A stretch of DNA of 60,181 bases from a virus (taxonomy: Duplodnaviria > Caudoviricetes), in the IMG/VR virus record IMGVR_UViG_3300042559_001222, positions 1 to 60,181 of that record; one strand, written 5' to 3'. The translations under genes were made by a program, and so were the position numbers. Of this stretch, positions 1 to 60,181 are shown one piece after another; within the stretch, counting starts at the first letter, position 1; every line of letters begins with the position of its first letter. A model generated the notes under the pieces. It had not been told where the DNA came from and did not search any database. It saw only the letters and a list, made by a program, of their open reading frames with translations.

Positions 1-77
1 CCAAAGAAGCGACCCCTTTTGGGCGCGGAGTAGTAGGTGACCCAGTTCCAATGTCCTTTACAGGAACGGAACTGGGC
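1..77. repeat. Terminal overlap, identical to 60105-60181 (circular assembly)
   Basis: Exact 77-nt identity of the two window ends; an ORF reads in frame across the join. Confidence 0.95.
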
Positions 78-409
78 TTAACAGGACGCGGCACTGTTGC
101 GCTAATTGCGTTAGTAACGGTTCCTACTGAAGGAGTGACCCCTTTTGGGCGCGGAGTAGTAGGTGACCCAGTTCCAATATCTCTTACAGGGACTCCACCG
201 GGTTTAACAGGTCGTGGCATTGTTGCGCCAGTGACGGTTCCTGTTGAAGGAGCGGCCCCTTTTGGGCGTGGAGTAGTAGGTGACCCCGTGCCAATGTCTT
301 TTACAGGGGTTGCAAGTTTTTTCATGGAGGATGCCGCAGTTTTTGCTGCATTTAGCATAGCGCCACTAGCGGCACCGCCAAGTGCCATCCGTTTTACTTT
401 TGGTTTCAT
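1..409 (-). CDS. 5' part of origin-spanning 167-aa basic Pro/Thr/Gly-rich protein (continues 60104-60010)
   Basis: Manual translation MKPKVKRMALGG...(DIGTGSPTTPRPKG)x3...MFKKGGAVKKKTTTKARKK; GGAG upstream; missing from the ORF track because it crosses the ends. Confidence 0.8.
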   Translation of the reverse strand, partial: MKPKVKRMALGGAASGAMLNAAKTAASSMKKLATPVKDIGTGSPTTPRPKGAAPSTGTVTGATMPRPVKPGGVPVRDIGTGSPTTPRPKGVTPSVGTVTNAISATVPRPVKPSSVPVKDIGTGSPTTPRPKGVASL

Positions 410-445
410 ATCGTATCTCCCTTATATAAATAAAAAACTGAGGTT

Positions 446-964
446 TTACTTCTTTCGTGCGGCTCTCATGTTATCCACCAGATTAGGGTACGGACGCCCA
501 GCCTTCTTGGCCGCAGCTTTTGCTGCGGCTTTTTTCTTCGGTGCTAATGGCTTGGACTTGCCAAGACTCTTTGGCCGGGGCTTTTCCCACACTTCTTTTT
601 TCACAGCGCCACCCTTTTTAAATCCAGCGGTCCCGCGGCGAATCACATCACCTGTTCCGGAAGATACAGGCCGACCGCTAGAATCAGTCAAAAAGTTGGA
701 AGAGATTTCCTCCTGAGTGAGTCTTTCCACCACAGAATCTTCTGGAGTAAGGCCAGACACGATGTCGATCATGCGGGCGCGGGGATAAGTCTTTACGTTT
801 CCTCGGGCATTTTCTTCTCTCACTGCTCTGCGCAACGGCTCTCGTGCATCCTCATCTATTTTGCGCAGGTCTCTACGAAACTTGTCGTTACGCAGTGCTT
901 GTATCCCTGCCAGCGCAGCAGCGGCCACGCCAATGTCTTTTAGAATCTTTTTTGCCTTTGGCAT
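446..964 (-). CDS. Basic hypothetical protein with FKKGGAV motif and C-terminal AGRPYPNLVDNM domain
   Basis: 172-aa ORF with RBS, co-oriented with the late operon. Confidence 0.8.
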   Translation of the reverse strand: MPKAKKILKDIGVAAAALAGIQALRNDKFRRDLRKIDEDAREPLRRAVREENARGNVKTYPRARMIDIVSGLTPEDSVVERLTQEEISSNFLTDSSGRPVSSGTGDVIRRGTAGFKKGGAVKKEVWEKPRPKSLGKSKPLAPKKKAAAKAAAKKAGRPYPNLVDNMRAARKK

Positions 965-988
965 GGTTATTTCCTTTATGTAATAGTG

Positions 989-2053
989 TTAATTAAAAGA
1001 ACAAGCAGCTAACCGTCCACGAGCGTTTCCCACCCCGGTTACATTTGCGGACACGACCCCCGTATTGGAAACAAGGTTAGTAATATTGTAGTTAGTGGTG
1101 CTTGTACCCTCCGAGTTACCATATCCAAATATTCCCTTATCCCCACCATATTCACACGCAGCCAAAAAGGTTCTTGCGGTTCCTACCCCCGTCACATTAC
1201 TGGACACGATCCCTGTATTTGCAACGAGGTTGGTAATATTTTGAAGGGATGAGGTACGGCCATACCCAAATATTCCTTTGTCTCCCCCATACTGACATGC
1301 CGCGATTCCTTCTCGTGCGGTTCCTACTCCTGTGGTGTTTGATGCAACAACGCCAGTGTTTGATACACGATTAGTAACTGAAGTCGCAGAAGTGCTTACC
1401 CATCCATAACCAAACACCCCTTTGTCCCCGCCATATTCGCAAGCCGCAAGCTCCACACGTGCCGTTCCTGAGTTCGTAGTACTTGAAGCAACCACTCCAG
1501 TGTTAGAGACTATATTAGTTGCAGTTGTATTAGCCGTGGAATAGCCATAGCCAAAAATACCTTTATCTCCACCAAAGCTACAGGCAGCCAAGTTATATCG
1601 GGCAGGGCCCGCTGAGTTCACATCAGAAGCCAGAACCCCAGTATTAGAAACTAGATTTGTAAGCAAGCGTACGGTAGGCCCCGCAGAACTGCTGCCATAT
1701 CCAAAAATAGCTTTTCCCCCACCATATTCACAAGCGGCCAACCCCAATCTAGCCGTGGCAACGGTACTGGTATCCCCAGAAACAACTCCCGTGTCCGACA
1801 CGGTATTTACCATATTTCTGTAGGTACTGGAGGAAATACCAAATCCAAAAATACCGTTATTACGATTGCCCGAAGATTTACCCCAAAAATCTCCGGGCAT
1901 CGTAATCGCGCCAGCAGCTACGCCTGCTAGTTCTCGAACATCCGTAGCATTCAGGCTAATACTTCCAGTTGCAGATAGGCCTAGCTCCAGCGCAATCGAC
2001 TGCCCTACAGTAGAGCCGCCAAGGCTGATTGGACCGGAAGTATCAAGAGCCAT
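989..2053 (-). CDS. Putative tail-fibre adhesin/receptor-binding protein with 6 kelch-like repeats (paralog B)
   Basis: N-terminal SGPISL...ISLN..DVR.LAGV..GAITMPGDFWGKS domain; six ~48-aa TNLVSNTGVV...AR..LAAC.YGGDKGIFGYG repeats. Confidence 0.65.
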   Translation of the reverse strand: MALDTSGPISLGGSTVGQSIALELGLSATGSISLNATDVRELAGVAAGAITMPGDFWGKSSGNRNNGIFGFGISSSTYRNMVNTVSDTGVVSGDTSTVATARLGLAACEYGGGKAIFGYGSSSAGPTVRLLTNLVSNTGVLASDVNSAGPARYNLAACSFGGDKGIFGYGYSTANTTATNIVSNTGVVASSTTNSGTARVELAACEYGGDKGVFGYGWVSTSATSVTNRVSNTGVVASNTTGVGTAREGIAACQYGGDKGIFGYGRTSSLQNITNLVANTGIVSSNVTGVGTARTFLAACEYGGDKGIFGYGNSEGTSTTNYNITNLVSNTGVVSANVTGVGNARGRLAACSFN

Positions 2054-2062
2054 GGTTTTGTG

Positions 2063-2740
2063 TCATTCTTTAGGGGGTTCTTGTATCTTTAGCAAATTCG
2101 GAGATTCGGTTTCCGAGTTGCTTCCAATCTGCTCAAACTGCGTGACACGAAGTTCAATTTTTAATGGATCAATAGACCCTTCCACATATTGCATCTGCTC
2201 CGGCAATAAGCCTGATTTCTGCAAGGCCAGAAGGGTATGCGGATTAGACATGGCGTTTCTGACCTTTGCCGGGGAAGGACGGCCATTTGCAACCATTTCT
2301 GCGTAAATTTCTTTGCCAATCATCGCGGTAAACTCATTTGCCGCGTTGATCTCGTACATCTCTTCATCAGAAAAAGGTGTACCGTCAGGATGCTTGCATC
2401 GTGTGGGTTCTACAATGGCGTACAGCTCCGCCATAATTTTTTCCAATATCTTTATCTCTTCCCGGTTGAGGTCGTAGGCCTCTTTCTCGGTCACGCGAAA
2501 CGAGTCCGACTCTAAAAGCTCGGCTTGTTTATTTAAGATGATGTATTGCGCAGCGCCGCTGGCCTTTAGATGCTCGATCTCGGCATGTAATGCTTGGTAT
2601 TTCAGTTCAGACACCTGCTCAAGAACCTCAGCGCGTTTTCTACCCTCAAGAAAACCGTGTAACTGCTTTATCTTTTCCCAAGGCGTATTCCCTTCAACTT
2701 GGTATCGGTAATTAAATTCCGTATTTAGTTTTACTGGCAT
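2063..2740 (-). CDS. Hypothetical helical/coiled-coil protein between the adhesin paralogs
   Basis: 225-aa ORF, tightly packed in operon. Confidence 0.75.
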   Translation of the reverse strand: MPVKLNTEFNYRYQVEGNTPWEKIKQLHGFLEGRKRAEVLEQVSELKYQALHAEIEHLKASGAAQYIILNKQAELLESDSFRVTEKEAYDLNREEIKILEKIMAELYAIVEPTRCKHPDGTPFSDEEMYEINAANEFTAMIGKEIYAEMVANGRPSPAKVRNAMSNPHTLLALQKSGLLPEQMQYVEGSIDPLKIELRVTQFEQIGSNSETESPNLLKIQEPPKE

Positions 2741-2757
2741 TGTTACCCCTTTATTGG

Positions 2758-2970
2758 TTATTCTCTTGGGTAGTCAGGAAATGCTACCCACTCCAATTTT
2801 TCTTCATCCCAAATATAAGGGAATCCATCTTCTGGGTATGATTTTGGTGCCTTCCACGACACCATATTCTCGTCCCACACCCAAGAGGTAGGACGCTGTG
2901 CATCGTACTGTTCTTTTTTGTATTGTTCAACTTCTTCAGTGGTGGGGGAGACTGGTTGAGAATTCTGCAT
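2758..2970 (-). CDS. Small Trp/Pro-rich tail-fibre-associated protein
   Basis: SWVWDE...WKAP..YP.DG..YIWDE...EW pattern typical of small genes next to phage fibre genes. Confidence 0.65.
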   Translation of the reverse strand: MQNSQPVSPTTEEVEQYKKEQYDAQRPTSWVWDENMVSWKAPKSYPEDGFPYIWDEEKLEWVAFPDYPRE

Positions 2971-2980
2971 GATAGTTCCT

Positions 2981-4060
2981 TTATGTGAGTGAGTACCCGC
3001 AAGCAGACAGGGCCCTACGTATAGTCCCTACTCCTGTCGTATTTGCAGCGACTACCCCAGTGTTTGAAACACGATTTGTAATATTGTATTCAGTGGTTCC
3101 GCCTCCAAATCCATACCCGAAAATGCCTTTGTCCCCACCGTACCCACAAGCCGCCACCATGGCACGGGCAGTTCCTACCCCCGTGACGTTTGCGGAAATT
3201 ACACCGGTATTCGACACAAGGTTAGTTGTGGCAACTAGATTAGAGGCAGTTGACCCATAGCCAAAAATACCCTTATCCCCACCATACGTACAAGCGGCTA
3301 GATCGTATCTAGCCGACCCGGTAATGGTGGTATCGGTGGACACTACGCCCGTGTTTGATACAAGATTCGATATTAACCGTAGCGTTATGGGTCCACTAAC
3401 AGTACCGCCATAAGCAAAAACGCCCTTATCTCCACCATAGCCACAAGCGGCAAGAGATGTTCTAGCTGTCCCTACTCCTGCTACATTTGCAGATACCACC
3501 CCCACATTAGAAACCAAGTTGGTTACTGATTGGTTTCCTGCATCAAAAGCAGTAGCCCCGTATCCAAATATTCCTTTATCCGTCCCATATGAACAAGCCC
3601 CTAATGCTCGACGGGCGGTACCCACCCCAGTGGCATTTGCGGATACGACCCCTGTATTAGATACCAAATTGGTTACTGATTGATTAGTGGTGCCCGCAAC
3701 ACCGTAACCAAAAATTCCCTTATCTCCACCATACGTACAAGCGGCTAGAAAGGCCCTAGCAGTACCTATCCCAGTAACGTCGCCTGAAACAACGCCCGTA
3801 TCCGATACTAGGTTGGTAAGTGATCTCATGGTGCTTGCGCCACTTAGTCCATATCCAAAAATACCCTTTTTTGTGGTCGAAGACTTTCCCCAAAAATCCC
3901 CGGGCATTGTAATCGCACCGCTTAGTACACCGGCTAAGGCGCGAACATCAGCCTGATTGAGACTAATGCTGCCCGTAGCGGAGAGGCCTAATGCAAGCGC
4001 AATCGATTGCCCGGTAGTGGAACCCGCAAGACTAATTGGACCGGAAGCATTGAGCGCCAT
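2981..4060 (-). CDS. Putative tail-fibre adhesin/receptor-binding protein with 6 kelch-like repeats (paralog A)
   Basis: Same N-terminal domain and six repeats as 989-2053. Confidence 0.65.
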   Translation of the reverse strand: MALNASGPISLAGSTTGQSIALALGLSATGSISLNQADVRALAGVLSGAITMPGDFWGKSSTTKKGIFGYGLSGASTMRSLTNLVSDTGVVSGDVTGIGTARAFLAACTYGGDKGIFGYGVAGTTNQSVTNLVSNTGVVSANATGVGTARRALGACSYGTDKGIFGYGATAFDAGNQSVTNLVSNVGVVSANVAGVGTARTSLAACGYGGDKGVFAYGGTVSGPITLRLISNLVSNTGVVSTDTTITGSARYDLAACTYGGDKGIFGYGSTASNLVATTNLVSNTGVISANVTGVGTARAMVAACGYGGDKGIFGYGFGGGTTEYNITNRVSNTGVVAANTTGVGTIRRALSACGYSLT

Positions 4061-4069
4061 TAGTTACCC

Positions 4070-7000
4070 TTACTGTTGTGGAGGCATCGGTTGCATCGGC
4101 TGCCCTTGTAGTATTTGCTGACGGCGCTGCTCCAGCAACCCACTAATTGGATCATTAGGGAACAATGCCGGATACATCATTGGAACATTCTGTAAAGCAG
4201 AAGGCGGTTTCTTTGGCTGCGTAGTCGGCAACCGCAGTTGCTCAAGGCCCGTGGTCGGCGGCGCAGGAGGCAATGCCCGCAACATCGATGCCGCTGTTTC
4301 ACGTGAAACGACAGGCGCTTGTGCCATGCCGGGGATAGGTGTCTCTTGGTCTCCTACAGCAAGATTAGAGAGCTCCTGACGCGCTGTGCGGTCTACACGA
4401 GCTTGCAACATGGACCGCGGAACGCCGATCTTCTCCAACTCTGCTGCAAGGGCACGTCCCTGCTGTGGAGTACTGACCTTTGTCATCTTGCTGGCGAAGG
4501 CAGGATCTTCCAAGGCTTTGGTAAAGATGCGCTTGTAGATTTCGTTCTCTAAACCAGCGGAGAGACGTACCAGCACGGCCAATGCACCGGTGGATGGAGC
4601 GATACGGCCAACTGCTGCCTCGCGGGCCGTGGTTGTCAGGAATTGAATACCTGATCCCATCACACGCTTCAACGTCTCATCCAACGATTGGAAGACAGGA
4701 ATCTGCCCTGTTACATCCGCAAAAGCATTGACCCGGCGCTGCATGTCGGCCAGCATTTTTAAATCTTCCAGATGCTGTGTATCTTTGAACAGCACCTTCA
4801 ACGACTTCTCATTGTTGTCGATGAATGTCTTCAGCGCACCACCGCCCGTAGCACCTTCTGTGGCTAAGTCATAAATAGAACGGCGCAACGCGGCAAGTTG
4901 CTCGGGATTTTTACCTAACTCATCCACCAGAACCCGCATGGTCGCTGGGTCTTCTACTGCCTTGGCCAAGGTCTGACGGGGGTCAGCATCAGGACGGGTT
5001 ACGCGCTTGAGCATTTGGTCAAGCTCATCGTTGCCCGCTGCGACTCGACGAGCATCTATTTCACCCATGCGGCGAACATAGTCATCAGCAAGCGTTACCT
5101 CATCCTGCAATTTTGCTTGCAGTGTGTCAGGTAGTGCTTCCACAATGTTTTTGTTCTTATCTAAAACGGAACGAATCGTCTTCGGGTCTACCAAGCCGTC
5201 TTGGTTTACTACGCCTTTGGTACGCAGCCAATCCACTGTGCCTTTCAGCAGCAGATCGTCAAAGCCCGGGGTGCCCGCCAGAGATACCTGCAACTGACGC
5301 AGATTGCCCGCATTGGAAAATGCCTTTTGCAGCAACTGCTCGTTACCCAGCAAGAATGCATCGCCACGACCTGTCTTCTGAGCCATGAGCAGCGGTAGGT
5401 TCTGCTCGAACCCTGCACGATAATCAGCGAGGACATTCTTCATACCCTCGTACTCTGTCTTGATCTTTGGCACGTGGTCCAAGATCAGCTTCTCGATATC
5501 GTTGTACACCGCAGTGCCGGTATCCAAAGTACGCTGGGCATCAGTTAAGCGTGTACCGCCCTTATTCATAGCGGAGTTGTATCGTGCCAATGCGTCATTG
5601 CGGAACCGTGCCGCAGATGCTAAGTAGTCCAGTGCCTCTGGGACATTAATATTGATACCCGTGCTCTCAAGCGCGATTCGAGCAGCATCCTCATTAATCT
5701 GAGAAGGATTAATGGTAATGGACTTCCCCGGAATACCCGTAGGAATCGTTGCATTGCCTTTGGCATCCATCTTAACGGCTTCCGCCAAAGAGGCGCGGCG
5801 CTTGGTTCCTTTGCCTGATTTACCCTGCACCAAAGCCATAACCGAACTACGGATGGCCTCATCAAGGTCCGGAGGAAGTCCCAAACTTCTAATCTGTTTA
5901 TTGATTGCGTCATCGGTCAACTCTTTGACCATCTGATTCTCTAAACGAGCTCTAGCGGCTTGTTGGCCTTGAATAAAATTACGCAGGAAAGCAATAGGCT
6001 CCGGAATAGGATTGCGCAGTGATGGACGCTCTGGGGAATATTTCTCCACGAGCCCTGTCGCAGCCTTTTCCATGTCCCGTGCAGGGAACAAAGATTGCCC
6101 TTCACTTCGCGTAGGCATCGGCAAGCCCTCAGGGCTGGTTGCCTGACGAAGACCCATCAGACGCAACGTGTTGTTCCGCATGTTGTAGTCAAACTCCATG
6201 GCACCCATCAGTGCGCCACGCAGTTCGTTATTGATCATGTCCATGTTCTGAGGTCCGAGGCGCTCGGACACTGCCAAAATCTCCGCTTCCGTCATATCCT
6301 TTTTAGCACGGAGCAGATTCTCAAAAAAGGATTGACGCTCTGCCTGTGCGGCTTGGAACGCCTCAATAACCGATTGCCGCGCTTCAGGGGCAATGCTGTC
6401 CATTAGCCCACGAAGTTTCTGCTGGTTCTCGTTAATACGTGCTTTGGTCGCTTCCAGTTCCTTTGGCCCAAGCTGTTGCAGCAGCTGTGCCTTTCTTTCA
6501 AGCAGCGGGCCATACATGGTTGTTTCAGCCGCATCAAACATAAATCCTGCTTGTGAGAAGCGTGGGTCTTGCATGGCCAGTTCAAGCTGGCGAAGAGCTT
6601 GCTGTGCTTCGGGGCTCTCGGATATAGGGCCAAAGACCTGCGCTAATTTCTTCTCCGCATTTTTCATCAACAACTGCGGAACAATGCGGATACCCGGCAG
6701 TTGGTACGCCTTGCCTAACCCCTGTAGTACCTCATTTTCTACTTCGCCTAGACCAGAAGTAGCACTCTTTATTTTGTTCTTGATTGCTTTCCCTGCCATA
6801 ACGGAAGGGAGCATGCTCAGTGCTAAAGGCACACCAATAAATGCACCCATTGGCAAGAGATTTTCATACAACTGCTTATTGGGGTTATCGTCGCTGACAT
6901 TCTCTGTCACCGCTTGACGCAGACCTTCATATCCAGCACCAAATGCAACATCGACCGCCGCCGCTGCGCGTGGACTCTTCTGTACAAACTTGATGGCATC

Positions 7001-7450
7001 ATCCGCAATACCACGTAGCACACCCGTTTTCACAGTCTGTGCAGTAGTTACCATGGGGCGCAGACGAGCCGCCCATGCAAGAATTCCAGTGAAGGGCATT
7101 GTTCCGCCAACACCTTCTGCAATAGCACGGGCATAGCGTTCGGTGGAATCGCGGGGAGCAACCTGACCCTTGTTGAAGAATTTACCTAAGGTAAAAACCT
7201 CATCCTCTTTCATTCCCAAGGCCCTGCCGATCCCTAGTGTCGCAGCATCAGGTAAAGCAAACAGTGCAGAGTTGAATCCCCAAGAGGCATTACGCAACAA
7301 GCCCCCCAAACGATCTCCCTCAGGAACAGCTTGATCCAACTGCGGTTTCGCTCGAGCGGATTCCGTTGTTGGCGCACCTTCGACGCGGCCAACCACATTG
7401 CCTGTGGTTAGGTCAACGAGTTCACCACGTGCGTTGGTTAGCGTTGTCAT
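4070..7450 (-). CDS. Large internal virion / DNA ejection protein (putative)
   Basis: 1126 aa, helical, N-terminal hydrophobic Gly/Ala segments, last of the large post-tail genes. Confidence 0.6.
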   Translation of the reverse strand: MTTLTNARGELVDLTTGNVVGRVEGAPTTESARAKPQLDQAVPEGDRLGGLLRNASWGFNSALFALPDAATLGIGRALGMKEDEVFTLGKFFNKGQVAPRDSTERYARAIAEGVGGTMPFTGILAWAARLRPMVTTAQTVKTGVLRGIADDAIKFVQKSPRAAAAVDVAFGAGYEGLRQAVTENVSDDNPNKQLYENLLPMGAFIGVPLALSMLPSVMAGKAIKNKIKSATSGLGEVENEVLQGLGKAYQLPGIRIVPQLLMKNAEKKLAQVFGPISESPEAQQALRQLELAMQDPRFSQAGFMFDAAETTMYGPLLERKAQLLQQLGPKELEATKARINENQQKLRGLMDSIAPEARQSVIEAFQAAQAERQSFFENLLRAKKDMTEAEILAVSERLGPQNMDMINNELRGALMGAMEFDYNMRNNTLRLMGLRQATSPEGLPMPTRSEGQSLFPARDMEKAATGLVEKYSPERPSLRNPIPEPIAFLRNFIQGQQAARARLENQMVKELTDDAINKQIRSLGLPPDLDEAIRSSVMALVQGKSGKGTKRRASLAEAVKMDAKGNATIPTGIPGKSITINPSQINEDAARIALESTGININVPEALDYLASAARFRNDALARYNSAMNKGGTRLTDAQRTLDTGTAVYNDIEKLILDHVPKIKTEYEGMKNVLADYRAGFEQNLPLLMAQKTGRGDAFLLGNEQLLQKAFSNAGNLRQLQVSLAGTPGFDDLLLKGTVDWLRTKGVVNQDGLVDPKTIRSVLDKNKNIVEALPDTLQAKLQDEVTLADDYVRRMGEIDARRVAAGNDELDQMLKRVTRPDADPRQTLAKAVEDPATMRVLVDELGKNPEQLAALRRSIYDLATEGATGGGALKTFIDNNEKSLKVLFKDTQHLEDLKMLADMQRRVNAFADVTGQIPVFQSLDETLKRVMGSGIQFLTTTAREAAVGRIAPSTGALAVLVRLSAGLENEIYKRIFTKALEDPAFASKMTKVSTPQQGRALAAELEKIGVPRSMLQARVDRTARQELSNLAVGDQETPIPGMAQAPVVSRETAASMLRALPPAPPTTGLEQLRLPTTQPKKPPSALQNVPMMYPALFPNDPISGLLEQRRQQILQGQPMQPMPPQQ
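4295..4310. promoter_or_regulatory. parS-like site (ParB binding)
   Basis: TGTTTCACGTGAAACG, 15/16 match to the chromosomal parS palindrome TGTTTCACGTGAAACA. Confidence 0.7.
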
Positions 7451-10400
7451 TTTTGGATAAGCCCTTTGAGTTGAGTCGGGGTAAATGCATCAATGCGGCC
7501 ATTAGGCATTTTTATGTACACGGTGGCTCTTGGGTCCTGCAATGTACCAATTGTCGATCCTAAATAAGTAAACATACGTTTTTGACCTTCTGGATCAGCA
7601 GGAACAACAAACGGGTCAACTTGAGTACCCGTTTGTGGGGTTCGCATCACGTAGTCTTTATTCTCAAAGCCCAATTGAGTCAAAACATTTTGACGAGCGT
7701 TACGCAACTGCGCTTCCATAGTGGCAAACCGCTTGGCAGCGACTTCTTTGTTTGTAAAAAATTCTGTTGGTTTAGTGAGGTCGCCTAGTATGTCCCGCGC
7801 CCACTCTTGCTCTTGGACCGCGACACGGCCTTGATCATTAGCCGATGCAATACTCTTTTGCACCTGATTTAACCCGGCTTGGATTTGCTGTGCCGCAGCA
7901 GTCTGTTTCACATCAGGACGGACTAGGCCACCAGAGATAGGGACGATGACGTTGTTGATCTTGTCCACGAACCACGTGCCGGGGCTATAGAGTTCTGCAT
8001 ATTGGCCACGAAGATTATCAAACATCTTCAGGCTGTTATCTAACGCCCGCAGTGTGTTCCCCAGTTTGACGCGCTCACCCTTGTCTGTTTCTACTGTTGT
8101 AGGAGCATCGCCAAGATTATCAACAAATGGATTATCCGTCCCACGCAGTGTCCAACGGCTATCAACCGCACTTTGAACAGCAGGAGGCAGTTTTCCATTA
8201 GCGTCTGGTTTTATGTACGTTCCTAGGAAACTTCCTTTTCTATCTTTAACAATAGTCAGTCCCATTCCACCGTCTTCTTCTACAACACCTTGGTTTTTCA
8301 CCAGTTCTAACTGAATCGCAAGATCATTGGTAAGAATCGTGTTAGACCTCGTATTCCCACCTTTGATGTTTTCCAAAATCTGAGCATTATTAGCCCGAAT
8401 ACTTTCCAACTGCTCACGCGATCTTGCTTGCAGCACTGTATTAGCAAGACGGCCTTGGATTTCCAAATCTTTCAACTGAAGATCACGAGCAACCTTATCC
8501 TGCATATTAATACTATTAACTGCTTCCTGAAGCACCGCAGTCTTGATCTTGATGTCTCTGTCTTTAGCTTGCGCAACAATTGCTGCAAAGCCTTTCGGAA
8601 CTCCAGACAACGATTCACTCAATGCCATCGCCATCGTGGGTTTGTAGGTAGAGGCAAACTTGAAGCCAGCATCAGCCAATAGCAGAAATGCATTAGTACG
8701 TGCGTCGGCTTTGGTATCACCCAACAGTTCACGGAAAGTAGGCTCAAGGTCTTTATATTCTGCCCTGATCCGTTCGCCGCGGGTCTTGAATATATTATCT
8801 TTGACAAACTGCGTTGTGTCGTCCTTCTTGGGAATAATGCCTTCTTGCGTACGGCCCAATAAATTAGGATCGTACGTAAATTGATTTTTATCGCCAACCA
8901 ATCTTTGCAACAAAGATGGAGGCTGCACAAACTGTTCATTAGGATCGACTGCCGCAGTAGTTGTCTCTGTAGTTCCTTCTGTAGTGGAAGGCAGACCTTC
9001 CTTTGGCACTGGATTAGGGCGACCCCCAACAACCGTCAACTCCTGAGAAGATTCCGGCGCGCCCTGTGGATTAGGACGTGCCCCAACACTGTATCGGGGG
9101 TCAATGTAATTGCCTTTTGCGTCCCGTATTGGCGGGCCCTGAGGTGGTATTTGATCAATTAATGCATTGACCTGCGCCAATTCTTCCGCTGAACGGGGCG
9201 CAGCATTAGGGGAGGTCAAATTATTGTAAAGAGCAATATCCGCTGCCAGCACTCCAGTGCCCAATGCCGTAAGTTTAGGGTTCTTGCGGATAGCATTACC
9301 CGCCATGCCTAAGAGTGGATCTTGGCGAATTGCTTGGCTAAATGGGACGCGGCCCATGTTCAGCGTATTTGCTGCTTCCAGACGAGTGCCTCTACCCATC
9401 TCAGGGCCCCGCGGTCCTTGAACAATGTTCTCACGTCCTTGGATCACGGCTCGACGGCCATCTTCTGTCATCTGCTCAACACGCATCCCGGGACGGAGAA
9501 AGGGTGTCACAAGCTCGTCAAGATATTCAATGCCCCGTGTCATATAAGGAGTCAGTGCGCTACTGATCTTCCCAAACCCTTGAGAAGCCAATCGAGCACC
9601 TTCTGACACAAGCGTACCGCCAGCTGCGCGGAGCGGGGGCATACCATCAGGCGTAGGCGGAGCCTGTTCAGTTCCAAATGGCGCTGTTGACGATTCCTGT
9701 GCGTCCAGTGGTTTTGACGTATATCCCGTAAGGCTTGGTATGTCCTGCGTCAAACTTGGCTGCTGTGCCCCGGACGGCATAAGGATGTTAACGGACTGCG
9801 ACGGAGAAGTGGTACCTTGAAACAACGGAGAAGCACTAGGCGTTACACGCTCCTGTGCTTGATTTTCCTGAAGTCTTCCTAAAAAAGTCGTTCCACCGCT
9901 ATTCATCCCATCACTAAAAGGCATGGACGAACCAAACATGTCGCTATTGCCAAATGGATTGCTATTGCCAAATGGATTGCTATTGCCAAATCGGAGCGTT
10001 AGTTCTCCAGTGGCCGATACGTCACCGCCCTCTGCAAATGGTTGGGGCGGAGCCTGTTCAGCCCCGCCCTGCGGAAAAGGGGGCATACCCTCCATGCCCG
10101 GAGGCATCGCTGGACCTTGACCCATCATCGGAGGAGGAGCCATCTGAGCACCCTGCGGAAGTGCACCAATCCCGCCCTGCGGCATAGGCGGAGCCGTTTG
10201 CGCCGCAAGCTGCGGCTGCAACATGGCCAGAACTTCCGGCGGCGTTTCCATCGCTGCCTCTTCTCCAACCATTTGTGCCAGTTCAAGGTAACGTGCATCA
10301 ACGGAGCGCATGTCCCCACGAAGGTTATTCATCAGGATTTCAGGATTCTGCGGGCTACGAGCCATAGGCTGCATATCCTCTTCTTCCATCTCATCCTCAA

Positions 10401-10485
10401 ACCCAGCCATGATGCCAGTATTACGGGCAGATTTGGACATGGGTTTTGAAAACATTTCCCGCTTCAGGATTTCGTCTTTCATCAT
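7447..10485 (-). CDS. Internal virion / ejection protein (putative)
   Basis: 1012 aa, Pro/Met/Gln-rich N-terminus with FAEGG/RAAGG motifs, helical C-terminus. Confidence 0.6.
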   Translation of the reverse strand: MMKDEILKREMFSKPMSKSARNTGIMAGFEDEMEEEDMQPMARSPQNPEILMNNLRGDMRSVDARYLELAQMVGEEAAMETPPEVLAMLQPQLAAQTAPPMPQGGIGALPQGAQMAPPPMMGQGPAMPPGMEGMPPFPQGGAEQAPPQPFAEGGDVSATGELTLRFGNSNPFGNSNPFGNSDMFGSSMPFSDGMNSGGTTFLGRLQENQAQERVTPSASPLFQGTTSPSQSVNILMPSGAQQPSLTQDIPSLTGYTSKPLDAQESSTAPFGTEQAPPTPDGMPPLRAAGGTLVSEGARLASQGFGKISSALTPYMTRGIEYLDELVTPFLRPGMRVEQMTEDGRRAVIQGRENIVQGPRGPEMGRGTRLEAANTLNMGRVPFSQAIRQDPLLGMAGNAIRKNPKLTALGTGVLAADIALYNNLTSPNAAPRSAEELAQVNALIDQIPPQGPPIRDAKGNYIDPRYSVGARPNPQGAPESSQELTVVGGRPNPVPKEGLPSTTEGTTETTTAAVDPNEQFVQPPSLLQRLVGDKNQFTYDPNLLGRTQEGIIPKKDDTTQFVKDNIFKTRGERIRAEYKDLEPTFRELLGDTKADARTNAFLLLADAGFKFASTYKPTMAMALSESLSGVPKGFAAIVAQAKDRDIKIKTAVLQEAVNSINMQDKVARDLQLKDLEIQGRLANTVLQARSREQLESIRANNAQILENIKGGNTRSNTILTNDLAIQLELVKNQGVVEEDGGMGLTIVKDRKGSFLGTYIKPDANGKLPPAVQSAVDSRWTLRGTDNPFVDNLGDAPTTVETDKGERVKLGNTLRALDNSLKMFDNLRGQYAELYSPGTWFVDKINNVIVPISGGLVRPDVKQTAAAQQIQAGLNQVQKSIASANDQGRVAVQEQEWARDILGDLTKPTEFFTNKEVAAKRFATMEAQLRNARQNVLTQLGFENKDYVMRTPQTGTQVDPFVVPADPEGQKRMFTYLGSTIGTLQDPRATVYIKMPNGRIDAFTPTQLKGLIQK
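9943..9991. repeat. 18-bp tandem repeat (~2.7 copies) encoding FGNSNP
   Basis: gctattgccaaatggatt repeated. Confidence 0.9.
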
Positions 10486-10491
10486 GTTTCC

Positions 10492-11391
10492 TTAGAATAC
10501 ACCTAGTTCTTTTGCCGCTTTCCCAAGGGAGACCCCACCTACGAGCGTTCCTGCCACCTGCTGGAATGGGCTAGGCGTAGGCGTCATCTGTGAACTCACC
10601 GCCATCTGTGTGGAAGGTGCGCCTTTGTAGATATCAGAGATAAAGCCTAACTGCTGGTACGGCTGATATGCCGCCTGAAGTTCTGTGGCACGAAGTGCAT
10701 CCAGCTCACGCTGCTGCTGACCTTGCTGCTGCTGACCCAAGCCGTACTGGAACGTGACATCCTGCTGCCCCAATTGCTGCTGCAACCCGCCCAACGCACC
10801 AATACCCTGTGCCAATTGGCCACCAAGCTGGGCACCTTGCATTTGTCTTCCTTGCTGGGCCTCAAACGCTTGTTGTGCCTGTTGCATTGCGGCCTGATAC
10901 CCCTGATTTAGCATATTAGCGATAGTAGAGTTTTGCGTTTCAGACAAACCGCGCTGTAATTCAGCACGTTGAACGCCTTCTCTTGATCCCCCAAATGCCC
11001 CCGACTTGACAGCTTGAGCTTGAAGGTTCTGCCGTGCCAGTGCGCCTTGGCGATTAATATTGGCCATGGCCGCATCAATAACTTGCTGCTGATACGGGCT
11101 CATGAATTCGCTAACTTGCCCCGGCTGAAAGCGTTCCATCGCCCCAGACAATGTCTGCTGTGCTCCGGTGTATCCCTGTGATGCTTGGTCCATGTAAGGC
11201 TGGTATGCCCCAATCCCAGCCAAACCACGGTTGATGGCGTCTTGCTGTCCGGGAGACATCCCTGCTATTTGGTAGGCAGGAAGATCCGGCATAGGCAGTG
11301 CTTGTGCCGATTTCATGAGGCCCAGTTTAAGGGCCTCTATCTCAGGGGCTTCCCTGACTACTTGGGTTTGAGTTGAAGTATTGGATGCCAT
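10492..11391 (-). CDS. Gln-rich DNA ejection/pilot protein (putative)
   Basis: FMSPYQQQVID and GAFGGSREGV motifs, Gln-rich, C-terminal Gly-rich hydrophobic helix. Confidence 0.65.
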   Translation of the reverse strand: MASNTSTQTQVVREAPEIEALKLGLMKSAQALPMPDLPAYQIAGMSPGQQDAINRGLAGIGAYQPYMDQASQGYTGAQQTLSGAMERFQPGQVSEFMSPYQQQVIDAAMANINRQGALARQNLQAQAVKSGAFGGSREGVQRAELQRGLSETQNSTIANMLNQGYQAAMQQAQQAFEAQQGRQMQGAQLGGQLAQGIGALGGLQQQLGQQDVTFQYGLGQQQQGQQQRELDALRATELQAAYQPYQQLGFISDIYKGAPSTQMAVSSQMTPTPSPFQQVAGTLVGGVSLGKAAKELGVF

Positions 11392-11393
11392 GA

Positions 11394-13808
11394 TTATCCT
11401 CGGGCCGCGTTGCGTTCTAGTTGATGCATCAGTGCGTACATACGTTTCGCACCTTCGCGGCGACTACCGCCGCCAGCGCCACGTACAGCTTTGGCTGTCA
11501 TGACGAATTCGCCATCGGAGAGCATGGCAGGAATGGAATCGGACTTCTCGGTCCCCGGACCGCTGATCTGGCCTACCTTGCGAGGATATCCGCCTTGCAT
11601 CAAAGCTGCAATACCTCCATCGGCATATGCGCTAGGAACTTGGATATTTTGCATGGTGTAGGGAGATTGATATTGATGACTACCCGTAATATTTCCTTGT
11701 GGACCGTACGATACGCCCGGAAGCCCCTGTATCAAATACTGGCTAGGATTAGCATTAATTAAGTCCAGACCCGGAGTTCCATATAACTTGTCTTTCATTG
11801 GGTTGTCCGGAGGGTCTCCCGGAGAGAATCCCCCCGCTAAAGCAATTGCGCCAATTCCAGCCGCGGTGGCTGGACCATATGACCGCATGAAGGTGGGAGA
11901 TAGTTCATCCACATATTTGATTGCGTCCCCTACGCTCTTACCGGGATTTTTAGCCATGAAGTCATCAATCATGGCGGTACGTTGTTCCCCAGACGGTCCC
12001 GGAAACAGTAAATCAGAAGCACCTTTGTACATCTGACCTGCGCCCTCAGAAAAATCTCCGGTCAGGAACTTCTTACCACCTTGGTACATATCGCCAAAGG
12101 TATCCTTTATCCCCCGGCCACCGGGGGTGTAGGGATCTACCCCGGTACCCGAAGCCCCTTCTCCCTTGTACGGAGTAGTTACTCCCGGAATTTCGGTATT
12201 TGGAAGCTCTCCGGGGTAAGACATATACTGCACGTTATCCGCAACATCAAGCGAAGGTAAAAGTTCTCCGGTTGAACTACGGGTAGGAACATCAACATTG
12301 GTTCCAGCTTGTCTAGATGCCGCTTGGGCTTGGTCTACTCCTGCATCAAAAACAGCTTTAGGCTTAGTATCTAGGCCAAAACTCTTGGGAACCGCATTTG
12401 GACTAACGTCCATGGAAGTTCTTTTCCCCGTCATCTTTCCTTCAAAAATACCGGCCCCCGTATTAGGATCTTTTCCTAAGTACTGAGAAGCTTCGCCATC
12501 TACCATGTAAAGGTCGTAGGGCTTTAGATTATTTGAATTTATTGCATCGTTCAGGTTATTGATCTTCTGCCCCATTGCTGCGGCACCGCTCCTCTGTTGA
12601 GTCGTAGGGAGATATTTATCTATGTAGGCTTGGCTATCATCCGCCGCATCCAAGGGATCTAGTTTTGGACCATTAGTTGTTGCGTCAGCCGCAGCAGTCT
12701 TCGCCGCTTGATCTGCATCAACCTTAGACGCACCACTCAGGTAAGCCGTGCCTCCCGCAATAGCACCCTCGATCAGGCCGGACTTAACCGCATCCTTGAA
12801 GTTCTGGCCTGTAGCCATGCCCACGCCTGTGCCGATAATTGCCGCATTTGCTGCTTCGCGGACCGCGGCGTTCGACAAGAACTGCCCGGTGTATTTACCG
12901 ACATAATTTGATACAGGTCCGCCGCCCGCGGTCAAAAAGCCGGTAGCCGCAGCAGTAAGGGAAGCTTTGAGGTCACCGCCCGCCGCTGCCGTAACAAGGC
13001 CAGAAGATAAGGCACTGGTGGTTGCAGCTACCGCTGCTCCAGAGAAACCTGACATAATTGAGCCCACCGCAGGACCCAGCGCCATACCCAGTGCAATAGT
13101 TCCAATGATTCGGCCCAGCGGGCTGCTCAATGCCTTGGTGATGGTCTTACCGATACCACGTTTTCTAGACAGCAGTGGCCAGAACTCGGGGAGACCCGTC
13201 TGTGGATTGATCGTCCCTGAACCGCCACGGGCCCTTAGAAATCGAGCCTCTTCAGGGGTAATGTGCGCCAGCATGGTGTCACCGTTACGGCCTTGGCTGG
13301 CCACGATCCGCGCAGCGTCAGCAATGCCACCTCGGGCAAACTGCTGGGGCGGGGGCATCATGCCCGGTGGCATACCGCCTTCCATCTGTGGCATACCGCC
13401 ATCAGGCTGGGGCATCGGTGCCGTCATGCCTTGACGGGTGCGCTGGATATCCACCAGAACCATCAGCAATGTGGCAATGAACTCTTCGTCGTACTCAGGA
13501 GGCAGTTCTTCAGCAGACTCTAGGAACCGATTTTTTACGAGTTCCTGTACCTTTGCGGCATAGTTCTGCGGATCGTTATACAGGTCCTGTAGCGCCTGAA
13601 TCAGAAGAGCGAGTTGCTCGTCCGTTAACTCTTCCAGTTCTGGACGAATCTCGGCCAACGCCTCCTGCATCTCCATGTAAGCATCAGGACGGGCTTGCAT
13701 GAGGCCCTGCTGCATTGCGTCATACGAATCAGACAGGCTCAAAGAAGGAGCCTGTGCGCCCTGACTTTCTGGCAATGCCATGATGCCTTGATTAGGTGCT
13801 ATAGCCAT
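11394..13808 (-). CDS. Internal virion protein with membrane-like Ala/Gly segment
   Basis: FARGGIA, GRNGDTMLAHITPEEA...INPQTGLPEF, YADGGIA and GPGTEKSDSIPAMLSDGEFV motifs; ATG at 13808 preferred over TTG at 13814. Confidence 0.65.
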   Translation of the reverse strand: MAIAPNQGIMALPESQGAQAPSLSLSDSYDAMQQGLMQARPDAYMEMQEALAEIRPELEELTDEQLALLIQALQDLYNDPQNYAAKVQELVKNRFLESAEELPPEYDEEFIATLLMVLVDIQRTRQGMTAPMPQPDGGMPQMEGGMPPGMMPPPQQFARGGIADAARIVASQGRNGDTMLAHITPEEARFLRARGGSGTINPQTGLPEFWPLLSRKRGIGKTITKALSSPLGRIIGTIALGMALGPAVGSIMSGFSGAAVAATTSALSSGLVTAAAGGDLKASLTAAATGFLTAGGGPVSNYVGKYTGQFLSNAAVREAANAAIIGTGVGMATGQNFKDAVKSGLIEGAIAGGTAYLSGASKVDADQAAKTAAADATTNGPKLDPLDAADDSQAYIDKYLPTTQQRSGAAAMGQKINNLNDAINSNNLKPYDLYMVDGEASQYLGKDPNTGAGIFEGKMTGKRTSMDVSPNAVPKSFGLDTKPKAVFDAGVDQAQAASRQAGTNVDVPTRSSTGELLPSLDVADNVQYMSYPGELPNTEIPGVTTPYKGEGASGTGVDPYTPGGRGIKDTFGDMYQGGKKFLTGDFSEGAGQMYKGASDLLFPGPSGEQRTAMIDDFMAKNPGKSVGDAIKYVDELSPTFMRSYGPATAAGIGAIALAGGFSPGDPPDNPMKDKLYGTPGLDLINANPSQYLIQGLPGVSYGPQGNITGSHQYQSPYTMQNIQVPSAYADGGIAALMQGGYPRKVGQISGPGTEKSDSIPAMLSDGEFVMTAKAVRGAGGGSRREGAKRMYALMHQLERNAARG

Positions 13809-13864
13809 GATCAATCCTTACGAAAAAGTTGCACTATTTTACTAACTAGGCCAAAAAATACCAA

Positions 13865-15268
13865 TTAATTCCCATTTGTCAGGTCCCAGAAGGACAGTGA
13901 ACCTACCGCATCCCCAGTGGTAGCTCCAGATACTATGCGTATGGCGACAGTGTAAATATCACTTACCCCTGCCAAAGATTCCCCTAACTGCAAATCCCAG
14001 TTATATCCCGCAGGGTCCACTAACGGACTAGTGCCGCCACTGCCTGAAGAGGTGACGTAGTCCGTCTGAACAATCCTACTATCCGCAGGGAAAGACATCG
14101 CTGTAGCCGTTATATTTGCTTCAACGCTAGAGGAGGAAGTAGACACCCAAGACCCACCTGTTAAGGTAGGATTTTTTACGAGAGCTACTTCATAGTTTTG
14201 TGATGTGGTAGGGAGTACTTGAACACGCTGCGGTAATACAACTGCTCCTCCACGACCAGAAGCAAGCCGAATAGATACCAGTGGAAGAAATGTAGTGTTA
14301 ATTGTCGCAAGGGCCGTGGTCCGCCGTGCAACATGACCGTAAGAGTATTGTTCGTACCCACCCTCTGATATAACAGTAGAGCAAATCTGTTTTAGTGACG
14401 CGGCCACTGCTGCCGTTGCACTGGTAATTTCATATCGAACAGGGAGAATAGCTGTAGTCATGTACACACTGGTGATGTCATTTGCGTTATCAAACGTATG
14501 ACATACAATGTATTGACCATCAATAATAAATCCGCAGCGAATTGATCCTACACCAAGCCATTCAAAGTCCATCCATAGAATCTGTGCTTTAGATACATCA
14601 AGGGTGAGTCCACTAGACCCAGTTCCATCTAACTTATCGCCGTTCCAATTGGCTTGCGTAATGTTACGCGCATTACTCACTGATCCTGTTATGTAAGAAC
14701 GCAGGGTAAAAGAATTTACTCCAGCCGCTCTTTGGAAATACACACCGTTTTGTGTATTAAAGTATCCCACGCGTTGAGTCAGGTTGGAACTACTACTTCC
14801 ATCCATGACAAAAGTAGCTAAAACAAGCAATCCCTTACCCGGTTGATATGGAAAACTGCGATATGTTTGCCTAACAGCTGATCCAACCCCCGCGCCTGTC
14901 ACGCTCATTTGTACAGCCGCCTCATTTGTTAGATATGTCGTAGTCCCTGTACCAGTTGTGGATGTGTCAAACTGACTATCCTCTGCGAATCTATTTTGGC
15001 TATCAAATAATGTATACGGCTGGCCTACTCGGAGCCTTCCAAAGGCATCTACATTCGTGCCTCCCAGAGTTACAGGTAATCCGCTATTTGTAGCAACCAT
15101 AACGCTCAATTGTCCTATTAAATTATCCAGCGTGTTGAAATACTGCCGGAGAATATTGTTTAAAGTATCATGGTATTGCCTGTCGTATTCCACTGGGGCA
15201 AAAGGTAACGCGGGGGCCTTTGTCCGTACAAAGGCAACCGATTCAGTAGTTACAATATTGTTTGTCAT
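13865..15268 (-). CDS. Virion structural protein (beta-rich)
   Basis: 467 aa; N-terminal LP.AP.EYD helix then DAFGRLRV domain; overlaps the nozzle gene. Confidence 0.6.
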   Translation of the reverse strand: MTNNIVTTESVAFVRTKAPALPFAPVEYDRQYHDTLNNILRQYFNTLDNLIGQLSVMVATNSGLPVTLGGTNVDAFGRLRVGQPYTLFDSQNRFAEDSQFDTSTTGTGTTTYLTNEAAVQMSVTGAGVGSAVRQTYRSFPYQPGKGLLVLATFVMDGSSSSNLTQRVGYFNTQNGVYFQRAAGVNSFTLRSYITGSVSNARNITQANWNGDKLDGTGSSGLTLDVSKAQILWMDFEWLGVGSIRCGFIIDGQYIVCHTFDNANDITSVYMTTAILPVRYEITSATAAVAASLKQICSTVISEGGYEQYSYGHVARRTTALATINTTFLPLVSIRLASGRGGAVVLPQRVQVLPTTSQNYEVALVKNPTLTGGSWVSTSSSSVEANITATAMSFPADSRIVQTDYVTSSGSGGTSPLVDPAGYNWDLQLGESLAGVSDIYTVAIRIVSGATTGDAVGSLSFWDLTNGN

Positions 15269-17442
15269 CTACGCCCGTCCATCCTGATGTCCATCCTTGG
15301 CGTACCCAACTGCCACTCAGTCCCGAACGAGTCGCACTCAATTCTGAGTGATATTTCTCGACCACGAATCCGCGTATATATGATTTCAGTAAACTCTTGA
15401 ACCTCATAAAAATTCTCAGAGGCGTAACTTTGCTTAGATTCCACTTCTGGAGAAGGGGCTGCACCGTATGCTGATCCCGGATTTCGACGGGGTTTTAATA
15501 ATATGCGGACAGAGGGTTTCCCCGGAGAAGGTGTTGTTGATCCGTTAAATGTAATATCGGGAACCATCTTGGTAACAAAACCATAGTGGTCCCCATCTGC
15601 TATATCAAAGTCTGCGGATTGTATGTAAGAAGATATGGGCACCGGCGGATTGACTGACCCATCATCTACGGCTGCTTCGTGATACACGATCAAATTATTT
15701 GTAGTTGCGGCCATTGGATAGTCCCGCAAAGGCGAATCAATCCATGCAGTTCTGCCTAAATTACCGAAATACCATGCTTTTTCAAGGTAGTTATAAATGA
15801 CATATTTGTCATTTACATTAGAGTTTGCTGAACAATAAAACCACCATACCTCGTTGTAACCCTCATTTGTTCCTGAAGTAAACTGGTACGCCTGAGATAC
15901 ATTGATATCGTCATACACATAACGACGAACGGAGCATAGAAGTGTATCTACGCGTCCAGAGTATATGTAGAACTTATCAATCCCCATCCAAAAAGTAACA
16001 CCCGCCGCAGTTATCATTGCGGTCGGAGAAATCAATGATACGTTATCCGCAAGAAGTGTAAATCCATACACTGACGGAGGCCCTAAATACTGCATTGCAT
16101 ACACGGCAGCATCCGTCCACACAAGAATCTCTTGACGCGTCTGTGCTGCGCCTACAATCTCGGAGCCCCTTGACAACCTAAAACTTCCAGCCTGTGTTGT
16201 AGCCTGAACTACCCAATCTGCATAGTCTTCTTGGGCAGACCACCGTATAAGCATAGGATCAAGATCGGTTGAACCTATTTCATTACAACCAAACGCAATA
16301 ACAATTCGAGTTGAGTCCGACACCATCATCTGATTTATCTGGGACGGACATCCCCCCGCAGTTGGAACAACGGTTGCTCTGGTGGTGTACGCAGGTGTAG
16401 TAGTTGGGCCCGGGTCCCAAACATACAAAGCACCTCCCCTTGGAGAAAAAAGCAATTGCTCACCGAAGTTAGATTGACTCCACAGCCGAAGTTGAAGACC
16501 AATCCCAGTAACGTATGCTGTTCCCCAACCATGGGCCCATGAATCCGTAATGCTTCCAGCATTCCATGGTCCTGCGCCCCAGCCTGTCCCCACCGTGTAA
16601 ATCGCCTGTCCGGTGTTTATTTGATACACCGAATCACATGATGACCCTCCGTTTCCTGTATCAAATGCAGTTGCCGTAACAGATGCTCCCGGCTCACCTA
16701 TTGGAGAAGGAACCCGTGCTGAAATGGTGTAACTAGTATTGGATAAAACGCTGACTATCTGGTATTCCTGATTTAGTACTTCTGCTGTAATGCCCGTGGT
16801 AAGCGAAAGAGTTTGGGTGCCCGCACCCGTGCTCGTTATATTGACCGCTGATCCGCCCGCCGTAAGGGACAACTTACAAGTACTTCCTACGCTATCTATA
16901 ACGTAATAATCCGTATCAACTGCTAATCCAGCGGGAAGAGTGCCCGTAGTAAATACGTTTATAACGGTACCGTTAGGCAGTGCTGTTGTAAGTGTCAACA
17001 CATCTGTAACAGCAGCCGTATACACCTGTGTACTTAGTGCGACTGCATTTGAAAATGTAACAAAATCTCCAGACTGAAGATTAGTTGCCCCTAAATCGTC
17101 AACTATTAATACAGATGAATTGAGTGTCGCAGAAAATGTGGTTTCATCGGTCGTTGTATTGCCAATTGGAGTGATGTCGTAATAGGTGCCACCATCCTCT
17201 AGGTAGAATTTTAAATTCGTGCCTACCCCTAAGATGTTGAAACCTTTTAGGGTGATCCAATTAAACAATGACCGACATACCCCAAGAAACGTGTTGTAGG
17301 ATAGCGCCGCCCAGCCCCCAATTTTTTCAGGGAAACCGAACCTGAAACGAATTTTATCGCCGTCAAACCAGCCACTCTTTCCACTGAGCGTGGTAAGTTC
17401 TTTTACTATCCCGGGCTTAAACTGAAGCTTCTGTAGTGGCAT
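15265..17442 (-). CDS. Tail nozzle / stabilisation protein (P22 gp10/T7 gp12-like role)
   Basis: 725 aa beta-rich; MPLQKLQFKPGI...RFRFGFPEKIGGW start, IRWS.QE motif, D.R.DGRR end. Confidence 0.65.
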   Translation of the reverse strand: MPLQKLQFKPGIVKELTTLSGKSGWFDGDKIRFRFGFPEKIGGWAALSYNTFLGVCRSLFNWITLKGFNILGVGTNLKFYLEDGGTYYDITPIGNTTTDETTFSATLNSSVLIVDDLGATNLQSGDFVTFSNAVALSTQVYTAAVTDVLTLTTALPNGTVINVFTTGTLPAGLAVDTDYYVIDSVGSTCKLSLTAGGSAVNITSTGAGTQTLSLTTGITAEVLNQEYQIVSVLSNTSYTISARVPSPIGEPGASVTATAFDTGNGGSSCDSVYQINTGQAIYTVGTGWGAGPWNAGSITDSWAHGWGTAYVTGIGLQLRLWSQSNFGEQLLFSPRGGALYVWDPGPTTTPAYTTRATVVPTAGGCPSQINQMMVSDSTRIVIAFGCNEIGSTDLDPMLIRWSAQEDYADWVVQATTQAGSFRLSRGSEIVGAAQTRQEILVWTDAAVYAMQYLGPPSVYGFTLLADNVSLISPTAMITAAGVTFWMGIDKFYIYSGRVDTLLCSVRRYVYDDINVSQAYQFTSGTNEGYNEVWWFYCSANSNVNDKYVIYNYLEKAWYFGNLGRTAWIDSPLRDYPMAATTNNLIVYHEAAVDDGSVNPPVPISSYIQSADFDIADGDHYGFVTKMVPDITFNGSTTPSPGKPSVRILLKPRRNPGSAYGAAPSPEVESKQSYASENFYEVQEFTEIIYTRIRGREISLRIECDSFGTEWQLGTPRMDIRMDGRR

Positions 17443-17444
17443 GG

Positions 17445-18641
17445 TTATCTGCCTTTTAAGGATTCAATCTCCAACCGCAATTCCTTAATCGCTGCAAAAG
17501 AAAGTGCACTGAGCTTTGCGTAATCTACCGCCAAGCTCCCATCGGGACGAGTACGAACGGCCTCAGGGAAAACCTCTTGGACATCTTGTGCAATTACCCC
17601 AAAATCTTGCTTTTGTATGAAGTACCCATCTTCACCGCCTTTTTCTTGTACATAAGAATCTTTCCAAGAAAAAAGTTTTCCACCAATTGCAGATACCACA
17701 TCAAGCGCATTTGGTATATCTCTAATATCTTCTTTGTATTTTCTATCAGAAGAATAATAGGCAGTGACATTATTAGTGGCCCTGATTTCACCCGATGTCC
17801 CAGATGCGGCAGTCCCAATACCCAAGGAATCAAATCGGACATCACTGGTTGTTCCAATACTTTGCGGGGTAGAAAGCGTAATGGTGCCATTACCATTTGT
17901 CACGGTAATCTGGTTTGCTGTACCAGTTAGAGTACTTTTAGATAAAGTATTTCCTGTTGTGTTTCCAATCAATAACTGGCCGTCCGTAAAGGTTGTCTGC
18001 CCTGTACCACCGTTTGATACAGGGAGAGTGCCTGTTACGTTTGTCGATAAAGAACAATAGGTGGTAGAAGCGGTCCCTGTACCTCCTGAAGCTATAGGGA
18101 GTGGCGTAGTCAGCGACAACGTATCCGATGTGAGTGAAGTAGTCGCAACAGAATCCGCAGTTATCGACGTGGTAGATACATTTCCCAACGACAACGAAGC
18201 TATGTAATTAATTGCCTCTTTAACGTTATACGAGGCTCCCTCACAGTACAAGAGCACAGTTTTACCCGCTGGTATAACTACTGTAGTTCCAGCAGGGGAT
18301 GGAACAGTAGTGACATTAACGTCAGTGGCAGCATAAATAGTGGCCGCGTGTGAGCTTGCATTTATTACTACATAAAGCTTTTCTCTTGGGGGGATAGCTA
18401 CACTGAATGCTCCTCCCGTGCTCGTATCCAATGAAACAATCATATTCCTAGCTTCATCTACCGCACCATCTGTGGCTTGTAGGTAAGATGGGCTCACCGT
18501 AACTAATACCTCTTCGTATCCCGTAATCGCTTGTTCAATCAAAGAGCCTAGATTGACATTGGTTGTCGTTCCCCATGTACCTGACTGTTCGCCATTGGCA
18601 ATGAGTTCAATACGTAAATTAGGGCTGTAGGTACTTGGCAT
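17445..18641 (-). CDS. Tail fibre with C-terminal intramolecular chaperone (peptidase S74-like)
   Basis: SSDRKYKEDI, GVIAQDVQEVFPEAV and LAVDY motifs; GTLPVSNGGTG repeats. Confidence 0.8.
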   Translation of the reverse strand: MPSTYSPNLRIELIANGEQSGTWGTTTNVNLGSLIEQAITGYEEVLVTVSPSYLQATDGAVDEARNMIVSLDTSTGGAFSVAIPPREKLYVVINASSHAATIYAATDVNVTTVPSPAGTTVVIPAGKTVLLYCEGASYNVKEAINYIASLSLGNVSTTSITADSVATTSLTSDTLSLTTPLPIASGGTGTASTTYCSLSTNVTGTLPVSNGGTGQTTFTDGQLLIGNTTGNTLSKSTLTGTANQITVTNGNGTITLSTPQSIGTTSDVRFDSLGIGTAASGTSGEIRATNNVTAYYSSDRKYKEDIRDIPNALDVVSAIGGKLFSWKDSYVQEKGGEDGYFIQKQDFGVIAQDVQEVFPEAVRTRPDGSLAVDYAKLSALSFAAIKELRLEIESLKGR

Positions 18642-18653
18642 CGTCTTTCCTTA

Positions 18654-19166
18654 TTAGGCCAGCATAGATTCAGCGTGGGTTTTGGCTTCTGCCACCCGGC
18701 GCAGCCACCCTTTACCGAACGTCGCAAACGTAGGCAGACTGCGGTAAAACGCTTCCTTTTCTGCACTGAATTTTGCCACTAATTCGCTCTGATTGGCATC
18801 TTTTAATGACTGCATGGTCTTGGGGCCAATAGCGCCGTCCGGGGTAGTGCCGATGGCTTTCTGCATAGTCTTGATCGCACGACCGGGGCCAGCGTTAATG
18901 GCAAAGTCAAACATCAGGTAGTCCAGACCGTCAGGCATCTCGTCGCCCTTAACTGCATCCCAGTACTTCTTCTTGTACATCGGACCTACCGTTTCAGGCG
19001 TCAGAGCGCGCATTGCCTTTTCGTCAACAACGTGACCTACCCACTCTTCCCAGACTTTCTTGGTCACGCCAAGGTTTGTCATGCCGCCGGGGTCTTTTGG
19101 ATGGTTTACGAACCCACCTTCATGCTTCAGGATGGCTTTAAGGGCTTCGTCGAAGTTCTCTTTCAT
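18654..19166 (-). CDS. Endolysin, glycoside hydrolase family 108 with peptidoglycan-binding domain
   Basis: HEGGFVNHPKDPGGMTNLGVT, FDFAINAGP, DGAIGPKT, FGKGWLRR. Confidence 0.92.
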   Translation of the reverse strand: MKENFDEALKAILKHEGGFVNHPKDPGGMTNLGVTKKVWEEWVGHVVDEKAMRALTPETVGPMYKKKYWDAVKGDEMPDGLDYLMFDFAINAGPGRAIKTMQKAIGTTPDGAIGPKTMQSLKDANQSELVAKFSAEKEAFYRSLPTFATFGKGWLRRVAEAKTHAESMLA

Positions 19167-19573
19167 TTTTTGGCTTTCATATCAATGATCTTCTCAAGCG
19201 TTCTGCCGCCAAAGTAAAACGACATCACCAGCATCCCCCACTGCCCCAGCAGTTCAACGAAGGAGTCGGCAATATCAACTAAGGCTGCGTCAAGAATTGC
19301 CAGCACCAGATATGCCACCAGAATGTAGATCAGCGTCAATGGTCGGATGTTCTTGGACAGCCAGCTATCGCTGCCCATGTCAGCTTTTAAGCGATCCGTC
19401 AGATTGTTCTGTTCGGTCTTGTACAAGTCAGTGTCGTTCGCCATCTTGGCAAGTTCACCGTCCTGCGCCATCTTGGCAAGCTCCAGTTGCGCCTTGGCCT
19501 TGGCTTCCGGATCAGGAATCAGTTTGTCGATCAGTTTGCCGCCAATGCCCAGCAGCGCGTCTAGTCCTAGCAT
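19163..19573 (-). CDS. Holin (3TM/GTA-holin-like)
   Basis: IDKLIPDP, DSWLSKNIRP, TM helices, FYFGGRTLEK; overlaps the endolysin start. Confidence 0.8.
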   Translation of the reverse strand: MLGLDALLGIGGKLIDKLIPDPEAKAKAQLELAKMAQDGELAKMANDTDLYKTEQNNLTDRLKADMGSDSWLSKNIRPLTLIYILVAYLVLAILDAALVDIADSFVELLGQWGMLVMSFYFGGRTLEKIIDMKAKK

Positions 19574-19574
19574 G

Positions 19575-20192
19575 TCAACCCCCTTGTTGGAACATCCATC
19601 TCATAAAGTAACCAAAACCAGCGATCAGTGCAAATATCACAATCATTGCCAAAACGGCCTGTATTGTCTCAAGCTGCTTGGCCTTAGCCCGTTTTTTCTT
19701 CATAGCTTCGGCCTTCTCGTGCAACCGCTTCTCGGTCTCTGCACGGCGCTTGGCTTCTGCCTTGGCTTCTCTGTCTGAACGGAGCTTGTGCATCCGTACC
19801 CAGAACTCTTCCCACATCCCTGACTCTTGGAAGTGATAGATAAAGATGTGCTTGATGTCGTCGTAGTACTGCTTAATCTGGCGGTCAATAGCCATCAACT
19901 CCATCACGTACTCGGCATCCGACATATGGTCAGCTACCGTCTCGCCCCGCTCTATCGCCTCTTCCTGCGCTATCTTCGCTTCTTCTAACTGCGCCCTGTT
20001 TGTTTCGTATTTACCTGCCGCTGAGAAAAACTTTTTCACCGGGGAAAGCGACTCGGATAAGTTTTTCCCTGACTCGACGCATTCGTTAATGCTGTCAAAC
20101 GCTTCCTTAGCTTCATCGGCTGCGGCTTTGATACCGTTAACTACAAGCTTTACGCCTTGTATAGCCAGCCCAATCGTTATCGGATCGATCAT
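19575..20192 (-). CDS. Hypothetical membrane-anchored coiled-coil protein upstream of holin
   Basis: 205 aa, MIDPITI start, C-terminal TM helix. Confidence 0.7.
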   Translation of the reverse strand: MIDPITIGLAIQGVKLVVNGIKAAADEAKEAFDSINECVESGKNLSESLSPVKKFFSAAGKYETNRAQLEEAKIAQEEAIERGETVADHMSDAEYVMELMAIDRQIKQYYDDIKHIFIYHFQESGMWEEFWVRMHKLRSDREAKAEAKRRAETEKRLHEKAEAMKKKRAKAKQLETIQAVLAMIVIFALIAGFGYFMRWMFQQGG

Positions 20193-20214
20193 GATTCATA
20201 AGCTTTCTACTTTG

Positions 20215-21543
20215 TTAGGCCACGAAGTTACCGCTATTCCCCTGCGGCAGCTTGGTTAGCTTGTAGTAACTACTGCGCAAAGGCGTAACTGTACCCGCGC
20301 TTGAGGTAAAGTTTATACGGATGTTCCCTGCATTAGTCGCGTGAGTCTCAATAATTGCACGAATAATAAAGGCATGATTAACCGCTGTAGTTAATGAAGC
20401 AGAAGCACCAAATGCGGCGGCGGTTGACGCAGAAGCGAATAAGCTAATTCGGTTAGCCGCGCCCGTAGCATTACCGCCCGCAGCCGCTCCATAATCCACC
20501 GTACCATTAATATTTAGCGGAGCTTGGGAAGAGGTTAGCGTTACCGTCACAGTACCCGCAGTGGTCTTGGTGAAATAACAGTATGCTTCAAGCGCGTAGT
20601 CAGCATTAGCCGCTACTGATATTGCACTATTTGCCCCAAAAAAATTGGCAATTCCAGCGCCAATTGCAGCACCATTGGCTGTCAGGCGGAATAGATTAGT
20701 CGCAGGAACATACCCACGAAGGCTTGTAGCATCGTTCGTGAAGCTCAGGTTATTACCATCAAACTCCATTGATCCGCCATCTGGCGTAGTCATTAGAGTG
20801 CCATTAATAAACTCAAGTGGTGCAACTGTCGCTGTTCCAGCGCCAATCTGGACAATAGCGGTATTGTCATTTACCGTTTTAATCCCTACGTTGCCGGAGG
20901 GGTTCATAGAGACGACATCAACGCCAGAGGTCCCTGCATCATTTAAAGTGCCAAAAAAAAGGGTGTTACTAGCGTTAAATATCCGCCAGTTTTTTGCGTC
21001 AGTTGCGCCAGATGTTTCCTGCAAAACAAATTCAGGGCTGGTTGACTGAGCAACAGTAAGTTTTCTAATTGGCGTAGTTGTGCCAATCCCCACTAGGCCA
21101 CTTGCATCAACCACAAACGGTGAACTATCAGGATTCGTGTCATCCTCAACTACAAGCGCATTGCCCGTGCCTAACTGAGTAATTCTTAAAGCTGCATCTG
21201 TGCTGTTTACTTCAATTACGTTGGTCTTGCCACTAGAAACCGAAGTCTCAGCAGGGTAAGTAACGAATACGTTCTTTGTTCCCGCAGAAAAAGGTACTAG
21301 CGATCCACTATTGCTGGATTCAAGAACGATGTCTCTGGAGAGCGTTGTCCCTGATGCGGTGTACGTGCCAATGCCAACTTCCCACTCCCCCGCTGAATCA
21401 AGCGTGATGGTATAAAACGTGGTGTTGCCATCACCGATGGCAGTGAATGATTGGAAGTTGGATACGGCACCATTGAGCGTAATGGTGCCCGTACCTGTGG
21501 TAGTGGAGGTTTCTCTTACTCTGTCTTTAACAACAAGTGGCAT
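20215..21543 (-). CDS. Tail fibre / tail spike protein
   Basis: KDRVRETSTTTGTGT...WEVGIGTY...KNVFVTYPA anchor domain; VGIGTTTP and GNVGI fibre repeats. Confidence 0.75.
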   Translation of the reverse strand: MPLVVKDRVRETSTTTGTGTITLNGAVSNFQSFTAIGDGNTTFYTITLDSAGEWEVGIGTYTASGTTLSRDIVLESSNSGSLVPFSAGTKNVFVTYPAETSVSSGKTNVIEVNSTDAALRITQLGTGNALVVEDDTNPDSSPFVVDASGLVGIGTTTPIRKLTVAQSTSPEFVLQETSGATDAKNWRIFNASNTLFFGTLNDAGTSGVDVVSMNPSGNVGIKTVNDNTAIVQIGAGTATVAPLEFINGTLMTTPDGGSMEFDGNNLSFTNDATSLRGYVPATNLFRLTANGAAIGAGIANFFGANSAISVAANADYALEAYCYFTKTTAGTVTVTLTSSQAPLNINGTVDYGAAAGGNATGAANRISLFASASTAAAFGASASLTTAVNHAFIIRAIIETHATNAGNIRINFTSSAGTVTPLRSSYYKLTKLPQGNSGNFVA

Positions 21544-21546
21544 GAT

Positions 21547-22392
21547 TTACACCGTATCTATCTTGTTCCAATTAGCCTCTGGGTCAGAATCAATGTTTGT
21601 CCAACCCGAGCCCCCTGATGTATCAATCCCTTGCCAGTTACCGGGCTCCTCAGTACCAATTAAACCCCAACCAGAGGCTGTATTACTGTTTAAGTTCTGC
21701 CAATTTGCCGTCTGTGCATCAGGGATTAACTCCCAAAGCAATCTAGCACTTTCCTCCGACTGTACCAACACCCCTTCTTGAACCAGTGCCGCAAAATCTA
21801 TTTGTGTTGAAAAGGAAGATAATGCGGAAACAAACTCCTGAACTATTACAGGAAAATCTACTTGCGCCAGTTCTTCAGATACTACTGAAATACTTTCACT
21901 GACTGATAGATCGGTTATAAATACCGCAGACGAGGAATCTGTTACCGATATTGATTCAGCTATGTAGTTAAGCAGATTTAGCCGAACGTCTTGTTCCTCT
22001 AACAGACTGATCGACTCGGCTATTTGCCCATCAAATATATAATCCGCAGAAACTGCTTCAACACCTGATACCGCCTCGCTCACAGCTACAACAAAATCAG
22101 TTTGCGCAGCATTTGCACCCAACAACAAAACCTGCTCTGCTATTGTCGTTACAAAATCTGCTTGTGCCGTGTTGGCATCTGCTGCAATCAACGATTCCGC
22201 TATATCGTTGAATATAACAAGCGATACGTCGGACAAATCCAGAAGGACAACTACTTCTGATACACTCGCCGCAAAACCAATTTGCACTGCCTGTGTACTA
22301 GCTCCGGCCAACGTCTCTGATACCGAAACGTCAAACGATACCCCCGGTACAGTAGAAAAGGGCTGTTCTGCAAAAGCTTCAAATCCGAACAT
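21547..22392 (-). CDS. Acidic repeat-containing tail protein
   Basis: MFGFEAFAEQPFS start, ~21-aa [IV][AS]E repeats, C-terminal W-spaced repeats. Confidence 0.6.
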   Translation of the reverse strand: MFGFEAFAEQPFSTVPGVSFDVSVSETLAGASTQAVQIGFAASVSEVVVLLDLSDVSLVIFNDIAESLIAADANTAQADFVTTIAEQVLLLGANAAQTDFVVAVSEAVSGVEAVSADYIFDGQIAESISLLEEQDVRLNLLNYIAESISVTDSSSAVFITDLSVSESISVVSEELAQVDFPVIVQEFVSALSSFSTQIDFAALVQEGVLVQSEESARLLWELIPDAQTANWQNLNSNTASGWGLIGTEEPGNWQGIDTSGGSGWTNIDSDPEANWNKIDTV

Positions 22393-22406
22393 ACACCCTC
22401 GCCTAT

Positions 22407-22583
22407 TTACGCAGTGGTGAGTTGTCCCTCATCAAACCACCGCTCTTGTTCCACACCGTTTATATCAACCCAAGAAATCAAGTACTGAATATTTCCACTT
22501 TCTTCCATGCGCATAGATTTAACAGGGCCCTCTGGGACAATAGCAATTACTTTCGCAATGTCCCCTTTTCTAAACATAGCCAT
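22407..22583 (-). CDS. Small hypothetical protein (58 aa)
   Basis: Manual translation MAMFRKGDIAKV...QERWFDEGQLTTA; GGAG RBS; fills the gap; below the ORF-track cutoff. Confidence 0.75.
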   Translation of the reverse strand: MAMFRKGDIAKVIAIVPEGPVKSMRMEESGNIQYLISWVDINGVEQERWFDEGQLTTA

Positions 22584-22594
22584 CTAACGTCTCC

Positions 22595-23170
22595 TTATGT
22601 AGCGTCCGCGCTGAATGTGTAAGTGACATTAACCGTGTCGCCTGAAGCCACAATCTTGTCGCCACCTGTGAAGTCTCCTTCGGAAAACAGAACTCCCGAA
22701 GTACCTGAGGCCACATTAGTCAAGAACGCGCCAGCGATTGTCCCACCCGCCCCTGAAATAGTGAACACTGAAGGCGCAGCAGAGTTGTTAATAACCGAAG
22801 GATCCGCCAAAGTTGCCGAACCAAACGTCACTGCTTTGCGATTACCTGAATAATCTGTGTATTCGGTCCAACCCCCATGAGAGGCTAATGTATCCGTTGG
22901 ATCGTAAGTCGTCCCCGATCCCGGGCCTGTCACCAGACCCAAATACCAAGCGGCGCTGTAGGTTACGCCTTTAAAGTATTTAGTATTTAGGTCCTGAAGG
23001 CCTTCGTTAACAACCAAATTGTGGAACGTTTCTTCCCACCGTAGATTGCCGTCTTTGTCAAAACAAGTAACTGTGAACACGCCACCAAGACCGGCACCTG
23101 CATCCATTTGCGAGGACTTGCCTACGCCAATCTGGACAGAGTCGCTGAATGAAGATTTTGCAATAGGCAT
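22595..23170 (-). CDS. Tail structural protein
   Basis: C.DKDGNLRWEE..HNLVVNEGL, WYLGL, SGDTVNVTYTF motifs. Confidence 0.65.
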   Translation of the reverse strand: MPIAKSSFSDSVQIGVGKSSQMDAGAGLGGVFTVTCFDKDGNLRWEETFHNLVVNEGLQDLNTKYFKGVTYSAAWYLGLVTGPGSGTTYDPTDTLASHGGWTEYTDYSGNRKAVTFGSATLADPSVINNSAAPSVFTISGAGGTIAGAFLTNVASGTSGVLFSEGDFTGGDKIVASGDTVNVTYTFSADAT

Positions 23171-23195
23171 ATCAACCTCTAAGAAATTAATTACT

Positions 23196-23615
23196 TTAAA
23201 CTAAACGTATCAATGCAAACGTTGGATTGCTTGTAGGCAAATCCAATGTAAATGTCGCATTTACGGCTGTTTGGTTAGTACCAAAGTTCAACACAAACAT
23301 TGATTTGTTGCTCTTACTGCTGTTGTATATCAATGCCCCAATAGCAGTAAAAGATGCACCCGACCACGAAGGGTTGTCAAAGCTCACATAAGCAATTCCA
23401 CTCCCTGAGTTTACGGTGACGTTTGTCAGTATTTCGCCCCCAGCCGTATACCCCGACCCACTCGTTTCCGATGCCGTTGTATAGACCGTTGTGTCAGGGC
23501 CTAGTGTCGCAGTATCGGTGTACAACGCAATTTTTAGTACATCCGTTTCTAGATCATGCTGACCTAAAAAAAGTTGCTCCTTAAAGCTTGTTGTCCATGT
23601 CTGAGTAATTGCCAT
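23196..23615 (-). CDS. Tail structural protein
   Basis: SFKEQL..G.H, KIALYT, GYTAGG, GALIYN motifs common in phage tail genes. Confidence 0.65.
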   Translation of the reverse strand: MAITQTWTTSFKEQLFLGQHDLETDVLKIALYTDTATLGPDTTVYTTASETSGSGYTAGGEILTNVTVNSGSGIAYVSFDNPSWSGASFTAIGALIYNSSKSNKSMFVLNFGTNQTAVNATFTLDLPTSNPTFALIRLV

Positions 23616-24274
23616 TATTTCACCGGATATTTGACCTGACCATCACGATACATATCACCGCGCTGCTTGCCGTCACCAAGCTGTTTCGCAAGCATCAATG
23701 CTTCTTTGTACTTGTTGTCGTACAGTGCCATTATGTCAGGCTCACCCTTCATAAAGGTATACGCCTCAACAAGGCTACCGTATAAGAGCACCGAATCAAA
23801 ATTATCACCTAACCACGAGGTAGAGGCCGTCACAATAGACTCAGGGTAATAGTAATAGTGCAGCTCTACATCATAGATAGCATCTGGAGTAGGGCCTAAA
23901 ATAAAGCTCAATTCCGTCGTTATATTCCCCGAATCTACTGTAGGTCCAAAAATGCCATAGTATTTTGGGACCCCTGATGTATTTGGGTTTGGGTAGACCT
24001 CTCGGATAAAATTGACATCCTTATTTGTCAGATAAACATATTCACCATTCGCTTTTATGACGGCAAGCGAATAAACAGACAAGAAGTCTAAAGGCGCGGA
24101 TAGGTAGTGGTTCCCCGAAGTTGTCACGCCTTCTACGTTTTTCCTTAGGTTGGCAAACTGAATTGAATTGTAAATACGCTGCTCTGCTTGCTTCACAAAA
24201 GTGGCAAGCTCCGTCGCAGTAAAATCGTTCTGCGTGTAGTTTTCAATTGCTTCAGTTAGCTGTGCATAGTTCAT
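23615..24274 (-). CDS. Head-tail adaptor / tail tubular protein A-like
   Basis: MNYAQL...FVKQAEQRI, PKYY, GPTPD, LLYGSLVEAY.FMKG motifs. Confidence 0.7.
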   Translation of the reverse strand: MNYAQLTEAIENYTQNDFTATELATFVKQAEQRIYNSIQFANLRKNVEGVTTSGNHYLSAPLDFLSVYSLAVIKANGEYVYLTNKDVNFIREVYPNPNTSGVPKYYGIFGPTVDSGNITTELSFILGPTPDAIYDVELHYYYYPESIVTASTSWLGDNFDSVLLYGSLVEAYTFMKGEPDIMALYDNKYKEALMLAKQLGDGKQRGDMYRDGQVKYPVK

Positions 24275-24603
24275 GTGATCGATACCGTTACGTTAGCCAG
24301 CATTCCTCGTGCACTGAGCGTTCTTGCTACCTCAGCGGGTTGCATCCCAACACTAGCGATTGTTGAATCCCCGCCGTTCCACAACGAAATTAATACAGTT
24401 TGGACACCATCTGGACGCGGATCATAAACTGCAATTGGCTCATTTATCCCGCGTTTAGGCTCAAGTTGTGGGTGCTTGGGTTCGTAGCACTCCTGACACA
24501 CCTTAAATCCCGTCCACTCCTTCTTCAATTCCTTCAGGTAATACTGCTGGCCACACCTATCACAGATGGCTTGCGAAGCTTTTCCAACTGCATACCCAGC
24601 CAT
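24271..24603 (-). CDS. Hypothetical protein with two CxxC motifs
   Basis: CDRCG...CQEC, PKHPQL. Confidence 0.75.
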   Translation of the reverse strand: MAGYAVGKASQAICDRCGQQYYLKELKKEWTGFKVCQECYEPKHPQLEPKRGINEPIAVYDPRPDGVQTVLISLWNGGDSTIASVGMQPAEVARTLSARGMLANVTVSIT

Positions 24604-24604
24604 A

Positions 24605-25276
24605 TTAATACCCCAAATCAGGCGTCAAATACACGCTTGCAATATCTCTGTCCTCTTGTGCTGCCCGCTGAAACTCTTCCTCATACAACTGCTTTAGCAT
24701 GACTGTACGCTCTGGCGCTTTTTTGAGCGATAGATGATAGGCAAGTCCCGCGGCGAGACAAGGAAGAAATCGAAACACTACATCCGAAGTATTTGTATAC
24801 GACCCTACGTCCTCTATGCGGCGCACAGCGTAGTAACGGAAGATGTACGTTTCTGTGTTGTCCGGAGCCGGATAGACAAATAACTTAGGGGAAGTAGTAC
24901 GCTGCACATAGTACTGAGCAGGACGCGCTTGTGTGTTTTTATCGGGGAGATGCAGGTATTCGTTTTGGCTGATACGATCAATCGTAATATCCTGCTGCGT
25001 CTGTCCCGAACCCGTACGAATAACCGCAGAAAGCACATTGACCGTATCTGATGGAAGCGTGTATTCAGCTTGACCATAGACCATGGTGGTCTGACGCTGT
25101 TCAATCGTCCAGAGATTAAGGCCACGATTAGCCCATTCAAGAAACAACAAGTTCAAAGACCGTCTTGCGGTCTTCATGTCATAGCCATCGCGGTTTTCAA
25201 GACCGCAACGCTCATATGCCTCTTCAATCAGGTCATCAAACTCTAAATTGAAGGTTGTTGTTCCAGAGGTTGCCAT
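24605..25276 (-). CDS. Head-to-tail connector protein
   Basis: MATSGTTTF, IEEAYERCG, ARRSLNLL..EWANRGLNLWT, RFLPCL.AGLAY. Confidence 0.7.
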   Translation of the reverse strand: MATSGTTTFNLEFDDLIEEAYERCGLENRDGYDMKTARRSLNLLFLEWANRGLNLWTIEQRQTTMVYGQAEYTLPSDTVNVLSAVIRTGSGQTQQDITIDRISQNEYLHLPDKNTQARPAQYYVQRTTSPKLFVYPAPDNTETYIFRYYAVRRIEDVGSYTNTSDVVFRFLPCLAAGLAYHLSLKKAPERTVMLKQLYEEEFQRAAQEDRDIASVYLTPDLGY

Positions 25277-25612
25277 TTAGCACCCTTTTCCCTTTTTAGC
25301 CATGCCACCGGAAGCGTAACGTGTACCCTTTGAGCCCCCAAATTTATTTTGGTTCAATCCTGCTTTACCGCTGTGCTTGACGTTTGGTGTCTTGACTTCT
25401 TTGATCATCTTGCCGATATCGGGATCACGGCGGCTTGGCGTAACTGCATCGCCCACACGATTGACCGTTCCACCTTTTTGAAACTCCATACCCTTACTGG
25501 TACGGCTAAACTTCTTTGCCACCTTAGTTGGAATGCCAACTTTTTTCGCAAAAGCCGGGTTATGCGCTGCCGCATCCATCAATTTCTTTTGTTTGGCGCT
25601 TTTAGCTGGCAT
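25277..25612 (-). CDS. Small basic protein with FQKGG/YASGG motifs
   Basis: MPAKSAKQKKLM.AAAHNPAFAKKVGIP. Confidence 0.75.
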   Translation of the reverse strand: MPAKSAKQKKLMDAAAHNPAFAKKVGIPTKVAKKFSRTSKGMEFQKGGTVNRVGDAVTPSRRDPDIGKMIKEVKTPNVKHSGKAGLNQNKFGGSKGTRYASGGMAKKGKGC

Positions 25613-25844
25613 TTTTTGTCTCCATCAAGCGATCAATTTTTGCATCCAAACGATCTAATCGATCCAGAACACGATTAATATCGGCATGAACCTCTGCTTT
25701 TGTCACATATTCCTTGGCGATTTCCTCCCGCGTACGATTCAACAGGATTTGAATACGCTGAAGTTCTGCCGATTTTTCGTGCATTATCCATCCGCATACC
25801 GCAACTAGTATGGATAAAAGCGCGTTCCACAGTACCATTTCCAT
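25602..25844 (-). CDS. Small membrane-anchored coiled-coil protein
   Basis: N-terminal TM, TREEIAKEYVTK...RLDAKIDRL. Confidence 0.7.
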   Translation of the reverse strand: MEMVLWNALLSILVAVCGWIMHEKSAELQRIQILLNRTREEIAKEYVTKAEVHADINRVLDRLDRLDAKIDRLMETKNAS

Positions 25845-26132
25845 TTAGCATTTCCACCGTTTTCTGGCCTGTCGCAACCGACTATCTGGATCTGCCGCTG
25901 CTTTCGGGAATTTCTTCATCTGCCCCTCACTGCGGGCGCAATATGACTTACGGCGTTCAGCACGTTTCCCTGAAGGATTGTCCTCAGTGACCGCAGTTTG
26001 TAGCTTACTGCCGGGGTTCGCCCGGCGATACGCCGCTACGCCCTGCTTGGTCATACCTGCCCCGGTCTTTGTCGAGCGAAAATTACCCGACTTGACCGAG
26101 GTAGCTATCGGCTTTTCCTTACGGGAGGCCAT
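25845..26132 (-). CDS. Small basic conserved phage protein
   Basis: GMTKQGVAAYRRANPGSKL, RRKSYCARS, RQARKRWKC. Confidence 0.8.
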   Translation of the reverse strand: MASRKEKPIATSVKSGNFRSTKTGAGMTKQGVAAYRRANPGSKLQTAVTEDNPSGKRAERRKSYCARSEGQMKKFPKAAADPDSRLRQARKRWKC

Positions 26133-26135
26133 GAC

Positions 26136-26420
26136 TTAGCAAATGCGAGTCTTCTTGCCACGTGCTGCGCCATTGCCACGGGAGTCAACCATGCCGCCCT
26201 TGGAATAGCCCATTGCCATTTTCTTACGTGGGCTGACGTTGCCAACTGCACCACCTTTGGCGTAACCCATCATGCCGCCACCCATCTTCGACATAGGCAT
26301 GGAATCCATGCTGTACATATCGTCGCCAGCCATGCCTTTTTTGGTGGACTTGGCCATTTTCATGCCTTTATCCATCGACATGCCTGATTTCTTACGCTTT
26401 TTGTTCATCTTCATCATCAT
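26136..26420 (-). CDS. Met/Lys/Gly-rich small basic protein with YAKGG/YSKGG motifs
   Basis: 94 aa low-complexity; ends RGNGAARGKKTRIC. Confidence 0.75.
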   Translation of the reverse strand: MMMKMNKKRKKSGMSMDKGMKMAKSTKKGMAGDDMYSMDSMPMSKMGGGMMGYAKGGAVGNVSPRKKMAMGYSKGGMVDSRGNGAARGKKTRIC

Positions 26421-26431
26421 GATTCGGCTCC

Positions 26432-26713
26432 TTATGCCCAGAAGAATGTGGCAGAAATAACATCCGTTAAATCTGCATAAGCCCCGCTTTTAAACAAAAT
26501 ACCATCCTCTGGCAGTGACATATAAATGGCACTGCTATTGGCAGGAACGTCGATTTTGTACAAGACGGTACCACCACTGCCACCGTCTTTAATTACAACT
26601 TCGCCCACACCTGCATCCGGGGACACATATATGGCCTTGACACGAGTTCGGCCAGTAAAAATGTTCCCGTCAGCATCTAGATAGGTACTTTGTATATCGC
26701 TCATGTATCCCAT
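26432..26713 (-). CDS. Small beta-rich virion protein (putative)
   Basis: 93 aa, RVKAIY...LPEDGILF. Confidence 0.7.
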   Translation of the reverse strand: MGYMSDIQSTYLDADGNIFTGRTRVKAIYVSPDAGVGEVVIKDGGSGGTVLYKIDVPANSSAIYMSLPEDGILFKSGAYADLTDVISATFFWA

Positions 26714-26726
26714 GGCGACCTCCTAA

Positions 26727-27164
26727 TTAGGTAGCAGAGAACAGAATCGATGCAGCCAATGTGCAGAATGCGTAAGCAAACCAGCTTGTGCCGTCACTGA
26801 TCAGTTCTACACGATCACCCGCAACAGAGGAACTTGCCACAAAGGTAATAGTGTCATCGCCCGTGCCTGTATCACCCGCAGCGCCCTCAGAATTGTATTG
26901 CTGGCCTTTAATAATGTTCGCGCCACCATTTGTGACTACTGTGTAGGCAGTGCCAACTGGAGCGGCTTTTACGATAAACGTAAAGCGAAGACCAGCTGCT
27001 GGCAATGGAAGCGTTGTAGCAAACTCAGTTGCCGAGTTCAGGAAGATTGTCTTTCCGCTATCTGCGGCAGTCAAAGTGCTTGCAGCAGTGGTAGTAGATA
27101 CAGCGATAGGGCCCAGAAAGCCATTTTCAGAGATTACTGGACCGGAAAAGGTAGTATTTGCCAT
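26727..27164 (-). CDS. Capsid-associated / head fibre protein (putative)
   Basis: MANTTFSGPV.SENGF start, TLP.PAAGL.FTF; first gene after the major capsid. Confidence 0.6.
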   Translation of the reverse strand: MANTTFSGPVISENGFLGPIAVSTTTAASTLTAADSGKTIFLNSATEFATTLPLPAAGLRFTFIVKAAPVGTAYTVVTNGGANIIKGQQYNSEGAAGDTGTGDDTITFVASSSVAGDRVELISDGTSWFAYAFCTLAASILFSAT

Positions 27165-27174
27165 GAAGATATCC

Positions 27175-27248
27175 TCACATGCGAGTTAAAGCATATCTGT
27201 CTGCATGTCGTCAGCCGGGTCTGTCAGATATGCCGGAAAAGTCCCGGA
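27175..27248 (-). ncRNA. Structured element downstream of the gpT-like capsid gene (possible Mu-gpT-DE RNA motif)
   Basis: 9-bp stem gcatatctg/cagatatgc (27191-27199/27225-27233) plus flanking small hairpins; position fits that motif, no covariance search run. Confidence 0.45.
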
Positions 27249-27278
27249 ATACGTTGAATATACACTATTGACAGCAAA

Positions 27279-27306
27279 AGAAAAGGGGCCCGAAGGCCCC
27301 TTTTCT
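27279..27306 (-). terminator. Rho-independent terminator after major capsid gene
   Basis: agaaaaggggcc-cgaa-ggccccttttct hairpin with T-tracts on both strands. Confidence 0.85.
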
Positions 27307-27317
27307 CGTTTCCCCCA

Positions 27318-28241
27318 TTAAGCTGGGGTGTAGCCTTCCGAACCCCAAATTGCACGGGGATCTGACCAGCCGAACGAATAACGCTCACGGGCCTTGTAAC
27401 GAACGTTACCAGTATCAAAATCGCCTTCGAAGGCAGTCTTGATTGCGGAACGCTGGAACATCTTCATGCCGTTAGGTGCATCGGTCATCAGGAACCATGC
27501 ATCTGGATCGGTCAGGAAGTGGTTGACGAAGTAACCTTCGGGAACCATGCCCATCGACTTGATGGCGTTGATGTCGTTGTCTGCTGTTCCGGTACGCAGG
27601 GTCGATTTCATCAGGCGCTCTGCGGTAAATTGCAGTTCCTTAGGAATGATCATGCGGCGAACGGTCAGAGCGACCTTCAAACCACGTTCGTCGGTGAAAC
27701 CGGCGACATCGATGATGCCCTGTTCCAGCGAAGTTTCGTTCAGGTCAGCTGCCGTTGTAGGCACGTTGCTAAACGATGGGCCAAGAGCGGTTGGGTGTGC
27801 GCTGTTGCACAGCGACACACCGTCACCACCGTTGTAAGGGCCAGTTGTGTTGAACGCGTTGTTCAACACAGAAGCTGCCTTAACTTGCTTGGTGTAGGAC
27901 ATCGAACGAGCCAGAGCCTTGGTATAACGGCCAGACAGACGGTCATAGAGGTTGTCCTCGATGGCCTCTTCGGTCAGGGCGAATGCCAGAGCGACGGTTT
28001 CGTGGGTGTAACGAGCAGTGAACGATTCCTGTGCGGAGTCGTAGTTCACGCCAGCGCCTTCGTTCTTCGTTGGGGCTTCGTCGAAGCCGGTCAGCATGAC
28101 CTCTTCTTCAAATGCACGGTCCGAAGATTCAACGGAGAAGATTGCAGTGTGCTCGTTTTCGTAGCGGTTGTATTCCATGCCGAACAGAGCGTTCAGGCCG
28201 GGCTCCAGCTCTTTGACGAGTTGCGAACGAGAAATAGCCAT
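27318..28241 (-). CDS. Major capsid protein (Mu gpT-like HK97 fold)
   Basis: MAISRSQLVKELEPGLNALFG, ARYTHETVALAF, YKARERYSFGWSDPR; followed by a strong terminator. Confidence 0.9.
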   Translation of the reverse strand: MAISRSQLVKELEPGLNALFGMEYNRYENEHTAIFSVESSDRAFEEEVMLTGFDEAPTKNEGAGVNYDSAQESFTARYTHETVALAFALTEEAIEDNLYDRLSGRYTKALARSMSYTKQVKAASVLNNAFNTTGPYNGGDGVSLCNSAHPTALGPSFSNVPTTAADLNETSLEQGIIDVAGFTDERGLKVALTVRRMIIPKELQFTAERLMKSTLRTGTADNDINAIKSMGMVPEGYFVNHFLTDPDAWFLMTDAPNGMKMFQRSAIKTAFEGDFDTGNVRYKARERYSFGWSDPRAIWGSEGYTPA

Positions 28242-28254
28242 GACTTAGCTCCTA

Positions 28255-28842
28255 TTAGACCGGTGCTGTATTAGCAACGCCAGCGCTGCCATACAGGTGT
28301 GCGTTAATCTTCACAACAACATCGACGTAGTTCTGGCCGAGTGTGTTGTTCGGGGCGGTGTAGTTACCCACAATCTTCAGCACAAGACCGGCGACATTGT
28401 CAATGGTGGACGAATCCAACTCAGTGCCAGATACGCCTGTGATGTTGCTGCCCGCGGTATACGCAATATTGGCATTTTTACCAATATCCGCCTGAACGAC
28501 ATCTTCATCCGCTTGGATCAGGAACAACTGGTTGGGATCATCGATCACATCAGCCGTAATAGCACCAGTGGTGATGTTGACCGAACCGGGGTAGTAGTTA
28601 CTCCAAGTGGGCTTGCCCGATGTTGGGTCAACGTAGAAGCAACCATTGAACACACCAACTGCTACGGTATGCAGGGTCGAATCGTATTTGACAATGTAAC
28701 CACCAGAAAGAGTGACGAGGTCACCCTGATAGATAGCGCCGGATTGGTTGTCCGCAATGTTGTAGCCATACTGCTTCTGTGCACCAGTAGCAGAGAGGTT
28801 ACCCAGAGGGCGCAGACCAAAGGCTTTATCAACGTTTGCCAT
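28255..28842 (-). CDS. Capsid decoration / cement protein (putative)
   Basis: MANVDKAFGLRP, IYQGDLV, V.DDP...F.IQAD; immediately upstream of the capsid gene. Confidence 0.65.
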   Translation of the reverse strand: MANVDKAFGLRPLGNLSATGAQKQYGYNIADNQSGAIYQGDLVTLSGGYIVKYDSTLHTVAVGVFNGCFYVDPTSGKPTWSNYYPGSVNITTGAITADVIDDPNQLFLIQADEDVVQADIGKNANIAYTAGSNITGVSGTELDSSTIDNVAGLVLKIVGNYTAPNNTLGQNYVDVVVKINAHLYGSAGVANTAPV

Positions 28843-28869
28843 TTGTATCTCCTAAAGGGTTATGTAGTC

Positions 28870-29340
28870 TTAACGACTACCGAAAGTAGTGCGAGAACTC
28901 CGTTCGGGGTTCTGGATACGCATTGTCGAGTGTGCGTTTTCACGCATCAACTCGTTGTCTACTGCACTGATCTGCTCTCGTGCCTTCCGGTTGTAGTGAG
29001 CATTACGTTCGGCAAGAGTCTCATTAGGAATACGCGCCAAAAGCAAGCCACCGACAGAAATCACGCCCGCATGTTTACCATCTTCGATGGTAGGTAGCGT
29101 ATCGCGATATTCTTCGGGCAGTTCTTCATTGCGGACCAGTTCATAGCCCTCACGAAGTCTGCCAAAAACGTGCTGTTTGTCGTCGAACCCATTGATCTCT
29201 GCACGAATCCAGCGATGCTGGAAACCGGCAGGTGCTGGAGGGGCATCCAAACGCGAAGGAGGTGCCCAAGGCTTGCGACGCGCTTCTTTCTCACGGGTTG
29301 CGCGAGGGGCGCGGTCGATAGTAAGTTTATCTTGGCTCAT
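28870..29340 (-). CDS. Conserved head-module protein
   Basis: WAPPSRLDAPPAP.GF.HRWIR, LREGYELV, GGLLLARIP. Confidence 0.75.
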   Translation of the reverse strand: MSQDKLTIDRAPRATREKEARRKPWAPPSRLDAPPAPAGFQHRWIRAEINGFDDKQHVFGRLREGYELVRNEELPEEYRDTLPTIEDGKHAGVISVGGLLLARIPNETLAERNAHYNRKAREQISAVDNELMRENAHSTMRIQNPERSSRTTFGSR

Positions 29341-29343
29341 TTA

Positions 29344-30282
29344 TTACTCCTTTACGTATTTGGCATATTCCTCGAGCGGAACACCCAATTTCTTTGCAAT
29401 AGCAACTTGACTCGGTGAAAGCTTCACCGTCCTGCGTGCACTATTTACCCCGGAACTACGGGAAGCAGGTGCAACGGCTGGCACGTTCGACCGTTGTCTG
29501 TTGTTGGTTGAAGCAGCCCGGAACTTGTTTGGAAACTCATTCCGAAGCCTGTTATCTAATTCAGTATAGTACTCGTCCGAATCAGGGTCAATGCCCTCTT
29601 CTTCAATCAAAGTCTGATGGATACCCCATGCGGCGTACGTCATCGTCCTATCCTGACCAAACCACTCATTCCTAGCCGCCCAATCCTCTGCGCGAGGGCT
29701 AGGTGCTGGCTGGCGAGGGGCCTGTTGCTGGTATGCGGGCTGCTGTGGCTGAACCCGCTGCTGTACAGGCGCTGCTTGCGGCTCTGGGCGTGAATCTTCC
29801 CATTGCTGCAACTGACGCTGCTCCATTGACAGCTGCATAAGGCGCTCTTGGGCCTCTGTTTCAGTATCAATATCGCCTTCTTCACGCGCCCTGCGAATAA
29901 TTGCCTTTAATTGCATTTGCTGCGTTTCTACTCTGGACCGTGCCTCGTATACCCGGCTTTGATCCGTACTAACCAGCTGTTGTTCAAGGTGATTTGCCTT
30001 GGCTTGGACATTACGAGCGTAATCCAAGGCCGCTTGCTCACGGCGCTCCGCCTCACGCATCTTAGCTGTCAGTTTAGCAATGCGCTTCTGCACATTTTCG
30101 CTGACCTGATCCAACTCATGCTTCTCTGGCTCAGATTTTTGAGCCACTGCGGGTTGTGTTGCTTCTAGTGTGGAAGAACCGCCCCTATCCTCCGATTCCT
30201 GCTCTGGAAGTTCAATACTAGTCTCTGTTTCGCCTTCGCCTAGCTCAAATTCAAGCTGGCTGTCTGGTGTGATGTTAGCCAT
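29344..30282 (-). CDS. Capsid scaffolding protein (putative)
   Basis: Acidic N-terminus, coiled coil, WA.RN.WFG, C-terminal VKLSPSQVAIAKKLGVPLEEYAKY. Confidence 0.7.
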   Translation of the reverse strand: MANITPDSQLEFELGEGETETSIELPEQESEDRGGSSTLEATQPAVAQKSEPEKHELDQVSENVQKRIAKLTAKMREAERREQAALDYARNVQAKANHLEQQLVSTDQSRVYEARSRVETQQMQLKAIIRRAREEGDIDTETEAQERLMQLSMEQRQLQQWEDSRPEPQAAPVQQRVQPQQPAYQQQAPRQPAPSPRAEDWAARNEWFGQDRTMTYAAWGIHQTLIEEEGIDPDSDEYYTELDNRLRNEFPNKFRAASTNNRQRSNVPAVAPASRSSGVNSARRTVKLSPSQVAIAKKLGVPLEEYAKYVKE

Positions 30283-30291
30283 GGTGAGTCC

Positions 30292-30744
30292 TTACATGTG
30301 CAGAATGTCTTCTGGGTTGTCGATTCGGGCCAATACCTCGTCATCATTGATGATTCGGATTTCCCCGCCGTCTACACCAATACGCGCACCCGCATATCGG
30401 CCAAAAACAATCCAATCACCCTGCTTGCACCATGCTCCGTTGGGGAATTTGCCTTCATCTTTGTAAGCCAATTCGCCAACGGCCAGAACATAGCCGCAGA
30501 CAGTGGTGATTTGTTGTTTTTCGATGGTTGAATCAGCAAGGACAATGCCTCCCTTGCTCTTTTTTGCGCCTCGATAGGGCAAAATCACAATTCGCCAGCC
30601 CGTAGGCTTCGGAATACGGTCCAGAACAGACTCGTTGATATCTTCGACAGCCAAACTGCCGTCATCCTTGTATGCGTCATCCAAAGTCGGAACCTTCTCC
30701 GCTTCTTCTTTCGCCCATTTTTCTTCCAGTGCTGACATTGTCAT
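30292..30744 (-). CDS. groES: Co-chaperonin GroES (Cpn10) homolog
   Basis: PTGWRIVI, SKGGIVL, VLAVG, GDWIVFGRYAG, RIINDDEVLA. Confidence 0.9.
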   Translation of the reverse strand: MTMSALEEKWAKEEAEKVPTLDDAYKDDGSLAVEDINESVLDRIPKPTGWRIVILPYRGAKKSKGGIVLADSTIEKQQITTVCGYVLAVGELAYKDEGKFPNGAWCKQGDWIVFGRYAGARIGVDGGEIRIINDDEVLARIDNPEDILHM

Positions 30745-30757
30745 AGTTTTAAGTTCC

Positions 30758-30943
30758 TCAGGAGTTTGAGTTCTTCTTCAGGAGATCATTTATTGCCATC
30801 TCCACAAACTTATAGCCCTCAATCCGTCCCATCAGGAACTTGTAATGCTCCATGTCCTTCACGCCGCCACCCACGATAACGTCTTCCGACTGTTTCCGTA
30901 GATTTCTGACTGAAATTAGCACTTGTTCAGTGAATTCAAGCAT
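30758..30943 (-). CDS. Small hypothetical protein upstream of GroES
   Basis: 61 aa, GGVKDMEHYKFLMGRIEG. Confidence 0.75.
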   Translation of the reverse strand: MLEFTEQVLISVRNLRKQSEDVIVGGGVKDMEHYKFLMGRIEGYKFVEMAINDLLKKNSNS

Positions 30944-31062
30944 GGATTATCCCAAGTACGCAGATAGTACGGGCCCTATCTGAAGGCTACACGCATATTA
31001 TGCATGTCTTTTTGCACTAAAACACCAATTTAATATAAGTGTACTTACATTAAAACTGCATT

Positions 31063-31206
31063 TTAGGTAATTTTTACCTTTTTGAAGGCATCTTTCCGAT
31101 AAACAAAGGTTGGTTTGTTCACCTGAATTGTTTCACGTGGAACATTCTTGGTCCGACTAGGACCTGTTTCACGCTTTGTCATCGATTTATTGGGTCTGGT
31201 TGCCAC
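31063..31206 (-). CDS. Small basic protein (47 aa) that contains the parS site
   Basis: GTG start with AGGAGG RBS, MATRPNKSMTKRETGPSRTKNVPRETIQ...KKVKIT; not in ORF track. Confidence 0.6.
   Translation of the reverse strand: MATRPNKSMTKRETGPSRTKNVPRETIQVNKPTFVYRKDAFKKVKIT
31129..31144. promoter_or_regulatory. parS site (ParB binding)
   Basis: TGTTTCACGTGGAACA (reverse complement TGTTCCACGTGAAACA), a canonical chromosomal parS variant; extra half-site TGTTTCACG at 31165. Confidence 0.75.
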
Positions 31207-33562
31207 GTTGGCCTCCTGTTTGAGTTATTTTTGACAATGCCACTGCATTACGCTCTGCCGCAAGCTTGTCTGCCTGTGCCAGTTTAGCCTGATCCACCAC
31301 CATGTCATTGTTTTCGCGCTGTTGATCGAAAGATAACTTGGCTTGATCGATCTGGTTTCTTGCCTGATCACGCTGTGCCGACTGCTGCAACTCTTGTTTC
31401 TTCAACTCAACCAGTGGGTCAGGTTGTTCCTGATTTGCTCCCGAAAGCTCGTCCTGCATTGCCTTCACCTCCTTGAAGTACTGCGCTACCTTCAAGGCCA
31501 CCATTGCTTCACGCTGAAGCAATGACACCATTCTGTCGGGGTCTGTACCATATTGCTGGAACAATTCCGCCTCGACAGCCTCTTCCGCCTTCTTTGTCAT
31601 GTGATCAAAGATGTGCTTTTGCAAAGACATGGCGACATTTGGCATAGATGCAACAAGCGGTGACAGACCCATCATGATGTGGCTCATTATGTGAGCGTCA
31701 TGCTGCTGACCAGCAAATGCCTTCAGCTGTGTTCCATCCAGCGCCTGTGAGTTCTCGCTTGCAGGGTCTTTCGGCTTATCCACATCCTGACTTGTCAGGA
31801 TAGCATCTACATCTCTGACTCCAATCGCTTCATACATACGGCGATAGGCTTCATACATGTTGTGCATCTGGGGTGCAGATTGGGCAAGCTGGAGTTGCGT
31901 TTGCGCCATAGTGATCCGCTGCGCCACCGAAAAAATATTGGGGTCAGACACCGGCAGAACGTCGATTCGATCATCAAAGTCCTTCTTTTTGATCTTGCGC
32001 GACTCTCCCGGCACATCATACGGGTACTCGTCAGGCAAGTATTCCGCAAAACCCTTGGCCAGCAACTGGAACTCCAGCTTCTGCGAATAATGCAGCCGCT
32101 TGTGAATAGCAGACATGACCGAAGAACCCTTCTCCAGCAGCGCAATCGTTGTTCCCACTGCGGCGTTCTGATTGCTATCGCCTACCTGCAAATCGGTAAT
32201 CGAAGCCATACGACGACCCGCATCTACGCAGAAACCCATCAGCGCAAACAATGTCTGGCTAGGCTCCTTGTACGGCAGCGGCAAGAGCGACTGCTGCAAG
32301 TCCATACCACCGGCATCAATGTCGCGCCATTCGCCCGGAGAGATCGGCACATCATCATTCTCAATCCGTGCACCCTTGGCTTTAAAGCCCGCTGGCAGGT
32401 TGCTCAACGTACCCGCATCAGTCAACTGACGCAGAGCAGCTGAAGCCGTCTTGGACAGGCCACCAATCAGGTGCAGGAAGCCCAAGCCATACGCACCGGG
32501 GCCCTGTACCAGCAGGTAATGGATGTAGTACTCCTGACGCTCTTGACGCTCTTCCTTCTCTTTCCAGTTGCGGCGAACACCCACAACCCGCTCAGAGACC
32601 TCATCGATGGTGACTACATAGGGCAGCTTGATGCCGGTGGGCTCACCGTCTTCATCCATGTCCTCAAAGCCGGGGAGGTCATAGTCCACTTGGAATTCAA
32701 GCAGATAAATCTCTTCCTCGTCACCACTCGGCACAACACCCGTGACCTTCTTGTCCTTCTCCTGAACAATCTTGGTCTGCTCCATATCCACCGAAGGGTC
32801 CGCTGAGTCCAGATACTGGCCACGTACTACCGCCTTGCGGTAGGCATTCAACGACATCGGGAAGCGGTAGGTAATACGCTCACACTCGCTCATCACCGAC
32901 GAGCCGTTGTAGGGGATATACAGATTGTCAGCAGGGATCATCTTGCTGACCATACGACCCTTGTCGTAGTCAAAGTAGATTTTCTTGAAGGCGGATCCGC
33001 CGTAGCCCACGTAGAACAGCATCTGATCGAACTCAGGTGTGTACTCAGGCATCACAGTCGTGATTTGGTAGTTCATGAACTCCTTGACGCGCTGCGCTTG
33101 CATCAGGCGCTCACGGGTCTCCTTACCCAGTACCTGCGTACGCACGGGCCCGCCCGCGGGCATGAGCTCCTTCAACGCTTGCGCTTGGAATTGCACAATC
33201 GCCTCGGACAGCAGTGGGTGGTACACGCCACACGCGCCCTTGAACGGCTTGGTGCGTTCTTCCATCGAGAAGCCCAACAACTCCATACCCTGTGAATACT
33301 GCTTTTCCCACGGCTCACGGGATGAGGTATCTGCCTCATAGAGCATCATCAGGTCTTCCGATATGCCTGTCAGAACGTCTTCCGGCAGCACCTCTGCGAG
33401 ATTCGCGTCGAATGGGACATCGTCATCTTCACCTTCGCCGATGTTGACGACAACGCCGCCGTCTTCATCAAACTCGATTTCGATATCAGGCAGTTCGCCT
33501 TCACTCTCAATTTCGACATCCATCTCGCCCGAAGGCAGACTGTTTACGCGTTCTACTGGCAT
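31187..33562 (-). CDS. Portal protein
   Basis: 791 aa; FDANLAE, HPLLSEA..QFQA, GSAFKKIY, AGTLSNLPAGFKA, LPYKEPS, MSAIHKRLH motifs of P22-like portals. Confidence 0.88.
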   Translation of the reverse strand: MPVERVNSLPSGEMDVEIESEGELPDIEIEFDEDGGVVVNIGEGEDDDVPFDANLAEVLPEDVLTGISEDLMMLYEADTSSREPWEKQYSQGMELLGFSMEERTKPFKGACGVYHPLLSEAIVQFQAQALKELMPAGGPVRTQVLGKETRERLMQAQRVKEFMNYQITTVMPEYTPEFDQMLFYVGYGGSAFKKIYFDYDKGRMVSKMIPADNLYIPYNGSSVMSECERITYRFPMSLNAYRKAVVRGQYLDSADPSVDMEQTKIVQEKDKKVTGVVPSGDEEEIYLLEFQVDYDLPGFEDMDEDGEPTGIKLPYVVTIDEVSERVVGVRRNWKEKEERQERQEYYIHYLLVQGPGAYGLGFLHLIGGLSKTASAALRQLTDAGTLSNLPAGFKAKGARIENDDVPISPGEWRDIDAGGMDLQQSLLPLPYKEPSQTLFALMGFCVDAGRRMASITDLQVGDSNQNAAVGTTIALLEKGSSVMSAIHKRLHYSQKLEFQLLAKGFAEYLPDEYPYDVPGESRKIKKKDFDDRIDVLPVSDPNIFSVAQRITMAQTQLQLAQSAPQMHNMYEAYRRMYEAIGVRDVDAILTSQDVDKPKDPASENSQALDGTQLKAFAGQQHDAHIMSHIMMGLSPLVASMPNVAMSLQKHIFDHMTKKAEEAVEAELFQQYGTDPDRMVSLLQREAMVALKVAQYFKEVKAMQDELSGANQEQPDPLVELKKQELQQSAQRDQARNQIDQAKLSFDQQRENNDMVVDQAKLAQADKLAAERNAVALSKITQTGGQRGNQTQ

Positions 33563-33571
33563 GGTCGTTCC

Positions 33572-36500
33572 TTATTCAGTGCCTCTGAGATATTTTTCAT
33601 ATTCATCAAACCAATTCACCTGAGGGGCATTTTCTTTAATGACTTCACCTGTTCTGGTGTTTGGATATGACTCTATGTATTTGGCTGATTGAAAATCAAG
33701 GCCATTATATTTATTTCTTAGGTTATCCAACAATTTAAATACATCTAGCTTTTCTTCTAGGGTAGGCAAACTGTTATAGGGACCTTTTATCTGTCTAACA
33801 AAAAATGCGCCCTGTGGATCAACCATACCTTCAACAGTGGTAACCGGTTTTCCTGCATCTGGACGGTTTGAAAATACTTTTGCATAACCTGATGTAAATG
33901 CCTTCTTGCCACCTAATCCATAGCTACCGGGTTCAGCATATTGCCATACAGAATGATTCATGGCCCTGCCTTCAAGCTTTACCGCAAAAGGCGTATCTAT
34001 ACTTACCCATCCTGTTCCTTCTAGCCCCGGAACAGGGGTAACACCTTCTGAATAAAACTTCTTAGGTATTTCTTTACCCTTCATAACTGCATTTATAACC
34101 GCATCGCCACTACGATCAAATAAAGTATTTTTCATTCCCCGAATAATCATTTCAGGGTAAGACATTCTTTCTATGTCTTTAATCGTTAATGTTGCAATAC
34201 CTTTTCCTGCGGCACCCGGACGAAGTACCTCTAACGTAGGTCCAAATGCACCTGTGTCATAAACAAGTTCATCTCCTTTTGCTGCGCGTAATAAAGCTTC
34301 TTCCGCCCCGTTTACTGGTTTGCGTTTACCCTCAAGAAGATCCGCCAACATTTTACGTGCCTCGGGTGCGTATCTACCTCTCATCTCTACCCGGTCTATG
34401 GGGAAGAAACTTGTTCTAATATCCTCCGGTGATACGCCCTCATTAAGCATTTTTTGCTTTTCAGCATTCCTAACTTTTATTGCTTTTTGTATGTTTTTGT
34501 CAGTATTTGCCTGACTCTTGACAAAAAGTTCTCCACGTATATCGGTGAGGTGATCATAAGCCTCCTCAAATGCCTTCAGTTCATCTGGAGACCCCTCACG
34601 CGCCGCTTTCAATAAAGCATCAGTTAGCTTTTGTGTATCATCTCCAGTTAGTTTTATGCGACCGTCAAGGATAGCTTCTCTAAGTGGATCATCGCCTGTG
34701 GAAAAAGTAGAAGAAAAATATTTATGACCTTTTTTGGCAATAATATCGCTTACTTTTTCTACATCAATACCCCTTATATTCTGTGAATTTCTAAGGACAG
34801 TATCTATTACCTTATCAAGATGCGCATCAATATTTGATCCTGATCCTTGAGGGTAAAACACCCCACCTTTTGGCTTGACCGCGTACATTGGTTCAGCAGC
34901 AGGAGCCATCTTGCCAAGTGTTGCTTCAATCTGTGGGCCAGCGGACTTCATTGCAGCCAGCGTTGCTTTGGCCGTAGGCTTTGCAGCTTTCAATACAGCA
35001 AATGGATCAATCGCCGTGCCAATCTCCACAAAGCCCTGCGACTCTTTCGTCGGCGCAGTCATCCGCTTGGGCAAATAATCCCGCTCTACTTCTGTGGAGG
35101 TCGCGAACTTGCGCTTTTTGTCATCACGAAAAATGGATTCAATATCTCCAACCACGCCCGGTACACCAGCCACGGACCCACGAGCCATAGATTCAAGATT
35201 GCTTACTCCTTCCCCAGCAATACGCCTTAACATTTTCAACGCCTCACGCGCATCACGCACATCAGGCAGCTTCATATTACGAAATGCCGCACGTGTATCC
35301 GCAGTGATAGGACCTGTATCCGCAACCTCACCATAAATAGGAGAGCCATTGGCGCGATGAACAATCCCACCTTCTGCTTTTCTTATGTCAGGAGTCTTGA
35401 CGTTGAACGAACCTTCATTGCCTACCGCCGACTTGATCTTCTTTGGATCAAATATGCCAAGGTTTTTAGTGCCCGCCTCCATCATGTACATGCCATCAAA
35501 GCCTAACTTCTTTGCGGCTTCCAACACAATAGGGTCTTCAATAAATCCCCACTGCCCCGTTGATAAAAGCCGACGCACACTGTCCGTGGTTACCGGCTTA
35601 CCTCCACTTGTCATCCACCATGCCAAATCTTTTTTACCTTTGTTTTTTCTTACCGCAGCTGACACTTCCGCCGCTAACTCATCTACATGCTTTGCATTTT
35701 CAAAGTCAAACGGCTTTTTGACTTGTACGTACACAGGATATACGCGGGAAGGACTTGCACTACCTTGAGGACCGATATACCGCACCCCGGTAAACAAATC
35801 TGTGAATTCTGGATTCGGTGTGACAAAAGTCATACCTCCCGTGCCGGGCTTGAAGGAAGTGAAGCCTTGATCAGTACCCACCGTTTTGTAAAAGTCAGGC
35901 AGTCTTTTGTCCGCTACCGTTTTACCCTCAGGTGCCATCAAAGTGCCGTGGTACATGCGACGCTTTTCAGCAGAAGATGCCAAGAACGCCTCTCTCGCCT
36001 TCTCCAATGCCTTAGGATCAAATGACTTCACCTGCTGCAATACCTCTTGCGCAGATAGTTTGCCCATCGGAAAAGTATCCACTTCCTTTGCCGGAAGCGC
36101 ATTCTTTGCCTTGGTTATCAGGTTCCTGACCACACTCGGCGGCAGTATCTGCTGTGGCGTAACCGGCAGTGGCAAATACGTACCCAGTTCCTCATACCCG
36201 GCGGCATCCTTACTAGGCGCAGTCATACGAGAAGGCAGTACGTCCCGCTTCACCTCCTCCGTAGTCATAAACCGGCGATTTTTGTCGTCACGAAATCCCG
36301 ACTCCACATCACCTACAAATCCGGGGATCGCGGCGACTGAGCCGCGCAGCGTGGACTCCAAATTACTGACACCCTCACGGCCAACCTGTCCCAGCAAACT
36401 CAATGCCTCACGCGGGCTAAAGCTATGGCGAGTTGCCATAGCTCTACGAGTATCTTCCGTAATACCGCCAGAATTGCTTAGATCCACGCCCTCACCATAC

Positions 36501-37918
36501 ATCGGTGAGCCATCGGCGCGATGCACCACGCCACCATGCGCCATCATTACCGGCTCTTCTTGTGCAAAGGGGGACTGATACGATATCTCCGACAAGCTTG
36601 CCAACGGCGAGGACTGTATAGTGTCTTCCTCTAAGGTCGATTCCTCTTGCGCTACCTGCTCCCCACGGCGCTCCAAATACCGCTCGGCTATCGTCTCATC
36701 ATCGTCGTACTCGTCATCATCCTCACGCGAATCCGCCAAAGACATTGCCGCAAACGCCGCCTGATAGCTCGGACCCATACGCTCCATGTCCGCACGGGTG
36801 ACTTGATCCTGCTGTGGCGGGGCCGTTGCTGGTCCTTGTTGCGCGATCCGCGGCGCGGGTTCCAATGTCGATCCCGGCTTGTAATCCTCTACCGGTGCCT
36901 CTACCCGCGGCATCATTGGAGCCTCTACCCGCGGCATCATTGGAGCATTCGCCCGCTTGTAAGGCCGACCCAAGATGGCTTCTGCTTCTTCCTTGTACCG
37001 CGGAACTTGGCCCGTGGACAGACCAATGGTGCTGCCCGGGATACTGGCCCACTGACGCGCCGCCTTTGGCTTGGCCCTATCAAAGTTGCCACTCACAATA
37101 TCTGGCAACGCACCAATGTCATGCAATATACCCACTGCCGCCCGCTTTTGATTCAGCAACGAGAAGTCAGTCAGACCCAGCTTCTTTCGCTGCCCATCCC
37201 ACGTGCGGCTGAGTATTTGGAACATACCCGCAGCGTCACTTCTGTCACCCTTTTTATTAAAAATAACAGCGGTACGTGGGTGATCCCTGAAGTCATTAAA
37301 CTCCTTGAACCCCACCATCTGGTTAGCCTTGGGGCTACCCTCATACACATTGATGTAGTCCAAAAACTTATTAACGTTGGGGTCCTGCAAATACACATCC
37401 GGATCAAACTTCTTACTCTTTTGCTGGGGCGAAGCAGGAGGTTGTTGCTGTGGTTTTGCGTTACCGTAGAACTGGGAAATAAACTGCTTGTATTGAGCGG
37501 GTCTCAAGTGCAGACCCATTGGATCTTTCACCACATCTGGATAGAGGTTGATCAACGGACCCGTAAATGGCAAATTATTGCGCTTGGATACCTCTGCCAA
37601 GAACTCATTCTGGCCTGTCGTAGGATGTTTCTCGGTCCCCGGACCGACGCCAATCAATATCGGACGACCGCCCTTCTTCCGAACTAACTCAATCTGCTCT
37701 TCAATGAACTTCTTCTGCTCTGGAATGTTCGGGATTCCCGTGCCAATGAACACGTCCCGACCCTCCAAGCTATTGTGCAAGGAATACGACAAAATCATAT
37801 CCCGCACTTCCCGTGGACCTGCCCCCGAGCGGCTAGTGCCATCTAGCTTATTAGCTTTGCGAATACCATCAGCTACGCTGTCGCCAAACACTAACGGGTG
37901 CAAAGTTTTGTCGGCCAT
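33572..37918 (-). CDS. Polyvalent virion protein: SGNH hydrolase + lambda-type lysozyme + duplicated module + ADP-ribosyltransferase-like + PcfJ-like domains
   Basis: VFGDS...DPMGLH; FLD...EG...DHPR...AAG.FQIL..TW...DFS..NQ...WASIPG; YHGT...VYPVY...GFDG...FDP..IKS; EG.AMNHSV..Y...QIKG.YN. Confidence 0.75.
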   Translation of the reverse strand: MADKTLHPLVFGDSVADGIRKANKLDGTSRSGAGPREVRDMILSYSLHNSLEGRDVFIGTGIPNIPEQKKFIEEQIELVRKKGGRPILIGVGPGTEKHPTTGQNEFLAEVSKRNNLPFTGPLINLYPDVVKDPMGLHLRPAQYKQFISQFYGNAKPQQQPPASPQQKSKKFDPDVYLQDPNVNKFLDYINVYEGSPKANQMVGFKEFNDFRDHPRTAVIFNKKGDRSDAAGMFQILSRTWDGQRKKLGLTDFSLLNQKRAAVGILHDIGALPDIVSGNFDRAKPKAARQWASIPGSTIGLSTGQVPRYKEEAEAILGRPYKRANAPMMPRVEAPMMPRVEAPVEDYKPGSTLEPAPRIAQQGPATAPPQQDQVTRADMERMGPSYQAAFAAMSLADSREDDDEYDDDETIAERYLERRGEQVAQEESTLEEDTIQSSPLASLSEISYQSPFAQEEPVMMAHGGVVHRADGSPMYGEGVDLSNSGGITEDTRRAMATRHSFSPREALSLLGQVGREGVSNLESTLRGSVAAIPGFVGDVESGFRDDKNRRFMTTEEVKRDVLPSRMTAPSKDAAGYEELGTYLPLPVTPQQILPPSVVRNLITKAKNALPAKEVDTFPMGKLSAQEVLQQVKSFDPKALEKAREAFLASSAEKRRMYHGTLMAPEGKTVADKRLPDFYKTVGTDQGFTSFKPGTGGMTFVTPNPEFTDLFTGVRYIGPQGSASPSRVYPVYVQVKKPFDFENAKHVDELAAEVSAAVRKNKGKKDLAWWMTSGGKPVTTDSVRRLLSTGQWGFIEDPIVLEAAKKLGFDGMYMMEAGTKNLGIFDPKKIKSAVGNEGSFNVKTPDIRKAEGGIVHRANGSPIYGEVADTGPITADTRAAFRNMKLPDVRDAREALKMLRRIAGEGVSNLESMARGSVAGVPGVVGDIESIFRDDKKRKFATSTEVERDYLPKRMTAPTKESQGFVEIGTAIDPFAVLKAAKPTAKATLAAMKSAGPQIEATLGKMAPAAEPMYAVKPKGGVFYPQGSGSNIDAHLDKVIDTVLRNSQNIRGIDVEKVSDIIAKKGHKYFSSTFSTGDDPLREAILDGRIKLTGDDTQKLTDALLKAAREGSPDELKAFEEAYDHLTDIRGELFVKSQANTDKNIQKAIKVRNAEKQKMLNEGVSPEDIRTSFFPIDRVEMRGRYAPEARKMLADLLEGKRKPVNGAEEALLRAAKGDELVYDTGAFGPTLEVLRPGAAGKGIATLTIKDIERMSYPEMIIRGMKNTLFDRSGDAVINAVMKGKEIPKKFYSEGVTPVPGLEGTGWVSIDTPFAVKLEGRAMNHSVWQYAEPGSYGLGGKKAFTSGYAKVFSNRPDAGKPVTTVEGMVDPQGAFFVRQIKGPYNSLPTLEEKLDVFKLLDNLRNKYNGLDFQSAKYIESYPNTRTGEVIKENAPQVNWFDEYEKYLRGTE
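36897..36946. repeat. 24-bp tandem duplication encoding APMMPRVE x2
   Basis: gcctctacccgcggcatcattgga twice. Confidence 0.9.
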
Positions 37919-37967
37919 GGCTCACGGTCCAAAAGAAGAAAAGAATGCCGCTAAACTACCATTTTCC

Positions 37968-39428
37968 CTAGTAATACTCAACTGCTCTGGCATCAATCTC
38001 CCGCTCTTCATCATCGTCATCTTCAAGCTGGATAAAGTTGCCCTGACGAAACCGCATCAGCGCCATCACCATAACGTCCACCTGATCGTCATGCGCCCCG
38101 TTCGGGAAGGCCGCGCACTCCTCCACCAAGTCCTGCGCAAACTCCTCATCCTCCGGGTACCAGACCATCCCCGACTCCAGTATCGGCGCAACAGCGTTGG
38201 CCCGGCTGATCTTGTCCTGCCCCTGCCGCCTACCACCGGGGCTGTACATCGTCACCGGGATATTCATCTTCCTCAACTCCTGCTGGAGCGAGGTCCCCGT
38301 TGCTTTGGCCTCGATCAACACATTGTCTGGCTTCCAGTACACGTACTCCCGCTTGGCAATACGTTTTAATTCAGGAAAGTCCCACCGACCCTTGGTCACC
38401 GACAACAAGATCAACGCCGGGCCCGAGTCCGCACTGGGGTAGAACACGCCCCACGTTGCAATGACCGAGAAGTCAGCCGTCTCCTTCTTGCTATATGCCG
38501 TGTCCAAGGTCTGCAAGATGTAGTCACACTCCGGTGGCTCATCATATTTCCACTTGCGCCACCACTCGCGCTTCAGGATAGCCCCCTCATCATTGGTGGG
38601 CTGCTGCTGCCACTGCGCATTCCACTTCTTGATGCCAATCGACATCTTGACCTTTTCCAACTCCTCCAGCTGCCAATACTCCGGCCACAAAGGATTGCCA
38701 CTGGGCAGGATGGCAGGGAACTCCAATATCTCCCACTGGTCCGACTTCAACTGACCCTGCTGACGCAACAGCCGTCCAGACAGGTCATCCGTCTTCCATC
38801 TTGTGTTAATGATAATGATCGCTCCGTTTGGCTGCAATCGCTGACGGGGGCCAGACGTGTACCACTCCCACGTGTTCTCCATGGCAGTCTCAGATACCGC
38901 GTCCTGCTCGTCCAAGATGTCGTCCAGCACAATAATGTCGCCACCACGACCGGTCATCGCACCGCCCTTACCGATAAAAAAGGCCTCACCGCCTTGGCGC
39001 GTGTTCCACCGGCCAGCAGCCTTGCTGTCCACAGAAAGCTTGGTGTCAGGGAATAACTCGCCGTACTTCTCATCCTCCACCAAGTTCCTGATCATCCGGC
39101 CAAACCGCTGGGCTAACTCAGCCGTGTGGGAGCCAACAATAAGCTTACTCTGCGGTAACTTGCCCATCAGGTAGGCAGGGAACAGATAACTGCCCATTTG
39201 GCTTTTGCCGTGGCGCGGGGGCATCGCGATCATCAACCGCTTGCACTTGCCAGAGACAACACGGTCCAATGCAGCCGCGATCCGCCGATGGTGCTCCCCG
39301 ACAATCATTTCGGGCCACACGTACAGGCAGAAGTCCAGAAAGGTTGTTGTTGCGCGGTCCCGGGCCTCCAAGAGTTGGAGGCGGAGTTCGAGCTTGAGCC
39401 GCTCTGCGTCAATGTCTTCAGGTTTCAT
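37968..39428 (-). CDS. terL: Terminase large subunit
   Basis: MPPRHGKS Walker A, IVLDD, TRWKTDDLSG, LDTAYS, FPNGAHDDQVD. Confidence 0.95.
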   Translation of the reverse strand: MKPEDIDAERLKLELRLQLLEARDRATTTFLDFCLYVWPEMIVGEHHRRIAAALDRVVSGKCKRLMIAMPPRHGKSQMGSYLFPAYLMGKLPQSKLIVGSHTAELAQRFGRMIRNLVEDEKYGELFPDTKLSVDSKAAGRWNTRQGGEAFFIGKGGAMTGRGGDIIVLDDILDEQDAVSETAMENTWEWYTSGPRQRLQPNGAIIIINTRWKTDDLSGRLLRQQGQLKSDQWEILEFPAILPSGNPLWPEYWQLEELEKVKMSIGIKKWNAQWQQQPTNDEGAILKREWWRKWKYDEPPECDYILQTLDTAYSKKETADFSVIATWGVFYPSADSGPALILLSVTKGRWDFPELKRIAKREYVYWKPDNVLIEAKATGTSLQQELRKMNIPVTMYSPGGRRQGQDKISRANAVAPILESGMVWYPEDEEFAQDLVEECAAFPNGAHDDQVDVMVMALMRFRQGNFIQLEDDDDEEREIDARAVEYY

Positions 39429-39436
39429 AGATTACT

Positions 39437-39465
39437 AATATATACCCCCCATGTGCCTTTTACAA
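39437..39465 (-). promoter_or_regulatory. Sigma70-like promoter directly upstream of terL
   Basis: TTGTAA-N17-TATATT ending 8 nt before the ATG. Confidence 0.5.
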
Positions 39466-39648
39466 ATGAAGGGGGTGGTTTTATGGGTAGGGGGTGCCGG
39501 GGGTCAAGTTTATGGGGTGTATTTGTTTGTGTGAAATCGCGCCATTGGGCCGCTCGTGTCAAGGGGGGCCGTTTATGGCCCTCCCCCCCTCGCTGCCTGT
39601 CAAGTTATTTGTCGCTATCAGGGCAGCTGCCCTGATAGCGTGAACCGA

Positions 39649-39960
39649 TTAGCGGGTCAGGGATAGATCATCGGCCCGGGCCCGGGCATCGGTGCCCAGC
39701 TCGAGTGCTGCGTTGTGTGCATCGCGGGCCGCGCGGGCTGTCTCTTCAGTAGTGTACAGGTCCCGGGTGTTCAGTCGCACCGCGGTGTACTCCTGCTCCT
39801 GATACGCAAAGCGGACCTTGTAGTCGGATGAATAGACTTCATCCACCCGGCGGAAGCGCAGCAGCATTGCGCACAATGCATTCACTTCCTTGTCAGTGAA
39901 TCCCGCTGGGATAACATACTCGAGCCCGCCGATAAACAGGGTGTTGGCTTGTGTCTTCAT
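39649..39960 (-). CDS. Hypothetical early protein
   Basis: 103 aa, preceded by the conserved TAGAGAGGATAGAGAAA leader. Confidence 0.75.
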   Translation of the reverse strand: MKTQANTLFIGGLEYVIPAGFTDKEVNALCAMLLRFRRVDEVYSSDYKVRFAYQEQEYTAVRLNTRDLYTTEETARAARDAHNAALELGTDARARADDLSLTR

Positions 39961-40019
39961 TTTCTCTATCCTCTCTAAGGGTTGCGTGGCACCACCGGTG
40001 CCACGCGGTAATTATAACA

Positions 40020-40502
40020 TTAATCCACGTCAATGCTAAACGATATTCTGCTGCGGACTATATCGCGGACCGTGTCTTCGAAGTCGTAGTCATTGATGCC
40101 CTGCTCGATCTCTTCCTGAATATCGAACTCGTGCTCGTACCAGTTCGCGATCCGCGCATCGATAATCGCGTCAAGTGATGCACGGTCCAACATTAGCATC
40201 ACGTGCCGGGGCTCGGGCTCCGCGGCACCCGCCGCGGGATTGTCTTCCGGGCTGATCCGCACCTCGTCCGGCGGTGCGGGCAGGAATTCGGGCAGCGTCT
40301 CGATAACGTTGGCGATGGTATTGGCCAGCACATGAACCGCGGTCCACGCCGGGCCGCGGTCCGCGGATTCCGACAGACCATTGATGACACTTTCGACATA
40401 ATCGAAAGCGGCTTGCACGTCCGTGCCGCGGTCCCCGAATACTTTCGAGCGCAGCGATATGATCAGTTCCTCTTTCATGCGGGCGGCTGATGGTGTATTC
40501 AT
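40020..40502 (-). CDS. Hypothetical acidic early protein (160 aa)
   Basis: Start reassigned to MNTPSAARM directly after the conserved leader. Confidence 0.75.
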   Translation of the reverse strand: MNTPSAARMKEELIISLRSKVFGDRGTDVQAAFDYVESVINGLSESADRGPAWTAVHVLANTIANVIETLPEFLPAPPDEVRISPEDNPAAGAAEPEPRHVMLMLDRASLDAIIDARIANWYEHEFDIQEEIEQGINDYDFEDTVRDIVRSRISFSIDVD

Positions 40503-40548
40503 TTTCTCTATCCTCTCTAATCGGGCCCGCCACCGGGCCACTGATGAA

Positions 40549-40577
40549 ATATTACTCTTATCCTTCCCGCGCGTCAA
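40549..40577 (-). promoter_or_regulatory. Sigma70-like early promoter
   Basis: TTGACG-N17-TAATAT. Confidence 0.75.
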
Positions 40578-40590
40578 TAGCCTGGACACG

Positions 40591-40621
40591 AAAACCCCGG
40601 GCCGGGTAGCCCGGCCCGGGG
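40591..40621 (-). terminator. GC-rich hairpin terminator
   Basis: 12-bp perfect stem ccccgggccggg/cccggcccgggg followed by TTTT on minus strand. Confidence 0.65.
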
Positions 40622-40723
40622 CCCGCGCCACGCGGGCCGAGCACCACGCGGCAGGTTTTGCGGGCCGAGCGGCAGGGGCCGCGGGGCAGGTTTACTGGCG
40701 CGATCCTAACCAGCACTTGTGAC

Positions 40724-40757
40724 AAAAAAGCGGGCAATCCCCGAGGGAAGAGCCCGC
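40724..40757 (-). terminator. Terminator after DUF932 gene
   Basis: gcgggc...gcccgc stem followed by T6 on minus strand. Confidence 0.6.
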
Positions 40758-40779
40758 ATTGATGACTTTAGTTAACAGA

Positions 40780-41766
40780 TCAGGCGGTTAGCAGTTCCAA
40801 AGCGCGATTTTTGAGAGCCGAACCAGTACCGAACCACGCGGACTCGAGGCGGGTATTGTCGGAGCGGCCACGCTCATGATCCACCAATTGCGTCACTGCA
40901 TTGAGCATCGCCCAACGGGTACCGGCAACGCCCGGGATGTCGGAGCCGATAGCCTTACGGTTTTCGAACAGGTCCATCACTCGCTTGTATGCCCGGGTTT
41001 CGCTCAAATCGATTTTGCTCGTGTGATAGGGCTTGAGTAATTCGCGCACGAATAGGTCCGAATCGGTAGCGGTCATCGGGATATGCGACAGCTGGCGGGA
41101 CTGCACCATAAAACGCTCGAATTGATTCGCAACGATGCCCAGTTGTAAGCGGACCGCGTCAGCATCGAATCGCTCAGAGTGCAAAACCCGAACGCTCGAT
41201 TTCAGATAACCCTTATCGGTTTCATCCGCAGTGCTGTTCACGGCCGGGGTTATCGTGTTATTACAAACCACGCGAATCGCAGTGAATTTTGCAATAGTGG
41301 CCATCGTTCCATCGTAGGACGTGCCGAGCAGTAAATAGGGTTTCACTAGGTCACCATCGACAACCGGGGCACCATCGCCAACACGGGCCAGAGCCCAAAC
41401 CCGGCGGCCATGCGACAACGCGCCCGCGGTTTCCATTTCAAAGCCGCCAACGTCCGAAAGCTTGCGGAAAAAATCCATTATTTCGCCCGGCTGAACAACG
41501 CGGTAATCCTTGCTCACTACTGCCAGCGGCGCACCAGTATCGCTGCGCGTCAGCACTTTGCGATCCGGCCATGCCTGAAAACCCGTGACGGCCGGGGTTG
41601 TGTAATGAACGTCCGAAGCTTCCACCGAATAACCTAGTCCGGCTTCCTGAGTCCACGTGTCAATATCAGCACCAGCGGACAACGCTTGTCCGAGTCCGTG
41701 CCATGGTGTGCGGCCAGCGTAAGCAATCGCGGCGCGGCCTGTAGTTTCATCGATCATGTGAGCCAT
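40780..41766 (-). CDS. DUF932 family phage/plasmid protein
   Basis: TPWHGLGQ, METAGAL..GRRVWALA, SYDG..AT.A.FT.IRVVCNNT, GT.WA.LNAVT..VDH. Confidence 0.85.
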   Translation of the reverse strand: MAHMIDETTGRAAIAYAGRTPWHGLGQALSAGADIDTWTQEAGLGYSVEASDVHYTTPAVTGFQAWPDRKVLTRSDTGAPLAVVSKDYRVVQPGEIMDFFRKLSDVGGFEMETAGALSHGRRVWALARVGDGAPVVDGDLVKPYLLLGTSYDGTMATIAKFTAIRVVCNNTITPAVNSTADETDKGYLKSSVRVLHSERFDADAVRLQLGIVANQFERFMVQSRQLSHIPMTATDSDLFVRELLKPYHTSKIDLSETRAYKRVMDLFENRKAIGSDIPGVAGTRWAMLNAVTQLVDHERGRSDNTRLESAWFGTGSALKNRALELLTA

Positions 41767-41819
41767 TTTCTCTATCCTCTCTATTTGGGTTGAATCGTTC
41801 GCAACCGAACGATGGACTA

Positions 41820-41848
41820 ATATTATCTATTCCCGTCCGGCACGTCAA
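41820..41848 (-). promoter_or_regulatory. Sigma70-like early promoter
   Basis: TTGACG-N17-TAATAT, same hexamers as 40549-40577. Confidence 0.75.
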
Positions 41849-41857
41849 GCTTTTATT

Positions 41858-41926
41858 TCACCCGTTATCGAAAAATTCCACCAGCCACCACAGAACAAAA
41901 ATAATTAATACCGCGAATATAAACAT
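41858..41926 (-). CDS. 22-aa single-TM micropeptide
   Basis: MFIFAVLIIFVLWWLVEFFDNG; TGATG overlap with upstream stop, GAGG RBS. Confidence 0.5.
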   Translation of the reverse strand: MFIFAVLIIFVLWWLVEFFDNG

Positions 41927-42615
41927 CAGGACACCTCACGGCCGACATCACCCGCCACATGATGCCGCAGGAAAGAGCCCGGCGGCAGCGACCGCGCGAA
42001 AACCCGCAACGCTTCCGCATCATTCGCCGCGCCCGTTTTCTTCGTGCCGTGCCACTGTATCGCCGTGGGGCCGGATGCCGCATAACAGCCACCGTCACCA
42101 GTGCCGACACGCTTTTTACCCGTACCGTGCGCAACGAAGACAATCACATAATCCCGGTCACCGCGGGCACAAAGTGGGTCACCATTACCGCATTGCTGGC
42201 AGGTGAAAGTGTCCGACAATTCAGCAGGGCAGCGCACGAATTGAACACCCGCGATTCTCTGTGGCCATTGTGTATCGACCGGGGCGGCATACACCGCAGG
42301 GCGACCCAGCGAGTGAGCAACGAGGGCTTCCGAAGCGGTATCACACGATGCATTGATAACGGTTTTGCCGGGAGCCGGAACAGGCAACGCATCAGCAGCA
42401 AAATGCGAATAAGTCCACGCCTTACCGCCACGCGGTACCGCGTCAACGATAGCGGCCAAATATTCCTGATCTATTTGTGTCGTTCCGGTTTCGCTTTTCG
42501 GATGTAAGCCACAGGTTTTCGGGCACGTGCCGTAAGTTTCATGTTCGCCCGAACGATAAGTTACTGCTATCGGGCCGGTTTTTTTATTTGCCGATACGGC
42601 GACTGTTTTTAACAT
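41926..42615 (-). CDS. Cys-rich gp88-like phage protein
   Basis: N.KTGPIAVT, CP..C, CP.....TC..C, RHHVAGD; start reassigned to MLKTV after the conserved leader. Confidence 0.6.
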   Translation of the reverse strand: MLKTVAVSANKKTGPIAVTYRSGEHETYGTCPKTCGLHPKSETGTTQIDQEYLAAIVDAVPRGGKAWTYSHFAADALPVPAPGKTVINASCDTASEALVAHSLGRPAVYAAPVDTQWPQRIAGVQFVRCPAELSDTFTCQQCGNGDPLCARGDRDYVIVFVAHGTGKKRVGTGDGGCYAASGPTAIQWHGTKKTGAANDAEALRVFARSLPPGSFLRHHVAGDVGREVS

Positions 42616-42698
42616 AATCTCTATCCTCTCTATTTGCCGGGCCTCCCCAGCACAGCTATATACTAGCATTACCGCGCAGGAATTCTAGTAGATTTTTT

Positions 42699-43121
42699 CT
42701 ATGGTCTAACCGCCCCCGATAGATAGTCTCTTATTGCTTCCCAGTTAACACCATTTGACGGCCACCGAGCCACCGGGTCTACGCGCAAGCCGTTTTCTAT
42801 CAAGTCCAGCGTTTGGCCACCATGATAGAGATTCACTATCCCGATTCGCTTACCGATAGGCAAATGCTTTACCAGCAAATAAGCCGGGCAACCGTAGGAC
42901 CAATGGCGAAACAGAAACGAAGCTTGATGCGGACGCAAGCCGATTTTCAACCCGCGGGAAACAACCTTGTTTTCCAAAAAACCAACAGCGCCAGTTTCTT
43001 TATTGGCAATGACCATATCAGGGAAACCCAAATTGGCAACTGATTCAACGCGAGAGATATCGACACCGGGCAAATGCTCCCGGATGTAATCCGAGAAAAC
43101 CGCCTCAGGTTTCCGGGCCAT
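42699..43121 (-). CDS. PD-(D/E)XK nuclease, VRR-NUC / Holliday-junction resolvase-like
   Basis: PE.....I, GFPD, FLENK, LRPHQ; start reassigned to MARKPE. Confidence 0.75.
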   Translation of the reverse strand: MARKPEAVFSDYIREHLPGVDISRVESVANLGFPDMVIANKETGAVGFLENKVVSRGLKIGLRPHQASFLFRHWSYGCPAYLLVKHLPIGKRIGIVNLYHGGQTLDLIENGLRVDPVARWPSNGVNWEAIRDYLSGAVRP

Positions 43122-43770
43122 CGTCAGGGTCCATTTCGAAAACATCCGGGGCAGGTTCCGGAACAGGCGACTCAAAAGCGGGCTCCTGCTCTTTATCGAC
43201 CGCTTCCCGAACGTCCGAGGGCTTTAGATCAATAATCGCAGTCGGCGGGGGCCCACCGTAAAGCTTCTTGAGCTCGTCAAGCTTGCGCTGAACTTCCTCT
43301 TTCGACATCGAATCAATAGTGCCGTGCCGGATTTCTTTGCGCTCGACGTAAATAGTCCCCAAAGCCTGACCGCGGCGATATTCCGCCTGAACAGCAGCAG
43401 CATAAGCACCCGCCTCCAGCGCCTTATCCCGAATCATCTGGAGGTCTTTCATGTGCCGCTCATAGGACGTATTGTATTTCGAGGCCAATTCGGCCCTGTA
43501 CGCCTGTATCGCAGCCACAATGTGCGGATTGATATCCGGGTTAGTCAGCTTCCACGCCATCACTGACGCACTGGTGGGCCTATACCCAGCGCGAATAGCC
43601 GCTTCCTTCAGCGTTACCCTGCCGTCCCCAGACACGTACTCCTGAACGAACTTCCATTCCTTGGGCTTCAGGGTCTTCTGCTTCGACAGCGGAGCCACCT
43701 TAGTAGCCATCCGGTTAGCAGACTTTTGCTGGACTACTGGCGGGGTCTGCCAGACATCCCGTTTAGTCAT
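43105..43770 (-). CDS. terS: Terminase small subunit
   Basis: FVQEYV...EAAIRAGY HTH; AAVQAE..RG.A.G.YVER. Confidence 0.8.
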   Translation of the reverse strand: MTKRDVWQTPPVVQQKSANRMATKVAPLSKQKTLKPKEWKFVQEYVSGDGRVTLKEAAIRAGYRPTSASVMAWKLTNPDINPHIVAAIQAYRAELASKYNTSYERHMKDLQMIRDKALEAGAYAAAVQAEYRRGQALGTIYVERKEIRHGTIDSMSKEEVQRKLDELKKLYGGPPPTAIIDLKPSDVREAVDKEQEPAFESPVPEPAPDVFEMDPDDGPET

Positions 43771-43985
43771 TACTTAGTCCTCCAGAGCCGCCAGCCTTCT
43801 TCAACACGCCTCAGGGTAAACCCCCATGCCGGGGAATGCGCTTGAGCGTATCTGACGGCCGCTACGCGGGCCGAGGCGGCTTTCTTTTCGTCCCGGAACA
43901 GGATGCTATCCCCCGGTTCCATTTCAGAGAACGGATAGCGCGTCCGGGACGCTGGCAGGTCAATATCTCGATCTATTGCGTACAT
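43770..43985 (-). CDS. Small putative DNA-binding protein
   Basis: RYPF..ME.GDS...G.R.WR pattern. Confidence 0.7.
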   Translation of the reverse strand: MYAIDRDIDLPASRTRYPFSEMEPGDSILFRDEKKAASARVAAVRYAQAHSPAWGFTLRRVEEGWRLWRTK

Positions 43986-44014
43986 TTTAAAACCCCTGTA
44001 ACTAGTATGCCCGG

Positions 44015-44043
44015 AGTGTATCCGCCCCTAACCAATGTGTCAA
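44015..44043 (-). promoter_or_regulatory. Sigma70-like promoter for the terS operon
   Basis: TTGACA-N17-TACACT. Confidence 0.7.
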
Positions 44044-44069
44044 GAAAACAACCCCCGAGAACAAAGTGG

Positions 44070-44296
44070 CCCTATAGACTTTTTTTGGGGTCATGAAAAT
44101 TTTTGGATCAAAAAAAACCATCTCACGGAACCCCCCTGAAAATTTGATTTTCTTACGTTTCTAAAATATAAACGTGATGTTGCCGACTAGCTGAAAACCC
44201 GCATGTATCCTCACTTATTACGGCATTACGTCTATTACGGCAAATCTCACAAAAAAAAATAAAAAAACATACATGACCCCAAAAAGTTCTATAGGG
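44070..44296. repeat. AT-rich non-coding region bounded by a ~25-bp imperfect inverted repeat (origin candidate)
   Basis: ccctatagactttttttggggtcatg (44070-44095) vs catgaccccaaaaagttctataggg (44272-44296); ATTACG x3 inside. Confidence 0.6.
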
Positions 44297-44364
44297 AACC
44301 CGCAAAATGCATAAAAAACCGCTTTTCTATAACTTTTTGATCTAAAAACAGCCTTTACTTTCCC

Positions 44365-44393
44365 TTGCATCACTCTTTCTTGTACACTACAAT
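44365..44393 (+). promoter_or_regulatory. Sigma70-like promoter for the small-gene operon
   Basis: TTGCAT-N17-TACAAT. Confidence 0.65.
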
Positions 44394-44479
44394 CACTCCG
44401 TACCACCTGTTCCGTGACGCACGGCACATAATCCTAGTAACAAATCACGCGAATTATACACAAATAGAAAGGATAGAGA

Positions 44480-44746
44480 ATGCTTACCAGACGTTCCAAA
44501 TACATTTACCAGATACCTACCGAAATTGATGAGCAATTGTGTGTACTCGGGGTTATCCACTTTGAATACGCTCGTCCCAACTTTTCGGTACGGGACAGTG
44601 ACATAGATTACTACGGCTTCACTGATGTGACGTTTGACGTACTCAATTCTAACGGTGAATATTGGCCGGAGATGGATGAGCGGGTACATTGTGACCGTGG
44701 TCTGCGGGCCGCGTTGGACCATGAAATTACAGAGAGGCTGGTATGA
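44480..44746 (+). CDS. Hypothetical protein
   Basis: 88 aa, preceded by leader variant TAGAAAGGATAGAGA. Confidence 0.75.
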   Translation: MLTRRSKYIYQIPTEIDEQLCVLGVIHFEYARPNFSVRDSDIDYYGFTDVTFDVLNSNGEYWPEMDERVHCDRGLRAALDHEITERLV

Positions 44747-44943
44747 GCGTTCGGGGGGTTGAGGTGACTATTGAGGGGTTGGCCGTGGGCCGTTGTGAGT
44801 ATTGCGGGTATATCTGTGAGTGGGACGAGATACCTACGGCGGGCGATCCGAGTTGTTCTGACGGTACGGTGCAGTGCTGTCCGGAGTGCAATGAGGGAGA
44901 GAGTTTTGACAAGTATTTCTTGGCGAAGAAGGCTGCGCCATGA
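44743..44943 (+). CDS. Zn-ribbon-like small protein
   Basis: CEYC...CPEC; ATGA overlaps. Confidence 0.7.
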   Translation: MSVRGVEVTIEGLAVGRCEYCGYICEWDEIPTAGDPSCSDGTVQCCPECNEGESFDKYFLAKKAAP

Positions 44944-45122
44944 AGTGGCCTGAGATTGTAGCCGTTGCATTTTATATAACCATTGCATTGTTCTCGCTGT
45001 ACTACGGGACCAAAGTCATTTTGAACGAGCCGCAGGTGATGTGTGGCGTGGCTGAGATCAGCCCAGACTTTAGCGCAGCGGATAGGGCACGGTGTAGACA
45101 GATGAGGGGGCATAAGTTATGA
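44940..45122 (+). CDS. Single-TM protein with C..AE.SPD...CR motif
   Basis: Paralog of 49134-49316. Confidence 0.7.
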   Translation: MKWPEIVAVAFYITIALFSLYYGTKVILNEPQVMCGVAEISPDFSAADRARCRQMRGHKL

Positions 45123-45337
45123 GTTTTTGCAGACTAAGTACTGATTCAGACATCTATTGTTATTACCACGTTGGCGGTTATTACGAAGTTTGGTCAGGGG
45201 CGGGAGAGCATCAGTTCAAAACCGCGCAGGAGACGATAGATTTTTTACGCGAACGGGAAAAAGAGGGAGATAAAGTACCCGACTACGCCTTTGAACAATT
45301 GGAGGAAGAGGCAAAAACAGAAAGGGGGCAGGGATGA
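45119..45337 (+). CDS. Hypothetical protein
   Basis: MS.CR.S.DSD.YCY...G.KVPDYA; ATGA overlaps. Confidence 0.7.
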   Translation: MSFCRLSTDSDIYCYYHVGGYYEVWSGAGEHQFKTAQETIDFLREREKEGDKVPDYAFEQLEEEAKTERGQG

Positions 45338-45585
45338 GCAGGGAAGACGTTATCTGCATGGCGCGAGAGGCTGGGTTGTCGAACGACTTTGGAACCTTGG
45401 GCTACCCATACCTTCCTGAACTCATACGCTTTGCCGCCTTAGTCGCAGCAGCCGAGCGCGAGGCGTGTGCGAAGTTAGGGGCGGAGTTGTCGTATGTGAA
45501 TCCAAAGAAGGAAGTGAGGACGATGCTCTACAACAAGGCTATTGCGGACTTTGAGGCAGCTATCCGCGCAAGGGGGCAGGGATGA
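45334..45585 (+). CDS. Hypothetical protein, AAAEREACA family
   Basis: MAREAG...RFAALVAAAEREACA...AAIRARG. Confidence 0.75.
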   Translation: MSREDVICMAREAGLSNDFGTLGYPYLPELIRFAALVAAAEREACAKLGAELSYVNPKKEVRTMLYNKAIADFEAAIRARGQG

Positions 45586-45770
45586 CTGACCGAGAACTGA
45601 TGCAGATGGCGCGAGAGGCGGGGATTGTTGTGACCGGAGAAGCCGTCTGGAGATTGTGCGAACTTGTCGCAGCAGCGGAGCGCGAGGCGGCTATTGAAGA
45701 TGCGCGAACCGTTGGCGGTGAAGCTGGTGCGGAGATGGAGAAGCTAATCCGCGCAAGGAGAGAACAATGA
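45582..45770 (+). CDS. Hypothetical protein, paralog of 45334-45585
   Basis: MAREAG...LVAAAEREA...IRAR. Confidence 0.75.
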   Translation: MTDRELMQMAREAGIVVTGEAVWRLCELVAAAEREAAIEDARTVGGEAGAEMEKLIRARREQ

Positions 45771-45937
45771 AAGTAATTGAAGGAAAGCTTAATGATCTGG
45801 GCGATTCTTTAGCCAAGCTTCAAGAAGACATTAGTAATTTAATAGATGCTACAGATGGCAGGTTGACTGTTGGTGAAATAGTGGGGGTGCTTGAGTTCAT
45901 CAAGTTCAACCTAATTTACATCGCGGAGAAAAAATGA
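45767..45937 (+). CDS. Hypothetical protein (56 aa)
   Basis: Manual translation MKVIEGKLNDL...VGVLEFIKFNL; ATGA overlaps at both ends. Confidence 0.7.
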   Translation: MKVIEGKLNDLGDSLAKLQEDISNLIDATDGRLTVGEIVGVLEFIKFNLIYIAEKK

Positions 45938-46185
45938 CTGACAAACAATCAGAAGCATTGAGGCTGGCTGATGCGCTGCTTGAAACTGTGCCAAAGATAA
46001 ACGACTGGAATGAAGCCGCTGCCGAACTACGCCGACTGCATTCGGTAAATGTTGAACTTAGGTTGAGTCTACGCAGGATTCTTGACGAGCCTAATAATAC
46101 GATGAGTGATGGCAAGGCATTAAAAGAAATAATACGAATCGCTCGTATGACGATCAATAAAACCGTCGGAGAGAACAATGACTGA
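45934..46185 (+). CDS. Hypothetical protein
   Basis: QSEALRLADAL...AAAELRRLH motif. Confidence 0.75.
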   Translation: MTDKQSEALRLADALLETVPKINDWNEAAAELRRLHSVNVELRLSLRRILDEPNNTMSDGKALKEIIRIARMTINKTVGENND

Positions 46186-46642
46186 CAAAGAGCTATTGCA
46201 GCAGTGGCTTCAGCCGGGGGCATGGGTTCCAGTAACACCAGACGCAACGCGCATCCTACTTGATGCCATCCGCGCCCGACTCTCACAATGCGAACGATGC
46301 GGCGAAGTCAATCCGGCTGAGATACATACCTGCTCACCACCGGAGCAAGAGCCGGTGGCGTGGGCGTGGACGGTAAACAGCGGTGCAGGATACATAACCA
46401 AAGGTGTAGGGTTTGATAAGGCAGATATCCCATTTGCAAAACACACCCCGCTTTATACCGCCCCACCGCAGCGCGAACAAAGGGCATATATAGCCCGGAA
46501 GTGGCAAGGGCTGACGGATAAAGAACGAGAGGGGATAGCCGTTATTGCAGGATATGACCCATTGCGTATGACTGTTTATGAATATCGGGTTGCCATACAG
46601 ATAGCTACAGAAGCCAAACTAAAGGAGAAGAACAGTGGATGA
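46178..46642 (+). CDS. Mosaic hypothetical protein
   Basis: CERCGEVNPAEIHTC, QEPVAW, PLYTAPP, WQGLTD, EAKLKEKN modules. Confidence 0.75.
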   Translation: MTDKELLQQWLQPGAWVPVTPDATRILLDAIRARLSQCERCGEVNPAEIHTCSPPEQEPVAWAWTVNSGAGYITKGVGFDKADIPFAKHTPLYTAPPQREQRAYIARKWQGLTDKEREGIAVIAGYDPLRMTVYEYRVAIQIATEAKLKEKNSG

Positions 46643-46853
46643 CTACGTGATTGACGGCGATTTGGTTTTTAGTGACCAGCGTTCTGCATTGAAGTTTTAC
46701 CGTGAGCAGTATCACAAGAAGAAAGAATGGCAAGGGCTGACGGATGAGGAAATGATGCAAATCTACGTGGCATTAAAAAGTGTAGCTGGGTTTTACTCGC
46801 TAGAAAAATATGCCCGCGCCATCGAAGCCAAGTTGAAAGAAAAAAATGGATAA
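46635..46853 (+). CDS. Hypothetical protein, WQGLTDEE...IEAKLKEKN family
   Basis: Shares its C-terminal module with the upstream gene. Confidence 0.7.
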   Translation: MDDYVIDGDLVFSDQRSALKFYREQYHKKKEWQGLTDEEMMQIYVALKSVAGFYSLEKYARAIEAKLKEKNG

Positions 46854-47040
46854 GTTTGCTCAAGCCACAACGGATGAGATTTATTTCCGCGATCCGCGGA
46901 TCGAGCCGCCCCCAAAGGCTACGAGTATGTTGCTGTTGAATCCGGGAGGCGTGTGCATTATTGGTGTGTGGACGGACGATTGTATCGGTTGGTGCCCGAA
47001 GCCGAAGATACCTAAATCATTAAAGGAGAGAACAATATGA
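46846..47040 (+). CDS. Hypothetical protein
   Basis: PPP....LLLNPGGVC.IG.W....GWCP.PK. Confidence 0.7.
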   Translation: MDKFAQATTDEIYFRDPRIEPPPKATSMLLLNPGGVCIIGVWTDDCIGWCPKPKIPKSLKERTI

Positions 47041-47372
47041 CACAGAGAGAAATTGTAATTTCAAGGGAACCTGTTCACAGCGAGATAGATGAAAACGGGC
47101 GCTTACGGTTATATATGTGCCTGTGGAATGATGATTCAGAGATTCCATTAGATTGGCACGACGAACACGCGGATTTTATGGAACTAAAACTGACGTTTAG
47201 CTTTAGACAAATTATCGAGGAAATGATCGAATTAAATAGTCGTGCAAATGAGAAGGGGAAACATGGAGCTTGGTTTGATATTGAAGACAAGAAGATTGTC
47301 GATTTGTACAAAAAAGAATTAGAAAAATGTATCAAAAGGCTTGATGAAATTCAGTTCTGGGAGGGTAAATGA
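47037..47372 (+). CDS. Hypothetical protein
   Basis: 111-aa ORF with RBS and overlaps. Confidence 0.7.
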   Translation: MTQREIVISREPVHSEIDENGRLRLYMCLWNDDSEIPLDWHDEHADFMELKLTFSFRQIIEEMIELNSRANEKGKHGAWFDIEDKKIVDLYKKELEKCIKRLDEIQFWEGK

Positions 47373-47488
47373 TCACGTTTGAGGTGATTACTTTCACGGG
47401 GGCCGCGCTGGTCGGGGCGGGGTTGATGGTGCTGGTATTGGCAATTGCGTTGGCGGTTGCCTTTTTGATGGATAACGAGGAGAAATAA
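47369..47488 (+). CDS. 39-aa single-TM protein
   Basis: MITFEVITFTGAALVGAGLMVLVLAIALAVAFLMDNEEK; overlaps both neighbours. Confidence 0.6.
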   Translation: MITFEVITFTGAALVGAGLMVLVLAIALAVAFLMDNEEK

Positions 47489-47727
47489 TGGATCAGCAAA
47501 ACGATTGGGTGGATCAGCAGTACGTAGCGAATGAAGCGGCGAGTATCTTAGAGAAGTTGATAGATGATCCGTCACTGGAGAACATGGCAACGGTCCAAGC
47601 ATCATTGACGATGTTGCGCGAAGTGATATTGAATGCGTACGGGTTGTCAAAGGAGGACCTGTTGATCACTGATTACGATGACTTTGTGGAGTTTGTTGTC
47701 AACGAAGCGAACGAGGAAGACAAATGA
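47488..47727 (+). CDS. Acidic hypothetical protein
   Basis: 79-aa ORF with GAGGAG RBS. Confidence 0.7.
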   Translation: MDQQNDWVDQQYVANEAASILEKLIDDPSLENMATVQASLTMLREVILNAYGLSKEDLLITDYDDFVEFVVNEANEEDK

Positions 47728-47993
47728 GCGCCGGGGTACAGCCGGAGGGCTTTGAAAACTACATGATGGATGTCCACGATGCGTCGATTCATGCGGTGCA
47801 AGTGTTGGGGGAGTATGAAGATGCAGTAATGATCCCTGCGCTGATCATGGCATTGTCCTCGGTTATTCGACTTTATGTCGATGAGGGGCGGTTCGAGAGC
47901 ATGGAATTTGGGATGAAGGTGGTGCATGACGGTTTGGAGGCCTTGGCCATTGATCACAACCGCGATATGGAGGGGCTAGACAATGGACATTAA
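47724..47993 (+). CDS. Hypothetical protein
   Basis: 89-aa ORF, ATGA overlap. Confidence 0.7.
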   Translation: MSAGVQPEGFENYMMDVHDASIHAVQVLGEYEDAVMIPALIMALSSVIRLYVDEGRFESMEFGMKVVHDGLEALAIDHNRDMEGLDNGH

Positions 47994-48010
47994 TAAAAAG
48001 GAGAAGGCAA

Positions 48011-48172
48011 ATGGATAGTTTGTTCGGAGTAGTGCTTGCTTTTGCAACGATAGCCGCGTGGTTGACGCACATTTTTACGTGTTTTGCGCAAGGGCTGTGG
48101 GGATTTTTGATTGCGGGTGCCATCTTGTTCCCTGTGGGTATATTTCATGGCATTTATCTTTGGTTTAAATGA
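48011..48172 (+). CDS. 53-aa membrane protein
   Basis: AAWLTHIFTC....WGFLIAGAILFPVGIFHG.YLWF; AGGAG RBS. Confidence 0.7.
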   Translation: MDSLFGVVLAFATIAAWLTHIFTCFAQGLWGFLIAGAILFPVGIFHGIYLWFK

Positions 48173-48180
48173 GGAGAAGA

Positions 48181-48390
48181 ATGATGAAACAGGATATGAG
48201 ATTCAAAGTGGTCGGCGTTGAGCGATTGGTGGTCCCTGATGTGGAGCATGATCGGCGAATGAGCCCGCTGGACAACTTCAAGTGGACATCTGGCGCGGAT
48301 GTGCAAGCTGTGTGGCGTAAGTATGGCTGGGTGCCGCCGTCCGAGGTCCGCAATGATTACTTGTTTAAAAATAATAGGGAGGCAAAATAA
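48181..48390 (+). CDS. Hypothetical protein
   Basis: FKWTSGADVQAVWRKYGWVPPSE; start could also be 48169. Confidence 0.7.
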   Translation: MMKQDMRFKVVGVERLVVPDVEHDRRMSPLDNFKWTSGADVQAVWRKYGWVPPSEVRNDYLFKNNREAK

Positions 48391-48662
48391 TGGAACAGGT
48401 AAAGAAAAAGCGTGTGCGTAAGGGTAATCCCGCGGTGCTGGAGAACTGGCCGCATCCTTTGCTGGACGCGTTGCGCCGTGAGTTTGGCTGGAGCAGTGAT
48501 GGCGTGATGGCAGAAGAGTTGGGTGTGCTGCGCAGCGGCTTGTCCAAGTTCCGTCATGGTACAAATCAGGTCAGTGCAGAGTTTATTTTGAAGGTGCATA
48601 AGAAGACCGGTTGGCCTGTTGAGCGGATCGAGTTCCTTTGTCCTCCGCAGGTGCTGTCATGA
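48390..48662 (+). CDS. XRE-like HTH protein
   Basis: LLDAL.....SD..MA..LGV....LSK.RHG...V.A..IL.VH..TG. Confidence 0.7.
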   Translation: MEQVKKKRVRKGNPAVLENWPHPLLDALRREFGWSSDGVMAEELGVLRSGLSKFRHGTNQVSAEFILKVHKKTGWPVERIEFLCPPQVLS

Positions 48663-48856
48663 GAAAAAAGAATCGCTGGTCCGAGGTCAATGGGGGTAAT
48701 CTTTGCTTAGTGGACGGCGATGGCCAGATATTGGCACGGGTCACGAAGCACGTACTGGATGGCACGTTCAAGTACAAGGACTTGGAGTTCATCGATGCAT
48801 ACTCCGTGATGAAGTATGTGGAGAATACGAAGTTTTCGGAGATAGATAGTGAATGA
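48659..48856 (+). CDS. Hypothetical protein
   Basis: 65 aa from the ATGA overlap. Confidence 0.65.
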   Translation: MRKKNRWSEVNGGNLCLVDGDGQILARVTKHVLDGTFKYKDLEFIDAYSVMKYVENTKFSEIDSE

Positions 48857-49049
48857 ACTGTTTGATGAGATTAAAGAGCAGCATCAGTTCAAGACCGATA
48901 CGCAGTTAGCTGATTTTCTGCTTTTATCCAAGGCGCAGGTGTGTTTGCTGCGGGCGGGGAAGAAGCTTTCTGCGTATACACTGATGCGATTGCATGACAA
49001 AACCGGGCGCTCAGTGGAAGAGATTCGCCGGTATGCGAGGCGCTCATGA
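48849..49049 (+). CDS. XRE-like HTH protein, paralog of 48390-48662
   Basis: LFD.......TD.QLA..L..S...V..LR.G...A..LMRLHDKTG. Confidence 0.7.
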   Translation: MNELFDEIKEQHQFKTDTQLADFLLLSKAQVCLLRAGKKLSAYTLMRLHDKTGRSVEEIRRYARRS

Positions 49050-49144
49050 GCTTCTGGATTGTTTATACCGTGGTGGGCCGGGTATTTATCATGGGCCTAA
49101 TTGGTTGGGAAATTATTAAGCGATGGAGGCAGCGTGAGAACTGA
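49046..49144 (+). CDS. 32-aa hydrophobic micropeptide
   Basis: MSFWIVYTVVGRVFIMGLIGWEIIKRWRQREN; ATGA overlap. Confidence 0.45.
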   Translation: MSFWIVYTVVGRVFIMGLIGWEIIKRWRQREN

Positions 49145-49316
49145 GTTTGCTATTCTGGCAATGATAGGGCTGCTGGTGGCTTTTATCTTTATTTTGTTCC
49201 TGATGCCCGTACCGAAGCGGGACATACACACCCTCTGTTCTACGGTGGAGTTTAATCCTGACATGACCCCCGAGGCGCGGAAGAAGTGCCGTGACCTCAG
49301 GGCAACGAAGTACTAA
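49134..49316 (+). CDS. Single-TM protein with C...EF.PD...CR motif
   Basis: GTG start after GGAGG; paralog of 44940-45122. Confidence 0.7.
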   Translation: MRTEFAILAMIGLLVAFIFILFLMPVPKRDIHTLCSTVEFNPDMTPEARKKCRDLRATKY

Positions 49317-51182
49317 TCACTTTGCTTCACCCCAGCTGGGGCCGATCTCCACATCCACCCGGTTGGGTATTTCCATCTTGACGCAGTTGGCCATGATCTC
49401 CGCGGCGCGTTCTGCTTGAGCGCGGTCCGCGACACTCAATACGATCTCATCGTGCACTTGCAGAAGAAGGGTCTCCCCGGCTTCATGGAGGGCCACCATG
49501 GCCATTTTGGTTTGATCTGCGGCTGATCCTTGGATGAGACGATTTAAACCCTTGTAGGTCCCGCTACGCTTGATCTGTGAGCCGTATTCGACGCTGGCCT
49601 GTTCGTAGGGCAGGGCTTTGTTGCTGCCCCATTGCATGGGCTCCCATAGAGGAAAGCGGCATTTACGGCCCAAGAGGGTACGAATGGCACCACCGGAGGA
49701 GGGATGTTCGATGCGGCGCATGACCGCGTTGACCGTGCCTTTCAAGAAGGGCACCTTTGTGTGGAAGGTGTGGATAAGTTCTTTTGCCTCTTCATGCGTC
49801 AGGTCCAGCTCGTTGGCGAGCTTTGCCACGCCCATGCCGTACATCAGGCCCAGACCAATGGTCTTGGCGGCTTTACGCTTGATGCCCGCCATATCGGCGA
49901 CCATCTGGTGGAAGTCGGTGTCAGGATTGGCTCGGTAGGCATCGACCATGATCTCTGCGCCGGGTAGGCCCAATAATGAGGCGTAGTGCACTAATAAACG
50001 CGGTTCTTGCGAGGAAAAGTCGTTTGAGGCCCATATTTGGCCCTCCTCGGGCAAAAATAAGCCTCGAACCATCGGTCCGATGATCTCGTGCCGGGCTGGG
50101 ACCTGCTGGAGATTCGGGTTGTTCATTGATAGCCGTCCGGACACTGTCCCGCCATCGTCGTTGCGAAGCTGGTTGACATGGGGATGGATGCGCCCATCCT
50201 TGGCAGAGAAGTTTAGGTAAGGCTGGAGGAACGTGCTGTGCGTCTTGTTGGTCTCGCGGGCCTCGATGATCATTTTGCCAATCTGGTGTGGGCATTCATC
50301 CAAAAAGGACTTGGTAAACGAAGGCAAGCCGTTCTCGGTCTTGGGGTATGCCACGTTCAACTTGTCAAAGGCCTTGGCAATGCTGGCAGCGGCCCAGATG
50401 TCCACGCTGGTCCCAGCTTGGGACTTGATCAGCGCATGGAGTTCCTTTTCCCGCTTGATTAGCCCATCGATAAGCCGTTCACACTTGGCACGATCAAAGC
50501 GGATGCCGCGTTCCGTGATGCCCAAAAGGACAGGCAGGAGCCGCGTTTCAAGATCGAAGATGGATTCCACATCGTCCTGACGGAGCTTGACTTTGAGGTA
50601 TTGCCAAAGCTTTAGGGTCAGCGCCGCATCTTGCTCGGCGTAGTTGCCCACATACATGGCGGGCAGCTTCCAGAGTTCCTTCTTTGGGTGTACCCCGAAG
50701 TCCCCGGCAGCTTGCTTCAAGCCCGCTTCGCTTTTGGTTTCTTTGAGGTAGTCGAATCCAAGACTGTTCAAGGCAAAGCTGAATCGATTTTCATCGAGCA
50801 GCGGGGCCGCAATCATGGTGTCGATGATTCTCCCGTTAATAGTGAAGCCTGACGCTTTGAGCCAGCCGCAGTCGTACGCCGCGTTGTGCATGATTTTGTC
50901 AGCAGGGGATGCGAGAACATCCATAATCCAACGCTCGACGCGCCGTTTATCCAGATTGCCACCACCACCATGAGCGACAGGAAAATATCCAGCCCAGCCT
51001 TCCACAGCAACAGCGTAGCCAACAACATACCCGTCGCGCCGAGGCCAACCGGGGCCCATCGACTCCATGTTAGGGTCACAGGTTTCGAGGTCAATTGCGA
51101 TCTCCTTTGCGTTTGATAAGTTTGGAAATGAATCAGGGGCGACCCAATCACTTTGCATTGGGAATAGTGGCATGGTTTTCAC
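49317..51182 (-). CDS. polA: DNA polymerase family A with 3'-5' exonuclease
   Basis: IDLET, HNAAYD, SGRLS.NNPNLQQ, DFSSQEPR, AKTIGLGLMYG, QVHDE. Confidence 0.95.
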   Translation of the reverse strand: MKTMPLFPMQSDWVAPDSFPNLSNAKEIAIDLETCDPNMESMGPGWPRRDGYVVGYAVAVEGWAGYFPVAHGGGGNLDKRRVERWIMDVLASPADKIMHNAAYDCGWLKASGFTINGRIIDTMIAAPLLDENRFSFALNSLGFDYLKETKSEAGLKQAAGDFGVHPKKELWKLPAMYVGNYAEQDAALTLKLWQYLKVKLRQDDVESIFDLETRLLPVLLGITERGIRFDRAKCERLIDGLIKREKELHALIKSQAGTSVDIWAAASIAKAFDKLNVAYPKTENGLPSFTKSFLDECPHQIGKMIIEARETNKTHSTFLQPYLNFSAKDGRIHPHVNQLRNDDGGTVSGRLSMNNPNLQQVPARHEIIGPMVRGLFLPEEGQIWASNDFSSQEPRLLVHYASLLGLPGAEIMVDAYRANPDTDFHQMVADMAGIKRKAAKTIGLGLMYGMGVAKLANELDLTHEEAKELIHTFHTKVPFLKGTVNAVMRRIEHPSSGGAIRTLLGRKCRFPLWEPMQWGSNKALPYEQASVEYGSQIKRSGTYKGLNRLIQGSAADQTKMAMVALHEAGETLLLQVHDEIVLSVADRAQAERAAEIMANCVKMEIPNRVDVEIGPSWGEAK

Positions 51183-52681
51183 AGCCGGAATCCTTTGTCT
51201 TGTTGTTTTGGCAGAACCAGATGGAGCGCCTGTTTTGCGCGTGTCACGCCGACATAGAACAAACGATTGACGCTGTCTGAATTGATTGCATAGTCTTTGG
51301 CAAAGCGCGGCGAGATGTCCATCATCAATAGCACATTGTCCGCCTCCCCGCCCTTGGCTCCGTGGATCGTGGAGAGCTTAATACGGTCCGCATTGGAGAT
51401 TTTGTAGCCCCGGCGCAGCACAGCGCGAAGGTACTGGCGCTTGTCTTCGCTGATCCGAACCAGTGCTTCATGCCAGACAGAATCAGTCATTAGGCCGTAG
51501 TGACTACTCAGGGTGGGTAAATCATACTCAATGACATCCGGGTCACCCTTGAAGTTCTTATGGCCCCGGGCCACGAAGCTTGGGCCCAGATACTTATAGA
51601 CGTTCTGGGTGTCGTTTAGTCCGAGCGTGAGGCCTTTGCGGAGCCTCTCCCAATCGATGACGGCTTTGAGCATCTGGGGGGAGAGGCTGGGGACGCTGTT
51701 ACGTTCAAAAAGAACTCCGTTTGACTTGAGCCACTCGTGTATTGGATTGAGCAGGTAATTTGTACTAGCGAGTATGAGCCATTCTCCGTCACCAACAGGC
51801 ACGTCTTCGAAGCGGTAGTACTGTCGAACGGAGCCAACAAAGTCTCTTGGTTTCCATTCTTTACTCTGACGATTTCTGATTCTTTTGACAATATTATTTG
51901 CAAATTGGTGGACTGAAGCGGGGACTCGGTAGGATTGTTGGAGGACATGGATATCACCTTTGAATTCGAGAAAGGATTTCACATCGGCTCCGGCCCATGT
52001 GAATACGGCTTGGTCATCGTCCCCGGCAATGAAGACGCGCTGGGCCTTGTCAACCAAGACTTCGACCATCTGCCACTGTAGGCGAGACAGGTCCTGTGCT
52101 TCATCGATGATCAGTACTTCCAGAGACGGCAGACGCGCCGTCTCGACTACTGCCATCTCAAGGAGGTCTGTGAAGTCAAGTAGATTACGCGAGGCTTTGT
52201 AGTGTCGATAGCTTCGCTCCACAAACTCAAAGTGGTGCCACTCAATATCCAATCCTGATTGGTTGTAATGCTCTCTAAGATCCACCCCTCGAATGCGGGC
52301 GAGGTTGATCTCGTTGAGAATAGGATTGTCTGCTTTTGCATAGCCTTCCTCATCGTCTTTTGATACGTCCAGTGTAATGCCGGTCTGCTGGGCAAACTCA
52401 GCATAATGCTCTGGCTGCATCATGTCATCTGCTTTCGCGCCAAGGCAGCGGAACGCGAGGCTATGTAGTGTGCGGAAGTAAGGGAAATCGGTCTTCTCGT
52501 TCAGGTGTGGGAACTTTGCGGTAGCCCGATCCCGGGCCTCGTTTGCGGCCTTTCTGGTGAAAGAAAAGTACCCAATTCTTCCTGATTGAACGCCGTCATC
52601 CAATTCATGCTCTACACGGTTGAGCAGGTAGGTGGTCTTCCCTGATCCGGGGGGCCCGAAGACTTTGCAAACAGCTGTCAT
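51179..52681 (-). CDS. UvrD/Rep-like SF1 helicase
   Basis: GPPGSGKT, IDEAQD, GDDDQA, QSYR, STIHGAKGGEAD, YVGVTRA. Confidence 0.92.
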   Translation of the reverse strand: MTAVCKVFGPPGSGKTTYLLNRVEHELDDGVQSGRIGYFSFTRKAANEARDRATAKFPHLNEKTDFPYFRTLHSLAFRCLGAKADDMMQPEHYAEFAQQTGITLDVSKDDEEGYAKADNPILNEINLARIRGVDLREHYNQSGLDIEWHHFEFVERSYRHYKASRNLLDFTDLLEMAVVETARLPSLEVLIIDEAQDLSRLQWQMVEVLVDKAQRVFIAGDDDQAVFTWAGADVKSFLEFKGDIHVLQQSYRVPASVHQFANNIVKRIRNRQSKEWKPRDFVGSVRQYYRFEDVPVGDGEWLILASTNYLLNPIHEWLKSNGVLFERNSVPSLSPQMLKAVIDWERLRKGLTLGLNDTQNVYKYLGPSFVARGHKNFKGDPDVIEYDLPTLSSHYGLMTDSVWHEALVRISEDKRQYLRAVLRRGYKISNADRIKLSTIHGAKGGEADNVLLMMDISPRFAKDYAINSDSVNRLFYVGVTRAKQALHLVLPKQQDKGFRL

Positions 52682-54405
52682 GGTTCCAGCCCTTTCCGAA
52701 CATCAGCAAATAAACGATGCGCCAGTTCTAATGTGGCCGTGGTTGGAAGGTCCTCAAAAAACGCAGTGAAGTAATTAGCTGCCGCGTACTGCCTTATCCT
52801 TGTCCCAGAGATAGCTTCAACGCCTTTGCCTTCAGGGTTCCGCTCTCCAGCAGATACCATGGTTATTTTCTTGAAGTGGAAGTAAAAGTCCTTGCCGTTA
52901 TAGCCATCCAAATAAATCTGATAAGACTCCATTCGATCATCACCTGCGACAAAAATAAGATGCTCTGTACCTTTGTCGTTAAGGTTGCACAGCTGTCCGA
53001 CAAAATCTAATTCTCTCCTGCCTCCCATGACGAAGTTAGTGTCAGGAAACAGTTCCTTTAAGTACTCCAATTTAAGCTCGGGAGGCAAAGGGTTGTCTAT
53101 ACCGTGAGAGGCGCTCAATACGATCATATGGTCCGCCTTATGGTCTCGAGCAAGGACCCTCACTTTTTCAATCAGGCACTGATGTCCCCACGTAGGAGGA
53201 TTCATCCGTGCATAGGCAAAGACAGTGGTCTTCGCACCTTCCTTTATGCCTGTCTGCCGCAGAAAGTTCTGTCGGCTAAATTCTTCTCTGTCCACTATCT
53301 TGGTCACTCGCTGTTCATAGACAACGACAAAGCCTTCGCCCTTTGTCTCTTGACCATTGATATCGGTGTAGAACTGCCGTGTGCCAGATAAAGCATTGTT
53401 CAACAGCTTCTTCGCTGCTTGAAGATGCGAATGCACAAAGAAGAATGAATCAAATATAGGCGAAGCAAATATGGACTCGTCACGGGGATCAGCGGTGCCT
53501 TTGACCCGTTTGTTGATGTAATGCATCAGCTTTATGGACTGACGCATTACTTCTCGATACTCCTCTTGCACCAAGGGCGTGTTGTTAATCTCCTGCATTA
53601 AAGTCAAAAACTCACGCTGGTACTCTGCGGGGTAGTAAGCCTTATTCAAGTTGATCCGTGGGTCAATAACAAAGACATCTTCATCTTTTTTAAAGACGGA
53701 AAGATCAGCTGGGCAGTATGCCTCCCCCGTGTGTTGCGTGTGTATCGCAATACCTATCCTAGAGTCGTAGATTCGCTTCCCCGCAGGTGTATCGGAGTAG
53801 CAGGAGTAGGTGACGGTGTTCGCAGTGAAGAACATCTTGTCCAAGCCATTCTCGACATTCATCCCCTGCACATACATTAAGTCGCCTTGGTATATGCCCG
53901 TCTCTGGTGTGATCTTGGGCAGATGTGTCAGTGCTGCAATCAACTTATCGACAAGGTTCTGTGAGTAACCGTAGTTGCGGCGAACATCTTCCTCAGTAAA
54001 GTTCAGCTTTGGTACGCCACTGAAGTAGGACTTTGTAGCTACAAAGAACTTCCCCGTTTCCTTGTCGTGGCCAAACACAATGCTGGGGCTACCATCAAAC
54101 TTCTCTGTGATGATTAGACTAGATTTATAAGACCGGTCCTCCGTAGAGGCCACCAGCATATTGTGCACTTCCGTCAGTGTGCGCAATGTATAGGCCAACT
54201 CCGCCTCGCCCAATCTAATGAAACGATCTTCGATGTGATCTATGTGGGTAGGACGATCCTTCCGCACTGTCACGCTTTTGACTTTCGGCAGCGGCGCAAG
54301 CGGCTCCATGACAGGCGCTTTTCTCTTTGTCCCGCGGGCCATGGTCCTCTTCACTGGGCGCAAGGAAGACAACGTAGGCGCTTTGGGCATACGTGGAATC
54401 TTCAA
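52678..54405 (-). CDS. Fusion of KxDG ligase-like (DUF6267-like) domain and HxGH cytidylyl/nucleotidyltransferase domain
   Basis: HIDHIED, EKFDGS, YQGD, EGFVV, KIVDR..FSR.NF; then RMNPPTWGH, AGDDR, SAGER, ISGTRIR. Confidence 0.75.
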   Translation of the reverse strand: MKIPRMPKAPTLSSLRPVKRTMARGTKRKAPVMEPLAPLPKVKSVTVRKDRPTHIDHIEDRFIRLGEAELAYTLRTLTEVHNMLVASTEDRSYKSSLIITEKFDGSPSIVFGHDKETGKFFVATKSYFSGVPKLNFTEEDVRRNYGYSQNLVDKLIAALTHLPKITPETGIYQGDLMYVQGMNVENGLDKMFFTANTVTYSCYSDTPAGKRIYDSRIGIAIHTQHTGEAYCPADLSVFKKDEDVFVIDPRINLNKAYYPAEYQREFLTLMQEINNTPLVQEEYREVMRQSIKLMHYINKRVKGTADPRDESIFASPIFDSFFFVHSHLQAAKKLLNNALSGTRQFYTDINGQETKGEGFVVVYEQRVTKIVDREEFSRQNFLRQTGIKEGAKTTVFAYARMNPPTWGHQCLIEKVRVLARDHKADHMIVLSASHGIDNPLPPELKLEYLKELFPDTNFVMGGRRELDFVGQLCNLNDKGTEHLIFVAGDDRMESYQIYLDGYNGKDFYFHFKKITMVSAGERNPEGKGVEAISGTRIRQYAAANYFTAFFEDLPTTATLELAHRLFADVRKGLEP

Positions 54406-55934
54406 AATGGGCTCCCCTGCTGACGTACTGTCTCTGTCGTGAATGGTGCATCTTGTTTTGCAAACGCAGGTATACGCCAGCAGCGTACAGTTCTGCCCTT
54501 CAGGAAGATGCTGATCGGTTCACCGCCCATGTCGCGCAGACGTTGCGCCATCTTGGGTGCAGTCATGCCCTTGAAGTTATTGCGCATCAGATGCGCTTCA
54601 AGGTCCTTCATCCGGAAGTGACACCGACCATCCTCAGTATCGACCCATGGCCTCCCCATAAGGAGTTCCTCTCGGTCCATGGCTTGCTGCATGTGCGTAG
54701 TAAACTCTTCAAGGAGGTCCATGAAACGGCCCGTAACTGACGTATCCTCGCTGGCTTCCGAGATTTGTTCAGTCTCGACCATCTCTTTGAGAAGTCCGTT
54801 AAGCATGTTCTCCCAATCCATCTTTTTGAGCGTGGGTGGGAGGAGGTTAAGCCGTTCAAGACACGCTTTCTGAAACGCAGCTTGATTAAAGAGGCTGTCC
54901 GTTTCGAGTTCGATCCGCCGACCATTGATGTCAAGGAACCAGAGTGGTGGCTCACTGGCATACTTTGAGAGCGATGAAAGTGTCGGCGAATCAGGGCCAT
55001 GACCGCCAATCCCGTACTTCCTTGTTCGACATAGACCAGAGTTGCAGAACGAATTGAGCGGGGCATCCTTACACTTGTAACGATAATCCTTCTTGCCCAG
55101 TTGCTTGATAACAAGTTGCACCTCGTTGTTTGGAAGTGGTGGGGCAAAATATTTTTGGTTGTGCTCGACTACCTTGTCTTCCCATGATGCGGGCGTAAGC
55201 TTTTTAAGATAGATGCCAACATTGAAGAGACCATTGTTTCGAGTACCTTCTGGGAACCCTTGGCTACAGAGGGCCTGAAGACACGGGGGACCATCTTTAA
55301 TCGGCGCTTCCGCAACCTTAGGTGCCTCTGGAGCGACCAGCGGCGGCGTTTGCACAGCCGCTTCGTAGAGAGCATAAAACTCCTCAAGCGTAGCCGCCGA
55401 GCCATCTGCATTAAAGGCATATCGTGTCCCGTCATCACCCGCGAAGTAAGGAAGATTGAGAAAGTTGCCCGTGTCTCCGCGGTCCACGAGGATTTCAGCT
55501 TGCTTGGGGAATATCTCCCGCCCTGCCTCGCCAAGGAGTGCAGCACAGGCTTTCAAATACTCCTGCATATCCCGCGCAGGGATAGGTTCAGTGGTGAATA
55601 AAAAGCAGTGAGCGCCGCCAGATTTACTGCGGCAGACAACCAGAGGCAGATTGAGTGACGCTATCTTCTCAACCAGCCCTCGATGGTCGATAGGGTACTG
55701 ATCAATATCGATGCAGCCCCATACACAAGAGTTATCAGCACGAATAGGAATAATACCAAGGGAAGGCTCAACACCATCAAGGTGACGCTCCCAAAGGTCA
55801 TCCGATGGAGGTTTACGTACAACCGTAGCTTGCCCGTTTTGTTTTCCATCTCCCCGCTCACCCTTAATGACGTATGTGCCATAGGCAATATCCAATCCAC
55901 TGAATATTGCCTTGAATTTTGTTATGTCGGCCAT
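54402..55934 (-). CDS. AEP-family primase with PriCT-like C-terminal domain
   Basis: WGCIDID, RSKSGGAH, GNFLNLPY, GPPCL, EGTRNNGLF. Confidence 0.85.
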   Translation of the reverse strand: MADITKFKAIFSGLDIAYGTYVIKGERGDGKQNGQATVVRKPPSDDLWERHLDGVEPSLGIIPIRADNSCVWGCIDIDQYPIDHRGLVEKIASLNLPLVVCRSKSGGAHCFLFTTEPIPARDMQEYLKACAALLGEAGREIFPKQAEILVDRGDTGNFLNLPYFAGDDGTRYAFNADGSAATLEEFYALYEAAVQTPPLVAPEAPKVAEAPIKDGPPCLQALCSQGFPEGTRNNGLFNVGIYLKKLTPASWEDKVVEHNQKYFAPPLPNNEVQLVIKQLGKKDYRYKCKDAPLNSFCNSGLCRTRKYGIGGHGPDSPTLSSLSKYASEPPLWFLDINGRRIELETDSLFNQAAFQKACLERLNLLPPTLKKMDWENMLNGLLKEMVETEQISEASEDTSVTGRFMDLLEEFTTHMQQAMDREELLMGRPWVDTEDGRCHFRMKDLEAHLMRNNFKGMTAPKMAQRLRDMGGEPISIFLKGRTVRCWRIPAFAKQDAPFTTETVRQQGSPF

Positions 55935-55955
55935 TCTCTATCTCTATGAAAAGGT

Positions 55956-56031
55956 GGGGTACTCGCTATAACTGCGCCGCATTACATCCCGCTACTTACA
56001 GGCGTGGCGCACACAGTATCCGCTTTCCCCC
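55956..56031 (-). ncRNA. Candidate structured RNA between SSB-like and primase genes
   Basis: GGGG/CCCC closing stem, GAA/AGUA loop-E-like motif, UGCGCC/GGCGCA inner stem. Confidence 0.5.
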
Positions 56032-56036
56032 GTAAA

Positions 56037-56810
56037 TCAGAACGGTGCTGCTTCGCTGCCTTCCATAATGTCATCAGCAGCGTGTTTCACCTTTACGTCA
56101 CCAGCACTAATGCTCTGGGAGAAACCCTTTGCAGCGAGGTACAGGTCAGGATTCTCAATCGCGCCGATACGCTCGACTTCCCAACCAAACCACTTACCTT
56201 TGTCGTTGGACTCTGCCTGAGTGGTCAAGCGATAGAGTTGCGAAAACATCGGTGGTGTGTAAGGGCCGTTCTTACCTACCATCTTGGCTGACATCATCAT
56301 GCTATTCCACTTACGCGACTTCTTTAACTGCGTAGACTTCATGGTGATCAACGCAGGTTCGGGAATATCATCTTCACCGACAATCATCACGTAATGATTG
56401 GCAGTGTTTTCAATGTAGTTACCGTTGTCGAGATAATCTTTACTATCGCCCGGTTCCCGGTGCGTTCTGCTAAGAATATCGCTCGTTGCGGGATGGATAG
56501 AGATCGGTGCGCCCGATCCCGAGCCGCGTGGTGCCCATTCAATGTACTGCCTAATGTAAGCGCAGGGGATAACGGTAATGCCTTTTTTGCCATCGTAAAG
56601 CTGTCCTGTTACTGTGTTGTAAATCATGCCCGGCATAGCACCTTCTACTTCGCCGACTTCTGGGCTAGTGTTTGTCAACAGACGCAGGAAGGGCAATGCA
56701 AAATCTTCCTGACCCATATTGTCAAAGCCACCAGCGGCTGCATCATCCTCAAAGGACATTGCAACGGTCAATGCATTTTCTTTCTTTGTTGCGATTTCGG
56801 TCTTAGCCAT
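56037..56810 (-). CDS. Single-stranded DNA-binding / annealing protein (putative)
   Basis: D.ALPFL, Y.EW.PR, MKSTQLKKSRKWNS, N.KG.W.GW; acidic tail ending PF. Confidence 0.65.
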   Translation of the reverse strand: MAKTEIATKKENALTVAMSFEDDAAAGGFDNMGQEDFALPFLRLLTNTSPEVGEVEGAMPGMIYNTVTGQLYDGKKGITVIPCAYIRQYIEWAPRGSGSGAPISIHPATSDILSRTHREPGDSKDYLDNGNYIENTANHYVMIVGEDDIPEPALITMKSTQLKKSRKWNSMMMSAKMVGKNGPYTPPMFSQLYRLTTQAESNDKGKWFGWEVERIGAIENPDLYLAAKGFSQSISAGDVKVKHAADDIMEGSEAAPF

Positions 56811-56830
56811 GATTCTTGCTCCTCGGTTCG

Positions 56831-57388
56831 TTAAGCGGATTTAATTGTCGCCTTGTGGCCTGTAAACAGACCAAAGGTTTCGGTAGGGAACTCAACGCCG
56901 CGTTCCACCATTTCTTTCGCCCATGCCTTCAGCGTTTGAGGCTCAATCTTCTCCGTTTGCTCGACAGGATAGCTTTGCTCACGAAGTTGGTTGATCAGTG
57001 TCTCGCACAGCTTGTCCTCATTGCGGCCAAATCGTACAGAGACGGTGTTCTTGATAATGTCATCGTAGCCATTCTTGCGAAGCCACTCGTAGGCAACGGC
57101 ACGATTTTCTTCCTTGATGCTGGCACCATAGAACGGTTTGATCTCAATGGTGCTGCCATCGGCCATGGTGAACTTCTTCATACCAAGTTCTTGCAGCATG
57201 GCAGGAATAGATTCCTCCAAGAGTTTGCGTTGCTGGTCCTTACGCTCTTTCAGGACCGACTCAATCTCTTCGATTTCTTTTTCCAACTGCTTTGCACGTT
57301 TGGCCAAAGCACCTACAGAAGACAAGTCTTCATTCTTGACCTGCAATGCACCTGCGTCCTCTTCAAAGAGGGCATTCATATCACTCAT
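56831..57388 (-). CDS. Conserved replication-module protein
   Basis: IP..L.ELG, WLR.NG..DIIKN, IEPQTLKAW. Confidence 0.75.
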   Translation of the reverse strand: MSDMNALFEEDAGALQVKNEDLSSVGALAKRAKQLEKEIEEIESVLKERKDQQRKLLEESIPAMLQELGMKKFTMADGSTIEIKPFYGASIKEENRAVAYEWLRKNGYDDIIKNTVSVRFGRNEDKLCETLINQLREQSYPVEQTEKIEPQTLKAWAKEMVERGVEFPTETFGLFTGHKATIKSA

Positions 57389-57710
57389 CACTTTCTCCTC
57401 TCTCAGTTACATCAATACGAACGGGGATATAAATATACTCCCGTCTGTCCCATTTTAGCGCCGTGTAGCGACCACCGTTATTGAAAGATGCTATCGCACA
57501 AGCCAATCCGATAGCAACAGGGTCACCAGTTAATAAAAGATAATCATCATCACCAAAGTCCATCAGCTTCCTCCGCATCCGGCGTACTGACGGAGTGGTA
57601 GAAAAAGCAATCTGGGCGTTTGACGGCAGAATGATTTCAATTTTCCCAAACTTCATGGCAGGTGAAATGTCATGGTTGGGCATCTCTTGAACGACAAAAA
57701 CTCTATTCAC
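57381..57710 (-). CDS. Hypothetical protein
   Basis: VFVVQE, DYLLLTGDP, LKWDR. Confidence 0.75.
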   Translation of the reverse strand: MNRVFVVQEMPNHDISPAMKFGKIEIILPSNAQIAFSTTPSVRRMRRKLMDFGDDDYLLLTGDPVAIGLACAIASFNNGGRYTALKWDRREYIYIPVRIDVTERGESDE

Positions 57711-57740
57711 GTTTCTTTCTCCTTTCTTTAAACGTACGTC

Positions 57741-57769
57741 TAGTGTACACTACCCGAACAGGTTGTCAA
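57741..57769. promoter_or_regulatory. Divergent promoter region with palindrome TAGTGTACACTA
   Basis: Minus strand TTGACA-N16-TACACT; the palindrome offers TACACT on both strands. Confidence 0.55.
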
Positions 57770-57796
57770 GTGACCTGCACATAGAAAGGATAAAAG

Positions 57797-59248
57797 ATGG
57801 ATTATTTCATAGAGAAATACCCATTCAAGAACAAACCGTTTGTCCACCAAGCCGCGTATTTGCAGCGGTTCTGGCAGTACCCGACATCGGCCTTGTTTGC
57901 GGAGATGGGCACAGGCAAGAGCTTCATGATCATCAACAATGCAGCGATGCTCTATGACAAGGGCAAGATCAATGCAATGCTGATTGTGGCCCCCAAGGGG
58001 GTGTACCGGAACTGGTACAGGTCCGAGATACCCAAGCATATGCCAGAGCACATCAGCTACAAGATGGCGTGCTGGAACCCTACGCCCCGCAAAGCAGAGA
58101 AGATGGAAATGGATGTCATGTTCAATGCGGTGGACGATCTGCGCATCCTGATCATGAACATCGAAGCATTCAGCACGGAGAAGGGCCAGCAGTTCGCAAA
58201 GATATTCCTGCGGGTGACTGATGCGTTTATGGCCATTGATGAGTCCACCACCATCAAGACGCCGACTGCCAAGCGGACTAAAGCGATTGTCAAGATTGGC
58301 AAAGATGCGCGGTACAGGCGTATTGCCACAGGCTCCCCGGTCACCAAGAGCCCGCTGGACCTGTACTCCCAGTGCGACTTTCTGGGCGAAGACTGCCTGA
58401 ACTACAACAGCTACTACGCTTTCCAAGCCCGGTACGCGGTCCTCGTCGAACGCAAGATGCCTACCCACACGTTCAAGCAGGTGGTGGGCTACCGGCACTT
58501 GGACGAGTTGAAGGACAAGCTGGACAGGTTCGCGTTCCGCGTCACCAAGGACGAGTGCCTTGACCTGCCGGACAAGATTTACCTGCGCCGGGATGTGGAC
58601 CTGACCACAGAGCAAAAGAAAGCCTATGAGCAGATGAAGCTGATGGCGCTCTCTGTCTTGGATGAAGGGCTGGTCAGCACCAACAACGCTTTGACGCAGT
58701 TGATGCGTCTCCACCAGATCGTCTGCGGCTACGTCAAGTTGGACGATGGTCAAGAGATTGAACTACCAAATAACCGTATGTCCGAGCTCATGGACCTGCT
58801 GGCCGAGTCTGACGGCAAGGTGATCATCTGGGCGAACTACCGCAAGAACATCCAAGATATCAAGCTGGCAATCCAAAAGGAATACGGCATGACTTCAGTG
58901 GCCACGTACTACGGGGACACTGCTGCGGAAGATAGGCAGGACATTGTGGATAAGTTCTCCGATCCAAAAAGTGAGTTACGCTTTTTTGTGGGGAATCCGA
59001 CTACCGGCGGCTACGGTCTGACCCTAGTTTCTTCACATACCGTGGTGTACTACAGCAATAGCTTTGACTTGGAGAAGCGATTGCAGTCCGAGGACCGGGC
59101 TCACCGGATCGGGCAAACGGAGAAGGTCACCTACATCGATTTGATTGCCACCAATACGGTGGACGAGCATATCGTCAAGGCGCTTCGCAATAAGATCAAT
59201 ATCGCCTCGGCTGTGCTGGGCGAAGAAATTAAAGGATGGCTCATCTGA
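57797..59248 (+). CDS. SNF2-like SF2 helicase
   Basis: EMGTGKS, IDES, ATGSP, GYGLTL, QSEDRAHRIGQ. Confidence 0.92.
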   Translation: MDYFIEKYPFKNKPFVHQAAYLQRFWQYPTSALFAEMGTGKSFMIINNAAMLYDKGKINAMLIVAPKGVYRNWYRSEIPKHMPEHISYKMACWNPTPRKAEKMEMDVMFNAVDDLRILIMNIEAFSTEKGQQFAKIFLRVTDAFMAIDESTTIKTPTAKRTKAIVKIGKDARYRRIATGSPVTKSPLDLYSQCDFLGEDCLNYNSYYAFQARYAVLVERKMPTHTFKQVVGYRHLDELKDKLDRFAFRVTKDECLDLPDKIYLRRDVDLTTEQKKAYEQMKLMALSVLDEGLVSTNNALTQLMRLHQIVCGYVKLDDGQEIELPNNRMSELMDLLAESDGKVIIWANYRKNIQDIKLAIQKEYGMTSVATYYGDTAAEDRQDIVDKFSDPKSELRFFVGNPTTGGYGLTLVSSHTVVYYSNSFDLEKRLQSEDRAHRIGQTEKVTYIDLIATNTVDEHIVKALRNKINIASAVLGEEIKGWLI

Positions 59249-59946
59249 TGCAACTCATACCCATACGCAAGAAGTTCAAGTACGAAAAGCTGGAGCGCAT
59301 TGACAGCGAAACTGGCCGTCGATACAAGGGCGAGAATACGATTGCGCTGCCCAGCGTCACTACGATACTGAGTGCCACAAAGGATGCCACCTTTCTGAAG
59401 GAATGGGAGGACCGTGTAGGCAAGGAAGCGGCGGAAAAGATTCGCAATGATGCTGCCTCTGTTGGCACTCACATGCACAGTGTCATCGAACGATTACTCC
59501 TGAACCGCGGGCTGGAGCCACCACGTACGTGGTTGCAAGTCAAGGGCTACGAAATGGGGTACAGGCTGCTGGAAGCCTTCTTCCCCAATGTCTACGAGGT
59601 ATGGGGCTCAGAAGTTCCCCTGTACTACCCTGACCGCTATGCCGGGACAACGGACTGCATTGCCGTGTACAAGGGCCAGCCCTCCATCCTAGACTTCAAG
59701 CAAGCCAATCGGATGAAGAAGCGGGAGTGGATTGAGGATTACTTTGTTCAGTTGGCCGCGTATGCCGCTGCACACAACAAGGTCCACGGCACCACCATCG
59801 ATCACGGGGTGATCCTGATGGTGGCGCAGAACGGCGAAGTGCAAGAGTTCGTGACCTGTGGCCGGGAGTTTCAGGGCTATCAGGACGAGTGGATGCGCCG
59901 TGTAGAGCAGTACGAAAAAAGAGAGCCTACGGACGAAAGCACATAG
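59248..59946 (+). CDS. PD-(D/E)XK exonuclease
   Basis: PSVTTILS, GT.MH..IE, YAGTTDC, DFK, YFVQLAAY; start 59248 or 59236. Confidence 0.88.
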   Translation: MQLIPIRKKFKYEKLERIDSETGRRYKGENTIALPSVTTILSATKDATFLKEWEDRVGKEAAEKIRNDAASVGTHMHSVIERLLLNRGLEPPRTWLQVKGYEMGYRLLEAFFPNVYEVWGSEVPLYYPDRYAGTTDCIAVYKGQPSILDFKQANRMKKREWIEDYFVQLAAYAAAHNKVHGTTIDHGVILMVAQNGEVQEFVTCGREFQGYQDEWMRRVEQYEKREPTDEST

Positions 59947-59952
59947 GCCCTA

Positions 59953-60000
59953 AAAAGCCGCTAATACGTCGTTGGAGGGCGACGGGGGTATATTAGCGGC
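59953..60000 (-). terminator. Compound hairpin between convergent genes
   Basis: gccgctaata/tattagcggc stem with inner cgtcg/cgacg stem; T-tract on minus strand. Confidence 0.55.
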
Positions 60001-60009
60001 CCAGCAAAC

Positions 60010-60104
60010 TCACTTTTTCCGTGCCTTAGTCGTTGTTTTCTTTTTAACGGCTCCGCCTTTTTTAAACATCGAGGCTCTAGGCATCGCCCCTAGTGCTGTT
60101 CCGA
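60010..60104 (-). CDS. 3' part of the origin-spanning 167-aa protein
   Basis: In-frame continuation of 409-1 ending FKKGGAVKKKTTTKARKK-stop. Confidence 0.8.
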
Positions 60105-60181
60105 CCAAAGAAGCGACCCCTTTTGGGCGCGGAGTAGTAGGTGACCCAGTTCCAATGTCCTTTACAGGAACGGAACTGGGC

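What the first reader, a model, noticed from the sequence alone, without database searches (positions are those of the whole stretch)
4295..31144. Two chromosomal-type parS sites in a phage with no parA/parB: possible hijack of host ParABS
Seen: TGTTTCACGTGAAACG at 4295-4310 and TGTTTCACGTGGAACA at 31129-31144, each one mismatch from the parS palindrome TGTTTCACGTGAAACA. A half-site lies at 31165. The sites split the ~60.1-kb circle into arcs of about 26.8 and 33.3 kb, and both are embedded in coding sequence (VSRET, VPRET). At uniform composition one such match is expected about 7e-4 times per 60 kb (49 x 6e4 / 4^16), so two are unlikely by chance. Known: this is the broadly conserved chromosomal parS bound by the CTP clamp ParB, which also recruits SMC. 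I recognise no ParA, ParB or integrase here. Inference: the phage DNA loads host ParB in order to be positioned or segregated (a carrier or plasmid-like state), to recruit SMC, or to titrate ParB away from the host origin.
Basis: partly seen in the sequence, partly recalled or inferred. Interest (0 to 1): 0.85.

Follow-up and report, generated by a model that had tools for sequence, protein, structure and literature searches.

The report
Host-type centromere sites in a phage
A lytic-looking freshwater phage and many of its relatives keep copies of the bacterial chromosome's centromere sequence (parS) but encode no partition proteins, so they probably borrow the host's ParB, as Bacillus phage phi29 is already known to do.

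Summary
Both sites are real. Each matches the 14-bp parS core GTTYCACGTGRAAC exactly (2 found, 0.02 expected).

They are under selection:
- Seven complete related genomes carry 9 exact cores, against about 0.006 expected.
- parS is the most recurrent of all 65,536 possible 16-bp palindromes in those genomes.
- The sites lie at several non-homologous places: three different genes and one intergenic spot.
- The 16-mer is an island of conservation in fast-evolving sequence.
- Synonymous positions inside it are frozen.

No ParA, ParB or integrase domain was found. The same core is the usual chromosomal motif in 107 of 121 sampled genomes of one bacterial class.

The idea is not new in kind. Phi29 carries five parS sites used by host Spo0J (passages), and phi29-like contigs turned up in my own scan.

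ParB binding was not tested, the host is unknown, and some relatives lack sites.

Best reading: these are host-ParB loading sites that make the phage DNA a host-segregated replicon. I rate this a new variant of a known kind, interest about 0.7.

The parts
4295..4310 (.). parS site 1, TGTTTCACGTGAAACG. The 14-bp core is exact; only the outermost base differs from the consensus.
   Evidence: Kept at the homologous codons in the 3 closest relatives (L003, L006, L008), two of them with the perfect 16-mer. Synonymous positions are frozen.
31129..31144 (.). parS site 2, TGTTTCACGTGGAACA. Read on the minus strand it is TGTTCCACGTGAAACA, an exact match to the consensus TGTTNCACGTGAAACA.
   Evidence: Present at the same place in 14 of 16 informative rows of one portal clade. 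Forms an island of conservation: 0.97 inside the site against 0.64-0.65 in the flanks.
31165..31173 (.). Half-site TGTTTCACG, 21 bases from site 2.
   Evidence: A similar CGTGAAAC string appears at the same place only in L056 and L058. Weak; function not claimed.
4070..7450 (-). 1126-aa late-region protein of unknown family. It carries site 1 in its Pro/Ala-rich C-terminal part.
   Evidence: No Pfam or PHROG hit. 33 relatives found in IMG/VR. It sits where DSL-LC04 annotates a 'DNA transfer protein', but there is no tblastn similarity to that record at E<=1e-5.
31063..31206 (-). 47-aa basic protein gene that overlaps the portal stop and carries site 2. Its N-terminal half is hypervariable; its C-terminal end ..TYVYRKDAFKKVKI is conserved.
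31187..33562 (-). Portal protein gene, immediately upstream of site 2.
   Evidence: phrog_1216, E 1.8e-41.
33572..37918 (-). 1448-aa polyvalent protein gene. It has no parS in the window, but the homologous gene carries the parS in relatives G016, G022, G026 and G031.
   Evidence: ART-PolyVal domain. Sites in relatives.
37968..39428 (-). Large terminase gene. In relatives parS often lies just upstream or downstream of it.
   Evidence: phrog_38, E 1e-113. Positions in relatives.
43105..43770 (-). Small terminase gene, relevant to the rival pac-site reading. It lies 12 kb from site 2 and 39 kb from site 1.
   Evidence: Terminase_2 at 25.5 bits, just under the 26.1-bit cut-off. phrog_51, E 1.3e-12.

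Best explanation
The two sequences are genuine chromosomal-type parS centromere sites that selection keeps on the phage genome. The phage encodes no partition proteins, so the only plausible binder is the host's own ParB. ParB would load at the sites as a CTP clamp and spread over neighbouring phage DNA. That gives the unintegrated phage genome a host-type partition complex. My preferred use: host ParA/ParB then position and hand on the phage DNA together with the chromosome origins while infection is delayed or suspended (a carrier or pseudolysogenic state). This would be the non-sporulating counterpart of phi29 using Spo0J/parS to get into spores.

Shown here: the sites exist, they are far beyond chance, they are conserved at the DNA level with positional turnover, the phage has no detectable ParA/ParB, and the motif is the usual chromosomal one in a large bacterial class.

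Inferred, not shown: ParB binding (my odds about 0.75) and segregation as the purpose (about 0.4-0.5 given binding).
For: 1. Excess over chance. There are 2 exact cores in the window against 0.02 expected. The 7 complete genomes hold 9 exact cores in 430,149 bases, against 0.0063 expected from base composition and about 0.0045 under a third-order Markov model.

2. Unbiased census of all 65,536 16-bp palindromes at 1 mismatch or fewer. parS ranks first, with 6 of 7 genomes and 8 sites. The variant TGTTCCACGTGGAACA ranks second. The next best palindromes reach only 3 genomes, and those are one close trio.

3. Recurrence in relatives. 6 of 6 complete relatives have a site at 2 mismatches or fewer, and the reversed control gives 0 in all 33 records. 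An eighth complete genome, G123, has a perfect site.

4. Non-homologous positions. Sites lie in the C-terminus of the 1126-aa protein, in the small ORF after the portal, at three different spots in the polyvalent gene, and in intergenic DNA upstream of TerL.

5. Turnover on the portal tree. The post-portal site is confined to one clade (14 of 16 informative rows). Within the sublineage that lost it (L063, G022), G022 has a near-site in the polyvalent gene; L063 comes from a 22%-complete contig with no exact core. The G016/G026/G031 clade has only the polyvalent-gene site.

6. DNA-level constraint.
- The 16-mer has a majority frequency of 0.97 against 0.64 and 0.65 in its flanks. This uses 10 non-redundant sequences of 14; 4 near-identical ones were dropped.
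- The tolerated amino-acid changes (S/P and E/G) fall exactly at the degenerate parS positions 5 and 12.
- At site 1 the V, R, E and T codons are identical in all 4 sequences. Gene-wide, only 3/28, 12/53, 16/46 and 4/38 such columns are identical, giving a product of about 9e-4.

7. No phage partition genes. 0 of 8 records match ParB_N, HTH_ParB or CbiA. The window has no AAA_31, integrase, resolvase or telomere resolvase match.

8. Host-type motif. The exact core occurs in 107 of 121 sampled genomes of the class of G133, usually as 2 sites about 2 kb apart. The control hits 3 of 121. The tally includes the unpublished genome G168. 4 of 4 aquatic MAGs also have the core.

9. Published consensus. 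The passages and Table 1 I read in review PMC7022226 give TGTTNCACGTGAAACA, TGTTCCACGTGGAACA and NGTTNCACGTGAAACN. They also state that a single parS plus the chromosomal par operon stabilises unstable plasmids.

10. Precedent. Phi29 has five parS sites, and Spo0J takes part in carrying its genome into the prespore (passages of PMC2731898; PMC9437464).

11. A host-encoded common factor. 27 phi29-like contigs bearing parS share no blastx hit with any of the 77 window ORFs.
Against: - ParB binding was not tested, and the host is unknown. Hits in MAGs span many phyla and are uninformative. The only host prediction is for a relative, is computational, and says Pseudomonadota.
- The trait is not universal. 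DSL-LC04, HTVC023P, 023Pt_psg01, Caulobacter phage RW and CRP-901 have no site at 2 mismatches or fewer; only 1 of 6 GenBank relatives has one.
- G096 (89% complete), G108 and G119 have no site either.
- Only 22 of 50 portal-related records carry an exact core, though most are fragments.
- Nothing in the genome indicates a repressor, a dormancy switch or plasmid-type replication control, which a carrier state would need. About 40 ORFs remain unannotated, so this is weak evidence either way.
- With only 1-2 sites per genome, the data cannot separate segregation from ParB titration or SMC loading.
- A divergent phage-encoded binder could escape the Pfam models.
Confidence: 0.5

Rival explanations
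1. The binding is the same, but the purpose is sequestration. Replicating phage DNA, with 1-2 parS per 60 kb, soon outnumbers the roughly 2 chromosomal sites and drains ParB from the origin. That derails host chromosome segregation. In alphaproteobacteria it would also disturb ParB-MipZ placement of the division ring, so the infected cell stops dividing.
For: Sampled host-class chromosomes typically have only 2 exact cores, so one phage genome already matches the cell's site count. The varied positions of the sites fit an effect that does not depend on position. ParB-MipZ-FtsZ coupling in alphaproteobacteria is described in the passages of PMC7022226 that I read.
Against: If dosage mattered, more sites per genome would be expected. 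The genomes keep 1-2 sites with turnover, which looks more like a presence requirement. The only studied precedent, phi29, uses the sites for segregation and not for titration. No data here bear on host cell division.
Confidence: 0.2
2. The binding is the same, but the effect is local. The ParB complex, or SMC recruited by it, organises or silences the late and packaging region. It could act as a copy-number timer for late genes or as a host factor for packaging.
For: Sites cluster around terL, the polyvalent gene and the portal, and none was found in the replication module. Site 2 lies about 100 bp upstream of a conserved CATAAT-plus-hairpin element that precedes the capsid-assembly genes. 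Distant relatives have 3-5 perfect sites just upstream of TerL.
Against: Site 1 sits at the far end of the late block, 39 kb from terS. Positions relative to promoters and genes are not conserved between clades. The upstream-of-TerL cases were found by exact-match scanning, so they form an ascertained sample. The review passages I read say ParB acts as a transcriptional regulator in only a limited number of species.
Confidence: 0.12
3. The motif is bound by a phage-encoded protein: the small terminase (as a pac site) or an unrecognised HTH protein. Its identity with host parS is then coincidence or mimicry.
For: Many sites lie near terL or terS in relatives. About 40 window ORFs have no family assignment, so a cryptic binder cannot be excluded.
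Against: The same 16-mer recurs in phi29-like contigs that share no blastx hit with the window and that package protein-primed DNA without a pac site (the packaging mode is recalled, not from a call). In the window the sites are 12 and 39 kb from terS. The variation seen is exactly the known ParB-tolerated degeneracy at positions 5, 12 and the outer bases. No ParB_N or HTH_ParB domain occurs in 8 records. A 16-bp palindrome suits a dimeric HTH protein rather than a ring-shaped small terminase; this last point is general knowledge, recalled.
Confidence: 0.08
4. The sites are chance matches or neutral leftovers of captured host DNA.
For: At 3 mismatches or fewer, the window alone is only marginally significant: 2 of 100 shuffles reached 2 matches.
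Against: all argue against chance. The sites are embedded in phage genes, and only the 16 bases are conserved.
Confidence: 0.01

Closest known systems
Bacillus phage phi29 parS sites used by host Spo0J (ParB) for spore entrapment. Meijer et al. 2005 itself was not read; I saw it only as cited in passages of PMC2731898 and PMC9437464.
   Same: A virulent phage with no partition genes of its own carries several copies of the host chromosome's parS, and host ParB moves the phage genome. Phi29-like contigs with 1-4 perfect parS also came up in my IMG/VR scan.
   Different: The present family is a roughly 60-kb podophage group related to Pelagibacter phages HTVC023P and HTVC027P and to freshwater DSL-LC04. 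Its known or predicted hosts are Pseudomonadota, which I recall do not sporulate, so spore entrapment cannot be the purpose. It has 1-2 sites instead of five. Most sites are embedded in coding sequence, and they move between clades. I did not look for a companion host-regulator site such as the Spo0A boxes of phi29.
Plasmid-prophage partition cassettes (P1 parABS, N15 sop-type).
   Same: A phage genome maintained or positioned through a ParB-type centromere.
   Different: Those phages encode their own ParA and ParB and have element-specific centromeres (recalled). Here no ParA or ParB domain is found, and the site is the universal chromosomal one.
Chromosomal parS placed on an unstable plasmid, which is then stabilised by the chromosomal ParAB system.
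   Same: One parS is enough for host Par proteins to position and stabilise a foreign replicon (passage in PMC7022226). This is the mechanistic basis of the preferred reading.
   Different: Those are laboratory constructs. Here the arrangement is natural, sits in a virus, and is evolutionarily maintained.
Co-option of host regulator sites by virulent phages: CtrA boxes in Alphaproteobacteria phages ('lytic deferment') and Spo0A boxes in phi29.
   Same: Binding sites for a conserved host DNA-binding protein are kept on phage DNA to couple infection to the host cell cycle.
   Different: Those are promoter-associated transcription-factor sites. parS here is mostly inside coding sequence and does not depend on position.

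Membership tests
Chromosomal-type parS (ParB loading site) | 16-bp palindrome matching TGTTNCACGTGAAACA, with the 14-bp core GTTYCACGTGRAAC | tested here: met
   Both window sites match the core exactly. Consensus forms come from Table 1 passages of PMC7022226.
Chromosomal-type parS (ParB loading site) | Maintained by selection, not by chance | tested here: met
   Palindrome census rank 1 of 65,536. 9 sites against 0.006 expected. Island of conservation. Frozen synonymous sites.
Chromosomal-type parS (ParB loading site) | A cognate ParB is present in the cell and uses this sequence | tested here: inconclusive
   The host is unknown. The motif is present in 107 of 121 genomes of one class, a tally that includes unpublished G168, and in 4 of 4 aquatic MAGs.
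Chromosomal-type parS (ParB loading site) | Specific, CTP-dependent binding and spreading of ParB | not testable with these tools
   Needs EMSA or ChIP-seq.
phi29-type hijack of host ParB by a virulent phage | Host-type parS on the phage genome and no phage-encoded ParA or ParB | tested here: met
phi29-type hijack of host ParB by a virulent phage | Sporulating host, with the sites used for transfer into the forespore | not tested
   The host is unknown. Cultured relatives infect Pelagibacter and the predicted hosts are Pseudomonadota. That these do not sporulate is recalled, so this feature is probably not met.
phi29-type hijack of host ParB by a virulent phage | Common descent with phi29-like phages | tested here: not met
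   None of the 27 phi29-like loci has a blastx hit to the 77 window ORFs at E<=1e-8.
Plasmid-prophage ParABS cassette (P1/N15 type) | Phage-encoded ParA ATPase and ParB next to the centromere | tested here: not met
   No ParB_N, HTH_ParB, CbiA or AAA_31 match in six frames. No integrase, resolvase or telomere resolvase match.
pac site of a headful-packaging phage | Lies in or beside the small terminase gene and co-varies with TerS | tested here: not met
   The window sites are 12 and 39 kb from terS. The same 16-mer occurs in loci whose TerL is only 27-89% identical.

The most novel reading that the evidence does not exclude
A large and globally abundant lineage of virulent aquatic podophages (freshwater relatives of the HTVC023P-type pelagiphages) keeps a bare host centromere. 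Unintegrated phage genomes are therefore segregated by the host ParABS machinery and inherited by both daughters of slow-growing, non-sporulating cells. This would be vertical transmission without any phage protein or integrase. More broadly, orphan chromosomal parS would be a recurrent viral device: perfect sites occur in at least 119 IMG/VR stretches against 2 for the control palindrome, and ParB_N was found in 0 of the first 50 records.
Probability: 0.3. Interest if true: 0.85.

Novelty: new variant of a known kind. Interest (0 to 1): 0.7.

Why it matters
If host ParB does load on these genomes, a very abundant group of supposedly strictly lytic aquatic phages has a built-in way to persist in, or interfere with, dividing host cells. 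That bears on the long-standing question of how pseudolysogeny or carrier states work in oligotrophic bacteria.

It would also extend the phi29/Spo0J trick from spore-formers to non-sporulating Pseudomonadota.

The pattern itself is useful. A 16-bp protein-binding site survives inside three different genes by always using the one open reading frame, V-[S/P]-R-[E/G]-T, and it moves between genes over evolutionary time. This is a clean natural example of DNA-level selection overriding protein-level choice.

The hypothesis can be tested directly, because HTVC027P (one site) and its Pelagibacter host are in culture.

Tried and rejected
- **DNA search against isolates.** Megablast of 24 kb of the window against GenBank phages found nothing. 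Relatives had to be found through proteins.
- **tRNA scan.** None found, so no host clue.
- **Host inference.** Portal homologs in bacterial genome contigs gave 12 loci in MAGs labelled as many unrelated phyla. I read these as mis-binned phage contigs and rejected them as host evidence.
- **Name for the 1126-aa protein.** DSL-LC04's 'DNA transfer protein' is supported only by gene order. tblastn found no similarity at E<=1e-5, so I dropped the name.
- **Half-site enrichment.** Not seen.
- **Chance.** Rejected.
- **Captured host DNA.** Rejected, because only the 16 bases are conserved inside phage genes.
- **Literature.** Searches listed no paper describing host-type parS in phages of Gram-negative or aquatic hosts. 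The HTVC023P-type genome paper contains neither 'parS' nor 'ParB'. Supplements were closed. Subscription papers, including Meijer 2005 itself, were not seen.
- **Not attempted.** No structure prediction and no complex prediction was run.


Full report
**Observation.**
- The window holds TGTTTCACGTGAAACG at 4295-4310 and TGTTTCACGTGGAACA at 31129-31144.
- Published consensus forms are TGTTNCACGTGAAACA, TGTTCCACGTGGAACA and NGTTNCACGTGAAACN (Table 1 passages of PMC7022226). They show that positions 5 and 12 and the two outer bases vary between species.
- Against the 14-bp core GTTYCACGTGRAAC, both window sites are exact. That is 2 matches against 0.02 expected, and 0 of 100 shuffles gave 2 or more.
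- At the looser limit of 3 mismatches or fewer the window alone is only marginal: 0.22 expected, and 2 of 100 shuffles reached 2.
- The half-site at 31165 exists, but half-sites in general are not enriched.

**What the element is.**
- The window is a complete IMG/VR virus record with a 77-base terminal repeat. I infer that the repeat is an assembly overlap.
- Most genes lie on the minus strand. Those identified are:
  - small terminase, 43105..43770;
  - large terminase, 37968..39428;
  - a 1448-aa polyvalent protein with an ART domain;
  - portal, 31187..33562;
  - a GroES-like protein and the major head protein;
  - a tape-measure-like protein;
  - a replication block with family A DNA polymerase, UvrD-type helicase, AEP primase and SNF2 helicase.
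- The nearest named phages are DSL-LC04 from a freshwater lake (about 65% TerL and portal identity) and the Pelagibacter phages HTVC027P and HTVC023P.
- Site 1 lies in the Pro/Ala-rich C-terminal part of a 1126-aa late protein of unknown family.
- Site 2 lies in a 47-aa basic ORF that overlaps the portal stop codon. The ORF has a GGAGG ribosome-binding site and a conserved C-terminus in relatives.

**Recurrence in relatives.**
- The 1126-aa protein retrieved 33 IMG/VR loci.
- Scanning their whole records, 9 of 33 had a site at 2 mismatches or fewer, including 6 of 6 complete genomes. The reversed control pattern hit none of the 33.
- The sites lie at different places in different genomes:
  - the C-terminus of the 1126-aa protein: window, G001, G004, G006;
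  - the small ORF after the portal: window, G001, G017, G025;
  - about residue 130 of the polyvalent protein: G016, G026, G031;
  - residue 372 of the polyvalent protein: G031;
  - residue 144 of the polyvalent protein: G022, with one core mismatch;
  - intergenic DNA upstream of TerL: G017.
- Every coding copy is read as V-[S/P]-R-[E/G]-T. One of the other two frames contains a TGA stop (and direct reading).
- In the 7 complete genomes there are 9 exact cores in 430,149 bases. About 0.006 are expected from composition and about 0.0045 under a third-order Markov model.
- A census of all 65,536 16-bp palindromes puts parS first (6 of 7 genomes, 8 sites at 1 mismatch or fewer) and the variant TGTTCCACGTGGAACA second. 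Nothing else exceeds 3 genomes.

**Selection acts on the DNA.**
- Eighty portal-based loci contain 17 sites at 2 mismatches or fewer in 16 loci. Eleven of these sites lie 46-94 bases past the portal end.
- In the alignment, the N-terminal half of the small ORF is almost unalignable between relatives, yet the 16-mer is nearly invariant.
- The majority frequency is 0.97 inside the site against 0.64 and 0.65 in the flanks. This uses 10 non-redundant sequences of 14; four near-identical ones were dropped.
- The only changes inside the site are T/C at position 5, A/G at position 12 and the first base. These are the known degenerate positions, even though they change the encoded amino acid.
- At site 1, the four sequences that have the site use identical V, R, E and T codons. 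Gene-wide, only 144 of 678 conserved-residue columns have identical codons (V 3/28, R 12/53, E 16/46, T 4/38), giving a product of about 9e-4. This is a crude test with four sequences.
- More distant homologs keep P-R-E-T or related peptides with other codons and no palindrome. The peptide therefore does not force the DNA sequence.

**Positional turnover.**
- In a portal tree of 88 rows, the post-portal site is confined to one 17-row clade (SH-aLRT 94). It is present in 14 of 16 informative rows.
- The one sublineage without it contains G022, whose near-site is in the polyvalent gene.
- The G016/G026/G031 clade has only the polyvalent-gene site.
- This is the pattern expected if at least one site per genome is what matters.

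**No phage partition proteins, and a host-type motif.**
- Six-frame Pfam searches found no ParB_N, AAA_31 or Phage_integrase in the window.
- They found no CbiA, ParB_N or HTH_ParB in 8 records: the window, 6 complete relatives and G001.
- They found no Resolvase or telomere resolvase in the window.
- About 40 small ORFs remain without any family.
- The exact core is present in 4 of 4 aquatic MAGs.
- It is present in 107 of 121 genomes sampled from the class of G133. That MAG's record title names Kordiimonadaceae, so I take the class to be Alphaproteobacteria. The typical pattern is two sites about 2 kb apart. The control pattern hit 3 of 121. The tally includes one unpublished genome, G168.
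- A 60-kb phage genome thus carries as many parS sites as a typical whole chromosome of that class.

**Wider survey and precedent.**
The reversed palindrome occurs in 2.
- Of the 119 loci, 38 have blastx hits at E<=1e-8 to window proteins. By my reading, these split as follows:
  - 25 are clear family members, at 40% identity or more to packaging, structural or replication proteins;
  - 8 are distant, at 27-38%;
  - 5 hit only generic helicases or are doubtful.
- Another 27 of the 119 are phi29-like (Phi29_MCP and tail-knob domains; tblastn). The remaining 54 are unclassified.
- ParB_N was found in 0 of the first 50 records, of which 11 are at least 90% complete. The other 69 were not tested.
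- In seven marine loci the perfect site lies 40-150 bases upstream of TerL. These loci were selected by exact match, so the invariance of the site there is not independent evidence.
- Phi29 is the known case. Passages of PMC2731898 state that its genome has five parS sites for host Spo0J. They also state that Spo0J is involved in moving the genome into the prespore.
- The phi29-like loci share no hit with the window's 77 ORFs. The factor common to the two phage groups is therefore most simply a host protein.

**Mechanism.**
- I conclude that these are loading sites for host ParB (my odds about 0.75).
- My preferred consequence is that the unintegrated phage genome behaves as a host-segregated replicon during delayed infection. 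Two things support this by analogy: phi29, and the established fact that one parS plus the chromosomal par operon stabilises an unstable plasmid (passage in PMC7022226).
- The rivals are ParB titration with interference in the host cell cycle, a local effect on late-gene timing or packaging, and a cryptic phage-encoded binder or pac site.
- The sequence data cannot separate the first two rivals from the preferred reading.

**Evidence against, and limits.**
- Binding was not tested and the host is unknown.
- The trait is patchy. Only 1 of 6 GenBank relatives has a site: HTVC027P, with one outer-base mismatch.
- G096 (89% complete), G108 and G119 have none at 2 mismatches or fewer.
- Only 22 of 50 portal-related records, mostly fragments, have an exact core.
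- No repressor or dormancy switch was recognised.
- The 1126-aa protein's role is unknown. Its similarity to DSL-LC04's 'DNA transfer protein' is positional only.

**Novelty.**
- The principle is known from phi29.
- What is new: its presence in a large aquatic podophage lineage of presumably non-sporulating hosts, the embedding of the sites in coding sequence, and their turnover between genes.
- Five literature searches and a term search of the HTVC023P-type genome paper found no description of this. Supplements and subscription papers were not visible.

Noticed in passing
window 30944-31062 (minus strand; between the 47-aa ORF and ORF 30758..30943): A conserved CATAAT box is followed by a hairpin-forming stretch (..CAGATAGGGC..CTGTCTGC..) just before the ATG of the next gene. 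It is kept across relatives whose neighbouring sequence has diverged (alignment). It looks like a late promoter or a 5' leader structure.
   Followed up: no
window 989..2053 and 2981..4060 (both minus strand): These two neighbouring ORFs are paralogs, about 62-63% identical over their full length. 2981..4060 had no Pfam hit; 989..2053 was not scanned.
   Followed up: no
L155, L194, L206, L238 (IMG/VR loci): Distant relatives (TerL 27-29% identical to the window's) carry arrays of 2-5 perfect parS within about 1 kb just upstream of TerL. This is a centromere-like cluster, unlike the single sites in the window's clade.
   Followed up: partly
L136-L250 (27 IMG/VR loci, e.g. L140, L147, L154): Small phi29-like genomes carry 1-4 perfect parS, including sites inside a 693-aa ORF that looks like a protein-primed polymerase by its N-terminal motifs but had no Pfam hit. 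They act as an unplanned positive control for the scan.
   Followed up: partly
54 of the 119 loci L135-L253: These perfect-parS viral contigs belong neither to the window's family nor to the phi29-like group. I did not establish what they are or whether they encode ParB.
   Followed up: no
G248, G140, G213 (genomes in the class sample): Three small genomes carry unusually many exact parS cores: 29 in 0.8 Mb, 13 in 1.4 Mb and 13 in 1.9 Mb. The usual number is about 2.
   Followed up: no
window 30292..30744 (minus strand) and 33572..37918 (minus strand): The phage encodes a GroES-like co-chaperonin (phrog_3188) and a 1448-aa polyvalent protein with an ADP-ribosyltransferase domain. The N-terminal parts of the polyvalent homologs differ strongly between relatives.
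   Followed up: no
window ends; G016, G017, G025, G026, G031: The terminal repeats are exactly 77 bases in the window and 127 bases in five relatives. These lengths look like assembler k-mer overlaps, not biological terminal repeats.
   Followed up: no
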